Shown here: piece after piece, positions 1 through 64,000 of the stretch | How positions within the stretch are numbered: position 1 is the first letter of the stretch | How the letters are laid out: every line of letters begins with the position of its first letter | Source of the DNA: a phage | Direction: 5' to 3' (one strand) | DNA length: 64,000 nt | Assembly (NCBI GenBank): GCA_011884725.1 | Contig: GCA_011884725.1_3919.1 | Position numbers and translations under genes: made by a program | The notes under the pieces: model-generated | Told to the model about the DNA's origin: nothing | Databases searched by the model: none | The model's input: only the letters and a program-made list of their open reading frames with translations

Positions 1-153
1 AAAAAACAGTATGGTAAGTGGTCTACACAGATAACTTTTAAGAAGAGGGTTTACTTCTTCGGCTACTATGACACTATTGATGAAGCAGCAGAGGTTGTAA
101 ATAGGGAACGCCAACGTTTACACAAAGAGTTTGCTAATAAAGGTGATGAATGA
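1..153 (+). CDS. C-terminal fragment of AP2-domain (homing-endonuclease-associated DNA-binding) protein; 5' end outside window
   Basis: In-frame translation ...KWSTQITFKKRVYFFGYYDTIDEAAEVVNRERQRLHKEF ends at TGA 151-153; YxGxFxTxEEA pattern typical of AP2 domains at C-termini of HNH/GIY-YIG homing endonucleases. Confidence 0.5.
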   Translation, partial: KKQYGKWSTQITFKKRVYFFGYYDTIDEAAEVVNRERQRLHKEFANKGDE

Positions 154-650
154 GAAAAATAAAAGGTTTTGGCAATTGCCCTGAATATGGACATTGGGTT
201 TCACTATGTGGTGAAGTTGACCCAGCAAAGCACTTTGGTTTTGTCTACCTAGTGTACTGCAAAAAGACTGGACAGTACTATTTGGGTAAGAAACAACTTA
301 ATAGTGTGACCAAAAGAAAAGTTGCTGGCAAGACTCGGAAGAAGGTAGTCACTAAGGAAAGTGATTGGATGACTTATGAGACTTCTTCTGAGTATATTAA
401 AAAAGATATTGAGAGCTTTGGAAAAGAATTTTTTGACTTTTACATTATTCAGACCTACTACACAAAAGGTGGCCTAGTCTATGGTGAAGCAAACCTTCAA
501 CATAAATTCGATGTAATGACAAAAAGGATTGACTCTAAGCTCAGACTCTTCTACAATGCCAATATTGCAGCAATTAAGTTTATTACTAAAGAAACTTATG
601 AAGATGCTGAAAAAAGAATCCATAAGGTAATGAAAGCAAACTGTGCTTGA
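150..650 (+). CDS. hypothetical protein, possible GIY-YIG-like endonuclease
   Basis: ORF track; N-terminal FVYLVY...GQYYLGKK resembles GIY-(10-11)-YIG spacing; ATG overlaps upstream stop (ATGA). Confidence 0.35.
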   Translation: MRKIKGFGNCPEYGHWVSLCGEVDPAKHFGFVYLVYCKKTGQYYLGKKQLNSVTKRKVAGKTRKKVVTKESDWMTYETSSEYIKKDIESFGKEFFDFYIIQTYYTKGGLVYGEANLQHKFDVMTKRIDSKLRLFYNANIAAIKFITKETYEDAEKRIHKVMKANCA

Positions 651-656
651 TAACTA

Positions 657-920
657 TTGAGAGAGAATAAAATGTTTAATAAAAGCAAAGCTGTGAGTCA
701 TGTAGCAAAAGTTGACAGTAAGATTGAAGAACTTGAGCGCATTCTTGCAAATGCTAGAGAGTCGATAATTAAAGAAGTTGAAGCTGTTGAATCTCAAATG
801 CAGCACCTAATGCTTAAACGCCAAGAGCTACGTGAACATCTGGAATATATTGAAACACGAGAGCTAAAGGTTAACAGATATTTTAAGGAGTCCAAATGTT
901 TAACTCAAGAGAATCAGTAA
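657..920 (+). CDS. hypothetical protein (coiled-coil)
   Basis: ORF track, 87 aa. Confidence 0.5.
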   Translation: MRENKMFNKSKAVSHVAKVDSKIEELERILANARESIIKEVEAVESQMQHLMLKRQELREHLEYIETRELKVNRYFKESKCLTQENQ

Positions 921-1651
921 AAAACTGGAATCTTCGTTGCGGAAAAACTCAAAAACAACCATACAGTAATGAGTATTGGGAGTCTTTGAAATCTCAATCT
1001 CTGTGTATGCTTGAAGAAGCAAAAGAGCTTGTAAAAGCAATTGAAGAGAAAGACCCCATTGAGACACTGGATGCTCAGGCAGATTTGCAATATGTTCTTG
1101 ACGGTTTGATTTATCTGTCACAACATGACCACAATGGTGCTATGGAAGCTGTTTGCCATAATAATGACCTGAAGTATACAGACGACTATGAAGAAGCTTT
1201 AAAACGTCTTGCAGATATTGAGAAGCGTACTGGTCAAGAGTGTATTATCAGAATGTCAGTAGTTGATGGTAAAGAGTGGTATGCGATTGTCCGTGCAGCC
1301 GATGGGAAGATTATGAAGCAATCAAATCTCCCTAAAGTACAGCTTGGTGAATACATTGTAGAACTTGAAAGCCAAGAACTTTTTGTGGTAGTATCTGAGA
1401 CATGCGTTATCTGCAAAGGTATTGTAGGTAGCTTAAAGGATTTGGGTGTAGATGGTTTTGTAGAAGTTAATCCAATTACCTCTAAAGCAGATAAAGATTT
1501 CTGTAAAGAGAATGGACTATGGATTGCAGATATTGTCTACTATGATGGTGAGCAGTTCCATGTAACCTCATACCCGAAACTGAATTATGATGCTAATAAC
1601 CTGAAGTGCTGGTTAAAAGGGGTTGGTTATAATGGATTCACAGAACATTAA
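896..1651 (+). CDS. hypothetical protein, possible MazG-like NTP pyrophosphohydrolase N-domain
   Basis: AGGAG 5 nt upstream of ATG 896; EEAKELVKAIEEKD...LDAQADLQYVLDGLIY resembles the MazG EExxE...D motif pattern. Confidence 0.4.
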   Translation: MFNSRESVKNWNLRCGKTQKQPYSNEYWESLKSQSLCMLEEAKELVKAIEEKDPIETLDAQADLQYVLDGLIYLSQHDHNGAMEAVCHNNDLKYTDDYEEALKRLADIEKRTGQECIIRMSVVDGKEWYAIVRAADGKIMKQSNLPKVQLGEYIVELESQELFVVVSETCVICKGIVGSLKDLGVDGFVEVNPITSKADKDFCKENGLWIADIVYYDGEQFHVTSYPKLNYDANNLKCWLKGVGYNGFTEH

Positions 1652-1955
1652 TAAAGAAGGTGTGGCTCAGAAGAGCCACTTCTCAAACTACAATATCTCT
1701 ATGACGGTGTTTATGAATGACCCGTTACTTGAGAAGTATGGTGAGACTCCAGATACACTTCTGGATAATGAACAAGTTTTAAAAGCAGTTCTGTACAAAT
1801 ACGGGATTGATATTGAGAAAGAGTATTCTTTTGAAATCTGTCAACACAGGAATACTTTTGGTAAAGTTGTAATGGCTCCACTCTTCATGGGTGTAGAAAG
1901 AACTGACTATGGTTGGTTATATCTAAAAAGAAACTTGGAGAAATACCGTGTCTAA
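1623..1955 (+). CDS. hypothetical protein
   Basis: ORF track, 110 aa. Confidence 0.45.
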   Translation: MVIMDSQNINKEGVAQKSHFSNYNISMTVFMNDPLLEKYGETPDTLLDNEQVLKAVLYKYGIDIEKEYSFEICQHRNTFGKVVMAPLFMGVERTDYGWLYLKRNLEKYRV

Positions 1956-2280
1956 AGCAAAAAAGTTATCTTATGATGACATTATCTCAGGTGCTAAATT
2001 AGGTGTTGATAGTATCGGACAAGATGTTAAGCACGGAGACACAGTTATGTACTGTGACGACCGAAGAGGCAGAAGTGCAATCTTGTTTGGAAGAGTTGTT
2101 TGCAAGATGCGAGGTAATTACGTTGTTGAAGACATGAATGTGGATGTCACAAAACAGCTTGAAATAATTATGAATAGTAATATATCATGGTTCGTCAATT
2201 GTATGCACACTTCGTCAGTCACAAAGGTAAGTGATAAGTTTTACGATATGTGGCAGAATGAGCAAATTTTCAAGATTTAA
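1948..2280 (+). CDS. hypothetical protein
   Basis: ORF track, 110 aa; followed by hairpin 2285-2304. Confidence 0.5.
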   Translation: MSKAKKLSYDDIISGAKLGVDSIGQDVKHGDTVMYCDDRRGRSAILFGRVVCKMRGNYVVEDMNVDVTKQLEIIMNSNISWFVNCMHTSSVTKVSDKFYDMWQNEQIFKI

Positions 2281-2284
2281 ACTA

Positions 2285-2304
2285 GGGAGCCTCTTCGGAG
2301 GCTC
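2285..2304 (+). terminator. hairpin GGGAGCCTCTTCGGAGGCTC (TTCG loop), no clear U-run
   Basis: Direct read between the 1948 ORF and nrdA. Confidence 0.35.
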
Positions 2305-2326
2305 TTCTCATCTGTAGGATTCAAAA

Positions 2327-4561
2327 ATGATTAAGACAATTAAAAAATCAAACGGTACAGTAGTCAGCTTTGACCCAGAAAGACTGAATAAGTGGGCATC
2401 ATGGGCAGATAAGCGTGGAATTATCTGGTCAGAAGTCACTATGGAAGCCATGAAGCGTGTCTATGAGGGTTGCACTACAAAAGAGATGCACCAAGCCATG
2501 ATTGATGTTTGTGTTGATAAGCAAACTCAAGAGTACTCAGATATGGCTGGACGGCTACTTCTGGGGATTATCTACAAAGAAGCCTTTGGAGGCTTTACTA
2601 AGGTTCCTACGCTGGTTACCTTCGTTAAAAATATGGAGAGAGCAGGGCTTTGGGAGAAGATGGACTATTCTCAGGAAGAGCTTGAATATCTGCAAGGGTA
2701 CATTGTGCACTCAAAAGATATCTCTTACGGCTATGCAGTCCTGAAACAGTTCAGAGACAAGTATGGTATCCGTGATATTAAAACGGGAAGACTTTTTGAG
2801 TCACCACAATTTATGTTTATGGGTATGGCTATGAAAGCCTTCGAGAAGCAACCAAAGCACCGCAGACTGCAAGATGTTATCAAGCTGTACACTTACTTAT
2901 CTGACCTGAAGATTAACGCTCCTACGCCTTATCTGAATGGTTTACGTGCTACTAAGTCAGGTTATGCGTCATGCTGTTTGATTAAGGCGAATGATACTGC
3001 TGAATCTCTCGGTATTGCTGCAAAGGTTGCTTATGATATGACTACAAAGCAAGCTGGTATTGGTATGCTGATGGAGACTCGGACTATTGGTGATGGTATC
3101 CGTCAAAACACTATCGAACACATGGGTAAGCTGCCTTATTACAAGCTTGTACGTTCATCTGTAGAGGCAAATAAACAGAAGAGTCGTGGTGGTTCAGCTA
3201 ACAACTTCTACACCGCTCTAGACCCGCAGATTGAAGATTTACTACGTTTGAAGCACCCTACAACGGTTCCTTCTAAACGTATTAACGAGATGGACTACTC
3301 ATTTGGTACAAATGATTATTTCTGGCAGTGTGTTCAGTATGATACAGATTGGTTGCTATTCTCTTACAAAGATGCACCAAAACTTTATGATATGTTCTAC
3401 ACCGCATCTGCTGATGAGTTCGCTATGGCAGTTGGTCACGCAGTACATTCTGGTGTTAAGCACAGACGAGTAAAGGCTCGTGAAATTGCTAAACTGTTTA
3501 TCCAGCAGCGTTACGCAACAGGTCGTGTGTATCCATTCTTCACAAATAATGCAAATACACATACACCATTTAAAGAACCTTTGAAGATGTCAAATCTTTG
3601 TATGGAAATTGTATTGCCAGTATATGGCTTTGAGAAGGAGACAAACCTTTACAGAGATGATGCTGTGAAAGAGGATGGTGAGGTAGCTCTTTGCTTCCTA
3701 GCTAGTTTGGTTGCAGGGAGAATTTCAGAAGATGAATACGCTGACGTTGCTTATTATGCTCTTGCAATGGTTGACTCCGTTATTGACCTTATGGATTATC
3801 CGTATCCGTCGATGCGTAACCATGTTCAGAAGCGTCGTTCTGTTGGTATTGGCCTTACGAATGTGGCTCATTACCTTGCGAAGAACTACGTGAACTATTC
3901 TTCAAGAGTAGGTAAGACGAAGCTTCATGAGCTTGCTGAAATGCACTCTTACTACTTACACGAAGCTTCTTTAAGACTTGCTAAAGAACGTGGTGTGCCT
4001 GAGTATATGCAGTTCACTAAGTATCCTGAAGGATGGGTTCCTCCAAAGACAGCTAACAGGAAGATTGATGAGAAGCATGATGCAAAACTAAGATATGATT
4101 GGGATGACTTAGCACAACGTATCAAAGAGAACGGTGGAATCCGTAACTCTGTATTAGAGGCTTACATGCCTAATGAGAGTTCTTCTCTGGCGACTAATAC
4201 AACTAACGGCTTGTACCCAATTCGTGACTTTATTTTAACTAAAAAGTCTGCAACTGGTAACGTACTGTTTATTGTTCCAGATTATGAAGAGTTGAAGTAT
4301 GTATATGAAATTGCTTGGGATATTGATACCTTTGACCTGATTGATTGTTATGCAATTGTTCAAAAGTTCACTGGTCAAGCTATCTCTTCAGACTTCTATG
4401 TTGACTATGCAAAGTCTAAGAAGGTATCATTGGCTCAAGCTCTGAAGTACATGATTTATGCCAACTCTGTAGGTATGAAAACCATGTACTACCTTAACAG
4501 TCGCATTGGTGTAGGTAAATCTGCACTGCAAGATGCTTATTGCGAGGGTTGTGGTGTTTAG
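2327..4561 (+). CDS. nrdA: ribonucleoside-diphosphate reductase large subunit (class Ia)
   Basis: 744 aa; N-terminal ATP-cone-like segment; active-site-like SNLCMEI; C-terminal CEGCG cysteine pair; immediately upstream of the small subunit. Confidence 0.9.
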   Translation: MIKTIKKSNGTVVSFDPERLNKWASWADKRGIIWSEVTMEAMKRVYEGCTTKEMHQAMIDVCVDKQTQEYSDMAGRLLLGIIYKEAFGGFTKVPTLVTFVKNMERAGLWEKMDYSQEELEYLQGYIVHSKDISYGYAVLKQFRDKYGIRDIKTGRLFESPQFMFMGMAMKAFEKQPKHRRLQDVIKLYTYLSDLKINAPTPYLNGLRATKSGYASCCLIKANDTAESLGIAAKVAYDMTTKQAGIGMLMETRTIGDGIRQNTIEHMGKLPYYKLVRSSVEANKQKSRGGSANNFYTALDPQIEDLLRLKHPTTVPSKRINEMDYSFGTNDYFWQCVQYDTDWLLFSYKDAPKLYDMFYTASADEFAMAVGHAVHSGVKHRRVKAREIAKLFIQQRYATGRVYPFFTNNANTHTPFKEPLKMSNLCMEIVLPVYGFEKETNLYRDDAVKEDGEVALCFLASLVAGRISEDEYADVAYYALAMVDSVIDLMDYPYPSMRNHVQKRRSVGIGLTNVAHYLAKNYVNYSSRVGKTKLHELAEMHSYYLHEASLRLAKERGVPEYMQFTKYPEGWVPPKTANRKIDEKHDAKLRYDWDDLAQRIKENGGIRNSVLEAYMPNESSSLATNTTNGLYPIRDFILTKKSATGNVLFIVPDYEELKYVYEIAWDIDTFDLIDCYAIVQKFTGQAISSDFYVDYAKSKKVSLAQALKYMIYANSVGMKTMYYLNSRIGVGKSALQDAYCEGCGV

Positions 4562-4616
4562 TTTTAACAACTATGAGGGTCGTAAAAGACCCTCTAAAAA
4601 TAACTTTGGAGAGACC

Positions 4617-4874
4617 ATGAAAGATTTAATAGAAAAACATGAGCGACCAATATACTTGCTCTACAAACCCCGCAAAGCATTATACTATGTGAGCAGCACA
4701 GGTATCATGATAAAGCAGAATGATGACTTATGGGTCACTGGAGCCTCTTACATCTCTACAGCAGATGGTAAAATCTACGCAAGACCTTATGAGATGTTTA
4801 ACAAAGAAAATTGGGAAGTTTTAGACAGAAAACAAGCCTTAGAAATGATAAAGAAAGGAGAAATCACGCTATGA
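4617..4874 (+). CDS. hypothetical protein
   Basis: ATG 4617 preceded by GGAGAG; the track ORF from 4533 overlaps the nrdA end, so the start was trimmed. Confidence 0.45.
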   Translation: MKDLIEKHERPIYLLYKPRKALYYVSSTGIMIKQNDDLWVTGASYISTADGKIYARPYEMFNKENWEVLDRKQALEMIKKGEITL

Positions 4875-5944
4875 TTAACCAGCACCCAATATTTTTAGGT
4901 GGTGAGAGAAAAACTTTTGACTCACTCAATAAGCACTACCCAAAAATCTTTGAACTTTATAAACAACAAAAAGCACAAGACTGGTCAGAAGATGAGTTCC
5001 CTTTTGAACAATCACGTCTTGATTTTGAGAGTGTCCCAGCATCAATGTCAGGTGTAATGCTTGAGATTCTTAAGTGGCAATGGGAAGCAGATACTCAAGT
5101 TGCTAAGAGCTTGGCATTTGCCTTTGCACCCTTTATCTCTGATGACATCTACGCAACTGCAATTATGAAGCAGTCTGAGATTGAGAACCTTCATGCTTTG
5201 ACTTACTCAGAGATTGTAAGGCAATGTATTAAAAACCCTGAAACAATCTTAGATGAGATTAACCAGAATGTTGCTGTACAAGACCGATTAAAAACTGTGA
5301 ATCGTGTTCTTGAAGAATTACTGGATGAAGGTATAAACTATCGCCTGAGTTATGTCCGTGATTCACTTCTGGACAAAGACCCTCTACACTTCCATAAAGT
5401 GATTCTGAAAGGTCTATTTGCAGTGACTGCACTGGAAGGTATATCTTTTATGGCATCCTTTGCATGTACTTTTGCACTTGATGCTCAAGATAAATTTCAG
5501 GGTATTGCTCAAGCTGTCCAGAAAATTATGCTTGATGAAATCCTTCACACTAAAATTGATATTGAAGTTTTAAAAGAAACTTTAAGAGATGATGAGTGGC
5601 AAAAAGCTTTCCAACAAATTCTTCCAGAGATTAAAGTAATCTTAGATGAAGTAGTTGAAAGTGAAGAAAAATGGTCGTATTATATCTTCTCCGAAGGACG
5701 TGCTGTAGTTGGTTTAAATACAAAGCTTCTTCATGAGTGGGTTTACTATAATGCTGCCCCACTGTATGATATGTTTGGCATTCCCAGAGATTTTGTAGCT
5801 CCTAAAGAACCACCTTTGAAGTATATGATTAAGAAGATGGAAATTGATAAAGAGCAGAATGCTAATCAGGAGCAACAGAACGGTGCGTATTTATTGAATA
5901 CTGTTGTAGATGATTTGAATAGTGGATTTTTAGAGGTTCCTTAA
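4871..5944 (+). CDS. nrdB: ribonucleoside-diphosphate reductase small subunit (class Ia)
   Basis: Start taken at ATG 4871 (AAAGGAG upstream; track start 4811 is a TTG); ferritin-like diiron-type protein (EILHTK) following nrdA. Confidence 0.85.
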   Translation: MINQHPIFLGGERKTFDSLNKHYPKIFELYKQQKAQDWSEDEFPFEQSRLDFESVPASMSGVMLEILKWQWEADTQVAKSLAFAFAPFISDDIYATAIMKQSEIENLHALTYSEIVRQCIKNPETILDEINQNVAVQDRLKTVNRVLEELLDEGINYRLSYVRDSLLDKDPLHFHKVILKGLFAVTALEGISFMASFACTFALDAQDKFQGIAQAVQKIMLDEILHTKIDIEVLKETLRDDEWQKAFQQILPEIKVILDEVVESEEKWSYYIFSEGRAVVGLNTKLLHEWVYYNAAPLYDMFGIPRDFVAPKEPPLKYMIKKMEIDKEQNANQEQQNGAYLLNTVVDDLNSGFLEVP

Positions 5945-6186
5945 TGACTTATGTAATTTACTCCAAAACTGGATGCCCTCAGTGTGAGACTGCAAAGAAT
6001 TTTGCGAAAGCTCGTGGTATTGACCATGTTGTGAGAATGTTAGGGCAGGATTATGAACTGTCAGACCTGATGGATATTGCACAGATGCCAGTTCGTCAGA
6101 TGCCATTCATCATGAAAACTGATGGACAAAACCTAAAGCCTGTTGGGACGCTACAGAATTTTATGGCAGAGGTGAATAATGCTTAA
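5944..6186 (+). CDS. glutaredoxin-like protein (NrdH/Grx-type redoxin)
   Basis: 80 aa with CPQC active-site motif near the N-terminus, adjacent to nrdB. Confidence 0.75.
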   Translation: MTYVIYSKTGCPQCETAKNFAKARGIDHVVRMLGQDYELSDLMDIAQMPVRQMPFIMKTDGQNLKPVGTLQNFMAEVNNA

Positions 6187-6385
6187 ACGCATTTGGGAAG
6201 GTTTGGTTGTTGATGCACCAGCTATTGTGATTGGTATGCTGATTGTTAACCTATTTACTGATTTTGAACAAGGTTCGTTGTTTGGGGCCATGTTACTATG
6301 GGTTATCTTTGAAATATTAGAGATACAGTTAGGCATCACTGAAAAACTAAGAAAACTCGTTTCGAAGTTTTCTAAAAAGATTTAA
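6179..6385 (+). CDS. hypothetical small membrane protein
   Basis: ORF track; hydrophobic; followed by terminator 6393-6415. Confidence 0.45.
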   Translation: MLKRIWEGLVVDAPAIVIGMLIVNLFTDFEQGSLFGAMLLWVIFEILEIQLGITEKLRKLVSKFSKKI

Positions 6386-6392
6386 AATGAAA

Positions 6393-6415
6393 GGGTCTCT
6401 TCGGAGACCTTTTTA
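6393..6415 (+). terminator. rho-independent terminator GGGTCTC-TTCG-GAGACC + TTTTT
   Basis: Direct read. Confidence 0.65.
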
Positions 6416-6433
6416 GCATGTAAAGGGGCAATA

Positions 6434-8578
6434 ATGAACAAAGTACAGATTATTAAAAAGAATGGCTCACTTGAAGAACCTGATATCAAAAAAGTTTTAG
6501 CGGCAGTAACAAAGTCAGCTAACAGGGTTGGGTATAGAGAACTTCCACCAGATGTTACCCAAGCTCTTGAGTCAGCATTTATGAGGATTCTGGTAAAGTC
6601 CACTAAGCAGAATAATTTACTAATCTCGGTAAATGATATTCACAGTATTGTTGAGGGTGCTTTGGCAGAAGTTAATCACGAGATTTATGAGTCTTACTCA
6701 ACATATAGAAATTACCGTAAAGAGGTTGCTCAAAATTGGGATGAGCTTTACCAAAAGACCAGAGACACACTCTTCTTAGGTGACCGTGAAAATGCTAACT
6801 TTGACAGCAGTTTAATTTCTACAAAGGGTTCAATTATTCGTGGTTATCTGACTAAAGAAATCTTTAAACAATACTATTTAACACCAGAGGAACTTGAAGC
6901 CATTGAAAAAGGGTTTATCTACATCCATGACTTAAGAGACTTAATTTTTGGTGGTATTAACTGCTGCTTGTTTGACATTGGTAAAGTACTGAAAGGTGGC
7001 TTTGAAATGTCTGGCATCGAATACTGTGAACCGAAGTCTGTACTGTCAGCCTTACAAGTTATCGGTGATGTAGTTCTTTCAGCAACTGCACAGCAATTTG
7101 GTGGCTTTACTTTAGCAGAGATTGATAAGGTACTTGTACCATATGCTAAGAAGTCTCTACGCTATCATGCTGAGAAAGCATCATCTTATGGTATTCCTAA
7201 AGAGCATTACCACAATTATGTAATGGAGCAGTTACAAATTGAACTGACTCAGGGTTTTCAGTCACTTGAGATGAAACTAAATACCGTACCTTGTAGCCGT
7301 GGTGATTTTGCATTCACAACTTTAACATTTGGTTTACTTGACTCAGATATGTCTAATGAGGATAATCGACTCCAATACATGATTGCAAGTACTCTCCTAG
7401 ATGTTCGTATGAATGGACAAGGCAAGAGCAAAAAACCTGTTGTATTCCCTAAACTGGTTTATATTTATGACCAGAAGAGACATGATGAAAATATCTGTCA
7501 AGGTCACCTGTACAGTAAAGCTATTGAGTGTTGCTCTAAAGCGATGTACCCAGATTTCTTAAGTGTGTCTGGTCATGGTGCTGTAGCAGAGGCTTTTGAG
7601 CGTTCTGGTAAGGTAATTTCACCGATGGGTTGCAGAGCCTTCTTATCTCCATATTTTAATGAGGATGGGGAAGAGTTTTACGTTGGTCGTGCTAACATTG
7701 GTGCTGTATCTTTGAACTTGCCAATGATTTACCAGTACTCTAAAGAGAATGGTTTAGATTTCTGGAAAGAGCTTGATAAGTACCTAGAGATGATTCGCAA
7801 CTTCCACAAGAAACGCTACGAAATGATTGCTAATATGCCAGCAAGTTCTAACCCTCTTGCGTTCACACAAGGTGGTCTGTACAAAGGAACTAAGAAACCT
7901 ACTGACAAGGTTGGTTGGGATATTGTGAAGTCCTTCACAGCTTCTTTTGGTGTTACTGCGCTTGATGAGTTGTCTGTTCTTGCTGAAGGTAAACGACTTC
8001 ATGAAGTTGGAAGCTATAGTTTTGCATATGATGTTCTGGCATACATTAACATGAAAACCGAAGAGTTTAAAAATGAAGATGGCTTCTTATATGCCGTCTA
8101 TGGTACTCCAGCAGAATCACTATGTGGGACTCAGCTAAAACAGTTCAGAGATATGTTTGGGGTTATCAAAGGTGTTTCCGATAAGGAATACTTTACAAAC
8201 AGTTTCCATATGAATGTTGCAGCAGACATCTCACCATTTGAGAAGCAGGACTTAGAAGAGCCATTCTTCCATATCTGTAGAGGTGGTAGAATCCAGTATG
8301 TAAGAGTAGCTAACCCAGAAAACTTATCAGCACTTAAGAGTTGTATTACAAGAGGGATGTTGAAAGGTTTCTATCAGGGACTTAACTTTGACTTAGCAAT
8401 CTGTGAGCATTGTGGTAACAGACCAAAGGCTGATGTTGAAGAATGTGAGGTTTGTCATTCACATGATATCTCTGTGATTAACAGGGTGTGCGGGTACTTG
8501 TCATTCACAAAAATTAAAGGTCAGTCTCGAATGAATGACGCTAAGATGGCAGAAATTAAGGATAGGGTTTCTATGTAG
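6434..8578 (+). CDS. nrdD: anaerobic ribonucleoside-triphosphate reductase (class III)
   Basis: 714 aa; C-terminal glycyl-radical-like RVCGYL and CxxC...CxxC zinc ribbon (CEHCG...CEVCHS). Confidence 0.9.
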   Translation: MNKVQIIKKNGSLEEPDIKKVLAAVTKSANRVGYRELPPDVTQALESAFMRILVKSTKQNNLLISVNDIHSIVEGALAEVNHEIYESYSTYRNYRKEVAQNWDELYQKTRDTLFLGDRENANFDSSLISTKGSIIRGYLTKEIFKQYYLTPEELEAIEKGFIYIHDLRDLIFGGINCCLFDIGKVLKGGFEMSGIEYCEPKSVLSALQVIGDVVLSATAQQFGGFTLAEIDKVLVPYAKKSLRYHAEKASSYGIPKEHYHNYVMEQLQIELTQGFQSLEMKLNTVPCSRGDFAFTTLTFGLLDSDMSNEDNRLQYMIASTLLDVRMNGQGKSKKPVVFPKLVYIYDQKRHDENICQGHLYSKAIECCSKAMYPDFLSVSGHGAVAEAFERSGKVISPMGCRAFLSPYFNEDGEEFYVGRANIGAVSLNLPMIYQYSKENGLDFWKELDKYLEMIRNFHKKRYEMIANMPASSNPLAFTQGGLYKGTKKPTDKVGWDIVKSFTASFGVTALDELSVLAEGKRLHEVGSYSFAYDVLAYINMKTEEFKNEDGFLYAVYGTPAESLCGTQLKQFRDMFGVIKGVSDKEYFTNSFHMNVAADISPFEKQDLEEPFFHICRGGRIQYVRVANPENLSALKSCITRGMLKGFYQGLNFDLAICEHCGNRPKADVEECEVCHSHDISVINRVCGYLSFTKIKGQSRMNDAKMAEIKDRVSM

Positions 8579-8585
8579 CATACAA

Positions 8586-9143
8586 ATGAATTACGAACTA
8601 ATATATAATGCAATTATTAAGAAGGCACATTCTGAAAGGGGTGTGCCTCTTACATACTACAAATGTCAAGGTAAGGGTTATGAAAGACACCATATCATAC
8701 CAGTATGTCTAGGTGGCGATAAAATTAGTGGAGATAATATTGCTTTACTTACACCTAGAGAGCATTATATAGCTCATAAATTACTGGTTAAGATGTATCC
8801 AAACAATCATAAGTTATGGTTTGCATGGAACAGGTTAGCTCATGATGGCCTAGATAGGAAAATATCATCCAGAGACTATGAAAAGGTAAGGGCTTTGAAC
8901 TCGAAAGCTCTATCTATTGTGAATAAAGGTAGGGTTTTCACTGAAGAACATCGAAGACGATTAGGAGAATCTCAAATAGGCAATACAAAATCAAAAGGTT
9001 GTAAAAGGTCTATAGAAACAAGGAAGAAGATGTCAGAAGCCGGAAAAAAGCCAAAGAAAAAGAAAACTTGCCCTCATTGTGGTATGACTGGTGGTGCTGG
9101 TAACATGACTCGATATCATTTTGACAATTGTAAGAAAAAATAA
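8586..9143 (+). CDS. HNH homing endonuclease
   Basis: ATG 8586 just after the nrdD stop; HNH motif YERHHIIPVCLGGDKISGDNIALLTPREHYIAHK; basic C-terminus with CPHCG zinc-finger-like pair. Confidence 0.75.
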   Translation: MNYELIYNAIIKKAHSERGVPLTYYKCQGKGYERHHIIPVCLGGDKISGDNIALLTPREHYIAHKLLVKMYPNNHKLWFAWNRLAHDGLDRKISSRDYEKVRALNSKALSIVNKGRVFTEEHRRRLGESQIGNTKSKGCKRSIETRKKMSEAGKKPKKKKTCPHCGMTGGAGNMTRYHFDNCKKK

Positions 9144-9307
9144 CCTTATGTAAAACTTGACAAGGTGGTGTGGGTCTTGATAGGCTTACATCACCTTTTT
9201 TATTGGATGTTAGATATGGCAGAGAGTATTATTGGGTTGTTCATAGGTTCTGTCTTACTAGGGTTCTTTTTAGGACTCTCTTATTGTGAATTAAGAGGCA
9301 AGTTAAA

Positions 9308-9508
9308 ATGTTTAAAATATCAAAAGCGTTGATATACATTCTCCACATTCTAATCTTCTTCTTTGGGGTTAGTGTTATGGTATGGGGTTTTTCAGACCCA
9401 CAATGGAGTTTCGCATATCAGGGTCAGATGGATTTATGGTCATGCTTCAAACCATTTTTAGGGTTAGTCATAGCATTCAGTGCATTGCCAACTAAGGTGA
9501 AATTATGA
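9308..9508 (+). CDS. hypothetical small membrane protein
   Basis: ORF track, 66 aa, hydrophobic. Confidence 0.4.
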   Translation: MFKISKALIYILHILIFFFGVSVMVWGFSDPQWSFAYQGQMDLWSCFKPFLGLVIAFSALPTKVKL

Positions 9509-9900
9509 TTAAGTTGAACAAAAAACAGTTAGAGTGGATTAAAGATTATGCCTCAGAGTGTGGCTCTTGCGAAAAGAATCACGTAAGATATTCAACATTC
9601 CATACGACCTTCACATTGTACATCAGCGACAACGTTCTAAGTGATTCCGTAGAAGATGGTGTAGCGTTACCTAATGAATTGCTTGACAAATTAGCTGTAG
9701 TCTCTGGAACTTGGTCTGAAGAAGACGGTCATGAATTATCTAACGATGTTGTCTTCTACACTCTTGAAAATATTATGAATCCAGAGTACATTATGCTAAT
9801 GACTTGTGCACAAGATTGTGTGCCATTACAAAACTTCATTAAAGAACACTGCGAAGAATTTATTACTAAACAGGTTCCTTGTCAGGTGGTGTTTGAATGA
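9505..9900 (+). CDS. hypothetical protein
   Basis: ORF track; start overlaps upstream stop. Confidence 0.5.
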   Translation: MIKLNKKQLEWIKDYASECGSCEKNHVRYSTFHTTFTLYISDNVLSDSVEDGVALPNELLDKLAVVSGTWSEEDGHELSNDVVFYTLENIMNPEYIMLMTCAQDCVPLQNFIKEHCEEFITKQVPCQVVFE

Positions 9901-10196
9901 GTAAAACAATTCGAAGAAAAGGTTTAAAGAACGTTCATGGACTCTATGAGTGGAGAAATGAGGTACGTAACAGAGAAAATGCTTCAGATGTCTACTTCCA
10001 TTCTGATATGATGTCCAGAAAAGGTGGCTCTTACGACTTCACAAGCCAGCCTTGTAGAGAGATTAAGAAGGCCACTAAACGTCTTACAAGAACACAAATA
10101 AGGCAGCTTTCTAAGACATCCTTCTTAGATGAAGATTTTGATATTGATAGCAAGTCTCCAAAGAAAGCCGCTAAGAACACTTATATGTATTGGTGA
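9897..10196 (+). CDS. hypothetical protein
   Basis: ORF track; start overlaps upstream stop. Confidence 0.5.
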   Translation: MSKTIRRKGLKNVHGLYEWRNEVRNRENASDVYFHSDMMSRKGGSYDFTSQPCREIKKATKRLTRTQIRQLSKTSFLDEDFDIDSKSPKKAAKNTYMYW

Positions 10197-10205
10197 GGTA
10201 ACTAG

Positions 10206-10691
10206 ATGAATTACATGGAGATTCGACCATTTGACACAGCTAATGGTGAAGGGGTTCGTGTAAGCCTCTTCGTAGCTGGTTGTAAGCATCACTGTGAAGG
10301 TTGCTTTAATAAGGAATCTTGGAAGTTTAATGCTGGTAAAGAGTTCACTTATGCAAACCTTTATGGCATCATTAAGTTAATGGATGATAATGCCATCAGT
10401 GGGCTGTCAATACTTGGTGGAGAACCTCTGGATGATAGAAACATTCAAGAGGTTACCAACATATGCAAACGTATTAAAACCGTTTACCCAGAAAAATCTA
10501 TCTGGCTCTGGACAGGTTTTCAGTTACATGAAAAAATTCACCTTGATGTGATGAAATATGTTGACGTGGTGATTGATGGTAAGTATGATTCATCTAAACC
10601 AACAGTTAAACCATATCGTGGTTCTGATAACCAAAACCTCTGGAGAAAAGAGTATGGGTGGCAAGGTGATTGTCAGTGGAGAGCAGAGTGA
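10206..10691 (+). CDS. nrdG: anaerobic ribonucleotide reductase activating protein (radical SAM)
   Basis: 161 aa with CKHHCEGCFNKESW (CxxxCxxC radical-SAM cluster motif); downstream of nrdD. Confidence 0.85.
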   Translation: MNYMEIRPFDTANGEGVRVSLFVAGCKHHCEGCFNKESWKFNAGKEFTYANLYGIIKLMDDNAISGLSILGGEPLDDRNIQEVTNICKRIKTVYPEKSIWLWTGFQLHEKIHLDVMKYVDVVIDGKYDSSKPTVKPYRGSDNQNLWRKEYGWQGDCQWRAE

Positions 10692-10791
10692 TTATTCTGG
10701 CAAATGGACTAAGGTATAACTCCAATTGGTATCACTGAAGAAGAACTTCATAAGTTCTGTATTAAACTTTAATGAGAGAGAGAGACTAAAA

Positions 10792-11058
10792 ATGGGAATT
10801 TTAGGTAATATGAAAGCTGGCTTCTTGAAGGCACTGGCAAAAGCAGCAGCAATTGTTTCTATGACTGGAAAGCAGGTCGGTGTAGATGCTTCAGCGGTTG
10901 CACAGGTTCTTACAAGCCAAATTGAACAGCAGCCTTACATCTATGTAGGCCGTGGCAAAGGTGGTAAGAAACAAGCCCACCGTCCGTCTGGTGCAGCAGC
11001 TATTAAACGAGCAGCTAAGAAAGCTCGTAACCGTAAACGTAATAAGAAGGCTAAATAA
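10792..11058 (+). CDS. hypothetical highly basic protein
   Basis: ATG 10792 in track ORF frame; Lys/Arg-rich C-terminus (KKARNRKRNKKAK). Confidence 0.45.
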   Translation: MGILGNMKAGFLKALAKAAAIVSMTGKQVGVDASAVAQVLTSQIEQQPYIYVGRGKGGKKQAHRPSGAAAIKRAAKKARNRKRNKKAK

Positions 11059-11060
11059 TC

Positions 11061-11381
11061 ATGAGCAAAGTTTATAACACTCGTAAATTACAGATTTTCT
11101 TACTGTGCCAGTTTATGGCTAGAGAGCATAACTCCTACTATTGTGGTACAGGATTCATTAGTGATAATGATGGCTCATATCTCCCATTCAAAGAGGCTGT
11201 AAAACTCTTCAATGAAGAGAAAAGCTCTGAGAAAGATATTGAAAAAGTTAAATTAACCTACAGTAAGAAAGATAAGAAGATTATCTGCCTAGATAACTTT
11301 GTGAAAGTTACCAAAGAAACTAAAGAGTTAATGGAAGAAAGTGAAATTCCATTCACAAGAATCTTGAAAGTAGCTCAGTAA
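11061..11381 (+). CDS. hypothetical protein
   Basis: ORF track; followed by terminator 11395-11420. Confidence 0.5.
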   Translation: MSKVYNTRKLQIFLLCQFMAREHNSYYCGTGFISDNDGSYLPFKEAVKLFNEEKSSEKDIEKVKLTYSKKDKKIICLDNFVKVTKETKELMEESEIPFTRILKVAQ

Positions 11382-11394
11382 GCAGATACTATAA

Positions 11395-11420
11395 GGGAAC
11401 TGTAAAGGTTCCCTTTTTAT
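11395..11420 (+). terminator. rho-independent terminator GGGAAC-TGTAAAG-GTTCCC + TTTTT
   Basis: Direct read. Confidence 0.65.
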
Positions 11421-11432
11421 TTTGGAGATAAT

Positions 11433-11948
11433 ATGTATCTGTCAAATCTGAAACGTTCTGCTGCAATGTCAGTGTTAAGACTCAGTTTTGAGGAACGTCA
11501 AGAGTTCATTGACTCCCACCAATACGACCCTTCCAACTCCAATCACATGATTCTCTGGAATCGTGAGAGTACTCGTGAAAGAGCATTATTTCGATATTAT
11601 CCACACTACACCATAGACAACCTGTATGAATGTTTTGTTGTGAAGAACACCATTACAGTACTCAATAAACTTTGCAGATACACAGGCAGTCAATCCTTCA
11701 CATTAGGCCACCACAAACCTGTTACAAAAGGTGGTGAACATCACTGTGCAAACTGGTTTATTCAGACTAAAGCTGATAACCAGAAGCAAGGAGATAGCCT
11801 TTTAAGTGCCCCTAAGATGACCTATGAAGAGCAAGAGAAATATATCAAAAATAATATGCCAGATGTGCTTGACAACAACTATACAGATTTGGCAATATCT
11901 CTCCTGTTGAAGTTCGAGACAGTTTATAGGGCAACTTATAATGGCTAA
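11433..11948 (+). CDS. hypothetical protein with HNH-like nuclease motif
   Basis: GGAG upstream of ATG; LGHHKPVTKGGEHHCANWFIQTKADNQKQG resembles an HNH core. Confidence 0.45.
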   Translation: MYLSNLKRSAAMSVLRLSFEERQEFIDSHQYDPSNSNHMILWNRESTRERALFRYYPHYTIDNLYECFVVKNTITVLNKLCRYTGSQSFTLGHHKPVTKGGEHHCANWFIQTKADNQKQGDSLLSAPKMTYEEQEKYIKNNMPDVLDNNYTDLAISLLLKFETVYRATYNG

Positions 11949-12219
11949 AGAAAAGTGGGAGATTTTACCATTAGTCAGTGAAGGAGGTAATGGTTGTGAA
12001 ATGTACATGATACGTGGTCATGTTCCAGAGCCAATTGCACTTGAGATGGTAAACAACTTTACAGATGGTTCTTACAAAGACTTAGGCGAACCAACTGTCA
12101 AGCAACAATGGGTTAAACCTGTACCAGACAGCACAGGTAACTGTAGTGTACTTTATCACGTTGTAGACCCTGCAAAATGCAAATCTGCAATGGCAGTAAC
12201 AAACGTAACTTTTGATTGA
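11941..12219 (+). CDS. hypothetical protein
   Basis: ORF track, 92 aa. Confidence 0.45.
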   Translation: MAKEKWEILPLVSEGGNGCEMYMIRGHVPEPIALEMVNNFTDGSYKDLGEPTVKQQWVKPVPDSTGNCSVLYHVVDPAKCKSAMAVTNVTFD

Positions 12220-12230
12220 GAGAGAAAACT

Positions 12231-13112
12231 ATGAAAACATCTATCCGTGTTACAGTTCATTCACCAACTAAAGGGACTCATGAAGAAGAGTTTAACATCG
12301 TCCAATTCCCTTCTGGTGAGATTGGTGGACACTTTTCGCCAGAGTTTGTTGATTTTACTGCTTATGCAGCATCATCCATCAGCAATGTGATTATGATTGT
12401 AAAAGGTTATGACAAGGACACATTGTTTGCTGTGGCACTTGCTAAAGAAGCAATTGATGATTTAATTCCTCATGATTATGCTTTAAAGACTGTCATCTTT
12501 TACTACTTACCAAATGCACGATATGACCGTCACATGTTTAAAGGTGACGCAGCAGCTTTAAAGGTTTTTGCTAAACAGATTAATGCAATGGGATTTGGCG
12601 CAGTCTGTGCAGTTGACCCTCACAGCTATGTACCAGATAACCTGTTTAACTGCTTCCAGAGTATTCCTCAAAAGGAAATTGCAGTCCACTATGCAAATGA
12701 CCCACTGGTTGATTACTTAGTAGCCCCAGATGCAGGTGCTGCTAAGAAGGTTGCAGAGACCGCTAAAGAGGTGGATAAACCATATATCACAATGTCTAAG
12801 GTGCGTAACCTTAAGACTGGTGAAATTACTGGTATGCGAATCCTTGATGATGTTGATTTGACAGATAAAACCGTCATGATTCTGGATGATATCTGTGATG
12901 GTGGTCGAACCTTCATAGAAGCAGCTAAACATCTTCGTGAAGCAGGTGCAAAACGTGTGGAACTCTATGTAACACACGGTATCTTCTCTAAAGATGTTGA
13001 AAACCTTCTTGACAATGGCATTGACCACATCTACACTACAAACTCTTTAGGGGAAGCTAAAGACCGTGGCTTAACACATTATGGTCAAGTTACTGTAGCA
13101 AACCTTGATTGA
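12231..13112 (+). CDS. ribose-phosphate pyrophosphokinase family protein (Prs-like; candidate ADP-ribose pyrophosphokinase Adps of NARP1)
   Basis: ATG 12231 (track start 12216 is a TTG); PRPP-binding motif MILDDICDGGRTF; adjacent to NAMPT-family gene. Confidence 0.75.
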   Translation: MKTSIRVTVHSPTKGTHEEEFNIVQFPSGEIGGHFSPEFVDFTAYAASSISNVIMIVKGYDKDTLFAVALAKEAIDDLIPHDYALKTVIFYYLPNARYDRHMFKGDAAALKVFAKQINAMGFGAVCAVDPHSYVPDNLFNCFQSIPQKEIAVHYANDPLVDYLVAPDAGAAKKVAETAKEVDKPYITMSKVRNLKTGEITGMRILDDVDLTDKTVMILDDICDGGRTFIEAAKHLREAGAKRVELYVTHGIFSKDVENLLDNGIDHIYTTNSLGEAKDRGLTHYGQVTVANLD

Positions 13113-13121
13113 AACTTTATA

Positions 13122-13142
13122 GGGGCTTAAAAGCCCCATTTT
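13122..13142 (+). terminator. terminator-like hairpin GGGGCT-TAAA-AGCCCC + ATTTT
   Basis: Direct read between Prs-like and NAMPT-like genes. Confidence 0.5.
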
Positions 13143-13157
13143 GAGAGAGATTAAAAG

Positions 13158-14939
13158 ATGACTAAATCACTTTATGCAGTACCAGCAGGTTTAAACGCAG
13201 ATGCTTACAAATCTGGTCATGTTTACCAGTACCCTAGTGCAACAGAGTACTTGATGTTCAACCTGACACCACGTAGTGACAAATGGTTTAACAGCCCCTT
13301 AGCAATTGATGGTGTAGTAGCTTTTGGTATTCAACGTTTCGTTAAAGATTACTTGATAGACCACTGGAACGCCACTTTCTTTGAACGTGATAAAAAAGAA
13401 GCCATTGATGAAATCTTAGAAGTCATGAATGGTGTTCTGGGTAAAGATGCTATCGGTCGAGAGCATTGGGAAGCACTTCACGACTTAGGCTATCTACCAG
13501 TTGAAGTATACGCTGTAGAAGAAGGTACAGTTGTTCCTATGCGTGTACCAATGATTGTCTTCCAGAACACTGTTTCAGGTTTCCATTGGGTAGCGGGATA
13601 TCTGGAAGATGCTTTCTCTGCTGAGATTTGGAAGGCTTGTACCATTGCAACTATTGCATTGCATTATAAACGCATCTGTAAGAAGTGGGCTGACCTTACT
13701 TGCGACAATGACTTACATTTACCTTATCAGTGCCATGACTTTGCTATGCGTGGTATGTCCGGCTTTACTGATGACGCATTTAACGCTGTAGGCCACTTAA
13801 CCAGCTTTAAAGGGACTGATAGCTTCCCTGCTGTATATACAGCTAAACGCATCTACGGACAGTCTTACCCAGTCTCTGATATTGGTGGTTCTGTACCAGC
13901 CACTGAACACTCTGTAATGTGTGCAAACATTGCTTGGGAAGGTGGTAATGAGTTGGTTGAAGAAGAAAGACGCTTTAAAGGTGAGTTGCAAACCTTCCGT
14001 CGCTTCTTAACAGAAACTTATCCAACTGGTATTGCAAGTGTTGTTTCAGACACTTATAACTTCTGGAGAACTGTGTCAGAAATCTTACCAGCACTCCGTA
14101 AAGAAATTATGGAACGTGATGGCAAACTGGTAATTCGTCCTGACTCTGGAGACCCTGTACACATTGTCACAGGTTATAAAGCAATCCACTTAGAGTGTGC
14201 TAAAAAGGCTTATTATGAGCACCTAAGCAATCTGGAAGCCAGTGACACAATGCTGAATGCTGTTCTGAACATGAAGCTTGAAAACATCAGTTATGGTATT
14301 GCTGGATGGCTACTGTCAGAAGGCTACGAAATGGTTGTTGACAGAGAAGACTTTGAAGTTGCTGATACAGTGATGTTGAAGAACGCTTATATGGTTGGTT
14401 CTGCAAACGTTGTAACACGCCCTGTAGCAGAGATTGATGGAGCTATTAAGACCTTGTATAACATCTTTGGAGGAACTATTAACTCTAAAGGTTTTAAGGT
14501 ACTGGATGAGCACATTGGCCTTATCTATGGCGACTCTATCACGTTGGAACGTGCAAACGAAATCCTGAAGCGTCTGTATGAAATGGGGTTTGCAAGCTCT
14601 AACGTGGTGTTTGGTGTGGGCTCTTACACTTACCAGTACATGACTCGTGACACCTTTGCATTTGCTGTCAAAGCAACTCTTGCAAGCATTGGTGGCAAAG
14701 AGATTATGCTTGCAAAAGACCCTAAAACAGATAGTGGTGTTAAGAAATCTGCCTTTGGTGGTGTAGCACCTATGTGGGATGGTGAGAATTTGAAAGCTGT
14801 AGATGGCTATGGATTCCAGAGCTTTGCAGATGCACTTGAACATCCAGCTTGTGCTTTACGTTTAGTCTTTAGCGACTCTGAGCAGTACGGTTACACAACT
14901 CTTGGTGATATTCGAAATAATATTGACAAGCAGCTTTAA
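13158..14939 (+). CDS. nicotinamide phosphoribosyltransferase family protein (NAMPT/NadV-like; candidate Namat of NARP1)
   Basis: 593 aa; segments match NAMPT signatures recalled from human NAMPT (DAYKSGHVYQYP, CHDFAMRGMSG, SFKGTDSF, VPATEHSV, VVSDTYNFW, IRPDSGDP). Confidence 0.8.
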   Translation: MTKSLYAVPAGLNADAYKSGHVYQYPSATEYLMFNLTPRSDKWFNSPLAIDGVVAFGIQRFVKDYLIDHWNATFFERDKKEAIDEILEVMNGVLGKDAIGREHWEALHDLGYLPVEVYAVEEGTVVPMRVPMIVFQNTVSGFHWVAGYLEDAFSAEIWKACTIATIALHYKRICKKWADLTCDNDLHLPYQCHDFAMRGMSGFTDDAFNAVGHLTSFKGTDSFPAVYTAKRIYGQSYPVSDIGGSVPATEHSVMCANIAWEGGNELVEEERRFKGELQTFRRFLTETYPTGIASVVSDTYNFWRTVSEILPALRKEIMERDGKLVIRPDSGDPVHIVTGYKAIHLECAKKAYYEHLSNLEASDTMLNAVLNMKLENISYGIAGWLLSEGYEMVVDREDFEVADTVMLKNAYMVGSANVVTRPVAEIDGAIKTLYNIFGGTINSKGFKVLDEHIGLIYGDSITLERANEILKRLYEMGFASSNVVFGVGSYTYQYMTRDTFAFAVKATLASIGGKEIMLAKDPKTDSGVKKSAFGGVAPMWDGENLKAVDGYGFQSFADALEHPACALRLVFSDSEQYGYTTLGDIRNNIDKQL

Positions 14940-14954
14940 AAGTATATGATAAGA

Positions 14955-14976
14955 GGCTCCTACGGGAGCCTTTTTA
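14955..14976 (+). terminator. rho-independent terminator GGCTCC-TACG-GGAGCC + TTTTT
   Basis: Direct read after the NAMPT-like gene. Confidence 0.7.
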
Positions 14977-14992
14977 ATTTCTGGAGAAAATT

Positions 14993-15328
14993 ATGAAAAT
15001 CAAAGAGATGAACATCAACATTGTCTTAGAAGAGCGTTGGGAGAACATCAAGAAGCCTGAAAATGGTCATAAGTTCCTCAATAAAATCTTAGTAGCAGCT
15101 AAAGAAGAACTGACTGGCAAGGTTGCAGCAGCAATCACAATAAAGGTCTGTGTAAAAGGTCTTCCAGACAATCACCAATTTGCACTTGACGAGTTTAAAG
15201 AAAGCTTCTACAATCCAAACAAACAGATGCTTGAAAGTAACTTTGCAGTATCTACAAGTATCGTCCATGACAGAAGCTTTATCCTTTACAAGAATATGAG
15301 AGGTGAGTCATGCAAGCATATTGGATAG
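14993..15328 (+). CDS. hypothetical protein
   Basis: ORF track; GGAGA upstream. Confidence 0.5.
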   Translation: MKIKEMNINIVLEERWENIKKPENGHKFLNKILVAAKEELTGKVAAAITIKVCVKGLPDNHQFALDEFKESFYNPNKQMLESNFAVSTSIVHDRSFILYKNMRGESCKHIG

Positions 15329-15486
15329 AAATTTTACTGTCACTTGGTAGTGTAGCAGTATTTGTTTACCTTCTTTGCAAGTACTATGCAGAGCACAAAA
15401 AATGTGACTACTGTAATGGAGAAGGCTATACAAGAGCAGGTTGTTGCCCTATGTGTGGCGGTTCTGGTAAAATGTTTAATAAGTAA
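15310..15486 (+). CDS. hypothetical small membrane protein with CxxC...CxxC zinc-ribbon-like tail (58 aa, below ORF-track cutoff)
   Basis: ATG 15310 after AGGTGAG; MQAYWIEILLSLGSVAVFVYLL...CDYCNGEGYTRAGCCPMCGGSG; stop 15484-15486. Confidence 0.4.
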   Translation: MQAYWIEILLSLGSVAVFVYLLCKYYAEHKKCDYCNGEGYTRAGCCPMCGGSGKMFNK

Positions 15487-15514
15487 TTTAACAGTAAACT
15501 AAGAGGAAAGTATT

Positions 15515-17881
15515 ATGCGCATGGTAAACGACCACGCAGAAGTGATTAAGAGTTCAACTTCTTTAGAGACGTCTCAAGCACAGATTACAATGACACCTGA
15601 AATGTTCAGCCTTTTGAGTTCTGGTGTATATACCTTTAAAGAAAGGGCAGTGATTCGTGAACTGTCATGTAACGCAGTAGATGCTCAGAAAGAAGCTGGA
15701 AAAGAGAACATCCCGTTCCATGTGCATTTACCTACTCGTTTTGAGCCTTACTTTGAAGTCCGTGATTTTGGAACTGGATTGACTCATGATAAAGTTATGA
15801 GTTTGTACCTAAACTACGGGGCTTCTACGAAGAATGACTCTAATGACTACATTGGTGCAATGGGTATCGGCTCAAAATCCCCATTTGCAATTGCTCAGTC
15901 ATTCACAGTGTCTAGCTATGTTGACGGTGTTGTTAATAAGTACTCTGTTTATCTTGAGAATGGTATCCCTCAAGTAACTAAGCTTACCACTAACCCAACA
16001 AAAGAGCCTAATGGTTTAGCTGTACGTGTAGCAGTTGCTGACCACCGTATCTCAAAGTTCTTTGAAGAAGCGGGTCACGTATACTCATACTTTGCTGTAA
16101 AACCAGAAAGTAATATCGAGTATGATGATGTATTAGCAGATATGAACGTCATTGCCCGTGAAGAAGGTGTTTACGATGCCATGATTCATAAGCAAAGCTG
16201 GCGTTCTAGTGGTAACAGGACAGAGTTTAATGTGGTGATGGGTAATATTGCCTATCCAGTGAACATGGAAGCATTACTTGGTGATGATTTCTTCAAAGTC
16301 TTGCCAGAGTTTTTCCGTAGGAGCGTAGACCTTGTAAACATCTACATGCCTATTGGTTCAGTTGCTATTGCAGCTTCTCGTGAAGCATTGCAGATGAATG
16401 ACACGACAAAAAATGTTATCATTGAGGCCACTAAAAAGATAACTGAAGCAATTACAAAGGATGTTATCAAGAAAGTTAATAGTCAACCTACACTTATGGA
16501 TGCTGCACAGGCTTATGCTGAGTTACGTTTGAACTCACGAGAGATGTTTAATGCTGTGTGTCCAAAGCTAGAGTGGGGAGGCGTTAAGCTTGATTCTCTG
16601 GAAGAAGAATTACTAAACATTCGTCGTGGAATTATCTACGCAGAAGACGGCTCAGTCATTTATGAACGTGACGGTAAAGGTAATATTAAGGTTGATAGGA
16701 ATGGGAACAATATCCCTAAAGTAGATTATCTTTATGACCCAGTTGCTTATGTCAAGTTCAACTCTTTAGAGAGTAAGATTCGTGCAACATCACTTTCCTA
16801 CACTCAAGAGGCAAGTATGTTCAATATCTTTGGCGCAATGCGTAAAAGCCAAATTGAACAGTTTTTGTTTGTTATAAATGACCGTCGAAATAAAAACGGT
16901 ACTGAGAAGACTGTAGGACGCAACCAAATCTTGCGTGGTGCATGTCGAGACTATGCCAGTGAATCAAGTCTGTTTCACAGATACAATGGTATTGTCTTTG
17001 TATTCTCTACAGAGAAAGAGCTAGACGACTTAATCAATCTGCACAAACTTGATAAAAGCTTGTTAAAGATTGTGAAGATGTCTGATAAGGAACATCATTA
17101 TCAGCGTAAAGAAGCTGTAAGAGGCGTTGTAAAACTTTGGAAAGCTGTTCCAGCAGAAGGTGTAGCTTCCTATAAAGAGGTTTCAGAGGACTTTGATACA
17201 ATTGAAGAACCTCAGCTTTACATTAAGGCAGTCGGTGACACAGTTGATGGTGAATGTTTTTGCTCATCTCCAGAAGATGTAGCTAAGTCAGTTGCTAATG
17301 TTACAGGTAAGACAGTCTATGTTTTCCGAAAAGCAAATTGGAAAAAGATACCAGAAGACTGGATTGAAGTAGATGAGAAACTCTTGAACGACAGCTTAAC
17401 TGATGTTCATTGGATTAATCATAACAGGTATATGACACGTATCTATATGAATGGTGTCCTCGACCTTACAAGCAGTTGGATTATTGCCAGAAACTTTACG
17501 TTCAATAACAGGAAGATTTCTCGTGGCTATTGTTATTCGCGGGATACAAACAAAACTATCTTCTTAGAAGGTAATGAAGATGCTGTAGAGGCAATGTTTG
17601 GTAAAATCCAATACGTTGCTGCACCTTTTGCATACACTTACACTATTAGTGTGTTGCAAGATTTAAAAAGATGTCTTGATAATGATACAAAGCTGTACAA
17701 GAAAATTAAGAAAGCTGGTGACCGTATGGTCATCAAGGTGACAAACTACCTTTCAAAAAGAAAACAAGAAAACTTCTTGCTTTCTCATTTAGATTGGAAT
17801 AAAGTGTCACCCATCGAAGTGAGTAAGTTCTTAGGCTTTGATGTGAAGTGTGTTCCAGAAGGGACTACAATTTACGATTAA
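15515..17881 (+). CDS. rIIA: rIIA protector-from-prophage-exclusion protein (GHKL ATPase fold)
   Basis: 788 aa; N-terminal RELxxNAxDA, DFGTGL, GxGxGSKSPF motifs and overall resemblance to T4 rIIA as recalled; directly upstream of rIIB. Confidence 0.8.
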   Translation: MRMVNDHAEVIKSSTSLETSQAQITMTPEMFSLLSSGVYTFKERAVIRELSCNAVDAQKEAGKENIPFHVHLPTRFEPYFEVRDFGTGLTHDKVMSLYLNYGASTKNDSNDYIGAMGIGSKSPFAIAQSFTVSSYVDGVVNKYSVYLENGIPQVTKLTTNPTKEPNGLAVRVAVADHRISKFFEEAGHVYSYFAVKPESNIEYDDVLADMNVIAREEGVYDAMIHKQSWRSSGNRTEFNVVMGNIAYPVNMEALLGDDFFKVLPEFFRRSVDLVNIYMPIGSVAIAASREALQMNDTTKNVIIEATKKITEAITKDVIKKVNSQPTLMDAAQAYAELRLNSREMFNAVCPKLEWGGVKLDSLEEELLNIRRGIIYAEDGSVIYERDGKGNIKVDRNGNNIPKVDYLYDPVAYVKFNSLESKIRATSLSYTQEASMFNIFGAMRKSQIEQFLFVINDRRNKNGTEKTVGRNQILRGACRDYASESSLFHRYNGIVFVFSTEKELDDLINLHKLDKSLLKIVKMSDKEHHYQRKEAVRGVVKLWKAVPAEGVASYKEVSEDFDTIEEPQLYIKAVGDTVDGECFCSSPEDVAKSVANVTGKTVYVFRKANWKKIPEDWIEVDEKLLNDSLTDVHWINHNRYMTRIYMNGVLDLTSSWIIARNFTFNNRKISRGYCYSRDTNKTIFLEGNEDAVEAMFGKIQYVAAPFAYTYTISVLQDLKRCLDNDTKLYKKIKKAGDRMVIKVTNYLSKRKQENFLLSHLDWNKVSPIEVSKFLGFDVKCVPEGTTIYD

Positions 17882-17886
17882 AGTGT

Positions 17887-17916
17887 TTGACAAGGGGCTT
17901 TGAAGCCCCTTAGAAT
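17887..17916 (+). promoter_or_regulatory. promoter-like TTGACA-18-TAGAAT with GGGGCTTTGAAGCCCC hairpin in the spacer, upstream of rIIB
   Basis: Direct read; hairpin may instead terminate rIIA transcripts. Confidence 0.35.
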
Positions 17917-17960
17917 AGCCTTACAAAATGATTTATTAACTAACAAGAGAGAGTAATAAG

Positions 17961-19070
17961 ATGACTACTAAAACTAAAGCACAGATTGACGCAGAAATTT
18001 ACGAACTGGTTAAAGAAGGTAAGCTTACTAAAACAGCTATTGCACAGAAGTTCAATACTTCAACCCGTTCAGTTGGTCGTGCTGTAGAGCGTCATGAAGC
18101 AACCTTAAAAGGTAAGAAGAAGGTGACTTCTACACCAGCTAAGAAGACCCTAAAACAAGTTGCTAAGTCAGTTAAAAAGAAAGCTGACAAACCAGTTGAA
18201 AAGGCCGTTAAAGACGCTGTACAGAAAGCTCCAGTAAATAAACTGCATGAAGCTATGCAGAAAGATGACAAGATTGAGTACATGATTACTGGTGACTCTG
18301 TAATTATGACTTACGGTTCAGAATCTGAAATTGTTGAGTCTACTCATCCGAACTATCAAGAGATTGTAGTTCATGTTGTGAAAGGTGAGTTCAAGAAAGC
18401 ATTTGAACTGATGAACATTCGTAAGTCTATCGAAAACTTCACTCAGGGTGCTATCACAATCAAAGGTGACAAGCTCTTCTACGGTGCTGTTGAGATGCGT
18501 TCTACTCTGGTTGACCGTATTCTTCACATGATGAAAACTGGTGATAAAGGTTTTGAACGACTTGTAATGTTCTTCGAAAAACTGATGGAAAACCCATCTA
18601 AAGATTCTGTAGAACAACTTTGGGGATTTGTATCTCACCTTGATGTTGAAATTGATGAAGAAGGTTACATCATTGGTTGGAAGAAAGTCTCTACTCGTGA
18701 AGGCAAGCTGGTTGACTCTCACACCTACAAAGTGCCTAATGATTTGGGTAACATTGTAGAGATGCCACGTTGGATGGTTGATAACAACCGTAACGTAACT
18801 TGCTCTCAAGGTCTTCATGTTGGCGCTTGGGATTATGTTCGTTGCTTCTCAGGTGATACCATCCTGAAGGTTCGTGTCCATCCACGAGATGTTGTATCCG
18901 TACCAACTGATTACAACGATATGAAGATGCGTTCCTCTCGTTATGAAGTTGCAGCAATCGTTGATAATCAACGTAAAGTGCTGAAAGCATGGGATGGTAA
19001 GACTGAAGCTTTGCATGTCATCGTTGGCACTGCTGGTGAACTTATCTCTCAACGTAAACGTGAAATCTAA
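17961..19070 (+). CDS. rIIB: rIIB protein
   Basis: 369 aa; C-terminal region (LFYGAVEMRSTLVDRIL, CSQGLHVG, VRVHPRDVVSVPTDYNDMKMR) resembles T4 rIIB as recalled. Confidence 0.8.
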   Translation: MTTKTKAQIDAEIYELVKEGKLTKTAIAQKFNTSTRSVGRAVERHEATLKGKKKVTSTPAKKTLKQVAKSVKKKADKPVEKAVKDAVQKAPVNKLHEAMQKDDKIEYMITGDSVIMTYGSESEIVESTHPNYQEIVVHVVKGEFKKAFELMNIRKSIENFTQGAITIKGDKLFYGAVEMRSTLVDRILHMMKTGDKGFERLVMFFEKLMENPSKDSVEQLWGFVSHLDVEIDEEGYIIGWKKVSTREGKLVDSHTYKVPNDLGNIVEMPRWMVDNNRNVTCSQGLHVGAWDYVRCFSGDTILKVRVHPRDVVSVPTDYNDMKMRSSRYEVAAIVDNQRKVLKAWDGKTEALHVIVGTAGELISQRKREI

Positions 19071-19086
19071 TAAGTAATTTCTTAAA

Positions 19087-19109
19087 AGGCTGCTTCGGCG
19101 GCCTTTTTT
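19087..19109 (+). terminator. rho-independent terminator AGGCTGC-TTCG-GCGGCCT + TTTTT
   Basis: Direct read after rIIB. Confidence 0.7.
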
Positions 19110-19140
19110 ATTTGTATTTTGTGCAGAGTGCTGTATAATT
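19110..19140 (+). promoter_or_regulatory. promoter-like element with TGTATAAT (extended -10-like)
   Basis: GTGCAGAGTGCTGTATAATT upstream of the 19171 gene; similar TTGTGCAGGTAGCTGTATAGG at about 23590. Confidence 0.4.
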
Positions 19141-19170
19141 GTTGTCACGATAAACTAAACAGGAGAACCA

Positions 19171-19719
19171 ATGAAGAAATTGATTCTAGGCTTGTGCTTA
19201 ATGTTTACAGCACACTTATCTTATGCAGTTGACTGCCCAGAGCTATCAATTAGCCAAAAAGTTAACATGTTAAAAGCTTACCAGTATGGTGAGAATAATA
19301 TGGGGAAAGGCTGGGGTATTACTCTAGCAGCTATAGCCTTACAAGAGTCAGAGTTAGGTCTGAAGGTAGAGAATAAAAAGACCCACGACTATGGTATTTT
19401 CCAGAATCACTTGAAGACTGTTGTAAAGCGTAACAAAATTAGTCCTAATGTGGCTAAAAAGAAACTCTTAAAAGATTTTGACTATGCAGCAAAAGAGACA
19501 CATAAAGAGCTTGAGTTTTGGACTAAGGTACATGGTCACCCGAAGTCAAAGAAGACTTTACAAAAAGTTTTAGCATCATATAATGCTGGGTATTCGTACA
19601 AAATCCCTAAAGCTAAGAAATACTCTCAAGATGTCTATAACAATATGAAAGTTATCGCTCAATGTGAATTTGCAACAAACATTTCTAAGGTAAATCATGA
19701 AAAAATTAAGAAAGTCTGA
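19171..19719 (+). CDS. secreted protein, possible lytic transglycosylase (SLT-like)
   Basis: Signal-peptide-like MKKLILGLCLMFTAHLSYA; LQESELG...YGIFQN resembles the SLT catalytic E-S...GLMQ pattern; promoter-like TGTATAAT upstream. Confidence 0.4.
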   Translation: MKKLILGLCLMFTAHLSYAVDCPELSISQKVNMLKAYQYGENNMGKGWGITLAAIALQESELGLKVENKKTHDYGIFQNHLKTVVKRNKISPNVAKKKLLKDFDYAAKETHKELEFWTKVHGHPKSKKTLQKVLASYNAGYSYKIPKAKKYSQDVYNNMKVIAQCEFATNISKVNHEKIKKV

Positions 19720-20392
19720 TGAAGTCCTGTGCCATGCTTATGACTTGCATCCTCATGAGTTAGGTCTTGATTCCTGTGTATGGACTCCAGAACAGTGCAG
19801 GGATTTTGAAGACACTGCAAGAGAAGTTGTATGTTCACTTGAAGAGTTCCACACATCAGAGCCAATTGTGAATGTTGTAGATAAAGCGACTGGACAAACT
19901 ATAGGTGTAAGGCGTGACAGCTTAGTCATAGTCAATAGAGACCTTGTAGAAAAAGGTAACCTTATCTTAGCAGACATTGATGGTGTTCTTACAAATTTTA
20001 ATCACGAAGATTACTCAACAGAATTGATTGATGGGTCATTTTCACAGTACACTAATTTGCTTGACTCTGTAAGTGCAAAGCCAACGTATGTTTTCAATAT
20101 CATTGATGCAATTGCTAATCATGCTGCCATTGGACTCTTGACAGCTAGAGGTGAATCTCAGAGAATACCTACTGAGATGTTTTTAAGGCATAACATAGAG
20201 CATGATTACATGCTTTTTATGCGTGGTTTTGGAACTAACTCTATAAGTGCAGAAAGTTTAAAAGTGAGGATGATTCAGTCTTGCATTCTTCCTTATTTTA
20301 ATATAGTATGCTTTATAGAAGATACAGAGAAGAATGTTCAGAAGGTAAACAGAATCCTTCCACACATTAAAACCATGTTAGTTAAACATTGA
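19697..20392 (+). CDS. HAD-superfamily phosphatase-like protein
   Basis: ILADIDGVLTNF matches HAD motif I (DxDGT/V). Confidence 0.45.
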   Translation: MKKLRKSDEVLCHAYDLHPHELGLDSCVWTPEQCRDFEDTAREVVCSLEEFHTSEPIVNVVDKATGQTIGVRRDSLVIVNRDLVEKGNLILADIDGVLTNFNHEDYSTELIDGSFSQYTNLLDSVSAKPTYVFNIIDAIANHAAIGLLTARGESQRIPTEMFLRHNIEHDYMLFMRGFGTNSISAESLKVRMIQSCILPYFNIVCFIEDTEKNVQKVNRILPHIKTMLVKH

Positions 20393-20403
20393 GAGAAAAA
20401 CTT

Positions 20404-20868
20404 ATGAACAATATCATTACGGTAGCACTGGACGATACGGCAAACAAATCTGAAGTAGTTCGTAAAATGATTCAAGGTAACTTTGAAGGTAAAATTTTCC
20501 GTGCTGTTAATGTAAAAGCTGATGGCAGTATTCGTGAATACCGTGCATTGTTGAATGTTAAAAAGCACGTAAAAGGTGCTGGTTCAACGACTGCACACAA
20601 AGAAAACCTGATGACTATCTATGATATGGGTAAGGCTTCAGAGTTAGGTGCTGAAGGTATCGTTAAAGAAGGTGCTCCGTATCGCTCTTTCAATCTGGAA
20701 ACTACTCTTATGCTTTCCTTTACGAGTGGTTCTAAAACAATCACTTATCTCTTTACTGATGCTGCAACGGTATCTGCTATTAAGGATAGCACTGTCAAAG
20801 CTGGCGTAGTTGCTGCTGCAAAAGCTTCTTCGATGGCTGCAAATATCCTTGCTAAAGTCCTCGGTTAA
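20404..20868 (+). CDS. hypothetical protein
   Basis: ATG 20404 (track start 20389 is a TTG); followed by terminator 20891-20911. Confidence 0.5.
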   Translation: MNNIITVALDDTANKSEVVRKMIQGNFEGKIFRAVNVKADGSIREYRALLNVKKHVKGAGSTTAHKENLMTIYDMGKASELGAEGIVKEGAPYRSFNLETTLMLSFTSGSKTITYLFTDAATVSAIKDSTVKAGVVAAAKASSMAANILAKVLG

Positions 20869-20890
20869 GGTTAAGATACAGGCTCCTTCG

Positions 20891-20911
20891 GGAGCCTTTT
20901 TCATTTCAGGA
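20891..20911 (+). terminator. rho-independent terminator GGCTCC-TTCG-GGAGCC + TTTTT
   Basis: Direct read. Confidence 0.7.
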
Positions 20912-20920
20912 GATTGTTAA

Positions 20921-21268
20921 ATGACATTTAAAGAGTTCTGTCAAGCTACTTTCATAATTGTTTTCTTAGTTGGGGCAGGTGTCTGGGGAGGATACTCTTA
21001 CAGAGACTACCAAGTTGCTGAAGCTGAGTTAAGCAATGAGAAACTAATAAGTGTTGCTAAAGATGCTTATCAGGAAGGTTTAGCCACACTGAGCACCAAT
21101 TACAAAAATGATTTGAAAGATGTGCTTGCTAAGAATAAGCATACAAAAGAGGTACTAACATATGAAAAAACTAAGCCAGAGTTTTATAATGTTTGTGTTA
21201 CTGATAATTATGTCAGGGTGTTCAACGAACAAAGTGAACAGTACATTCAAAAACTCCCAAGTAAGTGA
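20921..21268 (+). CDS. possible i-spanin (Rz-like): N-terminal TM then coiled-coil
   Basis: AGGAGA upstream; N-terminal hydrophobic segment FIIVFLVGAGVWGG then charged helical region; an embedded lipoprotein ORF overlaps its 3' end in another frame. Confidence 0.4.
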   Translation: MTFKEFCQATFIIVFLVGAGVWGGYSYRDYQVAEAELSNEKLISVAKDAYQEGLATLSTNYKNDLKDVLAKNKHTKEVLTYEKTKPEFYNVCVTDNYVRVFNEQSEQYIQKLPSK

Positions 21269-21431
21269 GAGTGACAAGTACACTCAAGAAGAGTCAAGAT
21301 TCACTGTCAAAGGTAATACTGGTAGTGATGTGGCAGCAGCCCTTGAGTTTTATCGTGATGGTTTTTACCAGTGCACAATCAAAGCTAATAACCTTATTGA
21401 TATGATTTTATTAGGAAATAAACAGCAATGA
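21162..21431 (+). CDS. possible o-spanin (Rz1-like) lipoprotein
   Basis: MKKLSQSFIMFVLLIIMSGC lipobox-like signal; starts inside the preceding ORF in a different frame (overlapped spanin architecture). Confidence 0.4.
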   Translation: MKKLSQSFIMFVLLIIMSGCSTNKVNSTFKNSQVSESDKYTQEESRFTVKGNTGSDVAAALEFYRDGFYQCTIKANNLIDMILLGNKQQ

Positions 21432-21697
21432 CAGAGAATGAAGATACTTTTTACGTAGAGGGTTACTTACTGTTACCACGACCAAAAGAAACTTATATGC
21501 GAATTGACTTCTTACCAACCATTATGGATAATGTGATGTGTCATATCTTTATGCAAGGTGTCACAGCACAGCTTAAGCACGTTGGTAAAGAGTGCAAAAT
21601 AAAGGTTGACACTCATCCAGAAATCAAAGAGAATCACTACACATGGTTCTTACCAGACTCTAAAGAAATCTTAGCAGTTCTCAAAACGAGGAAATGA
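21428..21697 (+). CDS. hypothetical protein
   Basis: ORF track. Confidence 0.45.
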   Translation: MTENEDTFYVEGYLLLPRPKETYMRIDFLPTIMDNVMCHIFMQGVTAQLKHVGKECKIKVDTHPEIKENHYTWFLPDSKEILAVLKTRK

Positions 21698-22008
21698 TTA
21701 TGCAATTCCAGCCAACAAATCGTGGATTTTCTTATGCAGAATTTAAAGATGCTAAAGGGGAAATTTGTACTTTACAAGAGAGTTCATCATATGAACCATG
21801 TATTTGGTTAGGTGCTAAAGAGGTCTCTGTTCAGTACCTAGATGGTGGCTGGAAAACACTTGATATCCCAGCATTAGTAGGCAAAGATTTTGTAGGTAAC
21901 CAAAGAATGAAACTCAACCAAGAACAGGTGAAAGAGTTATTGCCATACCTTCAGTACTTTGCTGAAAATGGTGAATTACCAACAGAGGAACTTACAAATG
22001 CAGATTAA
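21694..22008 (+). CDS. hypothetical protein
   Basis: ORF track; GAGGAA upstream. Confidence 0.5.
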   Translation: MIMQFQPTNRGFSYAEFKDAKGEICTLQESSSYEPCIWLGAKEVSVQYLDGGWKTLDIPALVGKDFVGNQRMKLNQEQVKELLPYLQYFAENGELPTEELTNAD

Positions 22009-22324
22009 TGGAAGAGACTTTGTAGCCGTTTACTACGAGAAAGATAAAGAAGTTGGCGTAGCACAAGTATCTTATGGTAATGGTAAGTGGTTGTATGGGA
22101 CAATCGCAGTAGTCGGAACAAGAAGTGATACAAAAACTTTTAAAGATTGTGTTGACCTTCTTGAAGAATCCATCCACAATCATTGGTGTCTGATATGGAT
22201 GACTGACAACGAAGTGATAGAACGCTTCAAAAAGATTGGTATCAACATTGATAGTATTGAGCATGTTGATTTATATGAGCTAACTGAGAAGGTAAACTAT
22301 GAAAGTAATACTAGCCAGAGATAA
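21998..22324 (+). CDS. hypothetical protein
   Basis: ATG 21998 with AGAGG upstream (track start 21959 is a TTG). Confidence 0.45.
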   Translation: MQINGRDFVAVYYEKDKEVGVAQVSYGNGKWLYGTIAVVGTRSDTKTFKDCVDLLEESIHNHWCLIWMTDNEVIERFKKIGINIDSIEHVDLYELTEKVNYESNTSQR

Positions 22325-22532
22325 AAAGACACGTAAGATTGTAAGTTCAGCAGTATTCAAAGGGAGACATGAAGTCGTCCCGTTTACAGGAGAAGATGTG
22401 TTAACTTACAAGAAGGTGATGAAACGTGAGTGCAGTAACCATTTCCGTGACTTCTTCTCTGAACCATTAGGAGACTTTAAAAGTCGCTGTGGTAAAGGCA
22501 TCATCACTCAAGAGGTAATTATTCATGGCTGA
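22299..22532 (+). CDS. hypothetical protein
   Basis: ORF track. Confidence 0.45.
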   Translation: MKVILARDKKTRKIVSSAVFKGRHEVVPFTGEDVLTYKKVMKRECSNHFRDFFSEPLGDFKSRCGKGIITQEVIIHG

Positions 22533-22686
22533 CTTCTGCAAAGACTGTGCTATCGAAATGTTCGGACGTGATACAGGTGACTTAAAAGGTCTTATCACTG
22601 AAGATGACTTTAAAGCTGGCTATGCAATGCCAGTAATCTGTGAAGGTTGTGGATGTATCTGGGTAGACCATGAGGGCAACGTGTAA
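22525..22686 (+). CDS. hypothetical small Cys-rich protein (53 aa, below ORF-track cutoff)
   Basis: ATG 22525; MADFCKDCAIEMFGR...VICEGCGCIW; stop 22684-22686. Confidence 0.35.
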   Translation: MADFCKDCAIEMFGRDTGDLKGLITEDDFKAGYAMPVICEGCGCIWVDHEGNV

Positions 22687-22724
22687 AACCTTCAGAAGAT
22701 AAAGAATCTTGGGAGAGATGTTAA

Positions 22725-23504
22725 ATGGGTATTGTAAAAGTTGTGAAAGGTAACTTACTAGCTGCCTTCAAAAACACAGACATTGAGTTAATTGCTCATG
22801 GTTGCAACTGCCGTAACCTCATGGGTGCTGGAATCGCTCAAAAAATTGCTAAGATTTTCCCAAAAGCTGAAGAAGCTGACCGGAAATTCCATAAAAAGTT
22901 TGGCTACAGCGCTCATGATATCGGATACCAGATGATTGGTGAGGTGTCACATGCTCGAACGGAGTATGGTTACATTTTTAACCTATATACACAGTTGGAT
23001 GTTGGGAAGTGTGCATCATACCGATACTTAGTGGAGTCACTAGAAAAACTCCGTAAATTTTGCTGGATGCACAACATTCGTAAGATTGGTTTACCCATGA
23101 TTGGTGCAGGTATCGGTGGTTTAGACGCACAAGCTGTGAAAAGCCTCATTAATAGCGTTATGTACAACGTTGATGTGTACCTATACGTCTATGATGAAGC
23201 AATGGCAACTGTAGTTACCCCTAAGTATGCCACCTCAGCACCACAATTCTATGATGGTGTCGTGCTAAGTGACGGTAAGTCTAACCATGTTACCCTCTAT
23301 CAGCTTGTTGATGGTAAGGTCGAGGCTAGTTACCCTCTGGTTAGTGAGATGGGTATGTGTAATAGTGAAATGTTCTCAATTGACCCGTTTGGTAGATACG
23401 AAGGGGTGTTCTTTGATAGCTACCCAGCAGCATACATCTACACAACAAATCAGGATGAAGTTCACTACTTGCTGTATTCTAAAAAGTTCAAATTCATAAA
23501 CTAA
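22725..23504 (+). CDS. macro-domain-like protein (possible ADP-ribose binding/processing)
   Basis: N-terminal VKGNLLAAFKNTDIELIAHGCNCRNLMGAGIAQKI resembles the macro-domain GD(I/L)...AIVNAAN...GGGV pattern; assignment is tentative. Confidence 0.4.
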   Translation: MGIVKVVKGNLLAAFKNTDIELIAHGCNCRNLMGAGIAQKIAKIFPKAEEADRKFHKKFGYSAHDIGYQMIGEVSHARTEYGYIFNLYTQLDVGKCASYRYLVESLEKLRKFCWMHNIRKIGLPMIGAGIGGLDAQAVKSLINSVMYNVDVYLYVYDEAMATVVTPKYATSAPQFYDGVVLSDGKSNHVTLYQLVDGKVEASYPLVSEMGMCNSEMFSIDPFGRYEGVFFDSYPAAYIYTTNQDEVHYLLYSKKFKFIN

Positions 23505-23537
23505 TTAGTGCTTCACAGCACCTATAATTAATCTAAG

Positions 23538-23584
23538 AAGGCCGCCTAACCCATTGAAAAATTTAAGGTAAGGCAGCCTTTTTC
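23538..23584 (+). terminator. terminator-like long hairpin AAGGCCGCCT...AGGCAGCCTT + TTT
   Basis: 10 bp arms with one mismatch, after the macro-domain gene. Confidence 0.4.
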
Positions 23585-23830
23585 ATTTTCAATTTGTGCA
23601 GGTAGCTGTATAGGTCTGCACAGGTGTCTCAAAAAATCTCATCGCCGGATAGAAAAATCATTTTCAAAACGTGCAGACTCCGCTCAGGTCGGGCAAGAAA
23701 AATCATTTTAGAATTGTGCAGGTAGGTTTTTATGGGGAGCCAGACCAACCCCTCTCCCCCTATTACTCCCCCTCTCCCCAAAAGTCAAGAGAAAAATTTG
23801 TAGCGGATTGAAAAATAATTCTTGATTTGT
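23580..23830 (+). repeat. four degenerate direct repeats (about 25 bp, ATTTT(C/A)AA...TGTGCAG core) plus CT-rich tract CCCCTCTCCCCCTATTACTCCCCCTCTCCCC
   Basis: Copies read at about 23583, 23653, 23697, 23807; only a probable antisense ORF here. Confidence 0.55.
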
Positions 23831-23932
23831 GTTCTGTTTTGTGGTAGTCGTGTGCGCACGTTTCATTACAGTTTTTCCAAAAATATTTTTAAAATTTTTC
23901 TTGACTCTTTGAACGGGGTTATCTAGTATTTG

Positions 23933-23992
23933 CATCAACGGGGAGGGAATGACCTTCCCCACTAAATAAAGTCCTAAACTGGAGATTCAAAA
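23933..23992 (+). repeat. type-A intergenic cassette: hairpin GGGGAGGGAATGACCTTCCCC plus conserved leader ...TAAAGTCCTAAACTGGAGATTCAAAA-ATG
   Basis: Direct read; hairpin 23940-23960; same cassette recurs at 25501-25552, 26352-26416, 27571-27640, 28712-28779 and degenerate at 29041-29109. Confidence 0.8.
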
Positions 23993-24376
23993 ATGGCATA
24001 CCGTGCACCTAAATTCATCAACAAAGACAACTTTCGCAACGCACTGGAGAAGTCACTTGATGAGAATTTTAAAGGTAACGTTATTGTTGTTCACTCATTT
24101 AATTTCAAGTATGATATCAATGGGAATAAAATCAACCATTACACGGCAACAATGCTAGATGGTACTCTTTCAAGTGAAAAAGCCATTTTACATGCACTTG
24201 CTGGACGTGGTAAAAACCTGATAAGATGCGATAAGAGACGTTATCAGGGTGGCGCATATGGTTACGATGATGCTGTTTATCATCTTGAAAATATGGGCTA
24301 TCAAGTAGAAAAAGCTGGAGTGTCTCAAATAATTGGTAGTGATGGTTACGTAACTATCTTCAAAATTAACAAATAA
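23993..24376 (+). CDS. hypothetical small protein (array gene 1)
   Basis: ORF track; conserved type-A cassette and GGAG-N9-ATG upstream. Confidence 0.55.
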   Translation: MAYRAPKFINKDNFRNALEKSLDENFKGNVIVVHSFNFKYDINGNKINHYTATMLDGTLSSEKAILHALAGRGKNLIRCDKRRYQGGAYGYDDAVYHLENMGYQVEKAGVSQIIGSDGYVTIFKINK

Positions 24377-24461
24377 AGTACTTTACAGGGGGCTTATAGT
24401 TCGATAAAGTAAGCCCCAGATAAAGAGCTTTACCACTAAATCCTAAATTGGAGATTCAAAA
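24377..24461 (+). repeat. type-B intergenic cassette: AAGTACTTTACA, hairpin GGGGCTTA...TAAGCCCC, then AGATAAAGAGCTTTACCACTAAATCCTAAA(C/T)TGGAGATTCAAAA-ATG
   Basis: Direct read; hairpin 24388-24417; recurs at 24757-24840, 25824-25910, 26619-26707 with variable loop sequence. Confidence 0.8.
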
Positions 24462-24752
24462 ATGGCTACTATCAAAAACGTTGTAATCCCTGTAAAAACT
24501 CGTGATGACGCTCGCATCATGGCGAAAAAGTTAGGCGGGAAAGTGGTTGACAACGGAAAACAATCTGCTGTAAGATGGGGTGTGAAGGCTGATAAACAGT
24601 TGAAGTTAAAAAATTCACCAATAAATCTTTTTACATGTGTAAACACTATCGGAAAGACAAATGTATACACGAAAAAGGCATATATTAGACGCGTAGCCTT
24701 AACATCTCCAACTCGTACAATGAGAAGTCATGCAAAGCTGAAAATTAACTGA
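24462..24752 (+). CDS. hypothetical small protein (array gene 2)
   Basis: ORF track; type-B cassette and GGAG leader upstream. Confidence 0.55.
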   Translation: MATIKNVVIPVKTRDDARIMAKKLGGKVVDNGKQSAVRWGVKADKQLKLKNSPINLFTCVNTIGKTNVYTKKAYIRRVALTSPTRTMRSHAKLKIN

Positions 24753-24840
24753 TAAAGTACTTTACAAGGGGCTTAAAAGTTGATACCTTAAGCCCCAGAT
24801 AAAGAGCTTTACCACTAAATCCTAAACTGGAGATTCAAAA

Positions 24841-25137
24841 ATGAAATTATCAAATAAAGTTCGTGAAAATCTAAGCAAATTACTCAACAAAATTGATTTC
24901 ATTGAAACATCAAGAAATAGCCATGATGTTATGGAATGGTTACACGGCAAAATAAAAGGTCGTCGTGTAGTGATTTGCTTATGGAATAGTTGCAGGGAGT
25001 ATAAAAAACCTGTATTGCAAGTCAATATCTATGATGATAATCTTAAAAGTCCTGTCAAATCTAAAAGCGATTTACTAGATTCTTATGAGATAACTGTAAA
25101 TGGCAAAGTGTCACGTAAAGAGGAAGCACCATGTTAA
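24841..25137 (+). CDS. hypothetical small protein (array gene 3)
   Basis: ORF track; type-B cassette upstream. Confidence 0.55.
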   Translation: MKLSNKVRENLSKLLNKIDFIETSRNSHDVMEWLHGKIKGRRVVICLWNSCREYKKPVLQVNIYDDNLKSPVKSKSDLLDSYEITVNGKVSRKEEAPC

Positions 25138-25463
25138 TGACTGGTATCACTGCAATCATTGCCATTTTCGCGCTCTATAAGGCATATAAAGCCTATAATC
25201 TAGCAAATAAGGCAATCACACAACAGGTTAGTAATAGCCTTGTAATGAGCTTTCTAGAGCGGTTGAGCGATGAACAATTAAAGCGGTTAGAAATGAGCTT
25301 CAGATTCAGGGCGAGAACTTATCAAATCAGCGACATTTTCAAAGATGATTTTCAATTAGTCGATGATTATAATTCTCTGATAAATGCTTTAAATATTAGT
25401 GACTTAAAAGACTATCATACTGTAATTGTTCAAGAGTTGAGCAAACGAAAACAAAACTGTTGA
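25131..25463 (+). CDS. hypothetical small membrane protein (array gene 4)
   Basis: ORF track; start overlaps upstream gene; hydrophobic N-terminus. Confidence 0.45.
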   Translation: MLMTGITAIIAIFALYKAYKAYNLANKAITQQVSNSLVMSFLERLSDEQLKRLEMSFRFRARTYQISDIFKDDFQLVDDYNSLINALNISDLKDYHTVIVQELSKRKQNC

Positions 25464-25488
25464 CACTGATTTTTAGATAGATTAAATT
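25460..25488 (+). promoter_or_regulatory. sigma70-like promoter TTGACA-17-TAAATT inside type-A cassette
   Basis: Hexamers read directly; an identical roughly 60 bp segment including this promoter recurs at 26324-26352. Confidence 0.5.
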
Positions 25489-25552
25489 ACACATCAACGG
25501 GGAGGGAATGACCTTCCCCACTAAGTAAAGTCCTTAAACTAGGAGATTCAAA

Positions 25553-25825
25553 ATGTATACTACTAACAACGGTCGCACTTTAAATGTCACTCTACGTCAC
25601 TATGTCGACGGTGTGATGCACTTTGAGGATTTACAGGCTGAGCAACATATCTTAAATTGGCAAGTCGCAGGACTCCAAAAAACTGCTACCGGATACGGCA
25701 AAAAGATTCCAACTAGCTGGAAAGTTCACTATGAAGGCCGTTTGCGCAGAATTTATCAGGATGTATGTAACAATAGCACATCAAGTTACATCATAGTAAA
25801 AGGTAAAAAACTGCATTTAGTATAA
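25553..25825 (+). CDS. hypothetical small protein (array gene 5)
   Basis: ORF track; type-A cassette with TTGACA-17-TAAATT promoter upstream. Confidence 0.55.
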   Translation: MYTTNNGRTLNVTLRHYVDGVMHFEDLQAEQHILNWQVAGLQKTATGYGKKIPTSWKVHYEGRLRRIYQDVCNNSTSSYIIVKGKKLHLV

Positions 25826-25910
25826 AGTACTTTACAGGGGGCTTATTAGTCTGTACAGTAAGCCCCAGATAAAGAGCTTTACCACTCAATCCTAAATTGG
25901 AGATTCTAAA

Positions 25911-26315
25911 ATGACTATTAATAATCGTGAGTTGTCAATCTTAAAAGCACGTTTAACCGTTAATCGAATCAATGTTATTACATCATCAGCACCGGATGAA
26001 ACATTGCACAACATTATCGGAAAGATTCAAAGCGTTATCTTAGACGTTGAAAACGTAAAAAACTCATTGGCTGACGTTGCAGCAGGTATCACGCTAGACG
26101 GTGCACAATATGAAATGGCCGACATGTTAGGCAAATCTAAGGTAATGAATAAAGAGTTAGACTTGAAAATGTTTAGATTTGCCGTGAAAGTGTGGCTATC
26201 TGTTGAGTATGATGCTAATTTTGCAATCGCTGATTTCTTTGCCACTTGGTTACAACGTAATTTGGCAAATCATGACTTTCGTGACATCTGCGACGCAATT
26301 TATGCAGAACTCTAA
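25911..26315 (+). CDS. hypothetical small protein (array gene 6)
   Basis: ORF track; type-B cassette upstream. Confidence 0.55.
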   Translation: MTINNRELSILKARLTVNRINVITSSAPDETLHNIIGKIQSVILDVENVKNSLADVAAGITLDGAQYEMADMLGKSKVMNKELDLKMFRFAVKVWLSVEYDANFAIADFFATWLQRNLANHDFRDICDAIYAEL

Positions 26316-26323
26316 AAATTTTA

Positions 26324-26352
26324 TTGACACTGATTTTTAGATAGATTAAATT
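26324..26352 (+). promoter_or_regulatory. sigma70-like promoter TTGACA-17-TAAATT (second copy)
   Basis: Same sequence as 25460-25488. Confidence 0.5.
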
Positions 26353-26416
26353 ACACATCAACGGGGAGGGAATGACCTTCCCCACTAAGTAAAGTCCTTA
26401 AACTAGGAGATTCAAA

Positions 26417-26614
26417 ATGGCTATTATCAACGGTTTAACCATTGAAACCACGCACATCAAAGACATTAAAGTTGGTGATGTAGTTCTTTCCCACGGCGTA
26501 GAAAAAACAGTCACTGCAAAGGGTATCAAAGATGATTCTTTCATGGGTAGAACTCTCTTCGGTGATTCTTATTGCTTAGGTTATCTTGCAGTTTTAAAAG
26601 TTGTCAAAAATTAA
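26417..26614 (+). CDS. hypothetical small protein (array gene 7)
   Basis: ORF track; type-A cassette with promoter upstream. Confidence 0.5.
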   Translation: MAIINGLTIETTHIKDIKVGDVVLSHGVEKTVTAKGIKDDSFMGRTLFGDSYCLGYLAVLKVVKN

Positions 26615-26707
26615 CTGATAAAGTACTTTACAAGGGGTTTATAGTTCGATAAAGTAAGCCCCAGATAAAGAGCTTTACCACTAAATCCTTAAACTAGGAG
26701 ATTCAAA

Positions 26708-27250
26708 ATGAAATGCTTTCACGGTACTACTCAAGAAAACTTTATCAACCTGATTAATAACGGTGATAAACCATCAGGTGTATGGAATTGTTCGGATATG
26801 GACGGCAATTTTTACGTGTACCCAGAAAATAAACTCTATGGTGATGATGAGGAAGAGATAGCATCGGAAGGTATCCAGCAAGCTCTAGGAAATGCCACTA
26901 TCACGGCAGCTTTTCAGATGAAAACTCAAAATATTGTTATCTTAGAACTTGACATTCCAGAGGATGAGCTAAATGATGATTATTCTTGTGATAACATGTC
27001 AAATATAGCAAGCTTTACAGAGTACTTTGATGTAAATTGGATTAAAAAGGTCTATACAACAGAGTTCAACGCTATGTATTCACCTTTTTGTCTCCCTTCA
27101 CTGGATAACCCAAATTTAAATTATCTTGATGAAACATTGGAGCTACTTGCTAAAAGTATCCAACAATCCGACAGTATTCAGGTTTTTTGTGACATCATGG
27201 ATACACTGACAGAAAACATTGTAGAGAGTGATTTAAAGGTCTTTTTCTAA
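26708..27250 (+). CDS. hypothetical acidic protein (array gene 8)
   Basis: ORF track; type-B cassette upstream. Confidence 0.55.
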   Translation: MKCFHGTTQENFINLINNGDKPSGVWNCSDMDGNFYVYPENKLYGDDEEEIASEGIQQALGNATITAAFQMKTQNIVILELDIPEDELNDDYSCDNMSNIASFTEYFDVNWIKKVYTTEFNAMYSPFCLPSLDNPNLNYLDETLELLAKSIQQSDSIQVFCDIMDTLTENIVESDLKVFF

Positions 27251-27316
27251 AAACCTATACATTCACCTTATAAACACTGATTAACCCCTTACAGGGGCTT
27301 TTAGAGGGCTTAAATC

Positions 27317-27550
27317 ATGCTTACAACCATTTATCTCATCCTTTCTATCTGTAGCGGTCATTCATGTGACTTTAAAGGGCTTGAAGAGTTTACAGGAAGT
27401 AAAGAAAATGCTATTCAGGTTTGCCAGATAGCAAGACAAGACTATCCCGCCAGTGATGATATACAATGCTACTTTAAGACAGAAGATGAAGAAGGAATCT
27501 ATTTCGACAGTGTTGATGGTCAATATGAAATTATCATTGAAAAAGACTAG
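27317..27550 (+). CDS. hypothetical small protein (array gene 9)
   Basis: ORF track; short hairpin 27285-27297 upstream. Confidence 0.45.
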   Translation: MLTTIYLILSICSGHSCDFKGLEEFTGSKENAIQVCQIARQDYPASDDIQCYFKTEDEEGIYFDSVDGQYEIIIEKD

Positions 27551-27640
27551 ACAAGCCTGATAAAAGTCTGTAAATTACACATCAACGGGGAGGGAATGAC
27601 CTTCCCCACTAAATAAAGTCCTAAACTGGAGATTCTAAAA

Positions 27641-27982
27641 ATGGCTTATGTAACCGTAATTACTGATAAAGAGAATTCATCTTGGTCAACTCAGGTTAGT
27701 GACAAGATGTCACCTATGCAGTGCCTAAAATACTTTGAGCAGTGGAATAAAGGCGAGGATGTAAGCCCATTTCAAGTGATGCAGGTTATCCATGTAGATA
27801 ACGAAGGGAATAAAACGGTTTTAAATAGTGAGTACTACGCAAGCCGTTTTGAAACTAGAAGTAAAACAATGAAGCTTTTACGTGAATCCGGTTATGCCCA
27901 TATCGCCGCGCTAATCTGGGATGACCTGCTAAAAAGTCAGCGTATCAGCTATGTAAAACCTGAAAAAATATTCATCAGTTAA
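27641..27982 (+). CDS. hypothetical small protein (array gene 10)
   Basis: ORF track; type-A cassette upstream. Confidence 0.55.
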   Translation: MAYVTVITDKENSSWSTQVSDKMSPMQCLKYFEQWNKGEDVSPFQVMQVIHVDNEGNKTVLNSEYYASRFETRSKTMKLLRESGYAHIAALIWDDLLKSQRISYVKPEKIFIS

Positions 27983-28014
27983 TCAATAACTTATAAAAAA
28001 CTTTTAAAAAAGTG

Positions 28015-28043
28015 TTGACAACACCCCTTGACAATAGTACATT
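28015..28043 (+). promoter_or_regulatory. sigma70-like promoter TTGACA-17-TACATT with A-rich upstream tract; second TTGACA 13 bp downstream
   Basis: Direct read: AAAAAAGTGTTGACAACACCCCTTGACAATAGTACATT. Confidence 0.4.
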
Positions 28044-28183
28044 TGTTCGAGGGGGTTTATCTAAAAGGGATTCACTTAAAAGATTCTTTATAGATAAACT
28101 TAAAAAATTGCTTGCAATCATCTTCCAAAAACTTTATAGTTTATCTCAAGCAATAATGCTTTCCTAAACTGGAGATTCAAAAA

Positions 28184-28714
28184 ATGAACAAGTTCAAAGC
28201 TATCAACTACATTCGCTCAAATAGTGTCATGTCTAAGCCTGTTAAGGATACCTACGAATTCCGTTGCAATGGTGAACACTTTGCTACCATCACCAAATCA
28301 AACAACGGGGCTTATTATATCCATCGTCGTAATGTTTCTACGGTTGTAGTTTCTAACTTTATGCAAGCTGTAGCGGAACTCCTCCCGCTCTTCTTAGAAA
28401 AGTATGCCGTACAGTGTGAAAGTGTTCGTGAATGCACTAAAACAGTGTTAAACGGTTATCGTATGGCTTACGAGCGCTCTTTAAAGAATCTCAATAAATA
28501 CTACAAAGCACCGGAAGGCACTTCATCCACAGCCTACGGGGTAGGGGGCTTCAATGTCAGCCTTTACGAAGTGGAAGAAATCGAGCTTTATGACCATCGC
28601 CCAAATGGTTACGCTAAGACACTGGGAGAGGGGTTAATGCTGAATATCAAGAACTTAGAAAAAACTTTAAGAGAAATTGAAAAAGATATTGACGAGACAA
28701 TCAAAAGTCTGTAA
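28184..28714 (+). CDS. hypothetical protein (array gene 11)
   Basis: ORF track; tandem TTGACA promoters at 28015-28043 and the conserved leader upstream. Confidence 0.55.
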   Translation: MNKFKAINYIRSNSVMSKPVKDTYEFRCNGEHFATITKSNNGAYYIHRRNVSTVVVSNFMQAVAELLPLFLEKYAVQCESVRECTKTVLNGYRMAYERSLKNLNKYYKAPEGTSSTAYGVGGFNVSLYEVEEIELYDHRPNGYAKTLGEGLMLNIKNLEKTLREIEKDIDETIKSL

Positions 28715-28779
28715 ATTATCAATCAACGGGGAGGGAATAACCTTCCCCACTAAGTAAAGTCCTAAACTGGAGATTCAAA

Positions 28780-29043
28780 ATGGAACACGTAGAACTGACC
28801 ACACTCTTACAAATCGCAACCGACAAGGAAGACGTAGCATTATTTCACCGTATAGAGAGTGATTTGTTCAATGGTGAAATCATCAAAGAATCTTACGAAG
28901 TTGTCGGATTCAAAGATGGTAAAGCATTTGGCTTTTTTGACCTCGACAAAAGCAAAGCGGTTACAAAGTACGATGTTCTATCTTGTGAGATTCTTACAAA
29001 ATACAACGAAAAAAGGCTTGCAACCTACGCCAACATGCAGTAA
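28780..29043 (+). CDS. hypothetical small protein (array gene 12)
   Basis: ORF track; type-A cassette upstream. Confidence 0.55.
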   Translation: MEHVELTTLLQIATDKEDVALFHRIESDLFNGEIIKESYEVVGFKDGKAFGFFDLDKSKAVTKYDVLSCEILTKYNEKRLATYANMQ

Positions 29044-29109
29044 ATTACTAATCAACGGGGAGGGATGACCTCCCTACTAAACAAAGTCCTAAACTGGAGA
29101 ATCTAAATT

Positions 29110-29358
29110 ATGTCAACTATCCGCGTAACTGTTAATGCTTATGGCTGCCACCAACTTGATGCAAAATTCGATATCGGTGGAACAGATAACACCTTTGACC
29201 TTATCAAAATGCTGATTCAGCAGGTGATACCAGATTATAACCCTACTGATGACTTCTGGAAAGATGCCGTAAAAGAAGCCATAAACGAGGAATCTCACTA
29301 CCATTATTGGGGTGACTTGATTATCTCTCTGTACTACAGCAAACAAGGTTACAACTAA
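29110..29358 (+). CDS. hypothetical small protein (array gene 13)
   Basis: ORF track; degenerate type-A cassette upstream; followed by terminators 29369-29422. Confidence 0.5.
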   Translation: MSTIRVTVNAYGCHQLDAKFDIGGTDNTFDLIKMLIQQVIPDYNPTDDFWKDAVKEAINEESHYHYWGDLIISLYYSKQGYN

Positions 29359-29368
29359 TCGACGCAGC

Positions 29369-29422
29369 GGGGCTAAATAGCCCCAGATACCTGAAAAGCT
29401 CCTTCTCATAGGGGCTTTTTTA
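29369..29422 (+). terminator. tandem terminator hairpins (GGGGCT-AAAT-AGCCCC; AGCTCC...GGGGCT + TTTTTT) ending the rightward small-gene array
   Basis: Direct read. Confidence 0.55.
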
Positions 29423-30992
29423 CGTCTATAAAGAGACTCTATACAGTCCCTTTCCTTTCCTTCCTAGAATCTATCCCACTAATTCGATAGAGACTATCTC
29501 ATACCTTAAAAAGCAATAACTCTATAGTCTACTCTATAACCTCTTATCAAATCAACTTAAATATAAGCCCATAACCCGAAAGGGAAGGGCAACCACTAAA
29601 ACGCTCTATAAAGCTCTATAACAGCCTTATCAATCTAACTTAAGCAATCATATTAACCTACTCTAAAAAGCCCTTTATAGAGCTTCCCAGAGCCTTAAAA
29701 GAATCTTATAAGGGTGTAAGCTTTATTATCTCGTTAGCTATCTTGTGAACTACTAAAAAGGGCTTGTTAGTGTCTTAAAAGTATGTTATAGGGGCTATAA
29801 AGTTACTTCAAAGTTACGTAAAAGGGGCTATAAAGTTACGTAAATGCTAGCCCCCTTAACATTTTCTTAACAATTTCTTAACAATCCCTACATAGTTATG
29901 CTTTTAAGGCACTTGTTAGAGACTTGTTAGCCCCTTGTTAAATCTCTGTTAAGACCACGTAAAAGCCTTGTAAGAGTCTTTAGCATAGCCTTTAAAGCCT
30001 CTGTAAAGCCCTATAAAGAGGTGTCTGTATAGTTGGGGTGTAATTACTAGGAAGAGACTTAAAAGAGCTTACAAGGAGCTATAGAGAGCTTTTAAGAGGG
30101 CTATTTAGAGAATCACTAAGAGGGAAAGGGAACGATAAGAAAAGAGATAGTGACCATGTTAATAGCTTGTTAAAAAGATTAAACACTTGTTAGGAACTTG
30201 TTAATTATCCCTACAAAATAACTCTTTAAAATTAACTTGTTAGCTCTTGTTAGTCATCTGTTAAGATTCTGTAAAGCCTATGTATCAACTGTTAAGAAAC
30301 TGTTACACCCTTGTTAGTTCTGTTAAGAATCTGTTAAGACCTCTGAAGAGATGTTAAGAAGATGTGAGAACTGTTAAGGAATTGTTAATGATATTTTAAA
30401 ATTTTGCAAAGTACTTGTAAGGGAGTTGTTAAGGGCTACCAAGCAGATATACATCTTCTACAGATATTTTTCAGTCCCTTCAAAGACCCTAAAAAATGAC
30501 TTGATAGTCCTATTTTATAAAAATTTTAAAATTCTGAATAATTACCTATACAGTCTTTTAAAAATACAGGTAATAACAGGCTTATAAGATACCTTGTTAG
30601 TACCGTGTTAGACCTTGTGAGATAAGGTCTGTAAAGATATTCCTGTTAAGTTTGTTAAAACAGTCTATATAGAGGCTTAGTATTTCCTAGTGAACACCTA
30701 TAGAGGGTAACATAGCTAACCTAGAGATTAAGAGGTGTATAGGAGCTTCTAAGAGGGTGTAGAGAGATGGTTAAGGTGATTGTATAGGTTGTTAAGAAGG
30801 CTTGTTAGAAGAGTGTTTAGAAGGGCTATACAGAGGGGCTATTAAGACCACTAGATAGATACTAAGATACTATATAGTACTATATAACTATATAGAGAGT
30901 AAGATTAAGAAGGTTGTTAAGAAGGGTAGATATTTTATTCACATATGATGGTGACCCAGCGGTTGGGACAACCGATAAATTTTATAAAAATT
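29423..30992. repeat. ORF-free region densely packed with short degenerate repeats (CTATA(A/G)AG family in the left part; (C/T)TGTTA(A/G)G family in the right part)
   Basis: No ORF of 60 aa or more on any frame; about 30 copies of TTGTTAG/CTGTTAAG-like octamers and about 12 CTATAAAG-like copies counted by eye; bounded by convergent terminators. Confidence 0.75.
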
Positions 30993-31022
30993 AAAAAGCC
31001 CCCGATTAAGGAGGCTCTTAAG
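30993..31022 (-). terminator. minus-strand terminator-like hairpin GAGCCTCC-TTAATC-GGGGGCTT + TTTTT
   Basis: Reverse complement read; downstream of the last leftward gene. Confidence 0.45.
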
Positions 31023-31027
31023 ATATT

Positions 31028-31576
31028 TTAAATCAGTGTTTCCAGAACTGTTTTCAATGATGACTTGGTTGTCTGATAAAAATGAGTAAATCCATTGTTA
31101 TTATCGAATACCTGCATCATGATATCATCTCCCTTGATTGGGTACACTCGGATATCATAGTGAAAACCATTAAAGACACAAGAACCACTACAGAATGCTC
31201 TAAAGTCATCTACTGAGATATACTCTTCATGACCTGTGATTTTTATACAAACGCCTTTACTCGGTCTCTTAGGGTTGATATCTTCCATCACAGACATACT
31301 CTGTCCACCAAGAGATACCATAGTGACCACTTTACGGTTCTTCTGTTTAAAGTACATCTTAACTTTCTGCAAAGTGTCTTCATAGAATGGATAAGACCTT
31401 TCTACAAAGATTCCTTCAAGTGGCTCTTTACCATTTTCAACTTCTCGGTTATGCCGTACTGCAAAGATAATTTGTTCGAACCAGTCAAGATTTTCTTCGG
31501 AGAGTGCTTCCCGAACATCCTTCCAGTCAAGTACTAAGTAGTTACCTTCAACTTCTTTTAAGTTATCTTTTTCCAT
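31028..31576 (-). CDS. hypothetical protein
   Basis: ORF track frame; start set to internal ATG 31576 (GGTG 8 nt upstream), which avoids a 62 bp overlap; track start 31651 is also possible. Confidence 0.4.
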   Translation of the reverse strand: MEKDNLKEVEGNYLVLDWKDVREALSEENLDWFEQIIFAVRHNREVENGKEPLEGIFVERSYPFYEDTLQKVKMYFKQKNRKVVTMVSLGGQSMSVMEDINPKRPSKGVCIKITGHEEYISVDDFRAFCSGSCVFNGFHYDIRVYPIKGDDIMMQVFDNNNGFTHFYQTTKSSLKTVLETLI

Positions 31577-31589
31577 ATCTATCACACCA

Positions 31590-32054
31590 TTATCGTAAAA
31601 CTTGATATTCTGGTACTGCGAATTTATTACTATTGTTCTTGATGAGGTCATCCTCTGAAACTAAAAATGTAATCCCACATAAGTGTCTGTAACGACTATC
31701 ATACTCGAATATCTTAAACAGATATTTACCATCATGATAAACCTGTTGCACTTCACCTTCTGCAACAGTCTCGCCTGTAATAAAATTTTTTAGTTTATAC
31801 ACATTACCAACTTTAGGTACTGTTTTCATCTCAGGCTCTTTTAGTGCTACACCTATTTTTGCATCACCGAGTAAATGAGAACTCTCAAAAGCTACGTGTT
31901 TCATATAAGCTTCTGAGCATTCCCAAATAAAACAATGTACAAGAACCTTAGCAGCATGTCTTGAGCAGTTCAACTTATCACAAATTTCTGTGTACATCTC
32001 ATCTTTAGTAGAATTGTCAAGCATTGCTCTTTGCACTACTTCTTTAATTTTCAT
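31590..32054 (-). CDS. hypothetical protein
   Basis: ORF track. Confidence 0.45.
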   Translation of the reverse strand: MKIKEVVQRAMLDNSTKDEMYTEICDKLNCSRHAAKVLVHCFIWECSEAYMKHVAFESSHLLGDAKIGVALKEPEMKTVPKVGNVYKLKNFITGETVAEGEVQQVYHDGKYLFKIFEYDSRYRHLCGITFLVSEDDLIKNNSNKFAVPEYQVLR

Positions 32055-32472
32055 AAGCTCTCCGAATAACCCTATTAAGCATCTCTAAAGTCAGCTTTCC
32101 AGACTCTAAATGTGGCATAACAAGCTTTAAAGCTTTTTCAACATCATGCACAACATCTATTATACCTTCTTCATAGGCTTCTACAAGGATATCTTTTACG
32201 TTTTGTTGGTTATCTTTTTGTGGTATTGCTAGACGCATATCAAACTCATTTGCTTGAGGGTGGTCACTACCATGCCAGTAACCATCTTTGTTAAAGCTGA
32301 TGTAGTCACCGTGGTAAAAGTGTACACCATTAGCTTTAAACTTCTCCAGCACAAGGCATTGAATTGGGTATTCAGTATTCCACTCCCTGACTCCTATAAC
32401 CTTCACTGTTGCGATGTACTCCTGTGTTTTTGCATCTACGATGTCAAGTTCTTGACCAGCTATGATTTGCAT
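32044..32472 (-). CDS. hypothetical protein
   Basis: ORF track. Confidence 0.45.
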   Translation of the reverse strand: MQIIAGQELDIVDAKTQEYIATVKVIGVREWNTEYPIQCLVLEKFKANGVHFYHGDYISFNKDGYWHGSDHPQANEFDMRLAIPQKDNQQNVKDILVEAYEEGIIDVVHDVEKALKLVMPHLESGKLTLEMLNRVIRRAYEN

Positions 32473-32526
32473 ATTCTCTACCTTCTAAGTTTCTACAAAG
32501 GGGCTATCAAGTAACCCCTCAAGTTA

Positions 32527-32751
32527 TTACTCAGACTTTTCAGTCTTCTTGTCGGATTTCTTACTAGTCTTCTTCTCAGCTTTCTGTTCAGGCTCCTTCT
32601 CAGAAGTTGCCTTAATAACCATATCAAGAAGCTCTGATAAGTCACTCTTCAGTAAAGTAACAGGCTGCTCATTGTAGAAGTTTTTGTCAAGATAGACTTT
32701 GAACTCTTCAATAGATGGAAATCCAAAAATTGGTACAGGTGTCTTAGTCAT
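32527..32751 (-). CDS. hypothetical small protein with Lys-rich C-terminus
   Basis: ORF track. Confidence 0.4.
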   Translation of the reverse strand: MTKTPVPIFGFPSIEEFKVYLDKNFYNEQPVTLLKSDLSELLDMVIKATSEKEPEQKAEKKTSKKSDKKTEKSE

Positions 32752-32827
32752 TACTTAGTTTCTCCATAAGCATCTTTCAAGATTGCCTTGTTAATCATTT
32801 CAGCGATTGCAAAACGAACACATACAG

Positions 32828-33331
32828 CTATAATTGTAGGTTGCATTCTTTACTTACCTCTTCAAGTTTAACCTCAGAGTCCTTAAGTCGTTTCTTATGA
32901 ACTCTGAATCTCATTAGTGAGATGATGATACCAACTAAAGGGACAGCATACAAGTACCAAACATCATATACCTTTGCAGTAATCTGTGTAATTGTCAAAT
33001 CTTGAGCTATGCAGCTAATTGCTGATACTGCCAGTAGCATTGCTAAGAAGAACGCCAGTACCATAACAATACTTAGGCATCCTCTAGCATGGTGTTCATG
33101 CTTAATGCACTTATTCTTTTCGTCAACAACCCTGTTGTAGTCATTTGTAAAGTCTCTGTAGAAAGCTTTCAAGTATTCTTGAGTGTAGCCTTCAAAGCAA
33201 CCTGTACCATACCAATAATCACCACCGAAATGTGCTATGATACCAGTATCTCCATTTGGTTTGGTTACTTTCAAAGAAGTATGATGGCGAGTGTCCTGAT
33301 AATCTATCTTATATCTTTCTTCGTAAATCAT
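32828..33331 (-). CDS. hypothetical membrane protein
   Basis: ORF track; internal hydrophobic stretch LSIVMVLAFFLAMLLAVSAISCIA. Confidence 0.45.
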   Translation of the reverse strand: MIYEERYKIDYQDTRHHTSLKVTKPNGDTGIIAHFGGDYWYGTGCFEGYTQEYLKAFYRDFTNDYNRVVDEKNKCIKHEHHARGCLSIVMVLAFFLAMLLAVSAISCIAQDLTITQITAKVYDVWYLYAVPLVGIIISLMRFRVHKKRLKDSEVKLEEVSKECNLQL

Positions 33332-33546
33332 TTTTCAATCCCTCTCAATCGTTTGTTCCACTCAAGGTCAACAAGTCTTTGCAGGACTTTCCCTCTAGGT
33401 GTTACACCTTTTAAATCTGCATTGTAACAATGGTAAAAATCACCTTCAGTATGTCTACCATAGCATTTTCTGATGTTCTGACTTCTACGATACTGCTCTA
33501 ATAGGGACAGTTTGTAGTAATCTTCAACTGTAGTTAGTTTTTTCAT
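33328..33546 (-). CDS. hypothetical protein
   Basis: ORF track; 4 bp overlap with downstream gene. Confidence 0.4.
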   Translation of the reverse strand: MKKLTTVEDYYKLSLLEQYRRSQNIRKCYGRHTEGDFYHCYNADLKGVTPRGKVLQRLVDLEWNKRLRGIEK

Positions 33547-33629
33547 TCTTTCACCACGTATCTTCTCAAGAAACTAAAAAGGGAACTACCTCTCGATAGC
33601 TCCCATCATAGTTAATGTTGTATATTCGG

Positions 33630-34211
33630 TCAAGAGTATTTTTTAGGCAGTAATGCACTGCGCTTATTGCTCTCTTCACTCAATAGTGCGATAAATTCAT
33701 CACCTTTACCCTTCCACGGGCTGAATGTCGGAATGTGCTCTCTGATAGCATCAATCACTGTTTTAAGGGCGTTGTTCTTTAACCACCAATCAGATACCGC
33801 TGAAGCTACAATGTAGTAAGCACCGTCATCTGTGAAGATTGGCTCAGAGATACATGGCGAAATCATAGTGGTAATGATAGAACCATTATTCATGTAGTAT
33901 GTTCTTTTTTCAACCTTATCAAGAAGCTTATGAAGGTCTGCAAAGAGACTCACCACCTCTTTATGGTCAATATCTTTTTCAAGATTTGCTCTATATTTCA
34001 ATAGTGCAGCATCGACCTCTTTGTCATTGAATTTGAAGTATTGAACTTCTTCATTCACACATACACTGATGTTGTTGGTGTTTATCGTCAATTTGCACAG
34101 TTTGACTGGAGAGTTAATGTTGGTCTGAAAAAGTGCTACACAGCCTTCTACATTCCCGAAATGTTTGACTAATGTAACTTCTGGTTGGATGTGCTCATGT
34201 TCTTCTGACAT
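33630..34211 (-). CDS. hypothetical protein
   Basis: ORF track. Confidence 0.45.
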   Translation of the reverse strand: MSEEHEHIQPEVTLVKHFGNVEGCVALFQTNINSPVKLCKLTINTNNISVCVNEEVQYFKFNDKEVDAALLKYRANLEKDIDHKEVVSLFADLHKLLDKVEKRTYYMNNGSIITTMISPCISEPIFTDDGAYYIVASAVSDWWLKNNALKTVIDAIREHIPTFSPWKGKGDEFIALLSEESNKRSALLPKKYS

Positions 34212-34555
34212 TATAGTTTCCTCATTAAATACTTTTTAAGTTGTGTGTTAGGTTTCTCAAAAACTTCTATAGAAGATATTTTGACAGATTCACCACGCAT
34301 ACCAGTATGTTTGAATATATAGTACTCTAACATCCCTATGTACTTTGCTGGTAAGTCATGCTTGACATACACCGTTACAGAATCTTCAAATTCAACGACC
34401 TTTGTACCATCTTTGTAGTTAAACTCTTTAGGATGGTCGTAGTTATCGATATCGTACATTAAAAAGAGTCTTTTACGTTGTAAGTCAAGCTTATTTGTTA
34501 AAGACTCTTTGATATCTGAGAAGTTTTTGTACACTGTGACATGGAGCTTACTCAT
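34211..34555 (-). CDS. hypothetical protein
   Basis: ORF track; 1 bp overlap with neighbour. Confidence 0.45.
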   Translation of the reverse strand: MSKLHVTVYKNFSDIKESLTNKLDLQRKRLFLMYDIDNYDHPKEFNYKDGTKVVEFEDSVTVYVKHDLPAKYIGMLEYYIFKHTGMRGESVKISSIEVFEKPNTQLKKYLMRKL

Positions 34556-34841
34556 CGTTAAACTCTCTGACGAAGAAATAGTTGACTTTGTTATTACCTA
34601 CCATAAGGTCAAAGCAGGTATTTTCAAAAGGTTTGTTGTAGGCATCATATGAAACATATGGGTCAGCTACTTGCTTAGTGCTTAACTTCTTACTTGATGG
34701 GTTTAAGAGGCCACCATACAGCTTCTTGATAGCCTCTTCTACAACAGACCAGATAATTTCGTCAGTAATTTCTTCGTACAGGTCAAGTTCACGCTCTAGT
34801 GAGAAGTCACAAATAGGGAAAATAACCTGTACTTTACTCAT
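34548..34841 (-). CDS. hypothetical protein
   Basis: ORF track. Confidence 0.45.
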   Translation of the reverse strand: MSKVQVIFPICDFSLERELDLYEEITDEIIWSVVEEAIKKLYGGLLNPSSKKLSTKQVADPYVSYDAYNKPFENTCFDLMVGNNKVNYFFVREFNDE

Positions 34842-35239
34842 TAACGAATCACCTGTGAGACTTGAATTGCTTCAGTTACTGACAAGTCACCTACTTTCTC
34901 TTCTTTGATAAAGGTGAAGGTAAGTTCAACAGGCTCTCGCTCTTCTTGCTCAACTGGAACACCATTAAGCTCATCAAAGATTGATTGGGTTGTCCAATCT
35001 TCACCACCATCTGGGTAGTGGATTGCGTAAAGAGGGAACTCCCTGTCAAACCAACCAAATACAGGACAACCATCTTCATCATCTCGTACTCGATGAAGTG
35101 TGCTTCCAGACCCTGTAAACTGAAGGAATAAATCTCCGTTGCACTTGTATATTACTGCATCGGCAAAACCTATATCTTCTCGACCATCATAGCCAAACGT
35201 GTCAACTTTTACTTGGATATCTCTAACATCTTTATTCAT
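34841..35239 (-). CDS. hypothetical protein
   Basis: ORF track. Confidence 0.45.
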   Translation of the reverse strand: MNKDVRDIQVKVDTFGYDGREDIGFADAVIYKCNGDLFLQFTGSGSTLHRVRDDEDGCPVFGWFDREFPLYAIHYPDGGEDWTTQSIFDELNGVPVEQEEREPVELTFTFIKEEKVGDLSVTEAIQVSQVIR

Positions 35240-35630
35240 AAAAACCTCTCTCTGCTTGTTCGATTTTTGCTCTTAAAGTTTCGCAATGATGTAGATGGTA
35301 GTTAGCTTCTTGTTCATGTGTTGCTAACTGCCTTTCAAGAACAGTTTTATAGTAACCTGCAAGTTGCTCTTTTGTCAATGGGTGCTCTGAAATAATATCA
35401 AGTCCACTTTCACCAAGAGGATTGAATTGTCCATGCTCATTGACATTGTAAGTCTCAAACTTGAACATACCATTGTTCACAGACTCAATAGGTGACAGTT
35501 CAACAAGCTCTACAGTAAACCGTGTATACACCTTGTCGCCTCTTGAAACTACATTGTTTCCAATGATGCGTACAAGCGAACCATTACGAGTGTATTTAAA
35601 AGTCCCAAAATCACTAGCCCAAAGCTTCAT
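35232..35630 (-). CDS. hypothetical protein
   Basis: ORF track. Confidence 0.45.
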   Translation of the reverse strand: MKLWASDFGTFKYTRNGSLVRIIGNNVVSRGDKVYTRFTVELVELSPIESVNNGMFKFETYNVNEHGQFNPLGESGLDIISEHPLTKEQLAGYYKTVLERQLATHEQEANYHLHHCETLRAKIEQAERGFYE

Positions 35631-35649
35631 AGTTTTCTCCTTAGAAAAT

Positions 35650-35671
35650 AAAAAAGGCTCCCGAAGGAGCC
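35650..35671 (-). terminator. minus-strand rho-independent terminator GGCTCC-TTCG-GGAGCC + U-run (plus strand shows AAAAAA-GGCTCCCGAAGGAGCC)
   Basis: Direct read just downstream of the lysozyme gene on the minus strand. Confidence 0.65.
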
Positions 35672-35681
35672 TATGAAGATA

Positions 35682-36146
35682 TTACTTTGGATATACACTG
35701 TCAAGATAAATGTCAGCTTCCATTCTACGTCTATTTTTCAAGCCGTTTGAAGTTACCTTCTTACCTTTGACTGTAATCTTGTTCCACCACTGCATAGCTT
35801 CTGCACAACCTACCTTATTACCAGCATTGTGGCGCTTGATAAATGTAGAGTCCTGCATAGCTGTGATACCGATGTTATATGTTTCACTTACAAGTGCATC
35901 GAACTCATTCTGAGAAGTTGGAGCCTTGATAGCTTTGTTCACTGCTGCAACAAACTTTTCAACATCTGCGAGAAGATACTGTTCAGCTTGTTCAGCCGTG
36001 ATTTTCATACCCATCTTAACAGGTTTCCCGTCAATACGGATTGTACCATACCCGATTGTTGGGATTCCGGCAGAGTCTTCGTAAGCCTCTAACTCCAGAC
36101 CTTCGAAGAACTTAATAGCGTCTAAACCTTTTCTTGAGAGTTGCAT
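35682..36146 (-). CDS. endolysin, T4 e-type lysozyme (glycoside hydrolase family 24)
   Basis: 154 aa; FEGLELEAYEDSAGIPTIGYGT matches the catalytic Glu/Asp/Thr region of T4 lysozyme; minus-strand terminator immediately downstream. Confidence 0.8.
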   Translation of the reverse strand: MQLSRKGLDAIKFFEGLELEAYEDSAGIPTIGYGTIRIDGKPVKMGMKITAEQAEQYLLADVEKFVAAVNKAIKAPTSQNEFDALVSETYNIGITAMQDSTFIKRHNAGNKVGCAEAMQWWNKITVKGKKVTSNGLKNRRRMEADIYLDSVYPK

Positions 36147-37279
36147 TACGCCTCCCCTGCTGGGTTAACTGTAACTGTTGCTGCATTGGATGTTACAGAG
36201 CCACCTGCACCAGTAACTACACAGGTGTAGCTTCCTGCATCAGCAGCGGTTGCACCTTCTTTGGTGTAAGTTGCAGTAGTTGCATCGAGGATGTCTTCCT
36301 CACCTTTCTTCCATTGGTAACCTGTCGCACCTGTTGCCACAACATTCAGCGTTAAGGTCTCACCTTCAGTGATTTCTTGATTGGTTGGCTGTTGAGTGAT
36401 AACTGGTAAAGCTTTCACAGTAACGGTTGCAGGGTTAGAAGTGACAGAACCACCTGCACCTGTTACAACGCAAGTGTATGAACCTGCATCTGCTGGCAGA
36501 GCACCAGACTTACTATAGGTTGCATCTGTAGCCGAAGGAATGTCAGAGCTATCTTTCTCCCACTGATAACCTGTTGCACCTGTTGCAGTCACTTCCAAGT
36601 TGATGTTTCCACCCTCATTGACGGTCTGGCTAGAAGGTTGTTGTGTAATCACAGGCAGTGCGTTGACAGTAACTGTTGCCGCATCTGAGGTAACGCTTGT
36701 CCCAGCCTCTCCAGATACAACACAAGTGTATGAACCAGCATCAGAAGGTTCTACAGACTGTTTTGTGTAGGTTGCAGATGTGGCGCTAGTGATATCCTCA
36801 CCATCCTTTTTCCATTGATATCCAGTGGCATTAGTTGCAATAACACTTAGGGTAAGTGTACCACCTTCATTTACTGTTTGATTGGTTGGTTGCTGAGTGA
36901 TTGATGGTGGCTTGATAGCGTCCTTCAACTTAGCATTCAACATTGAGAATGGTTTAACTCTTGCCAGCCATTCACAATAAACTGTATCAACGTCTTTACC
37001 ATTGATAATTGCATATTGTAAGTCCATGAAGAAGTCAGAAGTTCTCATTTGAGCACCAACACTGTAAAGCAACTCATCACTAAATGGAACTTTGTAGTCT
37101 GGTTTATAGTCAAACTTCTCAACTTCTGCAATATCAGCTTCAGGCCAATACGAGCTATAGGTAAGTGGTAAAATAGCCTCTTGATATGTTCTAAAATCAT
37201 ATCTCTTACCAGCCTTTACGTTTGCAATGAAGCCCTTCACAAACTCTTTGAAGTCTGGGTAAGTCTTTGCTTTAATCAT
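36146..37279 (-). CDS. Ig-like repeat protein (Hoc-like candidate capsid decoration/adhesin)
   Basis: N-terminal domain paralogous to the adjacent 123 aa ORF, then three tandem Ig-like repeats each ending ...ADAGSYTCVV(T/S)G(A/E)(G/A)G(S/T)VTS(N/D)(A/P)ATVTV. Confidence 0.55.
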   Translation of the reverse strand: MIKAKTYPDFKEFVKGFIANVKAGKRYDFRTYQEAILPLTYSSYWPEADIAEVEKFDYKPDYKVPFSDELLYSVGAQMRTSDFFMDLQYAIINGKDVDTVYCEWLARVKPFSMLNAKLKDAIKPPSITQQPTNQTVNEGGTLTLSVIATNATGYQWKKDGEDITSATSATYTKQSVEPSDAGSYTCVVSGEAGTSVTSDAATVTVNALPVITQQPSSQTVNEGGNINLEVTATGATGYQWEKDSSDIPSATDATYSKSGALPADAGSYTCVVTGAGGSVTSNPATVTVKALPVITQQPTNQEITEGETLTLNVVATGATGYQWKKGEEDILDATTATYTKEGATAADAGSYTCVVTGAGGSVTSNAATVTVNPAGEA

Positions 37280-37647
37280 TTCTTTTCAGCCTCTAAATGT
37301 GCGTTTAGTCTAAAATAACCTTTGTGATTCGGAGATACATCACCAACGACAATACCTTTAACCTTATAGCCTTTACCAATTACATACTGGATATCCATAA
37401 GGAATCTTCCAAGACCAACAATATGGAACATTGGGTATAATAGATTCTCAGAGTCTGGAATATTGATTTCAGGTTTGTAGGTACGCTGTTCGCTTGTTGG
37501 TGTAATATCTTCTTCAGGCCATTTACTGAGTCTCCATGTCAAAGGTGTTGGGATAACATCATTAAGGTTGTACCTTTCACCATTTTGCACGGAATTGATA
37601 TAGGATTGTAGGAAGCAATAAAAGTCTTTTGCACTCTTAGCTTTCAT
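37276..37647 (-). CDS. hypothetical protein, paralog of the N-terminal domain of the Ig-repeat protein
   Basis: Alignable with N-terminus of the 36146-37279 protein (KAK..F..F......V..G.RY...WPE.DI...YKP...LLY...MD.QY). Confidence 0.5.
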   Translation of the reverse strand: MKAKSAKDFYCFLQSYINSVQNGERYNLNDVIPTPLTWRLSKWPEEDITPTSEQRTYKPEINIPDSENLLYPMFHIVGLGRFLMDIQYVIGKGYKVKGIVVGDVSPNHKGYFRLNAHLEAEKK

Positions 37648-37694
37648 TAAATATCCTTATAAATAGTTAAAGGGGCATAAGCCCCTATTCACAC

Positions 37695-38285
37695 TTAAGC
37701 TTTGGTCTTAAGTAGGTTCTTAAGTTTTTTAAGATTCATACTCTCATCAAACTTAAAACCAAATCCATTGACATAATCAATGAACTCGGATTTCTTACTG
37801 AGTGACAATGCGTAACTCATATCAAAGTTCTTGCTTGTTTCTGCGTCTGGACTAGAGTTCACATCAAATGAAATTTCCGTAGGCTCTTGCTTACTTTTTC
37901 TCATATTATCAACCAACAAACATGTATAGTTTGCTGGATAGAAATTTACACTACCATCAACGTAGCTATACTTATTATTATGGACAAGGTTGGAAAATAC
38001 CTTAAGGAATGTTTCTGAGTCGTGGCAAACAAGTTTGAATTGGCTGCTCTCTCCAAGCGCAACTAATGAATACGGACTTTCACTATCGAAGTGATAATTT
38101 GGATTCGATGCCGTTACTGTTACACGCATCAAGTTATTAGCAATAGTCTTCTGTTTAAAAGAATTTTGAACATAGTGAAGACCTCTATCACACTGATTGA
38201 CTAGCTCTTTAAGTAGGTCATTTGCATAAGGTGAGTTAATTGATACAGAGCCATCACTATTGTAATTAAAACTTACTGTTAACAT
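37695..38285 (-). CDS. hypothetical protein
   Basis: ORF track. Confidence 0.45.
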   Translation of the reverse strand: MLTVSFNYNSDGSVSINSPYANDLLKELVNQCDRGLHYVQNSFKQKTIANNLMRVTVTASNPNYHFDSESPYSLVALGESSQFKLVCHDSETFLKVFSNLVHNNKYSYVDGSVNFYPANYTCLLVDNMRKSKQEPTEISFDVNSSPDAETSKNFDMSYALSLSKKSEFIDYVNGFGFKFDESMNLKKLKNLLKTKA

Positions 38286-38512
38286 TTTTCAGTTCTCCTG
38301 CGATTTATAATTTTGCTGCAATAGAGAAACGAAGTAAACTCACTGGAAGAAACCATTAAGTGTTGTTCACTAGATTGAGCCATTGCCCTGAAATACATTC
38401 CAGTCAAAGCATCATAGTGACTATTCTTTCCAATTGAGGTTATATAGCCATGACTCTTTGCAGTTTGATATAAATCTATAATATCTGCGATTTCTAATTG
38501 GGAACTACACAT
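38279..38512 (-). CDS. hypothetical protein
   Basis: ORF track. Confidence 0.4.
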   Translation of the reverse strand: MCSSQLEIADIIDLYQTAKSHGYITSIGKNSHYDALTGMYFRAMAQSSEQHLMVSSSEFTSFLYCSKIINRRRTEKC

Positions 38513-38676
38513 AGATAATCCTCTTGTCTTCTGTAATTTTGAAAGAACAGGTACAGACCAATTTCAGAGGATGAATAGTAGATTAACTCTACCCTTTTTG
38601 ATTCCTTACAGTGATTGGTATTCTTACCTTTCTTCGGTTTATTTGATTTTCTCATTAAGTCTCCTTTGTAGAACAA
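38494..38676 (-). CDS. hypothetical small basic protein
   Basis: ORF track; first gene of the leftward block. Confidence 0.35.
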   Translation of the reverse strand: MFYKGDLMRKSNKPKKGKNTNHCKESKRVELIYYSSSEIGLYLFFQNYRRQEDYLCVVPN

Positions 38677-38904
38677 GGCAGACCTACAGCTTTAACTAAG
38701 ATGGTACAGTAATCCATACAACAAGTCAAGAACTATTGCAAGTTAAAAAAGTTGTTGACAAAGTACTTGACAAGGTGTAGGCTTATAAATACTTAGAAGA
38801 TAACTTAAAAGGTTCCTCTAAAAAGGCTATTTAAACAGATATCTTTCTGGATATCTATCTTTTATCTTAAAAGCCTTTTAAGAGGTCTTATAAGAGGCAT
38901 ACCA

Positions 38905-39276
38905 ATGAAAAACAGAACAAACAAAGGCCAGTTTAAAAAAGGCCAGTCTGGAAACCCATCTGGAAGACCGAAAGGCTCACGTAACAAAAGTTCACTCGTA
39001 AAAGCTCAACTGACCATTGATAATTCTGCTGAGTTTGCTGCAAAGTTGTTTGAAGCGATTGTTACAAGGGACGCTGCTAAGCTTGCAGAGTTCGGGTTAA
39101 ACACAGACGATGTAACCATCAAGAGCATGATTGAAGTCGGTAAAACCATCATGACTCACTCAGCAGGTGAGATGAAAGCAATTGCAGCAGACACTAAGAA
39201 GACCCCTGATAACGGTGGTCAGTCTCAGACAGATAACAAACCAACGTTCTCTGCTGTTGCAACCCTCAAAAAATAA
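38905..39276 (+). CDS. hypothetical protein with N-terminal GNPSGRPKG motif
   Basis: ORF track; AGAGG upstream; basic Gly/Pro-rich N-terminus. Confidence 0.5.
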   Translation: MKNRTNKGQFKKGQSGNPSGRPKGSRNKSSLVKAQLTIDNSAEFAAKLFEAIVTRDAAKLAEFGLNTDDVTIKSMIEVGKTIMTHSAGEMKAIAADTKKTPDNGGQSQTDNKPTFSAVATLKK

Positions 39277-39288
39277 TTTTAAAAGGTG

Positions 39289-39318
39289 TTGACAGACTCT
39301 ACAAAGTTGCTCTAAAGT
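39289..39318 (+). promoter_or_regulatory. sigma70-like promoter TTGACA-18-TAAAGT flanked by perfect 9 bp inverted repeat TGACAGACT / AGTCTGTCA
   Basis: Direct read upstream of the vWA gene; inverted-repeat arms at 39290-39298 and 39316-39324. Confidence 0.5.
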
Positions 39319-39357
39319 CTGTCACATCAAACAACAAATGAGAGAAGAGAGTAAAAT

Positions 39358-40773
39358 ATGAGCGAATTATTTAAACATGCGCACCTTCATGCAGGTCGAA
39401 CTGAAAATGGTGCTGTAAACCATACTTCATCAATGTCTGCTCTTGTAGACTTTTACAAAGCTGCTGGTTCAAGCCGTAGCAATGTAGAAATCTTACCAGA
39501 CCTGTTCTACAAAGCTTTGCGTGAGGATGTTGATGTTGCAGTTCGTATTTTACTGCATATGCGAGATGTACGAGAAGGTATGGGTGAGCGTAAAGCCTTC
39601 AGAACTGTTTTACTTCAAGCGATTGAAGACAAAGTTTTAGAGCCTACGCAGGTTCTTCGCATTATGGATAAGATTGCAGAACTTGGTCGTTTTGATGACT
39701 TCAAAATCTTTGTAGGTACTCGTTTCGAGACAGATGCCTTCAAGCATTTAGAAGCAGCATTACTAGACCCTGCAACAGCAGGTTTGGCAGCTAAGTGGTT
39801 ACCACGAGTCAAACCACGTCATAAGCAGTTTGTAAAACGTTTCTGCAAGTTTGCCAACTTGAGCGAGAAAGAGTACCGCACACTGTTGTCTGCACTATCT
39901 GATACAGTTGAGCAAAAAATCTCTGCTAATGAGTTTGGTAAGATTGACTACAGTAAGATTCCTTCACTTGCTGCTGCACGCTACCAAAAACTGTTTAACC
40001 GTAAAGATGGAGAGCGATACAAAGCTTACATCGAGTCCTTATCAAAGGGTGAGGCTAAGATTAATGCTGGTGCTGTTTACCCATACGATGTGATTAAATC
40101 TGTCAAGCATGGTAATGCAGATGTTGCTAATGAGCAGTGGAAAGCACTACCAAACTGGATGGCAGAAGGTGAAAACATCTTGTGTATGTCTGATGTATCA
40201 AGTTCAATGTCTTGGGTGAATTTTGGCTCCATTACTGCTCTGGATATTGGTGTATCACTTGCCTTGTATGTAGCAGAACGCAATACAGGCTGCTTTAAGA
40301 ATGAGTTGATGGTTTATTCAACAAACCCTCACTTCATCGAACTGAGTGGTGATTTACGAAACCGTCATCGTCAGGTGATGCGACACGTTGAATATGGCTC
40401 AACTAACTTACAAGCAGCTTTTGACCGCATTCTTGAAACAGGTAAAAGAAACAACTTGACTCAGAAAGATATGCCAAGTAAGCTTATCATCTTCTCCGAT
40501 ATGGAGTTCAATCAGGTTGATGGAGCTAACGGTCGTACAAACTTTGAAGCAATTCAGAGTAAGTACAAAAAAGCTGGATATGAGATGCCACAACTGGTAT
40601 TCTGGTACTTAGCAAACCGTAATGGTACTTGCGAAGTGTCTGTTAAGGATAACGGTGTAGCAATGGTATCTGGTTTCTCTCCAGCCACTTTAAAAGCTCT
40701 GCTTGGTGGTGAGAAGTTTGACCCAATCAGCGTAATGCTCAAAGCAGTAATGATTGACCGTTATATCTGGTAA
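39358..40773 (+). CDS. vWA-domain protein with MIDAS motif
   Basis: 471 aa; C-terminal half has DxSxS (CMSDVSSSM) and a later IIFSDMEF acidic motif typical of von Willebrand A domains; helical N-terminal half. Confidence 0.55.
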   Translation: MSELFKHAHLHAGRTENGAVNHTSSMSALVDFYKAAGSSRSNVEILPDLFYKALREDVDVAVRILLHMRDVREGMGERKAFRTVLLQAIEDKVLEPTQVLRIMDKIAELGRFDDFKIFVGTRFETDAFKHLEAALLDPATAGLAAKWLPRVKPRHKQFVKRFCKFANLSEKEYRTLLSALSDTVEQKISANEFGKIDYSKIPSLAAARYQKLFNRKDGERYKAYIESLSKGEAKINAGAVYPYDVIKSVKHGNADVANEQWKALPNWMAEGENILCMSDVSSSMSWVNFGSITALDIGVSLALYVAERNTGCFKNELMVYSTNPHFIELSGDLRNRHRQVMRHVEYGSTNLQAAFDRILETGKRNNLTQKDMPSKLIIFSDMEFNQVDGANGRTNFEAIQSKYKKAGYEMPQLVFWYLANRNGTCEVSVKDNGVAMVSGFSPATLKALLGGEKFDPISVMLKAVMIDRYIW

Positions 40774-40791
40774 AAAGTTTTAAAAAGGGTA

Positions 40792-40820
40792 TTGACAATG
40801 TGTTTAATACCCTTTAATAT
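40792..40820 (+). promoter_or_regulatory. strong sigma70-like promoter TTGACA-17-TAATAT overlapping 9 bp inverted repeat AAGGGTATT / AATACCCTT
   Basis: Direct read, about 120 bp upstream of the first tRNA; inverted-repeat arms 40785-40793 and 40806-40814. Confidence 0.6.
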
Positions 40821-40882
40821 GTTCTACATAGAAACGAAATGAGAGCTTTTCTAAGATACTGAAAAATATTTTAAAAAAGTTC

Positions 40883-40917
40883 TTGACAACCACTAAAAAA
40901 TAATGTTAAAGTGGTTA
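40883..40917 (+). promoter_or_regulatory. promoter-like TTGACA with inverted repeat AACCACT / AGTGGTT; -10 weak
   Basis: Direct read; same A-rich-GT-TTGACA upstream pattern as the other promoters. Confidence 0.3.
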
Positions 40918-40938
40918 CATAGAGTTTGAAAAGTTTAT

Positions 40939-41015
40939 CTCTGTTTAGCTCAGCTTGGTAGAGCGTTCCGTTTGGGGCGGTAAGGCCGGAGGTTCAAGTC
41001 CTCCAACAGAGACCA
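40939..41015 (+). tRNA. tRNA-Pro (anticodon TGG)
   Basis: Acceptor CTCTGTT/AACAGAG, C1:G72, T-arm GGAGG-TTCAAGT-CCTCC, anticodon loop TTTGGGG, A73, encoded CCA. Confidence 0.75.
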
Positions 41016-41022
41016 AATTAAT

Positions 41023-41100
41023 GTTCCAGTAGACAAAATGGTAAAGTCACCACTCTTTCAAAGTGGATATCTGAGGGTTCAAATCCCTTCTGGAACGCCA
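41023..41100 (+). tRNA. tRNA-Glu (anticodon TTC)
   Basis: Acceptor GTTCCAG/CTGGAAC, anticodon stem CCACT/AGTGG loop CTTTCAA, T-loop TTCAAAT, G73, CCA. Confidence 0.75.
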
Positions 41101-41191
41101 GTTTTGACAGAAGACCAATTACAGCAAACTTAATCTTATTCATCTGAAGGTAAATCGGACAAAGAAGAGATTTGGTCTGGTCATTAAGAAT

Positions 41192-41268
41192 TGCGGGTAT
41201 AGAGAAAGGGCGTCTCACATGTCTCATTAGCATGGTATCGGCAGGTTCGACTCCTGCACCCGCCTCCA
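41192..41268 (+). tRNA. tRNA with CAT anticodon (Met or Ile2 type), atypical 5' region
   Basis: T-arm GCAGG-TTCGACT-CCTGC, 3' acceptor ACCCGCC, anticodon stem CATGT/GCATG loop CTCATTA; 5' acceptor has a 1:72 mismatch or an extra nt before the D-stem. Confidence 0.5.
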
Positions 41269-41352
41269 AATTTACAGAAGACCGTTTACAGCAAAATTGA
41301 ATGAAATTTTTAGCGGAAAAATTGAAAGATACGGTCTGGTAATACTAAACAT

Positions 41353-41426
41353 GGTTAGGAAGCACATAAGGTATGTGCGGTCGCCTGTTAAGCGAATGGC
41401 ACAGGGTTCGAATCCCTGACTAACCG
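41353..41426 (+). tRNA. tRNA-Asn (anticodon GTT)
   Basis: Acceptor GGTTAGG/ACTAACC, anticodon loop CTGTTAA, T-arm CAGGG-TTCGAAT-CCCTG, G73, no encoded CCA. Confidence 0.7.
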
Positions 41427-41438
41427 CAAAATTGAAAT

Positions 41439-41526
41439 GTGTCGTTATCCCGTAGATGGTAGCGGTGGGGACTGTAAATCCCTTGTCATTGAGACTCGGT
41501 AGGTTCGACTCCTACACGGCACACCA
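41439..41526 (+). tRNA. tRNA-Tyr (anticodon GTA), long variable arm
   Basis: 88 nt; acceptor GTGTCGT/ACGGCAC, anticodon loop CTGTAAA, T-arm GTAGG-TTCGACT-CCTAC, A73, CCA. Confidence 0.75.
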
Positions 41527-41531
41527 ATAAA

Positions 41532-41608
41532 GGCTATGTAGTTTAACTGGAGAAAATACTCCCCTGTCACGGGAGATGATGTGAGTTCAAGTCTCATCGT
41601 AGCCGCCA
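41532..41608 (+). tRNA. tRNA-Asp (anticodon GTC)
   Basis: Acceptor GGCTATG/CGTAGCC, anticodon stem CTCCC/GGGAG loop CTGTCAC, T-loop TTCAAGT, G73, CCA. Confidence 0.8.
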
Positions 41609-41837
41609 AATTATAATAAGTATTTCAAAATGATGTTTTGAGAGGGCTATTTAGCCCCTCCCTTAAAGAGTTCTTACGAGTATTCTTTAAAGGAGCAGAA
41701 GACCAAATACAGCAAGAATGTATGATATTTTCAAGCCAATCCAATTTTGAAAAAATTTAAAACTTGGTCTGGCTCAACAAATTTACAGAAGACCGTTTAC
41801 AGCAAAACTTAAACAATCTATTTCTCGGTAAAGAAAA

Positions 41838-41892
41838 GGCGAAGGTTCGATTCCTTCACTCGGCAGATGTCGAGTTGGTGTAATGGTAGCAC
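41838..41892 (+). pseudogene. tRNA remnant: 3'-half-like T-arm segment followed by 5'-half-like acceptor/D-arm segment, no intact cloverleaf
   Basis: GAAGG-TTCGATT-CCTTC-ACTCGGCA then GTCGAGTTGGTGTAATGGTAGCAC; no complementary acceptor partner found in correct order. Confidence 0.4.
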
Positions 41893-42065
41893 TTAAGATG
41901 ATAAACAACGGTCTGGTAATTATCTTTGTAGATAAGTTATTAAGCTTACCTGTGAGTATGCGACCACAAAGGGTGAAAGGGTAAATTCTAGATTTAAACC
42001 CAAAAAGGCACATCGCTACAGACCTTAAGCAAGTCTGGGTAGCTTATCTACAAAGATAATTTAAT

Positions 42066-42141
42066 GGAAGTGTAGCAGAATGGTGATGCGGCAGACTTTT
42101 AATCTGACAGGCGATGGGTTCGAATCCCTCCACTTCTACCA
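42066..42141 (+). tRNA. tRNA-Lys (anticodon TTT)
   Basis: Acceptor GGAAGTG/CACTTCT, anticodon loop CTTTTAA, T-loop TTCGAAT, A73, CCA; weak T-stem shared with the CTT Lys tRNA. Confidence 0.65.
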
Positions 42142-42145
42142 ATAT

Positions 42146-42222
42146 GGTTCAGTCGCAGATAAGGTAATGCAAGGGTCTCATAAGCCCTATGAATGTGGGT
42201 TCGATTCCCATCTGAACCTCCA
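42146..42222 (+). tRNA. tRNA-Met (anticodon CAT)
   Basis: Acceptor GGTTCAG/CTGAACC, anticodon stem AGGGT/GCCCT loop CTCATAA, T-arm GTGGG-TTCGATT-CCCAT, CCA. Confidence 0.75.
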
Positions 42223-42223
42223 A

Positions 42224-42299
42224 GCTGGTATAGTTAAGAAGGTTATAACACTCCCCTGATAAGGGAACATCGGTGGTTCGATTCCACCTACCAGTACCA
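42224..42299 (+). tRNA. tRNA-Ile (anticodon GAT)
   Basis: Acceptor GCTGGTA/TACCAGT, anticodon loop CTGATAA, T-arm GGTGG-TTCGATT-CCACC, A73, CCA. Confidence 0.7.
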
Positions 42300-42314
42300 A
42301 TTTCAATAAAGTTG

Positions 42315-42343
42315 TTGACATTGAGATGTGACTACTTTATAGT
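42315..42343 (+). promoter_or_regulatory. strong sigma70-like promoter TTGACA-17-TATAGT inside the tRNA cluster
   Basis: Direct read; followed by about 200 bp without ORF or tRNA before tRNA-Arg. Confidence 0.55.
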
Positions 42344-42545
42344 AACCTTAGTTTTCGTTGCGTAGCGTCTATTTTGCAAATTTAAAATAAATGCAAACGA
42401 CAATGTTTTTCTGGCAGTAGCTTGATAGGCTAAACACCAGTGAGGTCTTCCAATCCCTCATCAAAGAATTTGGCGTACTCGCCCACGGTATGATTAATAA
42501 GGTGGGCATCTTTAAGGGCTTTCTAAGAGAGTCTTTAAAGATAAT

Positions 42546-42622
42546 GCACCCTTAGTTCAATTGGATAGAGCAACGGTCTTCTAAATCGTTAGTTACAGGT
42601 TCGAATCCTGTAGGGTGTACCA
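42546..42622 (+). tRNA. tRNA-Arg (anticodon TCT)
   Basis: Acceptor GCACCCT/AGGGTGT, D-arm GTTCAATTGGATAGAGC, anticodon stem ACGGT/ATCGT loop CTTCTAA, T-loop TTCGAAT, A73, CCA. Confidence 0.8.
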
Positions 42623-42764
42623 AATAGTTAGCAGATTACTTAGACGGCCTTAGCGGGTCTTCCTGTAGGGAGGTGGTCTGTATCTCATGTTTTCCAGAAC
42701 ATGTAAATAATCTGAGAAGAAGCTTGACAGTGTTGAGATAACAGGGTAAGCTTCGAATTATAAT

Positions 42765-42847
42765 ATGGGACGATGTTAAGACTCTAAGGCATGAGCAACG
42801 GCCTCCAAAACCGTTTCAAAGGGGTTCAACTCCTCCGTCCCATGCCA
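42765..42847 (+). tRNA. tRNA-Trp (anticodon CCA) with enlarged D region
   Basis: Perfect acceptor ATGGGAC/GTCCCAT, anticodon stem ACGGC/ACCGT loop CTCCAAA, T-loop TTCAACT, G73, CCA; about 7 extra nt between acceptor and anticodon stem. Confidence 0.55.
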
Positions 42848-42860
42848 AAGTCTTATTAGG

Positions 42861-42948
42861 GGTAGGTAGCGGCTAATGGTAGCCAAACTGTCTTGAAAAC
42901 AGTTGCCACTGTAGAGATACGGTGAGGGTTCGACTCCTTTACTTACCG
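42861..42948 (+). tRNA. tRNA-Ser (anticodon TGA), long variable arm
   Basis: 88 nt; acceptor GGTAGGT/ACTTACC, anticodon stem ACTGT/ACAGT loop CTTGAAA, T-loop TTCGACT, G73. Confidence 0.7.
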
Positions 42949-43104
42949 CCTAATAAGATTTACTCCGTCCATGCTTGTTCGCATTGTCGGTTTATCCCTC
43001 GTGTATTGTCGTACACTGTCAAAGCACCTAGTAGGTGTCACGGAGAAGAGATAATATCAAGCTCTCCAAAGGTTCTAGTCACCGGATTAAACAAGACTAT
43101 GCAA

Positions 43105-43124
43105 AGACCTATTTAGGTCTTTTT
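43105..43124 (+). terminator. terminator-like hairpin AGACCT-ATTT-AGGTCT + TTTT inside tRNA cluster
   Basis: Direct read. Confidence 0.45.
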
Positions 43125-43204
43125 AGAGGGCTTCTAAGGTTATTAGTCGCTTGTTGTGGAACCTTGTTGCTTAGGTTCTTAGAAGTTCTCTAAAAAGATT
43201 TAAT

Positions 43205-43282
43205 GGGAGATTGACGGTAATTGGTAAACCTACCATCCTTAGAAGTTGGTGTTTGAGGGTTCGAATCCCTTGTCTCCTACCA
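43205..43282 (+). tRNA. tRNA with Leu-type anticodon TAG but short variable arm
   Basis: Acceptor GGGAGAT/GTCTCCT (two G-U pairs), D-loop AATTGGTAAA, anticodon loop CTTAGAA, T-arm GAGGG-TTCGAAT-CCCTT, A73, CCA. Confidence 0.5.
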
Positions 43283-43289
43283 AATTAAT

Positions 43290-43365
43290 GCAGGTGTAGC
43301 AAAATGGTTATGCGGCTGACTCTTAATCAGTAAGACGATGGGTTCAATTCCCTCCACCTGTACCA
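43290..43365 (+). tRNA. tRNA-Lys (anticodon CTT)
   Basis: Acceptor GCAGGTG/CACCTGT, anticodon stem GCTGA/TCAGT loop CTCTTAA, T-loop TTCAATT, A73, CCA. Confidence 0.65.
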
Positions 43366-43371
43366 AACATT

Positions 43372-43447
43372 GGGGATGTAGTTTACATGGTTAAAACATA
43401 AGTTTTGCAAACTTAAGTACAGGGTTCAATTCCCTGCTTCTCCACCA
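43372..43447 (+). tRNA. tRNA-Ala (anticodon TGC)
   Basis: G3:U70 pair in acceptor, anticodon stem TAAGT/ACTTA loop TTTGCAA, T-arm CAGGG-TTCAATT-CCCTG, A73, CCA. Confidence 0.7.
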
Positions 43448-43453
43448 ATTAGT

Positions 43454-43528
43454 GCATCCATAGTTTAAACGGGAAAATTACAGTCTTCCAAACTGAGGTT
43501 GAGGGTTCGATTCCCTCTGGATGCTCCA
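43454..43528 (+). tRNA. tRNA-Gly (anticodon TCC)
   Basis: Perfect acceptor GCATCCA/TGGATGC, anticodon loop CTTCCAA, T-arm GAGGG-TTCGATT-CCCTC, U73, CCA. Confidence 0.8.
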
Positions 43529-43534
43529 AACAAT

Positions 43535-43611
43535 GCTGCTTTCGTATAATTGGCTATTACACATCCCTTGTAAGGATGGAAATGCAGGTTCGAGTCCTGT
43601 GAGCAGCACCA
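43535..43611 (+). tRNA. tRNA-Thr (anticodon TGT)
   Basis: Acceptor GCTGCTT/GAGCAGC, anticodon stem CATCC/GGATG loop CTTGTAA, T-loop TTCGAGT, A73, CCA. Confidence 0.8.
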
Positions 43612-43707
43612 ATTCAGAGGTCAAGTGAAAGACCGCTTTGAGTCAACTGAAGACCGTAACAAATACCACGGAGTTGAGTTAGCGGCACAACTTCAGACCT
43701 CTTTCAT

Positions 43708-43782
43708 ACTCGCTTAGTTTATATGGTAAAACATCACCCTTACAAGATGAAGAAAAAGGTTCAAGTCCTTTAGTGAGTACCA
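43708..43782 (+). tRNA. tRNA-Val (anticodon TAC)
   Basis: Acceptor ACTCGCT/AGTGAGT, anticodon loop CTTACAA, T-arm AAAGG-TTCAAGT-CCTTT, A73, CCA. Confidence 0.65.
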
Positions 43783-43783
43783 T

Positions 43784-43861
43784 GTTCCAGTATCCCAATT
43801 GGCAGAGGATGCAAGCTCAAACCTTGTATTAGTGACGGTTCGAATCCGTCTTGGAACACCA
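43784..43861 (+). tRNA. tRNA with Leu-type anticodon CAA but short variable arm
   Basis: Acceptor GTTCCAG/TTGGAAC, D-loop AATTGGCAGAGGA, anticodon stem GCAAG/CTTGT loop CTCAAAC, T-arm GACGG-TTCGAAT-CCGTC, A73, CCA. Confidence 0.55.
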
Positions 43862-43866
43862 ATTTT

Positions 43867-43942
43867 GCAGGATTAGTTCAAATGGAAAGAGCAACAGTCT
43901 ACGAAGCTGTTAATAGGGGTTCGAATCCCTTATCCTGCGCCA
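43867..43942 (+). tRNA. tRNA-Arg (anticodon ACG)
   Basis: Perfect acceptor GCAGGAT/ATCCTGC, anticodon stem ACAGT/GCTGT loop CTACGAA, T-loop TTCGAAT, G73, CCA. Confidence 0.8.
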
Positions 43943-43959
43943 GATAAAAAGGTGATACT

Positions 43960-44202
43960 ATGCAAACATTAACAGTAGTTGAACATGAAAACTGTGAGAG
44001 TATTGAGTTTGTCAGGGTCATTGGTGTTGAACACCACATTTTCTTAAAAGTGGGATACTTATGTGACCCCGCTAGAGTAGAAAGATTTATACGTGATTGT
44101 TTTGGTGGTAGACATCTGAAGAGTGTTATTTTTGAGACAGTTTTACCAGAAGGTTTAGAAACGAATAATAACATTTACCTCCTTACGAGGATTAGACAAT
44201 GA
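43960..44202 (+). CDS. hypothetical protein (inside tRNA cluster)
   Basis: ORF track; AAAGGTGA upstream. Confidence 0.5.
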   Translation: MQTLTVVEHENCESIEFVRVIGVEHHIFLKVGYLCDPARVERFIRDCFGGRHLKSVIFETVLPEGLETNNNIYLLTRIRQ

Positions 44203-44756
44203 GATACTTAAAGTATGCTTCATGGATTTTCTTAGCTTTGTTAGAGCCATTTGCAGCAATCTTAGCAGTTATCTTAGCACCTTTTGTAGTTCCATTCTAC
44301 AGTGAGAAGAAAGGACACTTACCTTTCGGGTTCAGATGGATGGAGACATATGACAACCCAATTGATGGTGATGAAGGTCACGTTAAAAGATGGGCTAATA
44401 TTAGATGGATTGGTAAACTAGGTGTCTACATGCAAAGAGTCGGATGGCTCTGGAGAAACAAAGCTTATAACTTCTCTTACCATGTATTAGGAAGAGATGT
44501 AAGAGATGTTACTAAGTGGAAAGGTAATATCAACGTAAGTTCTAACCCTGAAGATAATCAGACTGGTTATCTCCTAATGTGGAACAGTAATGCTTGGGGA
44601 TTATTCGCTTTTATCCCATCAATTAAAGTCTTCGGTAAACAGTTTTACTGGAGAATTTATGTTGGATGGAAACTTAAAAGTGTTGTCCCAGAAGAAAGAG
44701 CATTCTCAAGGGAAAGAGTTATGTTGGCATTCTTTATTCATCCACTGAGAAAGTAA
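44199..44756 (+). CDS. hypothetical membrane protein (inside tRNA cluster)
   Basis: ORF track; N-terminal hydrophobic segment WIFLALLEPFAAILAVILAPFVVPF; Trp-rich. Confidence 0.5.
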   Translation: MRYLKYASWIFLALLEPFAAILAVILAPFVVPFYSEKKGHLPFGFRWMETYDNPIDGDEGHVKRWANIRWIGKLGVYMQRVGWLWRNKAYNFSYHVLGRDVRDVTKWKGNINVSSNPEDNQTGYLLMWNSNAWGLFAFIPSIKVFGKQFYWRIYVGWKLKSVVPEERAFSRERVMLAFFIHPLRK

Positions 44757-44764
44757 AGATTTAA

Positions 44765-44840
44765 AGGGGATTAGTTTACAAGGTTAAAACCTCGGTCTTT
44801 GAAATCGAAGAAGTTGGTTCAATTCCAACATCCCCCGCCA
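44765..44840 (+). tRNA. tRNA-Gln (anticodon TTG)
   Basis: Anticodon stem TCGGT/ATCGA loop CTTTGAA, T-arm GTTGG-TTCAATT-CCAAC, unpaired 1:72 and G73, CCA. Confidence 0.7.
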
Positions 44841-44842
44841 AT

Positions 44843-44921
44843 GCTCCATTACTCCAATTGGCAGAGAGGCCAGACTTAAAATCTGTGTTATGTATCGGTT
44901 CGAATCCGATATGGAGTACCA
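44843..44921 (+). tRNA. tRNA with Leu-type anticodon TAA but short variable arm
   Basis: Acceptor GCTCCAT/ATGGAGT, D-loop AATTGGCAGAGAG (paralogous to the CAA tRNA), anticodon loop CTTAAAA, T-arm ATCGG-TTCGAAT-CCGAT, A73, CCA. Confidence 0.55.
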
Positions 44922-44926
44922 AATTT

Positions 44927-45002
44927 AGCGGTATAGCATAACTGGCAATGCAGCAGTCTCTGAAGCTGTCCTATTAAGGTTCAAATCCTTATGCCGCTGC
45001 CA
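44927..45002 (+). tRNA. tRNA-Gln (anticodon CTG)
   Basis: Acceptor AGCGGTA/TGCCGCT, anticodon stem GCAGT/GCTGT loop CTCTGAA, T-arm TAAGG-TTCAAAT-CCTTA, G73, CCA. Confidence 0.7.
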
Positions 45003-45033
45003 CTTCTAAGGATTCTTACGAGAGTCCTTAAAT

Positions 45034-45109
45034 GTGGCCTTATCATAAATGGTAATGACCCATGCTGTGAACATGGTCTATACGGGTTCAAATCCCGTAG
45101 GTCACCCCA
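45034..45109 (+). tRNA. tRNA-His (anticodon GTG)
   Basis: Acceptor GTGGCCT/AGGTCAC, perfect anticodon stem CCATG/CATGG loop CTGTGAA, T-loop TTCAAAT, C73, CCA. Confidence 0.8.
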
Positions 45110-45114
45110 ATTTA

Positions 45115-45191
45115 TAGTCCAAGTAGCTTATATGGTTAAAGCGCGTGTCTGAAAAACATGAGAAGAGGGTTCAAATCCCACTGGACTACCA
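45115..45191 (+). tRNA. tRNA-Phe (anticodon GAA)
   Basis: Acceptor TAGTCCA/TGGACTA, anticodon stem CGTGT/ACATG loop CTGAAAA, T-loop TTCAAAT; exact 3' end ambiguous by 2 nt. Confidence 0.65.
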
Positions 45192-45207
45192 ATTTCAAAG
45201 GTGCTTA

Positions 45208-45942
45208 ATGAAAGAGATGACAGAACAAGGTAAGGAGATTTTCAATCTCTTAAAAACCGGTAAAGGGTTTTCTAACCCCCTTATTACTGGTGCAGCAGTT
45301 CTCGGTGGAACCGTAGCTGCCTCTACATCACTTGTAAGCTCTATTAGCTCTGTATCAGACCCTACAGTAAAGGATAAGCTTGTTGCTGCTGGACTTACAA
45401 CAGTTCTGCTTAACAGCTTTACCACGAGTCTGACAAGCACTACATCAACTACCAAAACACTAACAGATTACGGTCAAAAGTCCATTGATGAGTTTTCATC
45501 ACGTATGCAGGTAGCAAAAGGTTACTCTAATGTTATGGGTGCAGCAGGTGAACAAGTTGGCTGTACACCATTTAGTGGTATTATGGGTGTTGCTACAGAG
45601 TATGGTCAAAAAACTATTGATACGATTAACAGTGTACTAGATAGTGTTAATGGTGTGTTAAGTGACTTACAAGATGCTATTGACAAAGGTCTTGATACTA
45701 TTTCTGATTTAGCTGAGCAAGCTGTTAGTAAGATTAATGAAGGTATTTCAAAAATTACAGCTTATGCAGATGAAGTTGTGCAGATGATTGAAGAAGAAGC
45801 TGCTCTTATTGCAGAGTACCTTAAAACGAATATCAATGGGTTCTTAGCAGGTATCTTACCAGACTGGTTTGATGATGCTTGTAAAACTGGTGTAATTGAC
45901 ACTATTGCAACACCAGAAATGAAGAACGCATTACAGAAATAA
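45208..45942 (+). CDS. hypothetical Ser/Thr-rich protein
   Basis: Start set to ATG 45208 (track ORF start 45145 lies inside the tRNA-Phe gene); stop 45940-45942 sits 2 nt before a tRNA. Confidence 0.45.
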   Translation: MKEMTEQGKEIFNLLKTGKGFSNPLITGAAVLGGTVAASTSLVSSISSVSDPTVKDKLVAAGLTTVLLNSFTTSLTSTTSTTKTLTDYGQKSIDEFSSRMQVAKGYSNVMGAAGEQVGCTPFSGIMGVATEYGQKTIDTINSVLDSVNGVLSDLQDAIDKGLDTISDLAEQAVSKINEGISKITAYADEVVQMIEEEAALIAEYLKTNINGFLAGILPDWFDDACKTGVIDTIATPEMKNALQK

Positions 45943-45944
45943 AT

Positions 45945-46037
45945 GGAAGATTAACCCTAAAAGGTAAGGGAGCAGTTTGCTAAACTGCCAGTAGCTGAGA
46001 AATCGGTGTACCAGTTCAAGTCTGGTATCTTCCTCCA
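45945..46037 (+). tRNA. tRNA-Ser (anticodon GCT), long variable arm
   Basis: 93 nt; perfect acceptor GGAAGAT/ATCTTCC, perfect anticodon stem GCAGT/ACTGC loop TTGCTAA, T-arm ACCAG-TTCAAGT-CTGGT, CCA. Confidence 0.7.
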
Positions 46038-46041
46038 ATTT

Positions 46042-46117
46042 GAATCCGTGACAGAAACGGCTATGTGCCTGTCTGCAAAACAGGTTTATAAGGGTTCGAG
46101 TCCCTTCGGATTCTCCA
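46042..46117 (+). tRNA. tRNA-Cys (anticodon GCA)
   Basis: Perfect acceptor GAATCCG/CGGATTC, perfect anticodon stem CCTGT/ACAGG loop CTGCAAA, T-arm AAGGG-TTCGAGT-CCCTT, U73, CCA. Confidence 0.8.
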
Positions 46118-46339
46118 AGTTATTTTACTCTCTCTCAATTAAAATAATAATAATGCCCTGCTATAAGTATTCTTCCTTTCGCTACCGAAGAGTATTTTTA
46201 GACAGGGCTTTTTTACAGAGTTATACTTTATAGGAAGACTTATACAGTATGTCTCTGACGTACATTGTGGTTTCTCCTTGACGGTCTCTGTGCCGTCTTT
46301 TTTAAGGGGAAACATGATTAACTATTTGGAGAAAACATA

Positions 46340-46540
46340 ATGAGCGAGACCGTTTATAAAGAACTTTATGAAGCTAATAAAAAGCTAGAATTTATGCAGA
46401 ATACTATCATGGCAATTGCAGACAGATTGTCTGTAGCAACAGGTATTGATATTAAAGAAGCATCTATGGATGCACTTCTTGATGCTGTTGATGCAAAGTT
46501 CGAAGTTAAGAAAGAAGAGACTGCTACAGACTCTGAATAA
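46340..46540 (+). CDS. hypothetical small acidic protein upstream of terminase
   Basis: ORF track; GGAGAA upstream. Confidence 0.45.
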   Translation: MSETVYKELYEANKKLEFMQNTIMAIADRLSVATGIDIKEASMDALLDAVDAKFEVKKEETATDSE

Positions 46541-46561
46541 TTCTATTTGCGGAGGTGCTTA

Positions 46562-48163
46562 ATGGACTTAAATGCTGTTAAGCAGAAGCGAGTGGAAGAT
46601 GTTAGGAAAGTCCTAGCTGGAGAGTTGGGGCTTTCTGATGAAGTAAAAGAAATTATTAAATCATTCGGTAAAGACCCCTCTAAATTCCTTCCAACTCAAA
46701 TTCTGACTTTATTAAGATACACACCAGACCAAGTTCGCCTTATCTTTAAATTGATGACTGATAAGAATTATGTAGCCCCTCAGCCGGGTTCTCAAGAGGT
46801 CTTTTTAAATACTAATGCTGACTTGGTTCTCTATGGTGGTGCTGCGGGTGCTGGTAAGACTGCTGCATTGTTAATGGACTCTTTAAGGTTTATTGATGAC
46901 CCTAATTATAATGCTGTATATTTCCGTCGAAATACAACACAGCTACAAGGTGGTTTGTGGCCTGCTGCAAAGAAACTATTTGGTAAGTTTGGTGGGGTTC
47001 CTCACGAGCAGAAGATGACTATCACATTCCCTTCTGGGGCAACTATCAAGTTTACCTATCTAGAGCTTGAAAAGCACGCTGAAGGTCATCAGGGTATTGA
47101 GTATTCAGCTATTTACTTTGACGAAGGTACTCACTTCTCTGCTTCACAGATTTCATACCTACAGACTCGTCTACGTTCTGGGGCTGAAGGTGATTCATAC
47201 ATGAAGATTTCTATGAACCCAGACAGAGACCACTTTATTTACGATTGGGTAGAACCATTCTTAGATGAAGAAGGTTACCCAGACCCTGAAAAGTGTGGTC
47301 GTATTCGTTGGTATGTAATGAATGATGGTGTTATGGTTTCTGATTGGGAGAGAGACAAGATTCTTGAAATGTTTCCTCTTGAGATTCCTCAAACATATAC
47401 ATTCATCTCTGGTACGATTGATGATAACCCAATTCTTGACTTCTTAGAACCTAAATATCGTGGTAAGTTGGAAAACAACACCCCTGTAAACGTTGCAAGA
47501 CTTCGTTTCGGTAACTGGAAGGCTCGTGCAGAAGGTTCAAACTATTGGCAAAGACAATGGTGTGAAATTGTTGATTCACTCCCAGAAGATGTATTCGATG
47601 TCAGAGCATGGGACTTAGCAGCAACTTTACCATCTGAGATTAACCCTAACCCAGACTGGACAGCAGGTGTTAAGATGGGTAAATCTAAAAAAGACGGTTG
47701 CTATTATATCATTGATGTAGTAAGATTTAGAGATAGACCCTCTGGAGTCGAAACACAAATTAATTTGACTGCTGAAAGTGACGGTAAGCGAACTGGTATT
47801 TTTATCCCTCAAGACCCAGGCGCTGCTGGTAAATCCTACGCAACATCCCTCATCAGGAAACTTGCCGAGAAAGGTTATCGAGCAAGAGCTAAACCAACAA
47901 ATAAAGACAAAGTTACCCGATTTGCGGGGTTTTCTGCTGCTTCTGAAGCTGGACTTGTAAAAGTCTTGAGAGGTAGTTGGAACGAAGCTTACTTTCAAGA
48001 ACTTGAAGGTTTTTGTGGTGATGGTAAAACTAAAGATGACCAAGTGGATGCTACCAGTGATGCTTTCAACAGTCTTAACGAAGTTAAATTATTCAAGCCA
48101 CCATCAATGGGTGCTCACACAGACTTAGTGAGAGGAAACCCATATGAGGGGCTTAGACGTTGA
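46562..48163 (+). CDS. terL: terminase large subunit
   Basis: ATG 46562 with GGAGG upstream (track start is a TTG); Walker A YGGAAGAGKT; size and position before the portal gene. Confidence 0.8.
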   Translation: MDLNAVKQKRVEDVRKVLAGELGLSDEVKEIIKSFGKDPSKFLPTQILTLLRYTPDQVRLIFKLMTDKNYVAPQPGSQEVFLNTNADLVLYGGAAGAGKTAALLMDSLRFIDDPNYNAVYFRRNTTQLQGGLWPAAKKLFGKFGGVPHEQKMTITFPSGATIKFTYLELEKHAEGHQGIEYSAIYFDEGTHFSASQISYLQTRLRSGAEGDSYMKISMNPDRDHFIYDWVEPFLDEEGYPDPEKCGRIRWYVMNDGVMVSDWERDKILEMFPLEIPQTYTFISGTIDDNPILDFLEPKYRGKLENNTPVNVARLRFGNWKARAEGSNYWQRQWCEIVDSLPEDVFDVRAWDLAATLPSEINPNPDWTAGVKMGKSKKDGCYYIIDVVRFRDRPSGVETQINLTAESDGKRTGIFIPQDPGAAGKSYATSLIRKLAEKGYRARAKPTNKDKVTRFAGFSAASEAGLVKVLRGSWNEAYFQELEGFCGDGKTKDDQVDATSDAFNSLNEVKLFKPPSMGAHTDLVRGNPYEGLRR

Positions 48164-48179
48164 TAGCTAGGTGAGAAGA

Positions 48180-49646
48180 ATGGCAGATATTACAGAAACA
48201 CAAGAAAGCTTACCACCATTTAGAATGGGTGAAGTAGGTTCTTTGGGTCTGAAGGTTAAGAATGGAAGAATCTATGAAGAACCTCGTCAGGCACTAAGGT
48301 TCCCTGAAAGTATTAAAACTTTCCAATTAATGATGCGTGACCCTGCTGTAGCAGCATCTGTAAATATTATTAAGATGTTTGTCAGAAAAGTCAACTGGAG
48401 ATTCGTACCTCCAAAGGGAAAAGAGCAAGACCCTAAAATGCTTGAAAGAGCAGACTTCTTTAATTCTTTAATGGATGACATGGAGCATGATTGGGCAGAT
48501 TTTATTAATTCTGTAATGTCATTCTGCACTTATGGGTTCTGTGTTAACGAGAAAGTTTATAAGAAGCGTCAGGGTAAAAAAGGAAAGTACCAGTCTAAAT
48601 TTGATGATGGTCTAATTGGATGGGCTAAATTACCAATCAGAAACCAATCAACACTTGATAAGTGGTATTTTGACGAAGACTTTAGAAAAGTTACAGGTGT
48701 TAGGCAGAATCTGAGAAATGTTTCACATATTGCTGGAGCAATTAATCTCGGAGAAAGACCACTAACAAGAAAACTTCCACGAGCTAAATTCATGCTGTTC
48801 AAGTATGACGATGAATATGGAAATCCAGAAGGTCGTTCACCATTACTTAATGCTTATGTACCGTGGAAGTATAAAGTACAGATTGAAGAGTATGAAGCTG
48901 TTGGTGTTTCAAGAGACTTGGTAGGTATGCCAAAGATTGGTTTACCACCAGATTATCTGGATGAAAATGCAGAACCTGAAAAGAAAGCTTTCGTACAATA
49001 CTGCAAAACTGTTGTCAACGATATGATTGCTAATGACAGAGCAGGTTTAATCTGGCCTAGATATATCGACCCAGATACTAAAGAGGATATTTTCGAGTTC
49101 TCATTAGTTTCTAGACAGGGTGCTAAAGCATACGATACAGGTTCTATTATTGACAGATACTCCAAGCAGATTATGATGGCATTTATGTCAGATGTTCTTG
49201 CTATGGGTCAGTCAAAATACGGTTCATTCTCTCTTGCAGATTCTAAGACAAGCTTATTAGCGATGTCAGTAGATATTCTGCTGAAGCAAATTAAGAACGT
49301 AATTAACCGTGACTTAGTTGCACAGACTTATGCTCTTAATATGTGGGATGATGAAGAACATGTACAAATCACATATGATGATATCGAAACTCCAGACCTT
49401 GAAGCAATTGGTTCTTATATTCAGAAGACTGTTGCAGTAGGTGCTTTGGAAGTTGACAAAGAACTATCTAACAAGCTTAGAGAGCATATTGGTCTTCCTC
49501 CTGCTGATGAGTCTCAGCCAGTATCTGAAAAGCTTTCTCCAAATAGCCAAAGCCGTTCAGGAGATGGTTATAAGACCGCTGGAGAAGGTACTGCAAAGAC
49601 ACCTTCAGCGAAAGACCCAAGCACAGCAAATAAGGCAAATAAATAA
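48180..49646 (+). CDS. portal protein
   Basis: About 490 aa directly after terL, with acidic C-terminus; assignment by position and size. Confidence 0.6.
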   Translation: MADITETQESLPPFRMGEVGSLGLKVKNGRIYEEPRQALRFPESIKTFQLMMRDPAVAASVNIIKMFVRKVNWRFVPPKGKEQDPKMLERADFFNSLMDDMEHDWADFINSVMSFCTYGFCVNEKVYKKRQGKKGKYQSKFDDGLIGWAKLPIRNQSTLDKWYFDEDFRKVTGVRQNLRNVSHIAGAINLGERPLTRKLPRAKFMLFKYDDEYGNPEGRSPLLNAYVPWKYKVQIEEYEAVGVSRDLVGMPKIGLPPDYLDENAEPEKKAFVQYCKTVVNDMIANDRAGLIWPRYIDPDTKEDIFEFSLVSRQGAKAYDTGSIIDRYSKQIMMAFMSDVLAMGQSKYGSFSLADSKTSLLAMSVDILLKQIKNVINRDLVAQTYALNMWDDEEHVQITYDDIETPDLEAIGSYIQKTVAVGALEVDKELSNKLREHIGLPPADESQPVSEKLSPNSQSRSGDGYKTAGEGTAKTPSAKDPSTANKANK

Positions 49647-50146
49647 TGGCTGAAGTTATCTCTATTTCAAATGCTACACGAGTGCATTCGTATAGAGGTG
49701 TTCTTATTATCACTGACAAATTATCTGTAGAGGTTGGCTCAAGGGTCAGCCTTTCAGGTTATGTAAGTGATGGTGAAACCTCTGACGTTTTCACTATTTG
49801 CAGGTTACTTGATGCTCCAATGAGTGGGAAACCGTTTATTTCAGGAAATTGTAGTGAAATTGTTAAAATTCCATTTGACAGTTCATGCCTTTTGGGTGTA
49901 AAGTTATATAACTGCGAGAATAAACGTATCAATGTTAATAGCATTGAAGCCGCTTTCATTACCCTCGACACTGCATTTCAATCTCCAATGACAGTTAATA
50001 AAGAAACAAACAGACTTGAATACATTTTTTCACAAAATGATTACAAAGTACTTGTCAAAGGTAAAGTATATGATATGATTGTAAATGTGGTAGATGAATC
50101 TGGTAACCATTCAACAGTCCTTAAACAAAAAGTAAGGTTTAATTAA
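49646..50146 (+). CDS. hypothetical head-module protein
   Basis: ORF track. Confidence 0.45.
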   Translation: MAEVISISNATRVHSYRGVLIITDKLSVEVGSRVSLSGYVSDGETSDVFTICRLLDAPMSGKPFISGNCSEIVKIPFDSSCLLGVKLYNCENKRINVNSIEAAFITLDTAFQSPMTVNKETNRLEYIFSQNDYKVLVKGKVYDMIVNVVDESGNHSTVLKQKVRFN

Positions 50147-50478
50147 TGGGAACATTAACTATTGATGGTAAGAATAAAATCCTCGCCACGCTAACCCCAA
50201 CGACTATTATTTTACACAATGTAGACCCAACGGCAGACCCTACAGCAAATAAGGTTACTCAGCCAGTGGCTATTTATTTTTCTGAACCGGATAACGGCTT
50301 AATTGCCTCAGAAGACACAGTTAATATTACTGTTCCAGCTTCTGCAACGGTCTCACACTATAGCTTGTGGGATGCTAACGATAAATGCGTGGCAACTGGT
50401 GCTCTTAGCAAACCTCAATTCTTTGCTGAAGAAGGTATTTATGTTATCTCTTCAGTCTCTGTAGATTTAAACAAATAG
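50146..50478 (+). CDS. hypothetical head-module protein
   Basis: ORF track. Confidence 0.45.
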   Translation: MGTLTIDGKNKILATLTPTTIILHNVDPTADPTANKVTQPVAIYFSEPDNGLIASEDTVNITVPASATVSHYSLWDANDKCVATGALSKPQFFAEEGIYVISSVSVDLNK

Positions 50479-50489
50479 GGTGAGTAAAA

Positions 50490-51836
50490 ATGAGTTCGAA
50501 TATCTTCAGACTTGCTGATAGATTATTCAACCAACCTTTACTAGCCACTGAATCATTAGCTCACTCAGCAGCAACTTATGTGAATAACAGATTGCTGGGT
50601 GATGTCCAAGCAGCAGTAAACTTTGATAAACCCAAAGGTGACGCAAGAAGTCTTTTAAAAGTAAAAGATGACATTGCTATTATCCCTATTATGGGTGGTT
50701 TAACTCATCGTATGACGTTCATTGATGCAATGTGTACAGGTGGATTAAGCTCTTATGAGGGTTTACGTAGAGGCTTTGACGAAGCTTTAGCAGATGAGTC
50801 AATCAAGACTATTGTTCTGCATATTGATTCTGGTGGTGGTGAAGCTTCAGGTTGCTTTGAATTAGCACGTCACATCATGGCTTCAAGAGGCCAAAAGAAA
50901 ATTATTGCTTATGTAGATGAGTTCGCTTGTTCCGCTGCATATGCTCTTGCATCTTCTGCTGAAGAAATTATTGCATCACCAGATGCAGATGTTGGTTCTA
51001 TTGGTGTAATCATGGTTCATCAGGAATTAACTAAGGCATTTGAAAAGAATGGCGTAACAATTAACGTCATCAAAGCTGGTGAGTTTAAAGGTATGGGTTC
51101 ACCATTCCAAGCACTTTCAGAAGAAAGCAAAGAAAGACTTCAAAAGAGAATTAATGATACCTACGCAACCTTTACAGGTTTTGTAGCTGAAGCTCGTAAT
51201 ATCTCTGAAGAAGCTGTAAAGAATACTGAGGCGAATGTTTATTCTGCTCAGGAAGCTCTTGAACTTGGTTTAATTAACTCAATCATGTCTCAAGATGATT
51301 TCTTAAATTACTTACAAGGTTCTGAAGAGGCTCCTGTAAGTTTAAACGTTAACAATTCAGGTGAAGAAATGACTGAACAAGAAAAGCAAGAACTAGAAGC
51401 TTTGCGTCTTCAGGTTGCTCAAATGAAAGCTAAAGAACAGGAAGCTGCTTTGTCAGATTTGACTAATAAGATTTCTGCTTCTGCTGAAGCTTTTGGATTT
51501 GATGCAAAAGAAGCTGCAACGACTATTTTAGGTGCTGGTCTTGATAACCCTCTGAGTGTTCTGTTTATGAATGCTATGGAAGGTGCTAACCAGAAACTTA
51601 ATGAAACTATCGCGTCCCATGCTTCTGCAATGGAAGAAAAAGAATCAGAAATTACCAAGCTGAAAGAAACTGCTGGTGCTGTTCTTGAACATTCCAACGC
51701 TATGGAAGAAGTGGGTAATGACGGCGAAGCTGATTTAGTTGAAGAAGAAAAAGAACCAGCTAAGAATGCTTCCGAAGACACCGCTGAACAACGCAAACTG
51801 GCTCTCCAGAATGCTCTAAAATCTCTTATCAAATAA
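50490..51836 (+). CDS. prohead protease (S49/ClpP-like) fused to scaffolding-like coiled-coil domain
   Basis: N-terminal peptidase-like region (IPIMGGL..., IDSGGGEASG, FACSAAYALAS) then Glu/Ala/Lys-rich helical C-terminus. Confidence 0.65.
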   Translation: MSSNIFRLADRLFNQPLLATESLAHSAATYVNNRLLGDVQAAVNFDKPKGDARSLLKVKDDIAIIPIMGGLTHRMTFIDAMCTGGLSSYEGLRRGFDEALADESIKTIVLHIDSGGGEASGCFELARHIMASRGQKKIIAYVDEFACSAAYALASSAEEIIASPDADVGSIGVIMVHQELTKAFEKNGVTINVIKAGEFKGMGSPFQALSEESKERLQKRINDTYATFTGFVAEARNISEEAVKNTEANVYSAQEALELGLINSIMSQDDFLNYLQGSEEAPVSLNVNNSGEEMTEQEKQELEALRLQVAQMKAKEQEAALSDLTNKISASAEAFGFDAKEAATTILGAGLDNPLSVLFMNAMEGANQKLNETIASHASAMEEKESEITKLKETAGAVLEHSNAMEEVGNDGEADLVEEEKEPAKNASEDTAEQRKLALQNALKSLIK

Positions 51837-51847
51837 GGAACACAATA

Positions 51848-52225
51848 ATGGCATATCAAGGTTTTACTAAGTTAGGTAAAAGAGAACCTCTGAATGATAT
51901 CATTCTTTGGGAACAGGTTACCCCAACAGGCCACTCTCGTAAAGAGTACACCCCACAGGCATCTACAGAATATCGTGTAGGTGAAGTTCTGAAAGCAGAT
52001 GGTACTAAAGTTGCAGCAGGGGAAGAAGCTCAGGCTGATTCTGTATGTATCGTTAACTTTTATGCAGACCTGCAACTGTCTTACCACGGTCAGTTGAAAG
52101 TTGTTGGTATTTACCGTGACGCAGAACTGAAAGACATGCTGACTCTTGAGTCTGGTGTTAATGCCGAGAGCGTCAAGACAGCTCTGGCTGCTAAAGGTAT
52201 TGATTTCGTACCAACTGGCCTGTAA
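51848..52225 (+). CDS. possible head decoration protein
   Basis: 125 aa between protease and capsid gene; assignment by position only. Confidence 0.35.
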   Translation: MAYQGFTKLGKREPLNDIILWEQVTPTGHSRKEYTPQASTEYRVGEVLKADGTKVAAGEEAQADSVCIVNFYADLQLSYHGQLKVVGIYRDAELKDMLTLESGVNAESVKTALAAKGIDFVPTGL

Positions 52226-52258
52226 TAACAATAATAAGACATTCTGGAGAATTTTACA

Positions 52259-53365
52259 ATGTTGACTAATTCTGAAAAAAGCAGATTTTTCCTTGCTGAC
52301 CTGACTGGTGAAGTCCAGTCTATCCCAAATACTTATGGGTATATTTCCAACTTAGGTCTGTTCCGTTCAGCACCAATCACCCAAACTACTTTCCTTATGG
52401 ACTTGACTGATTGGGATGTTAGCTTGCTTGATGCGGTAGACCGTGATAGCCGTAAAGCAGAGACTAGCGCACCTGAGCGTGTTCGTCAAATCAGCTTCCC
52501 AATGATGTACTTCAAAGAAGTTGAAAGCATTACTCCTGATGAAATTCAGGGTGTACGTCAGCCAGGCACTGCAAACGAACTGACTACTGAAGCTGTAGTA
52601 CGTGCTAAGAAGCTGATGAAGATTCGTACCAAGTTCGATATTACTCGTGAGTTCCTGTTTATGCAAGCTCTGAAGGGTAAAGTTGTTGATGCTCGTGGTA
52701 CTCTGTATGCTGACCTGTACAAGCAGTTCGACGTTGAGAAGAAGACTGTTTACTTCGACCTTGACAACCCTAATGCTGACATCGACGCTTCTATTGAAGA
52801 ACTGCGTATGCACATGGAAGACGAAGCTAAGACTGGCACTGTAATCAACGGTGAAGAAATTCACGTAGTTGTTGACCGTGTATTCTTCAGCAAGCTGACT
52901 AAACACCCTAAGATTCGTGATGCCTATCTTGCACAGCAGACCCCACTGGCTTGGCAACAGATTACTGGTTCTCTGAGAACTGGTGGTACTGACGGCGTTC
53001 AGGCTCACATGAACACTTTCTACTACGGTGGTGTTAAGTTTGTCCAGTACAACGGTAAGTTCAAAGACAAGCGTGGTAAGGTTCATACTCTGGTGAGCAT
53101 TGATGGTGCTGGTGCAGAGGTTGGTGTAGGACACGCTTTCCCTAACGTTTCTATGCTGGGTGAAGCAAACAACATCTTCGAAGTGGCTTATGGCCCATGC
53201 CCTAAGATGGGTTACGCAAATACACTTGGTCAGGAACTGTATGTATTCGAATACGAAAAAGACCGTGATGAAGGTATTGACTTCGAAGCTCACTCTTACA
53301 TGCTGCCATACTGTACTCGTCCTCAGTTGCTGGTAGACGTTCGTTCTGACGCTAAAGACGAATAA
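52259..53365 (+). CDS. major capsid protein
   Basis: 368 aa after protease/scaffold; GGAGA upstream; assignment by position and size. Confidence 0.6.
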   Translation: MLTNSEKSRFFLADLTGEVQSIPNTYGYISNLGLFRSAPITQTTFLMDLTDWDVSLLDAVDRDSRKAETSAPERVRQISFPMMYFKEVESITPDEIQGVRQPGTANELTTEAVVRAKKLMKIRTKFDITREFLFMQALKGKVVDARGTLYADLYKQFDVEKKTVYFDLDNPNADIDASIEELRMHMEDEAKTGTVINGEEIHVVVDRVFFSKLTKHPKIRDAYLAQQTPLAWQQITGSLRTGGTDGVQAHMNTFYYGGVKFVQYNGKFKDKRGKVHTLVSIDGAGAEVGVGHAFPNVSMLGEANNIFEVAYGPCPKMGYANTLGQELYVFEYEKDRDEGIDFEAHSYMLPYCTRPQLLVDVRSDAKDE

Positions 53366-53386
53366 TATTCTTAAGGAGGGTTATGA

Positions 53387-53836
53387 ATGTGTTATACAGG
53401 CGACCCAGCCAATAACCCTCTTGATAGAGTAAGAATCCTCTGCACAGACACCAATAATGATGAAATTCTTATTGAACAGTCTGTGCTAGAGTGGTTCTAT
53501 CTAGAATCTGGAAAGGATGAAAAGAAAGCAGCCATCAAAGCTCTTAAATATTTACTCTTTCAAGTAGCCAAGATGGGAGATGAGAAGGTTGGTGGTGTTT
53601 ATTTACGTAACTCTTCCAGATTCAAATCTCTGAAAGCTGTTTATGATGACCTTGTTAAAAGCTCTGTTTCAGGACTACCCTATGCAGGTGGTATTAACCA
53701 GTGCGATATTGATATGCGTCGTCAGAATCCTTGCTCTGTCAAGAAATACACAGAATATGGTGATGCTGCCAGATACGAAGGCAGAGATTACTGCAACCGT
53801 GTTAATGGCGTATTTATTATCGAGCGAGATGAATAA
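53387..53836 (+). CDS. hypothetical head-tail joining protein
   Basis: ORF track; position between capsid and tail genes. Confidence 0.4.
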   Translation: MCYTGDPANNPLDRVRILCTDTNNDEILIEQSVLEWFYLESGKDEKKAAIKALKYLLFQVAKMGDEKVGGVYLRNSSRFKSLKAVYDDLVKSSVSGLPYAGGINQCDIDMRRQNPCSVKKYTEYGDAARYEGRDYCNRVNGVFIIERDE

Positions 53837-54318
53837 TGGTTAAAAGGGTTATTCACCCCGCTAGAGCAAAATTAGTCGGGGCTATGAAGAACTTGCAAAC
53901 GGCTAATGCTCAAGTTGGGTATTTTCAAGAACAAGGTCAACATAGCTCTGGTTTTTCTTATCCTGCTTTAATGTATTTGCAAGAAGTTATTGGGGTTCCC
54001 TCAGCTTCTGGTAAAGTATATCGTAGGTTGTTTGAAATCACTATGATGCTAAACAGACAGACCTTGTTAGAGCAGACTAAGAAGAATCTATATAAGCAAC
54101 TTAGCAGTCTCAACACAGACCCTTCAAATACCCTAGAAGCATTTGCAAAGAATGCTCAAAAGGCAATTAAAAGAGGTTTTGGTAATTCTGCTATCCTCCC
54201 TCCTAACGCACCTTCCACAGTCAAGAAAAAAGGCTTTAATGCACCTCTTGTTGAGACAGGTGACTTAAGGGATAACCTTGCTTATAAAATTTCTACTAAG
54301 AAGGGTATTAAGAAATGA
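53836..54318 (+). CDS. hypothetical head-tail joining protein
   Basis: ORF track. Confidence 0.4.
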   Translation: MVKRVIHPARAKLVGAMKNLQTANAQVGYFQEQGQHSSGFSYPALMYLQEVIGVPSASGKVYRRLFEITMMLNRQTLLEQTKKNLYKQLSSLNTDPSNTLEAFAKNAQKAIKRGFGNSAILPPNAPSTVKKKGFNAPLVETGDLRDNLAYKISTKKGIKK

Positions 54319-54716
54319 GACTCTTAAACAGACACAGCTTTGTAGTAAAGCGTAAAGTCTCTGAAGACGGTTATTACAATGATGATGGTGATTGGGTAGC
54401 TTCACAAGATATTGTAGAGGTTAACTGCAAAGGTAATATCCAGCCATATATCAAAGGTTCTGTAAAGAACGGTACACAGATTGCTTTACCGGAAGGTATC
54501 AGGCTTACCGATACAAGAATCCTGTATACTACATATAAACTTAGAACTTCAGATGATGTAGAGTGGAATGAGTCTGACATTGTTATGATTGATGGTCATG
54601 AGTATGAAGTATTTATGACTATGGATTGGTCACAGCAATTAGCTCATACGTCCCATTATGAATATATCATTATTAGAAGGGATAAAATGAATGCAGTTAG
54701 AAACAGCAGAACTTGA
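54315..54716 (+). CDS. hypothetical head-tail joining protein
   Basis: ORF track. Confidence 0.4.
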   Translation: MRLLNRHSFVVKRKVSEDGYYNDDGDWVASQDIVEVNCKGNIQPYIKGSVKNGTQIALPEGIRLTDTRILYTTYKLRTSDDVEWNESDIVMIDGHEYEVFMTMDWSQQLAHTSHYEYIIIRRDKMNAVRNSRT

Positions 54717-55290
54717 AAAAGGTCTAGTTAGAACCTTAGTGGATGTTATTGGTCACAGACTAGCTCGTGATAAAAATAATAGACCAAATGTAATTAGAGC
54801 TTACCCTTCTGATAACTCAAATGACAAAGGTTTAAAACCTGACCAGCCATTTATTACCGTATATTGTCAAGATGCTGCAACACCTTATGGTTGGGTTCTT
54901 GATAAGTTTGTTGAGGATGATGTAGTTTGCTACAGAATTGCTTTTCAGATTCCAGTATTAATTACGGTAAATGGTAAAGGTGCTCACAGTATTATGCTTG
55001 AGCTTAAACAACGATTAGAGATGAGTTCAGTCAGAGATTTAATTCTTGAAGAGACAGGAGCTACAGTTTTAGACACTGGAGCTATCCCGAATGACTATAC
55101 CTATCTCAATACAGATTTCGAAAATTCTGCGCCTCTTGTTGTAACTCTTGTAAAAAATTCAGTCCTGAAAGATGAACGTGGGGGAATTATTGAACGTGTC
55201 ATTGTTGATGGTGAATTAGTTTACGAAGAAGGACAAGAGCCACCAGAATATACTATCCATCTAGATGTAGACTCCAAAGGGGTAAAATAA
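54691..55290 (+). CDS. hypothetical tail completion/terminator protein
   Basis: ORF track. Confidence 0.4.
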   Translation: MQLETAELEKGLVRTLVDVIGHRLARDKNNRPNVIRAYPSDNSNDKGLKPDQPFITVYCQDAATPYGWVLDKFVEDDVVCYRIAFQIPVLITVNGKGAHSIMLELKQRLEMSSVRDLILEETGATVLDTGAIPNDYTYLNTDFENSAPLVVTLVKNSVLKDERGGIIERVIVDGELVYEEGQEPPEYTIHLDVDSKGVK

Positions 55291-56643
55291 ATGTGGAATC
55301 CAATTGTTAATGTAGATATTACATTGAACACCGCAGGAACTACAAGAGAAGGTTTTGGGCTACCACTATTTTTAGCTTCAACAGATAACTTTGAAGAAAG
55401 AGTCCGTGGTTACACTTCCTTAACTGAAGTTGCTGAAGATTTCGATGAAAACTCTGCTGCATATAAGGCTGCTAAACAACTTTGGAGTCAGACTCCTAAA
55501 GTAACTCAGCTTTATATTGGTAGACGTGCTATGCAGTACACTGTATCAATTCCTGATGAGGTTACTGAGAGCACCGACTATTCTTTAACTGTAGCTGTGA
55601 GCGGTGGAGTTTCTCAGCCATTCCAGTACACTTCACAGTCAGAAGATACTGCTGAGAAGGTGCTACAGCAGCTTAAAACTCAGATTGAAGCAGAGCCTTC
55701 TGTAAAAGACCTTGTTACCGTCAATGTAACTGGTGCTGGTGGTTCAGCAACAATGGTAATCACCAAAGCGGGTGACAATGACTTCGTGAAGGTTACCACT
55801 ACAGCACAAACAGTGTCAATTGCAAGTACAACTGCTGACACAGCATCGACTGCTCTGGCAGCTATTGAGGCTTATTCAACTGACTGGTATTTCATTGCAG
55901 CAGAAGATAGAACTCAACAGTTTGTCTTAGCAATGGCTTCTGAGATTCAAGCTCGTAAGAAGATTTTCTTTACAGCTAACTCTGATGTAACAGCCCTACA
56001 AGGTACAGAATTATCCAGTGCAAATGATGTTCCAGCACAACTTGCTAAGAATAAGTACACTCATACAGTTTGCTTGTGGCATCACACAGCAGCAGAAGAT
56101 TATCCAGAAATGGCATACATTGCTTATGGTGCTCCTTATGATGCAGGTTCAATTGCTTGGGGTAACGCACAGTTAACTGGTGTAGCTGCTTCTCTACAGC
56201 CATCTAATCAGAGACCTCTGACAAGTATTCAGAAGTCAGCTTTAGATGCACGTCACTGTAACTTTATTGACCTTGATGGTGGTGTTCCAGTGGTTCGTAG
56301 AGGGATTACTTCTGGTGGGGAATGGATTGATATCATCCGTGGTGTTGACTGGTTAGAATCAGACCTGAAAACTTCTCTGAGAGACTTGCTAATTAACCAG
56401 AAGGGTGGTAAGATTACTTATGATGATACTGGTATTACCCGTATTCGTCAAGTCATTGAAACCTCTCTGCAAAGAGCAGTCAACAGAAACTTCCTGTCAT
56501 CTTACACAGTTAATGTTCCTAAAGCCTCTCAAGTTGCTTTGGCAGACAAGAAAGCTCGTATCCTGAAAGACGTTACCTTCTCAGGTATCTTAGCAGGGGC
56601 TATCTTGGATGTTGACTTGAAAGGTACAGTGGCTTACGAATAA
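55291..56643 (+). CDS. tail sheath protein
   Basis: 450 aa immediately before a roughly 150 aa tube-sized gene and chaperone/tape-measure genes (Mu/P2-like order). Confidence 0.6.
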   Translation: MWNPIVNVDITLNTAGTTREGFGLPLFLASTDNFEERVRGYTSLTEVAEDFDENSAAYKAAKQLWSQTPKVTQLYIGRRAMQYTVSIPDEVTESTDYSLTVAVSGGVSQPFQYTSQSEDTAEKVLQQLKTQIEAEPSVKDLVTVNVTGAGGSATMVITKAGDNDFVKVTTTAQTVSIASTTADTASTALAAIEAYSTDWYFIAAEDRTQQFVLAMASEIQARKKIFFTANSDVTALQGTELSSANDVPAQLAKNKYTHTVCLWHHTAAEDYPEMAYIAYGAPYDAGSIAWGNAQLTGVAASLQPSNQRPLTSIQKSALDARHCNFIDLDGGVPVVRRGITSGGEWIDIIRGVDWLESDLKTSLRDLLINQKGGKITYDDTGITRIRQVIETSLQRAVNRNFLSSYTVNVPKASQVALADKKARILKDVTFSGILAGAILDVDLKGTVAYE

Positions 56644-56658
56644 TAGAGGTAAATTGGA

Positions 56659-57105
56659 ATGGCTATGTATCAGCAATATTCCCCTAAAGACGTTGTGTGT
56701 AGCTGGAATGGTATTGCCATTGAAGGCTTTGCCCCAGACTCATTCTTACGTCTACAGAGAACATCACCACTTGTGACACCAGTTGTAGGTGCAGGTGGTC
56801 AAGTTGCTCTGACAAGAAATGCAGACAAGACAGGTACTATTGAGATTGAGCTAATGCAGACTTCTCTCTCTAACCAGATGCTTTCTGCAATTCAAGCTAA
56901 ACAAGACAATATGGAACTTGAAGAAGATATCTCTTCTAACTTCGTAATCTACGACCCATCAGGCTCTGTTCTGGCAACTGGTATTAATGCTTGGTTGCAG
57001 GAATTACCACAGATTGAACTTGGTCGTGACCAGAACTCTAAGACTTGGATTTTTGGTTGTGAGAAGCTAGACTACACTTCTACAATTCCAGCGTCAAGTG
57101 TTTAA
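56659..57105 (+). CDS. tail tube protein
   Basis: 148 aa after sheath; strong terminator follows at 57119-57150. Confidence 0.55.
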   Translation: MAMYQQYSPKDVVCSWNGIAIEGFAPDSFLRLQRTSPLVTPVVGAGGQVALTRNADKTGTIEIELMQTSLSNQMLSAIQAKQDNMELEEDISSNFVIYDPSGSVLATGINAWLQELPQIELGRDQNSKTWIFGCEKLDYTSTIPASSV

Positions 57106-57118
57106 TAAATCCTATAAG

Positions 57119-57150
57119 GGGGAGACTTTAAAAGGTCTTCCCCTTTTTTG
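57119..57150 (+). terminator. rho-independent terminator GGGGGAGAC...GTCTTCCCC + TTTTTT after the tail tube gene
   Basis: Direct read; 9 bp G/C-rich stem. Confidence 0.7.
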
Positions 57151-57178
57151 TTTCTTTTAAAAATATTAAGGAATCACA

Positions 57179-57577
57179 ATGAAAACAGAATCTAGAGTAA
57201 TTAATGGTAAGAAAGTAAATATCGTTCTGCTTGGGGCAAGAGATGGTATTAAGATGTCTATGAAGTTGGGTAAAATTGTTGTTCCAACATTTGCACAGAT
57301 GCTGTCAAGCCTGACTGATAAAGATAAGAAAGAAGCTCCAATGGTTCCATTTAAAGAACTTGTTGAAGCTTGTTTTGACAGAATTGAAGAAATCAACCTT
57401 GAAGAAATGGCTACCATGTTATTTCAAGGGGCAACTGTTGATGACTTCCCACTTAATATTGATACATACTTCCAAGCAAACTACGGTGAATTTATTGATT
57501 ACTTAGCATTTGCGCTGGAGGCAAACTTCGGAAGTTTTTTCGAAGCAAGCATTTTCAAAAGCCTAACTTCTCAGTAA
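57179..57577 (+). CDS. tail assembly chaperone
   Basis: Small acidic ORF directly upstream of the tape measure gene. Confidence 0.45.
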   Translation: MKTESRVINGKKVNIVLLGARDGIKMSMKLGKIVVPTFAQMLSSLTDKDKKEAPMVPFKELVEACFDRIEEINLEEMATMLFQGATVDDFPLNIDTYFQANYGEFIDYLAFALEANFGSFFEASIFKSLTSQ

Positions 57578-57579
57578 AC

Positions 57580-57818
57580 ATGGGTAACACTCTACAGACA
57601 CCACTAACTGATGCTGCTGTAGAGGCAACCTATGAAGAAGCAGACGAGATGAAATTTGTGCTTGCTATTTATGGTATGGAAGGGTGTAAAGAAACACTTG
57701 ACCAACTCTTTGCTATGACATTCTCTGATTTATTATCATTGAGACAATTTCTTGAAATTCAGAGGTCGTATAAAGAGGAAATTGCTTACAACGAACTTAG
57801 AAGAGCAGGAAAAATGTA

Positions 57819-57819
<1 letters not shown>
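57580..57819 (+). CDS. hypothetical protein (possible second tail assembly chaperone)
   Basis: ORF track. Confidence 0.4.
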
Positions 57820-63203
<5,384 letters not shown>

Positions 63204-63204
<1 letters not shown>

Positions 63205-64000
63205 TGGCAGGATTAACTACAACAGGATTACAAACTCTAAGATATCAGGAAATTTTTGATAATATCAAATCAAGACTTCTTAGAGATATCTCACCAAACC
63301 TTGACGTTTCTGAAGATAGCCAATTAGGTCTCTTCCTAGCTTCAATTGCAAGGTCTTTAGCAGATACTCATGAGATTCTATCAGAAATCTACGATGGGGG
63401 TACAATTGATAAGGCTGAAGGCTTTAACCTTGATGATATTACAGCTTTAAATGCGGTATACAGATACGTTGCTCAGGCAACAAGAGGTCAAGTTGAGTTT
63501 ACTGGAACTACTGGTGCTACCATTCCTTCAACAACAAGATTAAGAAGTACTGCCGGAAACATCTTTTATCCAGTTAACAACATTACCCTTACTCCGTCAT
63601 ATTGTGTTGAAGCTGTTCTTGAAGTTAACTCTTTACGAACTGATGCAGATTATGTTATTATTATTGATAACGTTATTTTCTCATATAAACCAACCTCATC
63701 AGACACAATTACCACACTCCTAACTAAATTAGCAGAGGCTATTAATGGTGGTATTGTAGCAAAAGCAGAAGTTATCAATGATGGAGCCGCATTAAGAGTC
63801 TATAAAGATGAGGGTGATATCATTGCAAGAACAAACCCTATGGTTGTCACTGCAACAACGTTTCTGACCTTTACAAAGATTACAACTATCTCAGATGTAG
63901 TAGCTGAAGAGGTTGGTGCTATCCCTGCTTTAGCTGGAACTCTTATTGAGATTGAGACAACTGTTGATGGTCTTGACAGTATTTATAACAGGTATGACTT
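63204..64000 (+). CDS. baseplate J-like protein (partial, 3' end outside window)
   Basis: ATG 63204 overlapping upstream stop; open to window end; position after gpW-like gene. Confidence 0.45.

Follow-up and report, generated by a model that had tools for sequence, protein, structure and literature searches.

Which of the nuclease-like genes in this phage nucleotide-metabolism cluster are mobile, and did one of them come to separate nrdD from nrdG? The initial annotation of the window (the whole 64,000-nt stretch of DNA analyzed) treated four genes as homing endonuclease genes marking lateral transfer in a T4-type phage. All of the ORFs that it named are present where it placed them, but the T4-type setting is not borne out: the 261 records that matched at 80–99% identity come almost entirely from enterobacterial phages of the Felixounavirus or Felix-O1-like kind, which identifies the source phage, by sequence similarity, as a Felixounavirus (a Felix-O1-like myovirus). 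The region (Table 1) is very probably a nucleotide-metabolism cluster in which two HNH homing endonuclease genes form free-standing cassettes and two nuclease-like genes belong to the fixed core, the main cassette homing by way of the nrdD 3′ end.

Table 1. Positions in the window of the genes and sequence elements discussed
Feature	Position	Strand	Evidence
3′ end of free-standing HNH endonuclease gene, probable HNH_3+AP2 type (last 50 codons and stop)	1-153	+	VpaE1 identity
Stand-alone GIY-YIG nuclease-domain protein, 166 aa	150-650	+	Pfam SegE_GIY-YIG
nrdD, anaerobic ribonucleotide reductase (RNR) large subunit	6434-8578	+	Pfam NRDD (6.9e-115) and ATP-cone
Endonuclease-linked nrdD 3′-end allele ("allele A")	8494-8578	+	Mismatch jump, bimodal population
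TATGTA repeat, left copy (6 nt)	8572-8577	+	Junction alignments with empty-site relatives
Mob-type free-standing HNH homing endonuclease gene, 185 aa	8586-9143	+	Motifs, NUMOD3, phrog_655
TATGTA repeat, right copy	9147-9152	+	Junction alignments with empty-site relatives
Intrinsic terminator of nrdD transcription unit	9162-9205	+	16-pair stem and T-run
Four small backbone ORFs, insert to nrdG	9165-9332, 9308-9508, 9505-9900, 9897-10196	+	
nrdG, anaerobic RNR activating enzyme (radical SAM)	10206-10691	+	Pfam Fer4_12 (1.8e-43) and Radical_SAM
Conserved 171-aa core protein, possible HNN-type nuclease	11433-11948	+	Invariant motif, predicted beta-beta-alpha element

The HNH gene next to nrdD begins with an ATG 8 nt past the nrdD stop codon and encodes an HNH motif, as first described. 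The HH...N...H...H catalytic residues are intact in the N-terminus of its product, and the catalytic motif, YERHHIIPVCLGGDKISGDNIALLTPREHYIAHK, aligns with the HNH motif of colicin E9 and pyocin AP41. It is followed by NUMOD3 and then by a C-terminal zinc-finger-like motif (CxxC...HxxxC), which takes the form CPHCG...HFDNC and is conserved across orthologues. The HMM search that the initial annotation had proposed gave matches above threshold to NUMOD3, a DNA-binding module (23.4 bits vs. a Pfam cut-off of 20.4), and to phrog_655, "homing endonuclease" (3.5e-57), while the Pfam HNH models, and a match to Col-Pyo_DNase, stayed below threshold. A tblastn search of the T4 genome finds four places that match the protein, the best being mobD (39.4% over 125 aa, E 4e-14), and a MobE-like protein of phage Lw1 is 35% identical over its full length. 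In total, Mob-family matches occur in 1029 phage records, often as multiple copies in T4-like genomes and often adjoining nrdA. The product is 100% identical to the "MobE-like HNH homing endonuclease" of phage Barry, and the proteins so named in VpaE1 (ORF117), Barry, Mushroom, BPS17W1, and others correspond to this gene, in this position, with 95–100% protein identity. These sequence comparisons identify a member of the Mob family and an intact free-standing homing endonuclease gene, whose product is predicted to be an active endonuclease.

The gene shows the insertion polymorphism that the initial annotation had offered as a test of mobility, with a precise empty site and a foreign-looking flank: there are ~52 full-length carriers among ~262 related records holding the nrdD 3′ end, and 11 of ~52 rows of a spread sample have it. 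Within this group the carriers are close to one another (94–100% nucleotide identity), and the site is empty in Felix O1. The same gene lies 8 nt past nrdD in the Suspvirus SUSP1 and the Hafnia phage SarahDanielle, at 72–75% nucleotide and 76–82% protein identity, and the site is empty in SUSP2 and Michonne. Junction alignments define a 575-nt cassette bounded by TATGTA repeats, of which empty sites contain a single copy, reading TCTATGTAAAACTTGACA. In phages lacking the insert the terminator is directly 3′ of the nrdD stop codon, so the endonuclease gene sits between that stop codon (a TAG at 8576-8578) and the terminator of the nrdD unit. The terminator folds at −24.9 kcal/mol (z −4.3), and in Meda and Michonne the corresponding element carries a terminator annotation.

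Whether the gene splits nrdD from nrdG is a separate matter. The nrdD gene is itself uninterrupted and collinear with that of Felix O1, and Rfam finds no RNA family in 1-13200 and hence no intron there. The spacing between nrdD and nrdG is 1627 nt here vs. ~1052 nt in HY02 and DE17. The comparison thus upholds the insertion, the gap being 575 nt shorter without it, but the remaining ~1052 nt, with backbone ORFs, exists without the HNH gene, which is therefore not what parts the two genes; to call this a split was an overstatement. There are four such backbone ORFs rather than the three first counted: two encode putative membrane proteins, one a 131-aa product, and one a 99-aa product with a sub-threshold match to DUF5499, this last ORF being missing from Felix O1 and BPS17W1. 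The four are also found in relatives without the endonuclease gene, placing them, by this comparison, outside the mobile cassette. A 128-aa ORF 3′ of nrdD in garuso and Meda, considered as a degraded endonuclease, was rejected as an unrelated membrane-protein cassette replacing 9220-9321. Elsewhere in the window there is no copy of any of the HNH genes known from relatives.

For the HNH gene, no Shine-Dalgarno sequence is recognizable, no promoter-like site lies upstream on the + strand (the total number of sites did not exceed shuffle expectation), and a search for a regulatory hairpin over the start codon found none (z +0.87). As a promoter-less cassette ahead of the nrdD terminator, the gene would therefore be transcribed with nrdD, with low-level translation probably arising through re-initiation 8 nt past the nrdD stop.

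A further possible sign of homing is in nrdD itself. Immediately 3′ of the RVCGY glycyl-radical motif begins a tract of ~85 nt, allele A, in which mismatches reach 24 of 78 (30.8%, 8494-8575), vs. ~3–5% on either side (3.3–4.9% upstream; Fisher p 1e-11 to 1e-14 for the excess). The mismatch comparison reveals no conversion tract to the right of the insert. The nrdD 3′ end is bimodal in the population, with 93 records at 95% identity or more and 168 below 90%; allele A was present in all 46 carriers checked directly, and the HNH gene was absent from all four allele-B genomes read, although statistics on this association are inflated because the records are related genomes and not independent samples. 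Where empty genomes have codons for GW and R/Q, carriers in three lineages have those for SF and K, a difference found with the gene in Suspvirus (SUSP1 vs. SUSP2) as well as in the Hafnia phage. The linkage is not strict, since ~41 allele A records, for example JLBYU32, garuso, and Meda, have a precisely empty site; such genomes could be resistant or could have lost the gene, or else an older lineage polymorphism could account for allele A. Our reading is that allele A may be a co-conversion or immunity tract, and we propose that the endonuclease encoded downstream targets nrdD. A non-exhaustive literature search found no published description of the flank-allele association or of site occupancy.

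In the mechanism that we propose, the HNH product would, during mixed infection, nick or cleave the nrdD 3′ end of a cassette-free co-infecting relative, at a position presumed to lie just 3′ of the RVCGY motif. Repair by recombination off the carrier genome would then copy the cassette together with ~85 nt of the donor nrdD 3′ end, and the changed codons (SF for GW, K for R/Q) may shield carriers from self-cleavage. A different explanation is that the gene has stopped homing and is carried along as a decaying or domesticated passenger, its patchy distribution resulting from vertical inheritance in a single sublineage and from occasional deletion between the TATGTA repeats; alleles A and B would then reflect an old polymorphism in the nrdD tail with no connection to the gene. 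The ~41 allele A genomes with a precise empty site fit repeat-mediated deletion, and the missing promoter and Shine-Dalgarno sequence, along with the mutual closeness of the carriers, are consistent with such an origin. However, the ORF is full length, its catalytic and zinc-finger residues are invariant in orthologues from three lineages, and the greater conservation of protein than of DNA between those lineages implies purifying selection. The divergence is also restricted to the ~85 nt adjoining the insert, and the same SF and K changes in the Suspvirus and Hafnia carriers are hard to square with vertical descent within Felixounavirus. We therefore consider a non-homing passenger improbable.

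The remaining nuclease-like genes divide into one further mobile gene and two that are fixed. The window begins with an endonuclease C-terminus, as initially reported, and it is probably of AP2 type: the frame 1 translation of 1-150 matches the VpaE1 HNH endonuclease at residues 122-171 with 100% identity, and the translation of 1-153 matches PHROG HNH families (1.5e-13). The full-length VpaE1 homologue matches HNH_3 (1.2e-11) and, below the Pfam cut-off of 33.3, AP2 (5.6e-4, 20.6 bits), a cut-off that the sister allele of fjerdesal reaches (33.9 bits). The gene lies between those for a 5′-3′ exonuclease and the GIY-YIG protein, its TGA stop (151-153) overlapping the next start codon as ATGA, and is polymorphic, being found in ~18 of ~52 sampled records as three diverged alleles alongside empty sites. 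Such a distribution marks it as a second homing cassette, at the exonuclease/GIY-YIG junction.

By contrast, the gene that follows is fixed, contrary to what had first been supposed. Its GIY-YIG domain is genuine (SegE_GIY-YIG, 8.9e-27, 94 bits, cut-off 25), as the initial annotation had recognized. Nothing was detected outside residues 22-139 of the product, which has no DNA-binding domain and, for this reason, is not currently a mobile homing endonuclease. I-TevI and SegE differ from it in this respect, since it lacks their linker, zinc finger, and DNA-binding domain. Every Ounavirinae record sampled has the gene, as do hundreds of cyanomyoviruses, with one copy per genome; among the relatives sampled, and across several phage groups, its position is constant, and no presence/absence polymorphism was seen, so that it behaves as a core gene. 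PDB sequence searches with this protein, alone and as a profile, gave chance matches only. The 171-aa ORF near nrdG behaves in the same way: it is single-copy in Ounavirinae, phi92-like, and rV5-like phages (429 records, 400 at ≥80% coverage), and it occupies the same position, with no presence/absence polymorphism, in all relatives sampled and across several phage groups, so that it too is a fixed core gene and not a mobile one. The "HNH-like" label first given to it rests on a motif, GH[HY]x5-6GGxHHxxNWxIQx4N, which is invariant and lies on a predicted beta-beta-alpha element. The product has no Pfam HNH match, a weak PHROG HNH match (1.1e-4), and no significant relation to the Mob HNH family (hhalign, probability 0.2%); a PDB sequence search gave chance matches only, and a fold search was uninformative. 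In the PDB searches with these two proteins, a match to protein A repeats was a repeat artefact. An HNN-type nuclease is possible. The homologue families behind the two AlphaFold models are shallow (10 and 20 matches), and both models are accordingly of moderate confidence.

That all four genes are homing endonuclease genes marking lateral transfer, as originally suggested, is thus highly improbable, even though the GIY-YIG domain is real, the 171-aa product has an HNH-like motif, some GenBank records call the GIY-YIG gene a "GIY-YIG homing endonuclease," and one distant homologue of the GIY-YIG protein, P0010 (270 aa), is extended at its C-terminus. The suggestion holds for the two polymorphic HNH genes but not for the two fixed ones.

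The analogy with T4 itself survives the change of phage group. In T4, the nrdG/nrdD interval contains a free-standing HNH gene, mobC, and mobE is found between nrdA and nrdB; the T4 mob genes are promoter-less cassettes with translational coupling, their spread involves nicking of the target and co-conversion, and homing endonucleases typically aim at functionally critical codons (PMC2988022). Like mobC, whose place is taken by SegH in some T4 relatives, the gene studied here is a free-standing Mob-family HNH gene between anaerobic RNR genes, in the orientation of its neighbors and with no intergenic promoter of its own. However, mobC belongs to a Straboviridae system and the present gene to Ounavirinae, the likeness to mobC is one of position, the best T4 match being mobD (39% over 125 aa), and, unlike mobC, it adjoins nrdD and is four ORFs from nrdG. 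The MobE proteins of T4 and Aeh1 share with its product an HNH catalytic domain and a C-terminal DNA-binding region, and their genes likewise begin immediately 3′ of an RNR gene stop, suggesting coupled low-level translation. MobE nicks nrdB, the neighboring RNR gene, and spreads with flanking co-conversion (PMC2988022), as is proposed here for the HNH product and nrdD. The present gene differs in its neighbor, which is nrdD and not nrdA/nrdB, and its product is only ~35% identical to the MobE-like protein of Lw1.

A more speculative view, which we hold as doubtful, is that the two fixed genes are former homing endonucleases kept for the use of the phage and that the Mob-type enzyme recognizes the codons right after the NrdD glycyl-radical motif. 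T4 endonuclease II is a GIY-YIG enzyme that degrades host DNA. By analogy, one possible role for the retained nucleases would be to degrade host DNA, feeding the adjacent nucleotide-salvage and RNR pathway; the GIY-YIG gene adjoins exonuclease and RNR genes.

The two mobile HNH genes are real, ordinary, and already known, being annotated in GenBank, and to have told these cassettes apart from two look-alike core genes matters little beyond housekeeping, as does the correction of the taxonomic assumption from T4-like to Felix-O1-like. The label "NAD synthetase," which the GIY-YIG gene bears in many GenBank records, is misleading and has spread through that database. Nevertheless, with ~20% occupancy, a sharply bounded 85-nt tract, and representatives in three Ounavirinae lineages, the nrdD site offers a natural experiment on the homing of Mob-type HNH genes beyond T4, in which the population data predict where the cleavage site would be sought. 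If the Mob-type enzyme does recognize these codons, then they would constitute a new defined target site conserved in three Ounavirinae lineages. Furthermore, the mosaic nature of the region calls for caution in phylogenies of therapeutic Felix-O1-like phages.

Window positions 1-12500 have matches in 261 phage records (80-99% identity), and because these are nearly all Felixounavirus or other Felix-O1-like phages (hosts Escherichia, Salmonella, Shigella, and Citrobacter), the phage is Felix-O1-like and not, as the initial annotation had implied, T4-type; the top annotated match is Escherichia phage vB_EcoM-VpaE1 of the Ounavirinae. The ORF coordinates of that annotation were correct on re-check, and the enzyme assignments in the cluster are borne out by Pfam.

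Gene order of the cluster (window positions)
Feature	Position	Strand	Location
HNH endonuclease gene tail	1-153	+	
GIY-YIG gene	150-650	+	
MazG-like gene		+	between GIY-YIG gene and nrdA
nrdA	2327-4561	+	
nrdB	ends 5944	+	
glutaredoxin gene		+	between nrdB and nrdD
nrdD	6434-8578	+	
HNH gene	8586-9143	+	
four small ORFs		+	between HNH gene and nrdG
nrdG	10206-10691	+	
several small ORFs	11433-11948 among them	+	3′ of nrdG
prs (ribose-phosphate pyrophosphokinase), then nadV (nicotinamide phosphoribosyltransferase)		+	3′ of small ORFs

The gene that follows nrdD does encode an HNH endonuclease, as first proposed: its product carries the motif YERHHIIPVCLGGDKISGDNIALLTPREHYIAHK, which in alignment matches, residue for residue, the HNH catalytic motif found in colicin E9 and pyocin AP41, has a NUMOD3 DNA-binding motif scoring above the Pfam cut-off, and matches homing endonucleases in PHROG (3.5e-57). 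Alignment of the window with five relatives whose site is empty (HY02, DE17, fjerdesal, SeKF_63, and Felix O1) places the end of homology at 8577 and its restart at 9147, defining a 575-nt cassette with the 6-nt repeat TATGTA at both ends; the empty sites read TCTATGTAAAACTTGACA. The suggested comparison of nrdD–nrdG spacing gives 1627 nt in the window; HY02 and DE17 have about 1052 nt, exactly 575 nt less. However, the gene does not split nrdD from nrdG: the small ORFs between them, four and not three as had been counted, are also found in empty genomes, and the two genes were therefore apart before the cassette. A strong intrinsic terminator lies at 9162-9197. Since no promoter-like site was found upstream of the cassette on the + strand, and since it sits between the nrdD stop codon and this terminator, the cassette is predicted to be promoter-less and to be transcribed as part of the nrdD unit, with its start 8 nt past the stop codon; searches for a Shine-Dalgarno sequence and a regulatory hairpin at the HNH gene found neither. 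The T4 mob genes have the same promoter-less arrangement (PMC2988022).

The insertion is polymorphic, as anticipated: the full-length cassette is present in ~52 records, of which 49 are Felixounavirus (94-100% identity), versus ~262 records with the nrdD 3′ end, and Felix O1 itself is empty. In an evenly spread sample from the empty-site query, 11 of ~52 Felix-O1-like rows were carriers. Beyond Felixounavirus, Suspvirus SUSP1 and Hafnia phage SarahDanielle have the same gene 8 nt past nrdD, with 72-75% nucleotide and 76-82% protein identity to that of the window and all catalytic residues invariant; SUSP2 and Mooglevirus Michonne are empty. More remotely related are Mob-type genes from T4-like phages (39% for T4 MobD, 35% for the Lw1 “MobE-like” protein), which are often multicopy and often adjoin nrdA.

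Two alleles of the final ~85 nt of nrdD (8494-8578) occur: A, that of the window, and a diverged B. Identity of this tract to the window is bimodal (≥95% in 93 records, 90-95% in 1, and <90% in 168), and against allele-B genomes it shows 24/78 mismatches, versus 3.3-4.9% upstream and 1-5% downstream (Fisher p 1e-11 to 1e-14). All 46 carriers that could be checked, 40 from the record listing and 6 read directly, have allele A. Divergence begins directly 3′ of the RVCGY codons, which we take to encode the glycyl-radical motif of class III reductases; carriers in three lineages encode YLSF...EIKDR, and allele-B empty genomes, SUSP2, and Michonne encode YLGW...EI(R/Q)DR. Because the ~30% divergence of the tract resembles that of nrdD between genera (77-79% identity), the comparison fits a short foreign piece of nrdD that arrived with the cassette. 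The tract would then be a co-conversion tract, also holding changes that shield carriers from their own enzyme, and the recognition or cleavage site of the endonuclease, we infer, would likely lie in allele B near TGGATGGACTAAGAT and/or ATTCGTGACAG. The main caveat to the co-conversion reading is that ~41 records, JLBYU32, garuso, and Meda among them, combine allele A with a precisely empty site. These may have become resistant through partial conversion or have lost the cassette via the TATGTA repeat, or they may indicate that allele A is older than the cassette.

A second mobile cassette is the endonuclease gene whose end opens the window. Its last 50 codons (1-150) are identical to the C-terminus of a VpaE1 HNH endonuclease, so the call of an endonuclease end stands. 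The full-length VpaE1 protein has HNH_3 and AP2 domains; the AP2 score falls below threshold for this allele and reaches it for a sister allele. This HNH-AP2 gene is also polymorphic, occupying the exonuclease/GIY-YIG junction in ~18 of ~52 sampled records, some Mooglevirus included, as an insertion of roughly 490 nt with at least three diverged alleles that share a conserved N-terminus. It alters the last exonuclease codons (...FKKYNWEPCMNED becomes ...FDKYGWTPNVNSTNS), and its start overlaps the exonuclease gene end by 23-47 nt in loci from relatives (L001 2638-2684; L005 2493-2530; L020 3444-3490); the insertion therefore replaced its neighbor's 3′ end.

The prs/nadV junction (13112-13158), empty in the window, is a third polymorphic endonuclease site of the cluster: VpaE1 and Felix O1 have a 163-aa HNH_3+AP2 endonuclease gene there, and in SUSP1 an HNH endonuclease gene is annotated directly after prs. 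In BPS17W1 and Meda, nrdD itself is interrupted by 741 nt (L003 10476-11216; L011 2451-3191) at the SPMGCRAF codons, taken to be the active-site cysteine loop; the insertion codes for an HNH_3 endonuclease, and its group I intron match stays below threshold (38 bits, gathering score 50, E 6e-8). The corresponding window site (~7631) is uninterrupted. Small-ORF indels form a mosaic among relatives: 9220-9321 is swapped for an alternative 111-128-aa membrane ORF in the garuso/Meda type, 9912-10175 falls in a 99-aa ORF (9897-10196, sub-threshold DUF5499 match) missing from Felix O1 and BPS17W1, 10690-10938 is replaced by other sequence in VpaE1 and Felix O1, 11090-11291 is missing from HY02, and 11946-12187 from BPS17W1.

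ORF 150-650 is GIY-YIG-like, as suggested (Pfam SegE_GIY-YIG, 8.9e-27). Many GenBank relatives and PHROG 447 name it “NAD synthetase”; because GIY-YIG is the sole domain found, this looks like a propagated misannotation going back to the Felix O1 record. ORF 11433-11948, cited as another mark of lateral transfer, is a conserved single-copy gene in Ounavirinae, phi92-like, and rV5-like phages, which argues against that role. The 106-aa ORF 11061-11381 matches Pfam DUF7390 (2e-15), and the records of several relatives label it “HNH endonuclease” or “HNH homing endonuclease”; neither an HNH motif nor a Pfam HNH match was found in it.

The endonuclease finding is real but ordinary and already known, because genes identical to 8586-9143, among them those of VpaE1 and Barry, already bear the GenBank annotation “MobE-like HNH homing endonuclease,” six HNH genes have been reported in Felix O1 (PMC3185647), nrdD of Mushroom is reported to be disrupted by a homing endonuclease (PMC4392139), and in T4 mobE lies between nrdA and nrdB and mobC within the nrdG/nrdD interval (PMC2988022). 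The site-occupancy figures and the analysis of the nrdD flank add modestly to this.

Follow-up and report, generated by a model that had tools for sequence, protein, structure and literature searches.

A gene pair very probably encoding the NARP1 NAD+ reconstitution pathway in a Felixounavirus genome

We identified two adjacent genes in a Felixounavirus genome that very probably constitute a NARP1 NAD+ reconstitution pathway. The DNA analysed here (the window) is a 64-kb stretch of a genome of ~88 kb, and its nucleotide identity at the locus is 98.8% to phage SP22 and 98.6% to phage wV8. The genes, adps (positions 12231-13112) and namat (13158-14939), lie co-oriented on the + strand and are predicted to encode a 293 aa ADP-ribose pyrophosphokinase (ADPR-PP synthetase) of the Prs fold and a 593 aa nicotinamide ADP-ribose transferase of the NAMPT fold, respectively. 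An initial annotation had described neighbouring Prs-family and NAMPT-family genes at 12231-14939 and proposed a NARP1 reading; its description of the two genes was confirmed in full, and the reading is supported by positional orthology to the Bas63 genes bas63_0079/0080, by the selectivity clamp signature of Namat and by its fold. The analysis established the presence of both genes, their orthology to those of Bas63, the fold, the retention of the residues for catalysis and specificity, and the lack of an NMNAT gene in the window; the chemistry and the anti-defence phenotype are those expected by analogy with in vivo experiments on Bas63 and with the in vitro assays and crystal structures published for SPbetaL1. 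The pair comes from the same genus in which the pathway was discovered, and as such NARP1 is already known here and represents no new biology.

The adps reading frame runs from ATG 12231 to a TGA ending at 13112, and that of namat from ATG 13158 to a TAA ending at 14939. The program-made adps frame starts at TTG 12216; we preferred ATG 12231, which follows a GAGAGA ribosome-binding site and agrees with the annotation of both Bas63 and Felix O1. The spacer between the genes (13113-13157, + strand), read directly from the sequence, is 45 nt long and contains a GC-rich hairpin with a 6-bp stem (GGGGCT-TAAA-AGCCCC, 13122-13137) followed by ATTTT, with a GAGAGAG ribosome-binding site for namat 3' of the hairpin at 13143-13149. 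This hairpin was absent from the calls of the terminator scan. In Felix O1 an HNH endonuclease gene sits at the spacer position. The transcription unit likely ends at an intrinsic-terminator-like hairpin on the + strand (14951-14974; 10-bp stem and T-run), 12 nt past the namat stop codon.

The closest relative of the pair is the NARP1 operon of Escherichia phage JohannRWettstein (Bas63; reference record MZ501086), the Felixounavirus in which the pathway was discovered (Osterman et al., bioRxiv 10.1101/2024.02.11.579819). Window and Bas63 share synteny around the pair, with nrdG upstream and rIIA/rIIB further downstream, and the two proteins are of identical length in both phages, with gapless alignments at 78% (Adps) and 98% (Namat) identity. 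Bas63 differs in carrying an extra 345-nt gene, bas63_0081, directly 3' of namat. Without the operon Bas63 becomes sensitive to SIR2-HerA, and in an independent knockout made by a second group plating on Sir2-HerA fell by a factor of 1e4-1e6. ADPR-PP was detected only when the intact operon and the defence system were present together, and rescue by the operon was independent of host PncC and NadR, with SIR2-HerA being defeated in a pncC nadR double mutant.

These findings bear directly on an alternative raised in the initial annotation, namely that the pair serves ordinary NMN salvage, in which ribose-5-phosphate would be converted to PRPP, PRPP and nicotinamide would yield NMN, and host NadR/PncC-dependent routes would complete NAD+ synthesis. 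Rescue without PncC and NadR argues against this scheme, as does the formation of ADPR-PP in vivo. Bas63 protein purified poorly, so in vitro work was carried out with homologs from the Bacillus phage SPbetaL1, and these point the same way: SPbetaL1 Adps gave no product in a Prs-type control assay, and SPbetaL1 Namat offered both substrates produced NAD+ as its sole product. The salvage scheme draws support from Pfam, NCBIfam and all GenBank annotations among the records listed, which say Prs and NAMPT, and from the secondary PRPP-to-NMN activity of Namat enzymes, which in vitro still reaches about half the level of human NAMPT. Taking these data with the clamp signature and profile scores described below, we regard NMN salvage as extremely improbable for the window pair.

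The NAMPT-family protein carries every published Namat-versus-Nampt discriminator that is testable from sequence or model, comprising the core, the clamp helix, the clamp loop and the fold. It matched PF04095 (5e-35), PF18127 (2e-5), NF006629 (2e-140) and phrog_448 (9e-203). In a 37-sequence homolog alignment the core residues D15, Y17, F195, R198, D221, H251, R327 and D329 were invariant, a set that takes in the catalytic His as well as R327, the counterpart of the Arg altered in the SPbetaL1 R306G/A mutants. The published consensus that separates Namat from Nampt, GSX-phi-X-phi-X-phi-TRD with aromatic residues in third and seventh place (PMC12774641), is matched by the window clamp helix GSYTYQYMTRD (residues 488-498), in which Y490 and Y494 are the aromatics. 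In the Namat clamp loop the third position is Arg, Lys or Tyr, and where it is Lys or Tyr the fourth residue stacks; the window loop following TPR reads S40-D41-K42-W43, with Lys third and Trp next, and is the same as that of Bas63. The presence of this ADPR-PP selectivity-clamp signature disfavours the alternative of PRPP supply plus NAMPT. We also compared an AF2 model of the protein (pLDDT 93.5) with solved structures using Foldseek; the top PDB matches were the Namat entries 9w5x/9w5w (E 1e-52, TM 0.95), and both a true NadV (H. ducreyi NadV, 9KE8) and human NAMPT ranked below them. These canonical enzymes share the fold and catalytic motifs of Namat but differ from it in the clamp helix.

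Window and Bas63 Namat also have in common the GSYTYQYMTRD helix and an insertion mini-domain at about residues 340-427 (14175-14438, + strand), which is of alpha/beta type, confidently folded and lineage-specific. This insertion of ~85 aa is specific to the Ounavirinae; we found no structural match for it and no description of it in the NARP1 literature.

The Prs-family protein matched PF00156 (8e-12), PF14572 (5e-10), TIGR01251 (9e-36) and phrog_619 (1e-96); for both proteins the assignment to a family greatly exceeds chance expectation. The PRPP-binding motif quoted in the initial annotation, MILDDICDGGRTF, was found at residues 216-228, with the PRT loop DDICDGGRT at residues 219-227. Adps keeps the motifs common to Prs and other Adps proteins, namely FPSGE, ARYDR (ARxDR), DPH, PDAG (PDxG) and DDICDGG (DDxxDxG), together with K190 (MSKVRN), which aligns with K162 of SPbetaL1 Adps (GHKQRN) and is predicted from this alignment to be the catalytic Lys. 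Against Prs-specific NCBIfam models the protein scored 44-105 bits and passed none of their cut-offs of 296-536 bits, reaching 92-105 bits on the equivalog or subfamily models with cut-offs of 296-297 bits or higher. The only Prs model passed was the broad subfamily model TIGR01251 (123 bits versus a cut-off of 113), a point in favour of NMN salvage, whereas the failure of every Prs equivalog model speaks against it. E. coli Prs (b1207) and the archaeal class III Prs 4TWB share the fold and catalytic motifs of Adps, but identity to the E. coli enzyme is only 25%.

By sequence and neighbourhood, the protein appears to belong to the phage Adps clade and not to the bacterial Prs clade; a Namat gene lies in the immediate vicinity for 97% of the published Adps clade, and in the window namat begins 45 nt downstream of adps. 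We found no solved Adps structure, the best PDB sequence match being 4TWB (4e-18), and no published determinant of Adps versus Prs specificity, the only papers retrieved being on Namat and RyDEP; ADPR specificity is therefore argued from orthology and gene context. Purifying selection acts on adps (dN/dS 0.07-0.15) and on namat (0.05).

On the NARP1 reading, a host NADase effector such as SIR2-HerA, type I Thoeris, DSR1/2, SEFIR or similar would split NAD+ into ADP-ribose and nicotinamide. Adps would then move pyrophosphate from ATP onto the terminal ribose C1'' of ADP-ribose to form ADPR-PP, and Namat would exchange this pyrophosphate for nicotinamide by NAMPT-type chemistry, regenerating NAD+. 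An adenine-binding clamp in Namat, formed by the K42-W43 loop and the Y490/Y494 helix, would select ADPR-PP over PRPP. NAD+ would be the direct product and an NMN adenylyltransferase step would be unneeded. The earlier statement that the window holds no NMNAT-like gene was borne out: among the Pfam matches listed for 70 ORFs of at least 92 aa across the 64 kb, there was none to NMNAT (CTP_transf_like, PF01467) or Nudix, nor any to RyR/RyDEP (PF02026). No Nmnat or Nudix gene is annotated in Bas63 between positions 30 and 80 kb.

The main difference between the window operon and that of Bas63 lies in the N-terminal part of Adps. Nucleotide identity to Bas63 falls to 63-79% in a sharply bounded segment (12200-12700), compared with 93-97% in the flanks. 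Codons 1-175 (12231-12755, + strand) form a deeply diverged allele, a mosaic replacement relative to Bas63 with 66% amino-acid identity, whereas the C-terminal 118 residues are 95% identical. Across codons 1-175 dN/dS was 0.15 and dS ~1.7, which is saturated. These values indicate that the N-terminal half is an allele of old origin acquired through recombination, and for the same reason we rejected decay or positive selection as the source of the divergence. We found no description of this deep allelic replacement in the NARP1 literature.

The divergence raises the question of whether the pair is NARP1 by descent while the replaced half of Adps alters or abolishes activity in this lineage, be it through another acceptor, through other regulation, or through loss of function with Namat acting alone as a NAMPT. 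The sharp boundaries and the low identity of the segment would fit such a change, and we found no published functional test of the window-type allele. The low dN/dS in the divergent half instead signifies purifying selection, the alignment to Bas63 contains no frameshifts or gaps, and all of the Prs/Adps motifs are kept. The window-type allele is moreover the commoner of the two among Felixounaviruses (155 phage records versus 94 of the Bas63 type) and always precedes an intact namat among the records listed. We therefore consider altered or lost Adps activity very unlikely, and retain the NARP1 reading for the window-type allele.

The NARP1 of SPbetaL1 (PMC12774641), which has been characterised biochemically and whose Namat has been crystallised (9W5W and 9W5X), shares the adps-then-namat order of the window. 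Residue equivalences between the two (SPbetaL1 = window) are K162=K190 in Adps and R306=R327, D308=D329, F189=F195, D215=D221 and F392/Y396=Y490/Y494 in Namat. The Adps and Namat proteins of the two phages are only 36% and 43% identical, respectively; the Namat fold is shared (TM 0.95). The SPbetaL1 genes abut, sharing a base, whereas those of the window are separated by the hairpin-containing spacer. SPbetaL1 Namat lacks both the ~85-aa insertion domain and a ~15-aa insertion after the catalytic His, each of which is present in the window protein, and has R40 in the clamp loop where the window has K42-W43.

Two further NAD+ reconstitution systems resemble the window pair in part. NARP1-AP of the Vibrio phages Gary and Dax (Adps-Adpp-Namat; bioRxiv 10.64898/2026.01.28.702374) has homologous Adps (34% identity, from a multiple alignment with the Dax protein) and Namat (41%, Gary/Dax), but the window operon has no Macro gene inside or beside it. 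NARP2 of Vibrio phage KVP40 (NadV/Nampt plus NatV/Nmnat-Nudix) likewise counters NAD+ depletion with a NAMPT-family enzyme; the window differs in having no Nmnat/Nudix gene, in having an adjacent adps and in the Namat clamp of its NAMPT-family protein. NARP1 and NARP2 have never been found in one phage in published data.

The only Macro-domain gene found in the window (22725-23504, + strand) lies 7.8 kb downstream of NARP1 and encodes a 259 aa Poa1p/TARG1-like protein, a candidate unlinked Adpp-like accessory. The protein matched PF01661 (29.6 bits versus a cut-off of 22) and phrog_335 ('phosphatase', 1.5e-84), its PDB sequence matches were TARG1, DarG and Poa1p, and it is 41% identical to its Bas63 counterpart. 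Identity to the Macro protein inside the NARP1 operon of phage Dax is 29%, with H-x-CNC...MG-x-GIA and GLP-x-IG-x-G motifs in common; unlike the Dax Adpp, the window protein has an extra C-terminal region of ~100 aa. Clear orthology to Adpp was unsupported, as the protein scored ~78-81 bits against Tk.4 Macro genes of the T4 type, whose phages are not known to carry NARP1, compared with 57 bits for the Dax Adpp. The published definition of NARP1-AP places a Macro-domain gene within two genes of NARP1; no Macro/Adpp match was found within two genes on either side of the window pair, where the flanking ORFs matched only PHROGs of unknown function.

An unclustered extended NARP1, in which the distal protein would act in trans as an ADPR-1''-phosphate phosphatase or would otherwise supply free ADPR, is in our view unlikely. 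If real, it would feed NARP1 and widen its reach to aRES-type defences, and an unlinked gene of this kind would have been missed by published surveys, whose search was confined to a distance of two genes from NARP1. On its sequence the Macro protein could be an unlinked Adpp, a possibility for which we found no description in the NARP1 literature. If the extended pathway is real, the deep allelic splits in the Macro protein and in the N-terminal half of Adps, together with the fold-orphan insertion in Namat, would point to a continuing arms race over NARP1. The possible seeds for new work are limited to these three: the adps allele replacement, the orphan Namat insertion domain and the distal Macro protein.

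None of ~85 annotated records listed uses an Adps or Namat label, the functional names given being Prs, NAMPT or NAPRT; for adps and namat these labels predict the wrong chemistry. By analogy with the published systems, the phage very probably carries a broad-spectrum counter to NAD+-depleting immunity of the SIR2-HerA, Thoeris I, DSR1/2 and SEFIR types. As Felixounaviruses serve in diagnostics and therapy, the presence of NARP1 bears on the prediction of their host range.

Two small ORFs precede adps on the + strand (11433-12219), encoding proteins of 171 aa (phrog_3500) and 92 aa (phrog_4726). Both sit between an upstream terminator-like hairpin (11393-11415) and adps, and are therefore probably co-transcribed with it; they are outside the NARP1 chemistry. 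The 171-aa protein is 97% identical to bas63_0077, and the 'Gp77' of Bas63 has been reported to counter retron Ec67, a match that assumes that gene numbering follows the locus tags.

The two adjacent plus-strand genes at 12231-13112 and 13158-14939, exactly where the initial annotation had placed them, encode a 293 aa protein of the Prs family (adps) and a 593 aa protein of the NAMPT family (namat), respectively. The mechanical ORF for adps starts at a TTG codon at 12216; we assigned the start to the ATG at 12231, which follows a GAGAGA ribosome-binding site and is the annotated start in relatives. Profile searches bore out both family assignments, with matches of the adps product to PF00156 (8e-12), PF14572 (5e-10), TIGR01251 (9e-36) and phrog_619 (1e-96), and of the namat product to PF04095 (5e-35), PF18127 (2e-5), NF006629 (2e-140) and phrog_448 (9e-203). 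The motif MILDDICDGGRTF reported in the Prs-like ORF was also found, and chance is ruled out as the source of the motif and family matches of both ORFs. The ribosome-binding-site-like motif TTGAGAGAGA precedes both genes, which are separated by a 45 nt spacer (13113-13157) holding a 6-bp GC hairpin. Terminator-like hairpins at 11393-11415 and, more strongly, at 14951-14974 bracket four ORFs (11433-14939), and the transcription unit probably includes two small genes 5′ of adps.

The window is a Felixounavirus genome. Its NARP1 locus (the two-gene Adps-Namat pathway) matched 258 phage records, essentially all from Felix O1-like Ounavirinae, with nucleotide identities of 98.8% to Escherichia phage SP22 and 98.6% to wV8. 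Adps or Namat was used as a label in none of the approximately 85 phage records among the matches listed; labels that name a function were ribose-phosphate pyrophosphokinase and nicotinamide or nicotinate phosphoribosyltransferase, with some nadR, hpt and pncB; these labels predate or ignore the NARP1 work. NARP1 was first found in the Felixounavirus JohannRWettstein (Bas63), as genes 79-80 (Osterman et al., bioRxiv 10.1101/2024.02.11.579819), so the system is already known and the window carries a copy in the genus of its discovery; novelty is confined to the Adps mosaic, the Namat insertion, local gene content, a distal Macro protein and the counter-defence neighbours. Direct comparison with the Bas63 genome (MZ501086) revealed conserved synteny, identical protein lengths (bas63_0079 and bas63_0080, 293 and 593 aa) and gapless alignments at 78% identity for Adps and 98% for Namat.

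Bas63 without the operon is sensitive to SIR2-HerA, rescue by the operon persists in a pncC nadR double-mutant host, and ADPR-PP (m/z 720.010) was detected only when the intact operon and the defence system were both present. An independent knockout screen reported a 1e4-1e6 drop in plating on Sir2-HerA upon loss of either gene, with smaller effects on retron Ec86 and hhe. Purified homologs from Bacillus phage SPbetaL1 convert ADPR and ATP to ADPR-PP, and ADPR-PP and nicotinamide to NAD+, favouring ADPR-PP over PRPP. By orthology with these published systems, host NADase effectors would generate ADPR and nicotinamide, Adps would pyrophosphorylate ADPR with ATP, and Namat would join nicotinamide to ADPR-PP to yield NAD+ directly. 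Neither an NMNAT gene, whose absence the initial annotation had remarked upon, nor a Nudix gene (NARP2) was detected among 70 window ORFs of at least 92 aa.

The 2026 structural paper (PMC12774641) lists three hallmarks of Namat as opposed to Nampt, all of which the window protein carries: conservation of the catalytic core; the motif GSX-phi-X-phi-X-phi-TRD in the clamp helix, where positions 3 and 7 are aromatic; and Arg, Lys or Tyr as the third residue of the clamp loop, the fourth residue stacking if the third is Lys or Tyr. Core residues D15, Y17, F195, R198, D221, H251, R327 and D329 are invariant in 37 homologs, residues 488-498 read GSYTYQYMTRD, and the loop is S40-D41-K42-W43, as in Bas63. 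The initial annotation had called for profile or structure comparison. The AlphaFold2 model of Namat (pLDDT 93.5, pTM 0.91) found its best matches in crystal structures of Namat (9W5X and 9W5W; E about 1e-52, TM 0.95), with H. ducreyi NadV and human NAMPT ranking lower, and Adps scored far below every Prs-specific NCBIfam cut-off. Bas63 orthology, the clamp signature and the structural match support the NARP1 reading proposed there. Its alternative, that the pair performs ordinary PRPP/NMN salvage, can draw on the secondary PRPP activity that Namat retains in vitro, but the genetic and metabolomic data on Bas63 contradict it, as does the ADPR-PP clamp signature, and it is extremely improbable.

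A literature search found no published structural discriminator for Adps. The window Adps keeps the Prs-type motifs and the catalytic lysine (K190, aligned with K162 of SPbetaL1) and is 36% identical to SPbetaL1 Adps versus only 25% to E. coli Prs. Its gene is followed by namat, an arrangement shared by 97% of the published Adps clade. At the sequence level adps is a mosaic relative to Bas63: nucleotide identity is 63-79% over 12200-12700, the 5′ half of the gene, and 93-97% in the flanks, with sharp bounds. Codons 1-175 are 66% identical to Bas63, with saturated synonymous sites, and the N-terminal half falls into two deep allele classes among Felixounaviruses (in the phage collection, 155 records window-type, 94 Bas63-type). 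That this diverged half alters Adps function is very unlikely, since it is under purifying selection (dN/dS 0.15), its motifs are intact and the window carries the majority allele.

Namat residues about 340-427 form a lineage-specific alpha/beta mini-domain, confined to Ounavirinae Namat genes and confidently folded both within the full model (pLDDT 94-97) and alone (pLDDT 91.5, pTM 0.80). In other Namats the insertion site is a hot spot of length variation; a structural search with the insertion gave no significant match, and the structural paper (PMC12774641) does not discuss it.

Local gene content also varies. Felix O1 and many Salmonella relatives carry an HNH homing-endonuclease gene between adps and namat (1816-2307 of Felix O1 sequence L009), and Bas63 has an additional 345-nt gene, bas63_0081, immediately 3′ of namat; the window lacks both (for the latter, 14940-14992 compared with 25456-25858 of Bas63 sequence L005). 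Another indel of ~160 nt relative to Bas63 lies near 10700. Upstream of NARP1, a SegE-like GIY-YIG homing endonuclease gene (150-650, plus strand) is followed by aerobic NrdA/B and anaerobic NrdD/G ribonucleotide reductase genes (2327-10691). A PRA-PH (MazG-like) Pfam match occurs among the ORFs of 1-29 kb, and elsewhere the window holds a structural module and a plus-strand cluster of 26 tRNA genes with a few small ORFs interspersed (40939-46117).

A 259 aa Macro-domain protein of Poa1p/TARG1 type (22725-23504, plus strand; PF01661, 29.6 bits; phrog_335, 'phosphatase') is encoded 7.8 kb downstream of NARP1. Among solved structures, those of TARG1, DarG and yeast Poa1p are its nearest relatives, and its C-terminal ~100 aa had no family match. 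Identity to the Bas63 counterpart is only 41%, and the allele occurs at ≥90% identity in just 13 phage records. With the Macro protein of the Vibrio phage Dax operon, where the gene lies between Adps and Namat (the NARP1-AP arrangement), the protein shares 29% identity. Judged from sequence, it could be an unlinked Adpp, the Macro-domain phosphatase of NARP1-AP, as the published Adpp survey covered only genes within two of NARP1; we regard this as a lead rather than a finding because members of this family are also common among T4-like phages (Tk.4).

In Bas63, the surroundings of NARP1 are rich in genes that reportedly act in counter-defence. A 171-aa ORF (11433-11948, plus strand; phrog_3500, weak HNH-like signal), 97% identical to bas63_0077, shares the terminator-bracketed unit with NARP1. 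Bas63 Gp77, called GIY-YIG in the paper concerned, is reported to counter retron Ec67; gene numbering or domain call (GIY-YIG versus HNH-like) may differ between Gp77 and bas63_0077. Just 3′ of NARP1 are rIIA-like (788 aa) and rIIB-like (369 aa) genes (15515-19070, plus strand), whose Bas63 orthologs, g84 and g85, are reported to counter the QatABCD defence system.

Follow-up and report, generated by a model that had tools for sequence, protein, structure and literature searches.

The lysis genes of bacteriophage T4 (e, t, rI, rIII and pseT.3/pseT.2) are dispersed, with no lysis cassette, and scattered lysis genes are already in print for phages Felix O1, Moogle and Meda. Several components of these systems have been described. 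The spanin database SpaninDB lists the Felix01 pair as 'ovl', frame +1, overlap 107, with subunits of 115/89 aa (Kongari et al., 2018); its Felix O1 i-spanin has no predicted coiled coil, and ~66% of the periplasmic domain is predicted to be helical. LysF1, the endolysin of the E. coli O157 phage FAHEc1, has been characterized both biochemically and structurally: its catalytic residues were assigned as Glu15, Asp24 and Thr30, it is devoid of a signal or SAR segment, and it is only ~20% identical to T4 gpe (PMC8228626). Finally, the Vs.1 family of T4 (PHROG 600) is represented in T4-like phages, Ackermannviridae, Ounavirinae and marine myoviruses, and a marginal Pfam SLT match was reported for T4 Vs.1 itself in 2006. 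In the searchable literature we found no functional test of Vs.1-like proteins, of any holin candidate of the group or of Felix O1-type spanins, lambda Rz/Rz1 complementation included.

The window, that is the whole stretch of DNA analysed (64 kb), derives from a Felixounavirus, a Felix O1-type myovirus whose DNA is 97-98% identical by megablast to that of the E. coli phages KEP1, DE17 and Pr103Blw. The features relevant to lysis are collected in Table 1. In Felixounavirus relatives the annotated gene order is rIIA, rIIB, hypothetical, polynucleotide kinase (PNK), hypothetical, i-spanin/o-spanin, while the endolysin ORF lies 14.25 kb off the spanin pair and on the opposite strand. An earlier note on this DNA had described the lysis functions as dispersed and not grouped in a cassette, and this description holds, all four features being present where they had been placed; the scattered layout is real, yet it has previously been published in the Felix O1 group and is nothing new for it. 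The resemblance to T4 goes beyond the lack of a cassette, since both phages possess rIIA and rIIB and in both the spanin pair is one small ORF away from the PNK gene. PNK and spanins nevertheless stand in the opposite order, and the T4 spanins are separate genes, whereas those of the window phage overlap. No homologue of T4 T or RI was recognised. The label 'lysis inhibitors' carried by the rIIA and rIIB homologues is given by analogy with T4.

Table 1. Lysis-related features, candidate holins and regulatory elements, by position in the window.
Position	Strand	Feature	Evidence or match
6179..6385	+	small membrane ORF, 68 aa, two TMDs, basic C-terminal tail	Felix O1 ORF116, published holin candidate
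9165..9508	+	small membrane ORFs 9165-9332 (55 aa) and 9308-9508 (66 aa), which overlap	Felix O1 ORF118 and ORF119, published holin candidates
15310..15486	+	58-aa ORF, N-terminal TMD, then DnaJ-type CxxCxGxG zinc-finger	Felix O1 ORF131, published holin candidate
15515..19070	+	rIIA (15515-17881) and rIIB (17961-19070) homologues, directly upstream of SLT-like gene	phrog_609 at 3e-89
19084..19107	+	intrinsic terminator after rIIB: 10-bp stem, UUCG loop, T-run	-14.7 kcal/mol, z = -3.8
19171..19719	+	Vs.1-like putative secreted GH23/SLT-type lytic transglycosylase, 182 aa, predicted Sec signal peptide residues 1-20	phrog_600, motifs, AlphaFold2 model
20880..20897	+	intrinsic terminator hairpin directly upstream of i-spanin ribosome-binding site	-14.0 kcal/mol, z = -5.0; AYO145A annotation
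20921..21268	+	i-spanin, 115 aa, N-terminal TMD ~residues 6-27, periplasmic domain, single invariant Cys92	phrog_1152, SpaninDB Felix01 OIS, alignment A4
21162..21431	+	o-spanin, 89 aa, lipobox MSGC (Cys20), Ser at +2, 70-aa mature part, invariant Cys71	SpaninDB, alignments, Moogle o-spanin
25131..25463	+	110-aa ORF, one N-terminal hydrophobic segment	phrog_4375, function not assigned
32828..33331	-	167-aa protein, soluble N-terminal part, two C-terminal TMDs, charged tail; unlisted holin candidate	phrog_4343
35682..36146	-	soluble T4L-like (GH24) endolysin, LysF1 orthologue	PF00959, PDB 7M5I, catalytic triad

The assignment of the endolysin to the T4 lysozyme type, made in the earlier note, is confirmed by the Pfam family Phage_lysozyme (PF00959, 137.3 bits, cut-off 22.3, E = 4e-40) and by LysF1 (PDB 7M5I), to which it is ~98% identical over all 154 residues with three substitutions (phmmer, 3.8e-99). 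The translation contains Glu15-x8-Asp24-x5-Thr30, in agreement with the GH24 pattern Glu-x8-Asp/Cys-x5-Thr and identical to the LysF1 triad. Moreover, as in LysF1, a signal or SAR segment is lacking, no hydrophobic segment having passed the TM scan, so that the enzyme would depend on a holin. The start codon overlaps the stop codon of an upstream Ig-repeat gene (TAATG).

The two ORFs at 20921 and 21162 are, on the basis of sequence comparison, the known two-component spanin of Felix O1, already listed in SpaninDB. The i-spanin matches phrog_1152, 'Rz-like spanin', at 9e-42 and differs from the SpaninDB Felix O1 protein at only a few residues; its Kyte-Doolittle profile has a 19-residue maximum of 1.75 at residues 6-24, the remainder being hydrophilic. 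The o-spanin, preceded by an AAGAGG Shine-Dalgarno sequence, begins with MKKLSQSFIMFVLLIIMSGC20-S, in which MKK and a hydrophobic core are followed by the lipobox M-S-G-C20 and a serine. Signal peptides and lipoproteins were called by simple rules combined with conservation; for the lipobox the rule was [ILMFTV][^REKD][GAS]C with no Asp at +2 (no inner-membrane retention), and the o-spanin conforms to both parts. Each mature subunit has one invariant periplasmic cysteine (C92 in the i-spanin, C71 in the o-spanin), the two being candidates for intermolecular disulfides. The pair coincides with that of Felix O1, wV8 and Moogle in lengths, frame, overlap, TMD, lipobox and cysteine pattern, with no material difference, and PHROG 1152, the SpaninDB entry and the conserved lipobox and cysteines substantiate its earlier recognition as a spanin pair. 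The architecture proposed at that time requires two amendments. A TM ORF and a lipoprotein ORF in two frames are indeed present, but the o-spanin gene, in the +1 frame, shares only 107 nt with the i-spanin gene and extends 163 nt beyond its stop codon, so that in the published nomenclature the pair is 'overlapped' and not 'embedded'; the geometry of the Moogle o-spanin is identical. The coiled coil attributed to the i-spanin is at odds with SpaninDB, in which the Felix O1 protein is listed with none predicted. The family also departs from lambda Rz/Rz1, as it is overlapped instead of embedded and its mature o-spanin is without proline, and no homology to T4 PseT.3/PseT.2 was detectable.

It might be objected that 21162-21431 is a chance ORF within and beyond the 20921 gene and not a lipoprotein gene, given that several GenBank records either contain a shorter ORF starting after the lipobox or leave this frame 'hypothetical'. 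Such shortened starts correspond, however, to a bias of gene callers that Kongari et al. have described, and the same overlapped lipoprotein ORF is found in Mooglevirus, Suspvirus, Kolesnikvirus, LPML1 and a Gordonclarkvirinae podovirus. The full frame, start, Shine-Dalgarno sequence, lipobox and two cysteines are kept where the proteins are only ~30% identical, and the lipidated cysteine, the serine next to it and the second cysteine are invariant across 6-7 lineages. A chance ORF is therefore extremely improbable, conservation having effectively refuted it.

The product of the gene that follows rIIB belongs to the Vs.1 family, matching phrog_600 at 1.3e-57 over residues 1-170; tblastn recovers RB14 vs.1 at 4e-9 (31.6% identity) and 44RR2.8t vs.1 at 7e-11, and alignment A2 agrees with this placement. 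The Pfam SLT match is, as for T4 Vs.1, marginal (18.8 bits, under the gathering cut-off of 21.3; E = 0.0012). In alignments of 15 and 9 sequences the SLT motifs E59-S60, G75..Q78 and Y137-N-A-G140 are invariant or nearly so: E59, Q78, N138 and G140 show no variation in either alignment, Y137 shows none in alignment A1, and S60 and G75 are nearly invariant. The AlphaFold2 model (pLDDT 84.6) predicts the goose-lysozyme-like alpha-helical GH23/SLT fold, and Foldseek against a viral library retrieves Vs.1-sized SLT proteins at TM 0.7-0.8. By inspection, the N-terminus consists of MKK, LILGLCLMFTAHL and SYA followed by VD, with n-, h- and c-regions, Ser at -3 and Ala at -1, and a hydrophobic segment is present at this end in every homologue aligned. 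T4 Vs.1 shares the length, the signal-like N-terminus and the Glu-Ser, G..Q and YN.G motifs. Cys22 and Cys165 are both present or both absent in most homologues; the Ounavirinae and Ackermannviridae branch has the pair, whereas T4-type Vs.1 is without it, and its occurrence in the predicted mature protein fits a periplasmic location. The gene neighbourhood also differs, vs.1 of the T4-type phage RB14 being placed between regB and vs. Vs.1 homology, SLT motifs and signal pattern agree with the SLT-like, signal-peptide-bearing protein of the earlier note; its listing among 'lysis functions' is a further step, by which a homologue of T4 Vs.1 would be assigned a part in lysis.

What the analysis shows directly is the gene identities, motifs, fold and conservation; export and timing, the choice of holin and any part that the SLT-like protein plays in lysis are inferred. 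Very probably the whole amounts to the canonical three-step lysis of Gram-negative hosts, with genes scattered as in T4 and an accessory role for the SLT-like protein. The GH24 muramidase, expressed from the leftward block with its translation coupled to that of the preceding gene, would build up in the cytoplasm until a holin, for which the usual candidate in the group is the Moogle gp54 / Felix O1 gp79 homologue, opens the inner membrane. After removal of the murein, the overlapped spanin pair would fuse inner and outer membranes, the i-spanin being anchored in the former and the lipoprotein o-spanin presumably sorted to the latter because of its Ser at +2. The SLT-like gene would have a sigma-70-like promoter to itself, shortly downstream of rIIB. 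Its product would be exported by Sec and probably disulfide-bonded in the periplasm, where, as a small lytic transglycosylase of GH23/SLT fold, it would cleave or remodel murein from that side, most likely as an accessory to the endolysin and not as the main endolysin.

Two other roles for the SLT-like protein have to be weighed. It could be a true second endolysin with a signal peptide, exported early by Sec, inactive in the energised envelope and freed by holin depolarisation, on the model of Lys44 of fOg44 and of the SP-SLT endolysin of Campylobacter phage F352. The protein is in fact built like F352 Lys, with ~185 aa, a signal peptide that looks cleavable and a catalytic domain of SLT type, and for F352 Lys a requirement for both Sec and a holin was demonstrated (Zampara et al., 2020); the catalytic residues of the SLT-like protein are strictly conserved, and an orthologue is already called 'lysin' in some GenBank/UniRef records. 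We nonetheless regard this role as doubtful. No sequence relationship to F352 Lys is detectable beyond the signal peptide, and F352 has no other endolysin, whereas the window phage already has a complete cytoplasmic one of the biochemically active LysF1 type, as likewise does T4, which also carries Vs.1. Furthermore, the gene lies within the rII/PNK block and follows a sigma-70-like promoter, a position that suggests early and not late expression. A role as a 'specialised' lytic transglycosylase, opening or remodelling murein locally during infection and unrelated to terminal lysis, deserves more credit, although we would still not favour it. The size and signal peptide recall that class, and homologues, which occur in >2,000 phage records, are conserved in large virulent phages also having ordinary endolysins; EtgA, the F352 endolysin and the SLT-like protein are all small, Sec-exported (as predicted for the last) enzymes of GH23/SLT fold. 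The match to EtgA is marginal, however, and the housekeeping transglycosylases MltF, Slt70, MltC and MltE are equal or better by fold. Assembly of an envelope-spanning complex, adaptation of the sacculus or interference with superinfecting phages would be possible purposes of such an enzyme. An accessory to the endolysin remains our preferred description of the SLT-like protein.

The holin presents a comparable choice. As the earlier note had stated, the window contains no confident holin: Pfam, PHROGs and NCBIfam recognised no homologue of any holin family in its 64 kb. The 'putative holin' usual in the group, homologous to Moogle gp54 / Felix O1 gp79, is likewise absent from the window and maps ~6 kb past the right end, beside a tail-fibre gene. 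Homologues are found in 297 Ounavirinae records, many of them annotated 'holin', and the protein combines one TMD at the N-terminus with a helical domain in the periplasm; this topology and the annotations of others are what makes it the candidate. Alternatively, the real holin could be one of the membrane ORFs in the window (6179, 9165, 9308, 15310, 25131 or 32828-33331). ORF116/118/119/131 were listed as possible holins by Whichard et al. (2010), and the authors of the Meda study chose not to designate one. The ORF at 6179-6385 has a classical class-II look, with its two TMDs and basic tail, and the gene at 32828-33331, for which relatives carry no annotation other than 'membrane protein', shares the leftward block with the endolysin gene and is kept in every one of these relatives. 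On the other hand, none of these candidates matches any holin family, those at 6179, 9165, 9308 and 15310 sit in a nucleotide-metabolism block, and annotators naming a holin in the Felix O1 group chose the gp54 homologue. The build of 15310-15486 is atypical for a holin, as this ORF carries a zinc-finger, and we know of no holin that contains one. Among the three candidates previously suggested from this DNA, those at 9308 and 15310 stand as candidates in that they correspond to ORF119 and ORF131, proposed in 2010, and fall short in matching no holin family, while for the one at 25131 nothing further was found in support. On balance a holin encoded in the window appears rather unlikely, and the gp54/gp79 homologue is retained for the inner-membrane step.

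With regard to expression, the hairpin that precedes the i-spanin leaves no room for a promoter, so that the spanins are probably expressed by read-through of this terminator. A strong terminator right before the spanin genes was counted as a point against the overall lysis scheme. The promoter that feeds the SLT-like gene, with TATAAT at 19134-19139, is preceded by the rIIB terminator, and both elements are also annotated in AYO145A.

The lysis genes of this phage are dispersed and form no cassette, a layout that the earlier note had described and that is in print for Felix O1-like phages. More than 250 phage genomes were matched by positions 19000-22000 and 31000-38700 of the window in megablast searches, the best being 97-98% identical; nearly all matches of the window belong to Felixounavirus or related Ounavirinae, and its gene order is that of annotated relatives. 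Downstream of rIIB are found a 182-aa hypothetical protein (the SLT-like protein), a polynucleotide kinase (PNK), a hypothetical protein, the i-spanin/o-spanin pair, small ORFs and a macro-domain protein, while the endolysin lies within a leftward block (31-38.7 kb), beyond which come 26 clustered tRNA genes and then structural genes. For Felix O1, 22 tRNAs are given in its genome paper. The finding is already known, the absence of a lysis cassette in Felix O1-like phages having been described since 2010: Felix O1 was reported to be without a holin-lysin cassette (Whichard et al., 2010), the Moogle announcement has the lysis proteins "scattered around the genome", like those of Felix O1-like phages, and the Meda announcement reports lysis genes likewise scattered and a holin not identified. 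The elements of the window are orthologues of genes that have been catalogued (SpaninDB), crystallised (LysF1, 7M5I) or mentioned in genome papers. They illustrate, without solving them, two old gaps: the holin of Felix O1-type phages, never demonstrated by experiment, and the Vs.1-type, putatively secreted transglycosylase, present in more than 2,000 phage records, T4-type phages (RB14, 44RR2.8t) included, for which no functional test was found in the literature.

Features of the lysis genes and their surroundings in the window
Feature	Position	Strand	Remarks
Felix O1 ORF116 equivalent	start 6179	+	synteny
202-aa ORF	8535-9143	+	between nrdD and ORF118 homologue
Felix O1 ORF118 equivalent	start 9165	+	synteny
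Felix O1 ORF119 equivalent	start 9308	+	synteny
Felix O1 ORF131 homologue	15310-15486	+	synteny; 58 aa; last gene ahead of rIIA
rIIA	15515-17881	+	same order in annotated relatives
rIIB	17961-19070	+	same order in annotated relatives
Promoter-like motif	19118-19139; 23593-23614	+	
SLT-like protein	19171-19719	+	182 aa
i-spanin	20921-21268	+	115 aa, N-terminal TMD
o-spanin	21162-21431	+	89 aa, +1 frame, lipobox MSGC
Intergenic cassettes (8)	23956-29107	+	~100 nt each
Genes preceded by cassette	starts 23993, 24841, 25553, 26417, 27641, 28184, 28780, 29110	+	
Endolysin	35682-36146	-	
Ig-repeat protein	region 36146-37647	-	377 aa, three Ig-like repeats
tRNA genes (26)	40939-46117	+	

All four features previously noticed, namely the SLT-like protein, the spanin pair, the lysozyme and the lack of a recognised holin, were recovered at their positions, and the interpretation given to them was largely right, needing three corrections, on the spanin class, the part of the SLT-like protein in lysis and the position of the holin. 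The endolysin was correctly named as a T4 lysozyme homologue: it matches Pfam Phage_lysozyme (4e-40) and is ~98% identical over its full length to PDB 7M5I, the structure of LysF1, a T4L-like muramidase of phage FAHEc1 that has been characterised biochemically and has a Glu15/Asp24/Thr30 triad and no SAR segment (PMC8228626). The ATG of the endolysin gene and the stop codon of the Ig-repeat gene upstream overlap (TAATG). Over its N-terminal ~100 residues, that Ig-repeat protein has a paralogue in the next gene, 37276-37647 (37% identity, 9e-17).

As to the spanins, the pair stands, but it is not "embedded": the two genes, each with a Shine-Dalgarno sequence ahead, overlap by 107 nt and the o-spanin gene extends 163 nt beyond the i-spanin gene, which places them in the "overlapped" class, as opposed to the lambda-type "embedded" one, in the nomenclature of Summer and Kongari. 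Felix01, wV8, FO1a and Moogle are entered in SpaninDB with identical geometry (ovl, +1, overlap 107, 115/89 aa); for the Felix O1 i-spanin, no coiled coil is predicted there and ~66% of the periplasmic domain is predicted to be helical. The N-terminus of the o-spanin, MKKLSQSFIMFVLLIIMSGC, contains the lipobox, with Ser at +2. That its frame is a chance ORF was examined with the locus of Moogle, EcSzw-2, LPML1, two Kolesnikviruses and the podovirus IME267, and was ruled out: the same overlapped lipoprotein ORF occurs in all six of these lineages, whose o-spanins, at ~30% identity, retain the lipidated Cys, the Ser that follows and one further Cys. In the i-spanins one Cys is retained, inside a conserved EK.TKP.F.N.C..D.Y..FN motif. 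A PNK gene, one small ORF and a spanin pair adjoin both at 19697-21431 (+) of the window and at 134002-135781 of T4 (NC_000866; pseT, pseT.1, pseT.2, pseT.3), in reversed order in T4. The homology of the spanins to T4 PseT.3/PseT.2 that this common neighbourhood suggested was not detectable, since hhalign matched nothing beyond the TMD and the lipobox. GU169904 (Staphylococcus phage SA1) and OK283618 (Listeria phage LPML1) carry Ounavirinae sequence, the lipoprotein o-spanin included, despite their Gram-positive host labels; these labels, or the assemblies, look doubtful.

The SLT-like protein scores 18.8 bits against Pfam SLT, just under the threshold of 21.3, and matches PHROG 600 ("unknown function") at 1e-57. 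Its relatives, found by tblastn in 2,129 phage records, include vs.1 of RB14 and 44RR2.8t, Ackermannviridae, and phages of Aeromonas, Vibrio and Pseudoalteromonas; this makes it a homologue of T4 Vs.1, and a putative secreted lytic transglycosylase of this type is conserved from T4 through Felix O1 to Vi1-like phages. A literature search on the function of T4 vs.1 or of a Felixounavirus transglycosylase returned only the marginal SLT similarity reported for T4 Vs.1 in 2006. In two alignments E59, Q78, N138, G140 and Y151 are invariant, S60 and G75 nearly so, and one homologue, from an Aeromonas phage, has Phe in place of Y137. Moreover, an N-terminal hydrophobic segment is present in every homologue aligned, and Cys22 and Cys165 are together present or together absent in most, a pattern compatible with a periplasmic disulfide. 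The description as an SLT-like protein with a predicted signal peptide holds; its part in lysis is putative. A SAR-endolysin reading was rejected by inspection, the h-region being rich in Leu/Ile/Phe and followed by an AxA-like cleavage site.

In the best-supported picture, lysis would follow the canonical pathway of holin, soluble endolysin and two-component spanin, with genes dispersed as in T4, and the Vs.1-like transglycosylase would be a Sec-exported accessory enzyme. By analogy with F352 Lys, the experimentally demonstrated signal-peptide SLT endolysin of Campylobacter phage F352, it may aid lysis as an SP-endolysin; against this, no relation between the two proteins was detectable, hhalign and BLASTP aligning their signal peptides only, so that F352 Lys is kept as a possible functional analogue and not as a homologue. 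With the Campylobacter coli homologue P0020 as tblastn query, no Campylobacter phage was among the matches listed, the best being a Cobetia phage. Alternatively, the transglycosylase may have some other periplasmic role. That the accessory enzyme is a murein cutter positioned in the periplasm beforehand, as a partner of the spanin/holin system, is a rather unlikely proposal; were it true, the enzyme could, for example, speed the collapse of the sacculus or open the mesh for spanin complexes, and large virulent myoviruses would attack the wall with two muralytic enzymes, one on each side of the inner membrane.

No holin was identified in the window, as had been stated: Pfam, PHROGs and NCBIfam recognised none, and the candidates gave no informative match, 15310 alone showing a weak similarity to the DnaJ zinc-finger. 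Five possible holins were listed for Felix O1 by Whichard et al. (2010), gp79, gp116, gp118, gp119 and gp131. Synteny with Felix O1, as recorded in its database entry, equates 9308 with ORF119 and 15310 with ORF131, and therefore two of the three earlier candidates (9308, 15310 and 25131) repeat this list. The group's annotated holin candidate, the homologue of Moogle gp54, is absent. This candidate, a protein of 124 aa with a single TMD at the N-terminus and a periplasmic domain that is helical, is encoded adjacent to the tail-fibre gene; homologues, in many cases labelled "holin", are found in 297 Ounavirinae records. By tblastn, no homologue of this "putative holin" or of gp55 was found in the window, and coordinates taken from DE17, a close relative, place the gp54 homologue ~6 kb past its right end; the likely holin is thus outside the window. 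In the product of 15310, a transmembrane segment at the N-terminus precedes a zinc-finger of the DnaJ CxxCxGxG type, which matches TIGR02349 weakly. The 202-aa ORF may be a mobile homing-endonuclease insertion; Felix O1 is without a gene there.

Concerning transcription, a strong terminator follows rIIB, then a sigma-70-like -10 element and the SLT-like gene, as annotated likewise (terminator and promoter) in the AYO145A record; a second strong terminator stands directly ahead of the spanin genes. The promoter-like motif TTTGTGCAG-N3-GCTGTATA(AT), one copy of which lies upstream of the SLT-like gene, has two matches against 0.02 expected, and may mark one temporal promoter class. Furthermore, an intergenic cassette precedes each of eight small genes and consists of a hairpin, CAACGGGGAGGGA...TCCCCAC, then a conserved leader, AAAGTCCTAAACTGGAGATTCAAAA, then the ATG. 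A terminator/leader/RBS module seems to have been reused here.

Follow-up and report, generated by a model that had tools for sequence, protein, structure and literature searches.

What a phage uses a macro domain for is the question raised by a gene at positions 22725 to 23504 of the 64,000-nucleotide stretch of DNA analysed here (the window), which the first-pass annotation had taken to encode a macro-domain-like protein in the same early region as NAD-related genes. The window belongs to a Felix O1-like myovirus of the genus Felixounavirus; over positions 22000-24500 it shares 93% nucleotide identity with Escherichia phage EcoM2, and 245 phage records match there. The bare macro assignment is not new, as it already stands in public GenBank annotation: the orthologue EcoM2_00052, with 97% amino acid identity, is annotated as 'phosphatase', and orthologues in other records are labelled 'macro domain-containing protein', 'Poa1p_like family' or 'high-affinity ADP-ribose binding module'. 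The novelty lies in an extra domain and in divergent alleles, found on a kind of phage enzyme that was described only in 2025-2026. Felixounaviruses are widely used as therapy and biocontrol phages, and it was in one of them, the model phage Bas63, that NARP1 came to light. Host range would be easier to predict if it were known which of DarTG2 and aRES their macro protein overcomes, or whether it overcomes both; the answer would also reveal whether NARP1 phages have a hidden third component.

A single open reading frame has exactly the coordinates above. It starts with ATG on the + strand and encodes 259 amino acids, of which the peptide quoted in the first-pass annotation, VKGNLLAAFKNTDIELIAHGCNCRNLMGAGIAQKI, forms residues 7-41. 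The architecture of the product is that of two domains:

22725..23504, + strand: coding sequence of the two-domain macro protein, stop codon included (ORF list, phrog_335 match, homology to EcoM2_00052)
22725..23219, + strand: macro domain, residues 1-165 (Pfam Macro, DarG HMMs, AF2 model, Foldseek)
23247..23501, + strand: beta-rich C-terminal domain of orphan fold, residues 175-259

The macro-domain-like call is borne out by the Pfam Macro score, by an AlphaFold model and by Foldseek superposition. Pfam Macro (PF01661) matches residues 25-140 with 29.6 bits, against a cut-off (gathering score) of 22, and DarG HMMs match residues 4-163 only. Among 5.8 billion proteins we found one 97%-identical homologue and 33 more, and tblastn with the macro protein gave matches in 2826 phage records, well beyond anything that chance would produce. 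A sequence search of the PDB matched TARG1/OARD1, the DarG macrodomains (5M31, 5M3I), SCO6735 (5E3B), BT1257 and Poa1p, with E-values down to 3e-17 when the family profile was used. The AlphaFold2 model, built on 35 homologues, has a pLDDT of 92 and a pTM of 0.88 and displays the alpha/beta/alpha pattern. Foldseek superposes residues 1 to ~165 on TARG1, DarG and Poa1p with E ~1e-9 and target-normalised TM scores of 0.77-0.86, and the probability is 1.00 for these three as well as for BT1257. By sequence and by the predicted model, the macro domain is genuine. The solved structures closest to it by both sequence and fold are those of TARG1/OARD1 and Poa1p (PDB 4J5S, 6LFQ), which have the conserved His of the AH-C motif in common with it.

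Conservation was scored in an alignment of 35 homologues, in which 15 positions are invariant, among them H25, G26, N28, N86, L87, Q90, P124, G127, G129, I130 and G132. These eleven residues fall into three motifs:

22797..22811, + strand: loop 1, H25-G-C-N28-C (AHGCNC), with H25, G26 and N28 invariant; aligned to the reference proteins
22980..22994, + strand: N86-L-Y-T-Q90 (NLYTQ), with N86, L87 and Q90 invariant; profile alignment to TARG1
23094..23126, + strand: glycine-rich diphosphate-binding loop, P124-M-I-G-A-G-I-G-G-L-D134, with P124, G127, G129, I130 and G132 invariant

The comparison of a predicted structure with known macro domains, which had been suggested as a check on the first-pass annotation, has therefore found the macro fold together with ADP-ribose-binding loop residues that are present and invariant. 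N28, G127, G129 and G132 have aligned counterparts in DarG, TARG1 and SCO6735, and the loop-1 Asn aligned with Asn28 is one whose mutation lowers activity in DarG, in SCO6735 (N27S) and in PhiKZ AdfM (N23A; PMC13309987). The glycine loop matches those of M. tuberculosis DarG (PPLGVGNGGLDW) and PhiKZ AdfM both in length and in ending with GGLD. His25 aligns with His23 of Poa1p; Poa1p differs in having FTS where the phage family has YTQ, and its Ser30 is, on our reading of the alignment, not conserved.

Gln90 falls where TARG1, in the profile alignment, has its catalytic Lys (K84) and where DarG has K80 (motif FPTK). The catalytic Lys of the Lys-type ALC1-like hydrolases (TARG1, DarG2, PhiKZ AdfM) is absent from the window protein, and so is the Lys84/Asp125 dyad of TARG1; BT1257 aligns here as NMIGQ. 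What the protein does carry, Q90 together with the supporting loop-1 N28, is the arrangement of the Gln-type members of the ALC1-like macro class, exemplified by SCO6735 of Streptomyces coelicolor (PDB 5E3B). The equivalence of Gln90 and SCO6735 Gln85 follows from the TARG1 alignment and from the published statement that Gln85 corresponds to K84/K80 (PMC9411070). SCO6735 is an efficient hydrolase of thymidine-linked ADP-ribose in DNA and gives protection from DarT; activity is lost in its Q85A mutant and nearly lost in N27S, and a water-mediated mechanism has been proposed (PMC9411070). The relationship is only distant (E 8e-4 with the single sequence, 4e-12 with the profile), and SCO6735 differs in being a bacterial housekeeping/stress protein that has no C-terminal domain and a longer mobile loop with DNA-binding lysines.

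Since Gln90 replaces the lysine that is catalytic in TARG1 and DarG, the domain might instead be a non-catalytic ADP-ribose binder, acting as a reader or a sponge, which would agree with the 'high-affinity ADP-ribose binding module' label that one GenBank record gives to the orthologue. We consider this very improbable: SCO6735, with the same Gln, is a fast dT-ADPr hydrolase in which that residue is essential (PMC9411070), T4 Tk.4 and Vibrio phage Dax gp176 also carry it, and a family member, the Adpp of Vibrio phage Gary, is catalytically active. The make-up of the active site fits a working hydrolase rather than a dead binder, and we infer that the gene product is probably a catalytically active ADP-ribosyl hydrolase within the Tk.4-type family of phage macrodomains, serving as a counter-defence enzyme.

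Membership of that family is plain. The macro protein matches phrog_335 over residues 1-258 with an E-value of 1.5e-84, T4 Tk.4 matches it with 1.3e-65, and the same broad PHROG also takes in PhiKZ gp104 and the macro embedded in the NARP1 of Vibrio phage Dax; with tblastn the macro protein finds T4-like tk.4 loci at E ~1e-14. Identity to T4 Tk.4 is ~33% over the macro domain, with the motifs AHGCNC, NLYTQ and P-IGAGIG (PRIGAGIG in Tk.4) in common, and both are early-region genes of E. coli myoviruses. Tk.4 is a single domain of 155 amino acids, whereas the window protein adds the C-terminal domain and the DarG-like GGLD loop ending. In T4, tk.4 is the single gene needed on DarTG2 hosts; its deletion sensitises T4, and it has been named AdfM, on genetic evidence from the HIDEN-SEQ preprint (10.1101/2025.11.20.689424).

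Among curated models the best match is DarG, with E-values of 2.5e-15 (NCBIfam) and 2e-16 (PADLOC). The DarG2 macrodomain and the PhiKZ gp104 AdfM have the same fold as the window protein, with target-normalised TM scores of 0.81-0.85 (5M31, 5M3I; PMC5179494; PMC13309987), the loop-1 Asn is conserved, loop 2 is of equal length, and in all of them an N-terminal macro domain is followed by a second domain. Filing the protein as a DarG was nevertheless rejected. Its score on the NCBIfam DarG model (NF048014) is 56.6 bits, far below the cut-off of 250, and it covers profile positions 2-153 of 338 only; by the same model T4 Tk.4 scores 30.3, Dax gp176 37.5 and PhiKZ AdfM 137.8 bits. The catalytic Lys80 of DarG2 is Gln in the window protein, and the C-terminal domains are unrelated, with no similarity detected by the DarG models or in a structure search of the PDB. 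A partner darT is also missing: the neighbours of the macro gene are small ORFs in which a Pfam search found no domains, and the EcoM2 map has no toxin annotated.

Our tentative first choice among the possible functions is that the enzyme reverses the ADP-ribosylation of thymidine in DNA by DarT2. The most likely target would be phage DNA whose thymidine carries ADP-ribose attached by the host toxin DarT2. This ADP-ribose would be bound by the macro domain, with Asn28 and Gln90 positioning the distal ribose and the glycine-rich loop holding the diphosphate; the bond between ribose and thymine would be cut by an activated water, as proposed for SCO6735, and removal of the ADP-ribose would restore replicable DNA. 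We favour this reading because of the homology and common motifs with T4 Tk.4, which is needed against DarTG2, because of the Asn/Gln pair found in the thymidine-ADP-ribose hydrolase SCO6735, and because DarG is the best curated match, at a score higher than those of Tk.4 and Dax gp176 and with the GGLD ending. Counting against it, no experiment on a Felixounavirus protein was found, a literature search on Felixounavirus and DarTG returned nothing relevant, and the T4 AdfM evidence is genetic and comes from a preprint.

The NAD-related genes on which the first-pass annotation drew form a pair well upstream:

12216..14939, + strand: Prs-like (Adps-like) and NAMPT-like (Namat-like) pair, a NARP1-type operon (Pfam domains, Felixounavirus conservation)

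Both genes are real. The Prs-like ORF (12216..13112) has the Pfam domains Pribosyltran and Pribosyl_synth, the NAMPT-like ORF (13158..14939) has NAPRTase and NAMPT_N, and the pair is conserved at 92-98% nucleotide identity across 233 Felixounavirus records. NARP1 was itself defined in a Felixounavirus, on genes 79-80 of Bas63, so that calling the pair NARP1-type is well grounded. The macro gene, however, stands outside this operon and begins 7.8 kb downstream of its end; the 14 genes that lie between them in EcoM2 include rIIA, rIIB, a polynucleotide kinase, spanins and small ORFs. Erwinia phage M7, a Kolesnikvirus and thus a distant member of the Ounavirinae, has the macro gene and NARP1 in the same order, orientation and spacing. 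This layout is inherited with the whole genome backbone and therefore does not test a functional coupling of the two. The further suggestion that the phage handles ADP-ribose-derived metabolites or reverses ADP-ribosylation fares better in its substance, as both roles have been shown for members of the family (Adpp and T4 Tk.4/AdfM), than in its argument from the NAD pair, which comes down to the shared region.

The first of these roles offers the main competitor to DarT2 reversal. Adpp of Vibrio phage Gary (KNV71_gp137) is the ADPR-1''-phosphate phosphatase of NARP1-AP and defeats aRES, whose product is ADPR-1''-phosphate; its conversion by Adpp lets NARP1 rebuild NAD+ (10.64898/2026.01.28.702374). 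The window gene could encode a distal Adpp, converting ADPR-1''-phosphate, made by RES-type NAD+ phosphorylases such as aRES, to ADP-ribose, from which the phage's own NARP1 pair would rebuild NAD+, and Felixounaviruses would then be functionally NARP1-AP despite the genes not being adjacent. This is conceivable but seems to us less likely than DarT2 reversal. In its favour, the same phage family holds the verified Adpp of Vibrio phage Gary, and Vibrio phage Dax gp176, which lies between the Prs-like and NAMPT-like genes and serves as the in-operon Adpp proxy in our comparisons, belongs to the same PHROG, is 30% identical to the window protein and has the His/Asn/Gln motif positions in common with it, in a phage that likewise has a NARP1-type pair. 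NARP1 alone cannot use ADPR-1P, so that an enzyme of this kind would benefit a NARP1 phage. The macro gene is found together with NARP1, in the same layout and orientation, both in Felixounavirus and in the distant M7, several unrelated large phages have family members lying 0-3 kb from a NAMPT-like or Prs-like gene, the conserved His25 matches His23 of Poa1p, and GenBank labels already read 'phosphatase' or 'Poa1p_like'. The distances to the two characterised branches also weigh against a firm choice of DarT2, as the window protein is about equally far from T4 Tk.4 (33%) and from Dax gp176 (30%). Since the Asn/Gln pair and the conserved His are present in the Adpp-like Dax gp176 too, they do not discriminate between the two functions.

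Gene position and loop sequences speak against a distal Adpp. Adpp sits between Adps and Namat, whereas the window gene, 7.8 kb and 14 genes from the NARP1 operon, is well beyond the two genes within which the preprint looks for such an association, and T4-like phages keep the macro family without having NARP1. From 79 viral loci with their flanks we extracted the macro proteins, located nearby Prs-like and NAMPT-like genes, and aligned and clustered the macro domains. The macros adjacent to NAD genes, which come from six lineages including that of Dax, share GIAP where motif 1 ends, an extended loop after the Gln, and GLAGGDW, a set of features that is an observation on these six lineages and not a published definition. 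The window protein reads GIAQ and GIGGLD at the corresponding sites and its loop is short; it also differs from the Adpp-like proteins in that they are single-domain. Neighbour-joining of 58 macro domains gave a star-like tree, in which the Felixounavirus two-domain clade lies away from T4 Tk.4 as well as from Dax gp176. The differences in the loops and in the DarG score lean towards a DarG-like role on DNA, although they are suggestive only, and the absence of the NAD-adjacent features, together with the 14 genes separating the gene from NARP1, is a further reason why we favour DarT2 reversal. The two readings are not mutually exclusive, because in either substrate it is C1'' of the distal ribose that bears a leaving group.

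It is common for macro domains of a single class to accept a number of 1''-linked substrates, which gives some weight to a different or broader ADP-ribose conjugate: RNA or protein ADP-ribosylated by another host defence toxin, O-acetyl-ADP-ribose, an ADPR-derived immune signal, or several of these including both main candidates. The solved relatives nearest in sequence, TARG1/OARD1, use both protein-linked ADP-ribose and O-acetyl-ADP-ribose as substrates, and SCO6735 acts on both DNA and protein substrates (PMC9411070). We regard such a substrate as unlikely, given that this role is found in no characterised member of the phage family and that the closely related EcoM2 genome has no ADP-ribosyltransferase annotated. 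For the latter reason we also rejected the reversal of modifications made by a phage-encoded ADP-ribosyltransferase. We rank DarT2 reversal first, a distal Adpp second, another or broader substrate third and mere binding last, although sequence by itself does not tell the first two apart.

One feature that sets the window protein apart from Tk.4 and from the Adpp-like proteins is its C-terminal domain of about 85-95 amino acids, modelled by AF2 with high confidence as six strands and one helix. It matches no Pfam family and has no structural relative in the PDB, and in BFVD nothing but the Felixounavirus orthologue of the protein was retrieved. When 1.84 billion representative proteins were searched with a profile, eight strong or moderate matches came back: six macro fusions, plus P0035 and P0040, in which the gene call has cut short the same macro fusion gene. 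In this search the domain occurs only fused to this macro domain. The idea that P0035 is a standalone C-domain protein was rejected, because its gene call, made on the same allele, is truncated. Weak matches point to beta-propellers of the PQQ/BamB and WD40 types, but the best single match has 19 bits, with per-domain E-values of at least 100 at library scale, and the whole-protein E-values arise from summing many individually insignificant repeats; that the domain consists of two propeller-like blades is at most a faint hint. A reading based on charge, as a DNA mimic or a DNA binder, was rejected because the net charge is not conserved between alleles.

These alleles are the second unusual feature of the gene. 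Two of them, ~41% identical to each other, occur in genomes that are otherwise 90-95% identical. By tblastn, the allele of the window is found at amino acid identities of at least 90% in only 13 phage records, while the other ~245 full-length matches are 39-43% identical; in most Felixounaviruses it is the ~41%-identical allele that stands in its place. A blastn comparison with Salmonella phage Mushroom shows flanks of 89-94% nucleotide identity, between which similarity is essentially lost from 22868 to 23657 except in the glycine-loop region. Compared with the Mushroom allele, residues 1-47 keep 57% amino acid identity and the remainder of the macro domain 47%, and the C-domain drops to 25%. 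A clean intragenic recombination breakpoint, suggested by the 85.6% identity that blastn reports up to 22867, was rejected, since residues 1-47 are only 57% identical and the divergence consequently begins at or near the start codon.

Such a cassette-like replacement would be typical of genes engaged with variable host factors, and the allele pattern seems easier to reconcile with a counter-defence factor that contacts a protein than with a phosphatase acting on a fixed metabolite. For a distal Adpp, extreme allele divergence and a fast-evolving domain are hard to explain, as its substrate would be a small invariant metabolite and NARP1 itself is conserved. DarT2 reversal is favoured by the same pattern, in which alleles diverge, down to 25% in the C-domain, between flanks of 89-94% and in genomes whose NARP1 genes keep 92-98%, and it is favoured as well by the layout of a macro domain plus a second domain, which parallels that of DarG2. 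Against DarT2 reversal stand the dissimilarity of the C-domain to the C-terminal domain of DarG and the difference in C-domain net charge between alleles.

If the enzyme does act against DarT2, we infer for the fast-evolving C-domain a second, non-catalytic contribution, for instance the binding of the toxin or of another variable host protein, as by the second domain of DarG2. Carried further, this would make the protein a two-module anti-DarT factor, in which a Gln-type eraser is joined to an unrelated and rapidly diversifying C-domain that would block the toxin, or else another host immune protein, by binding it, as a phage-built functional analogue of full-length DarG2; a related proposal is that the same enzyme might also clear ADPR-1''P. 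We hold these extended proposals to be rather doubtful. Were the two-module proposal true, the ~41%-identical alleles would match different host toxin variants, and were the same enzyme also to clear ADPR-1''P, the NARP1 of all Felixounaviruses, Bas63 included, would have been silently upgraded to aRES resistance. In any case, the two-domain layout and the allele replacement offer a concrete handle on how specificity modules are gained by phage 'eraser' enzymes.

In the explanation that we prefer, DarT2 reversal by a counter-defence enzyme, the gene would be expressed from the early gene region, and two signals were found around it:

22711..22717, + strand: Shine-Dalgarno-like GGGAGAG, 7 nt 5' of the ATG (read from the sequence)
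23535..23594, + strand: hairpin and U-run, a likely intrinsic terminator ending the gene block (RNA fold)

The macro gene comes last in a block of small, closely spaced ORFs, upstream of which lies a terminator-like site at 20880-20897. The hairpin 3' of the macro gene's stop codon spans 23535-23583, is followed by the U-run, and has a folding energy of -25.9 kcal/mol (z -3.85 versus shuffles); a simple terminator scan missed it because the stem-loop is long and has internal loops.

Several large phages that are unrelated to one another carry a single-domain relative of the macro protein at a distance of 0-3 kb from a NAMPT-like or Prs-like gene. The macro loci near NAD genes among the viral loci collected for homologues of the protein (L076, L078-L083, L080, L042 and L070) lie on IMG/VR contigs of 31-247 kb; the distance from the end of the NAMPT-like match to the start of the macro gene is 36 bp in L078/L079, and the macro gene of L042 is ~9 kb from such a match. 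The macro proteins adjoining both NAD genes (L076, L078-L083, L080) have in common a GIAP motif, a long loop and a GLAGGDW motif, a combination that may be the mark of the Adpp (ADPR-1''-phosphate phosphatase) subgroup.

A profile of the C-terminal domain family (window 23247-23501) picked up beta-propeller proteins of the PQQ/BamB and WD40 types, but weakly and through scores summed over repeats; the alignment spans ~2 blades, and each individual match is insignificant. If this resemblance is real, the C-terminal domain could form a propeller-like oligomer.

Two small ORFs lie upstream of the macro gene:

21694-22008, plus strand, 104-aa ORF in an alignment gap against Salmonella phage Mushroom
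22525-22686, plus strand, cysteine-rich 53-aa ORF directly 5' of the macro gene

The nucleotide alignment of the window with Mushroom, a Felixounavirus relative, leaves 21705-21997 unmatched, which spans most of the 104-aa ORF; this ORF is thus accessory within the Felixounaviruses, inserted in some or deleted from others. The 53-aa ORF has a zinc-ribbon-like cysteine pattern (CxxC ... CxxCxC), and Mushroom gp096 is the ORF at the matching position. A Pfam search returned no match for either ORF.

Downstream of the macro gene, the spacers between small genes are filled by two families of direct repeats, D1 and D2, with a unit of ~105 nt. The repeats and the minus-strand entries of the ORF listing that begin with MGKVIPSPLM are:

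23901-24008, 25460-25567, 26324-26431, 27548-27655 and 28689-28796, direct repeats, D1 (5 copies)
24362-24464, 24741-24843, 25811-25913 and 26607-26709, direct repeats, D2 (4 copies)
23708-23962, 25396-25521 and 26215-26385, minus strand, 'ORFs' starting MGKVIPSPLM

The first D1 copy contains a sigma-70-like site (TTGACT-17-TAGTAT, 23901-23929), and D1 and D2 have the appearance of promoter or regulatory elements present in several copies. The minus-strand 'ORFs' arise as a by-product of the repeat sequence.

In many related phages, Felix O1 included, an HNH homing endonuclease is inserted between the two NARP1-type genes; in those phages the NARP1-type match comes in two parts, and the HNH gene is annotated. 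The Prs-like/NAMPT-like junction of the window (13112-13158) is free of the HNH insertion. Near the start of the window, an ORF matches a homing endonuclease domain of another type:

150-650, plus strand, 166-aa ORF, match to PF19835 (GIY-YIG homing endonuclease domain of the SegE type) at E = 9e-27
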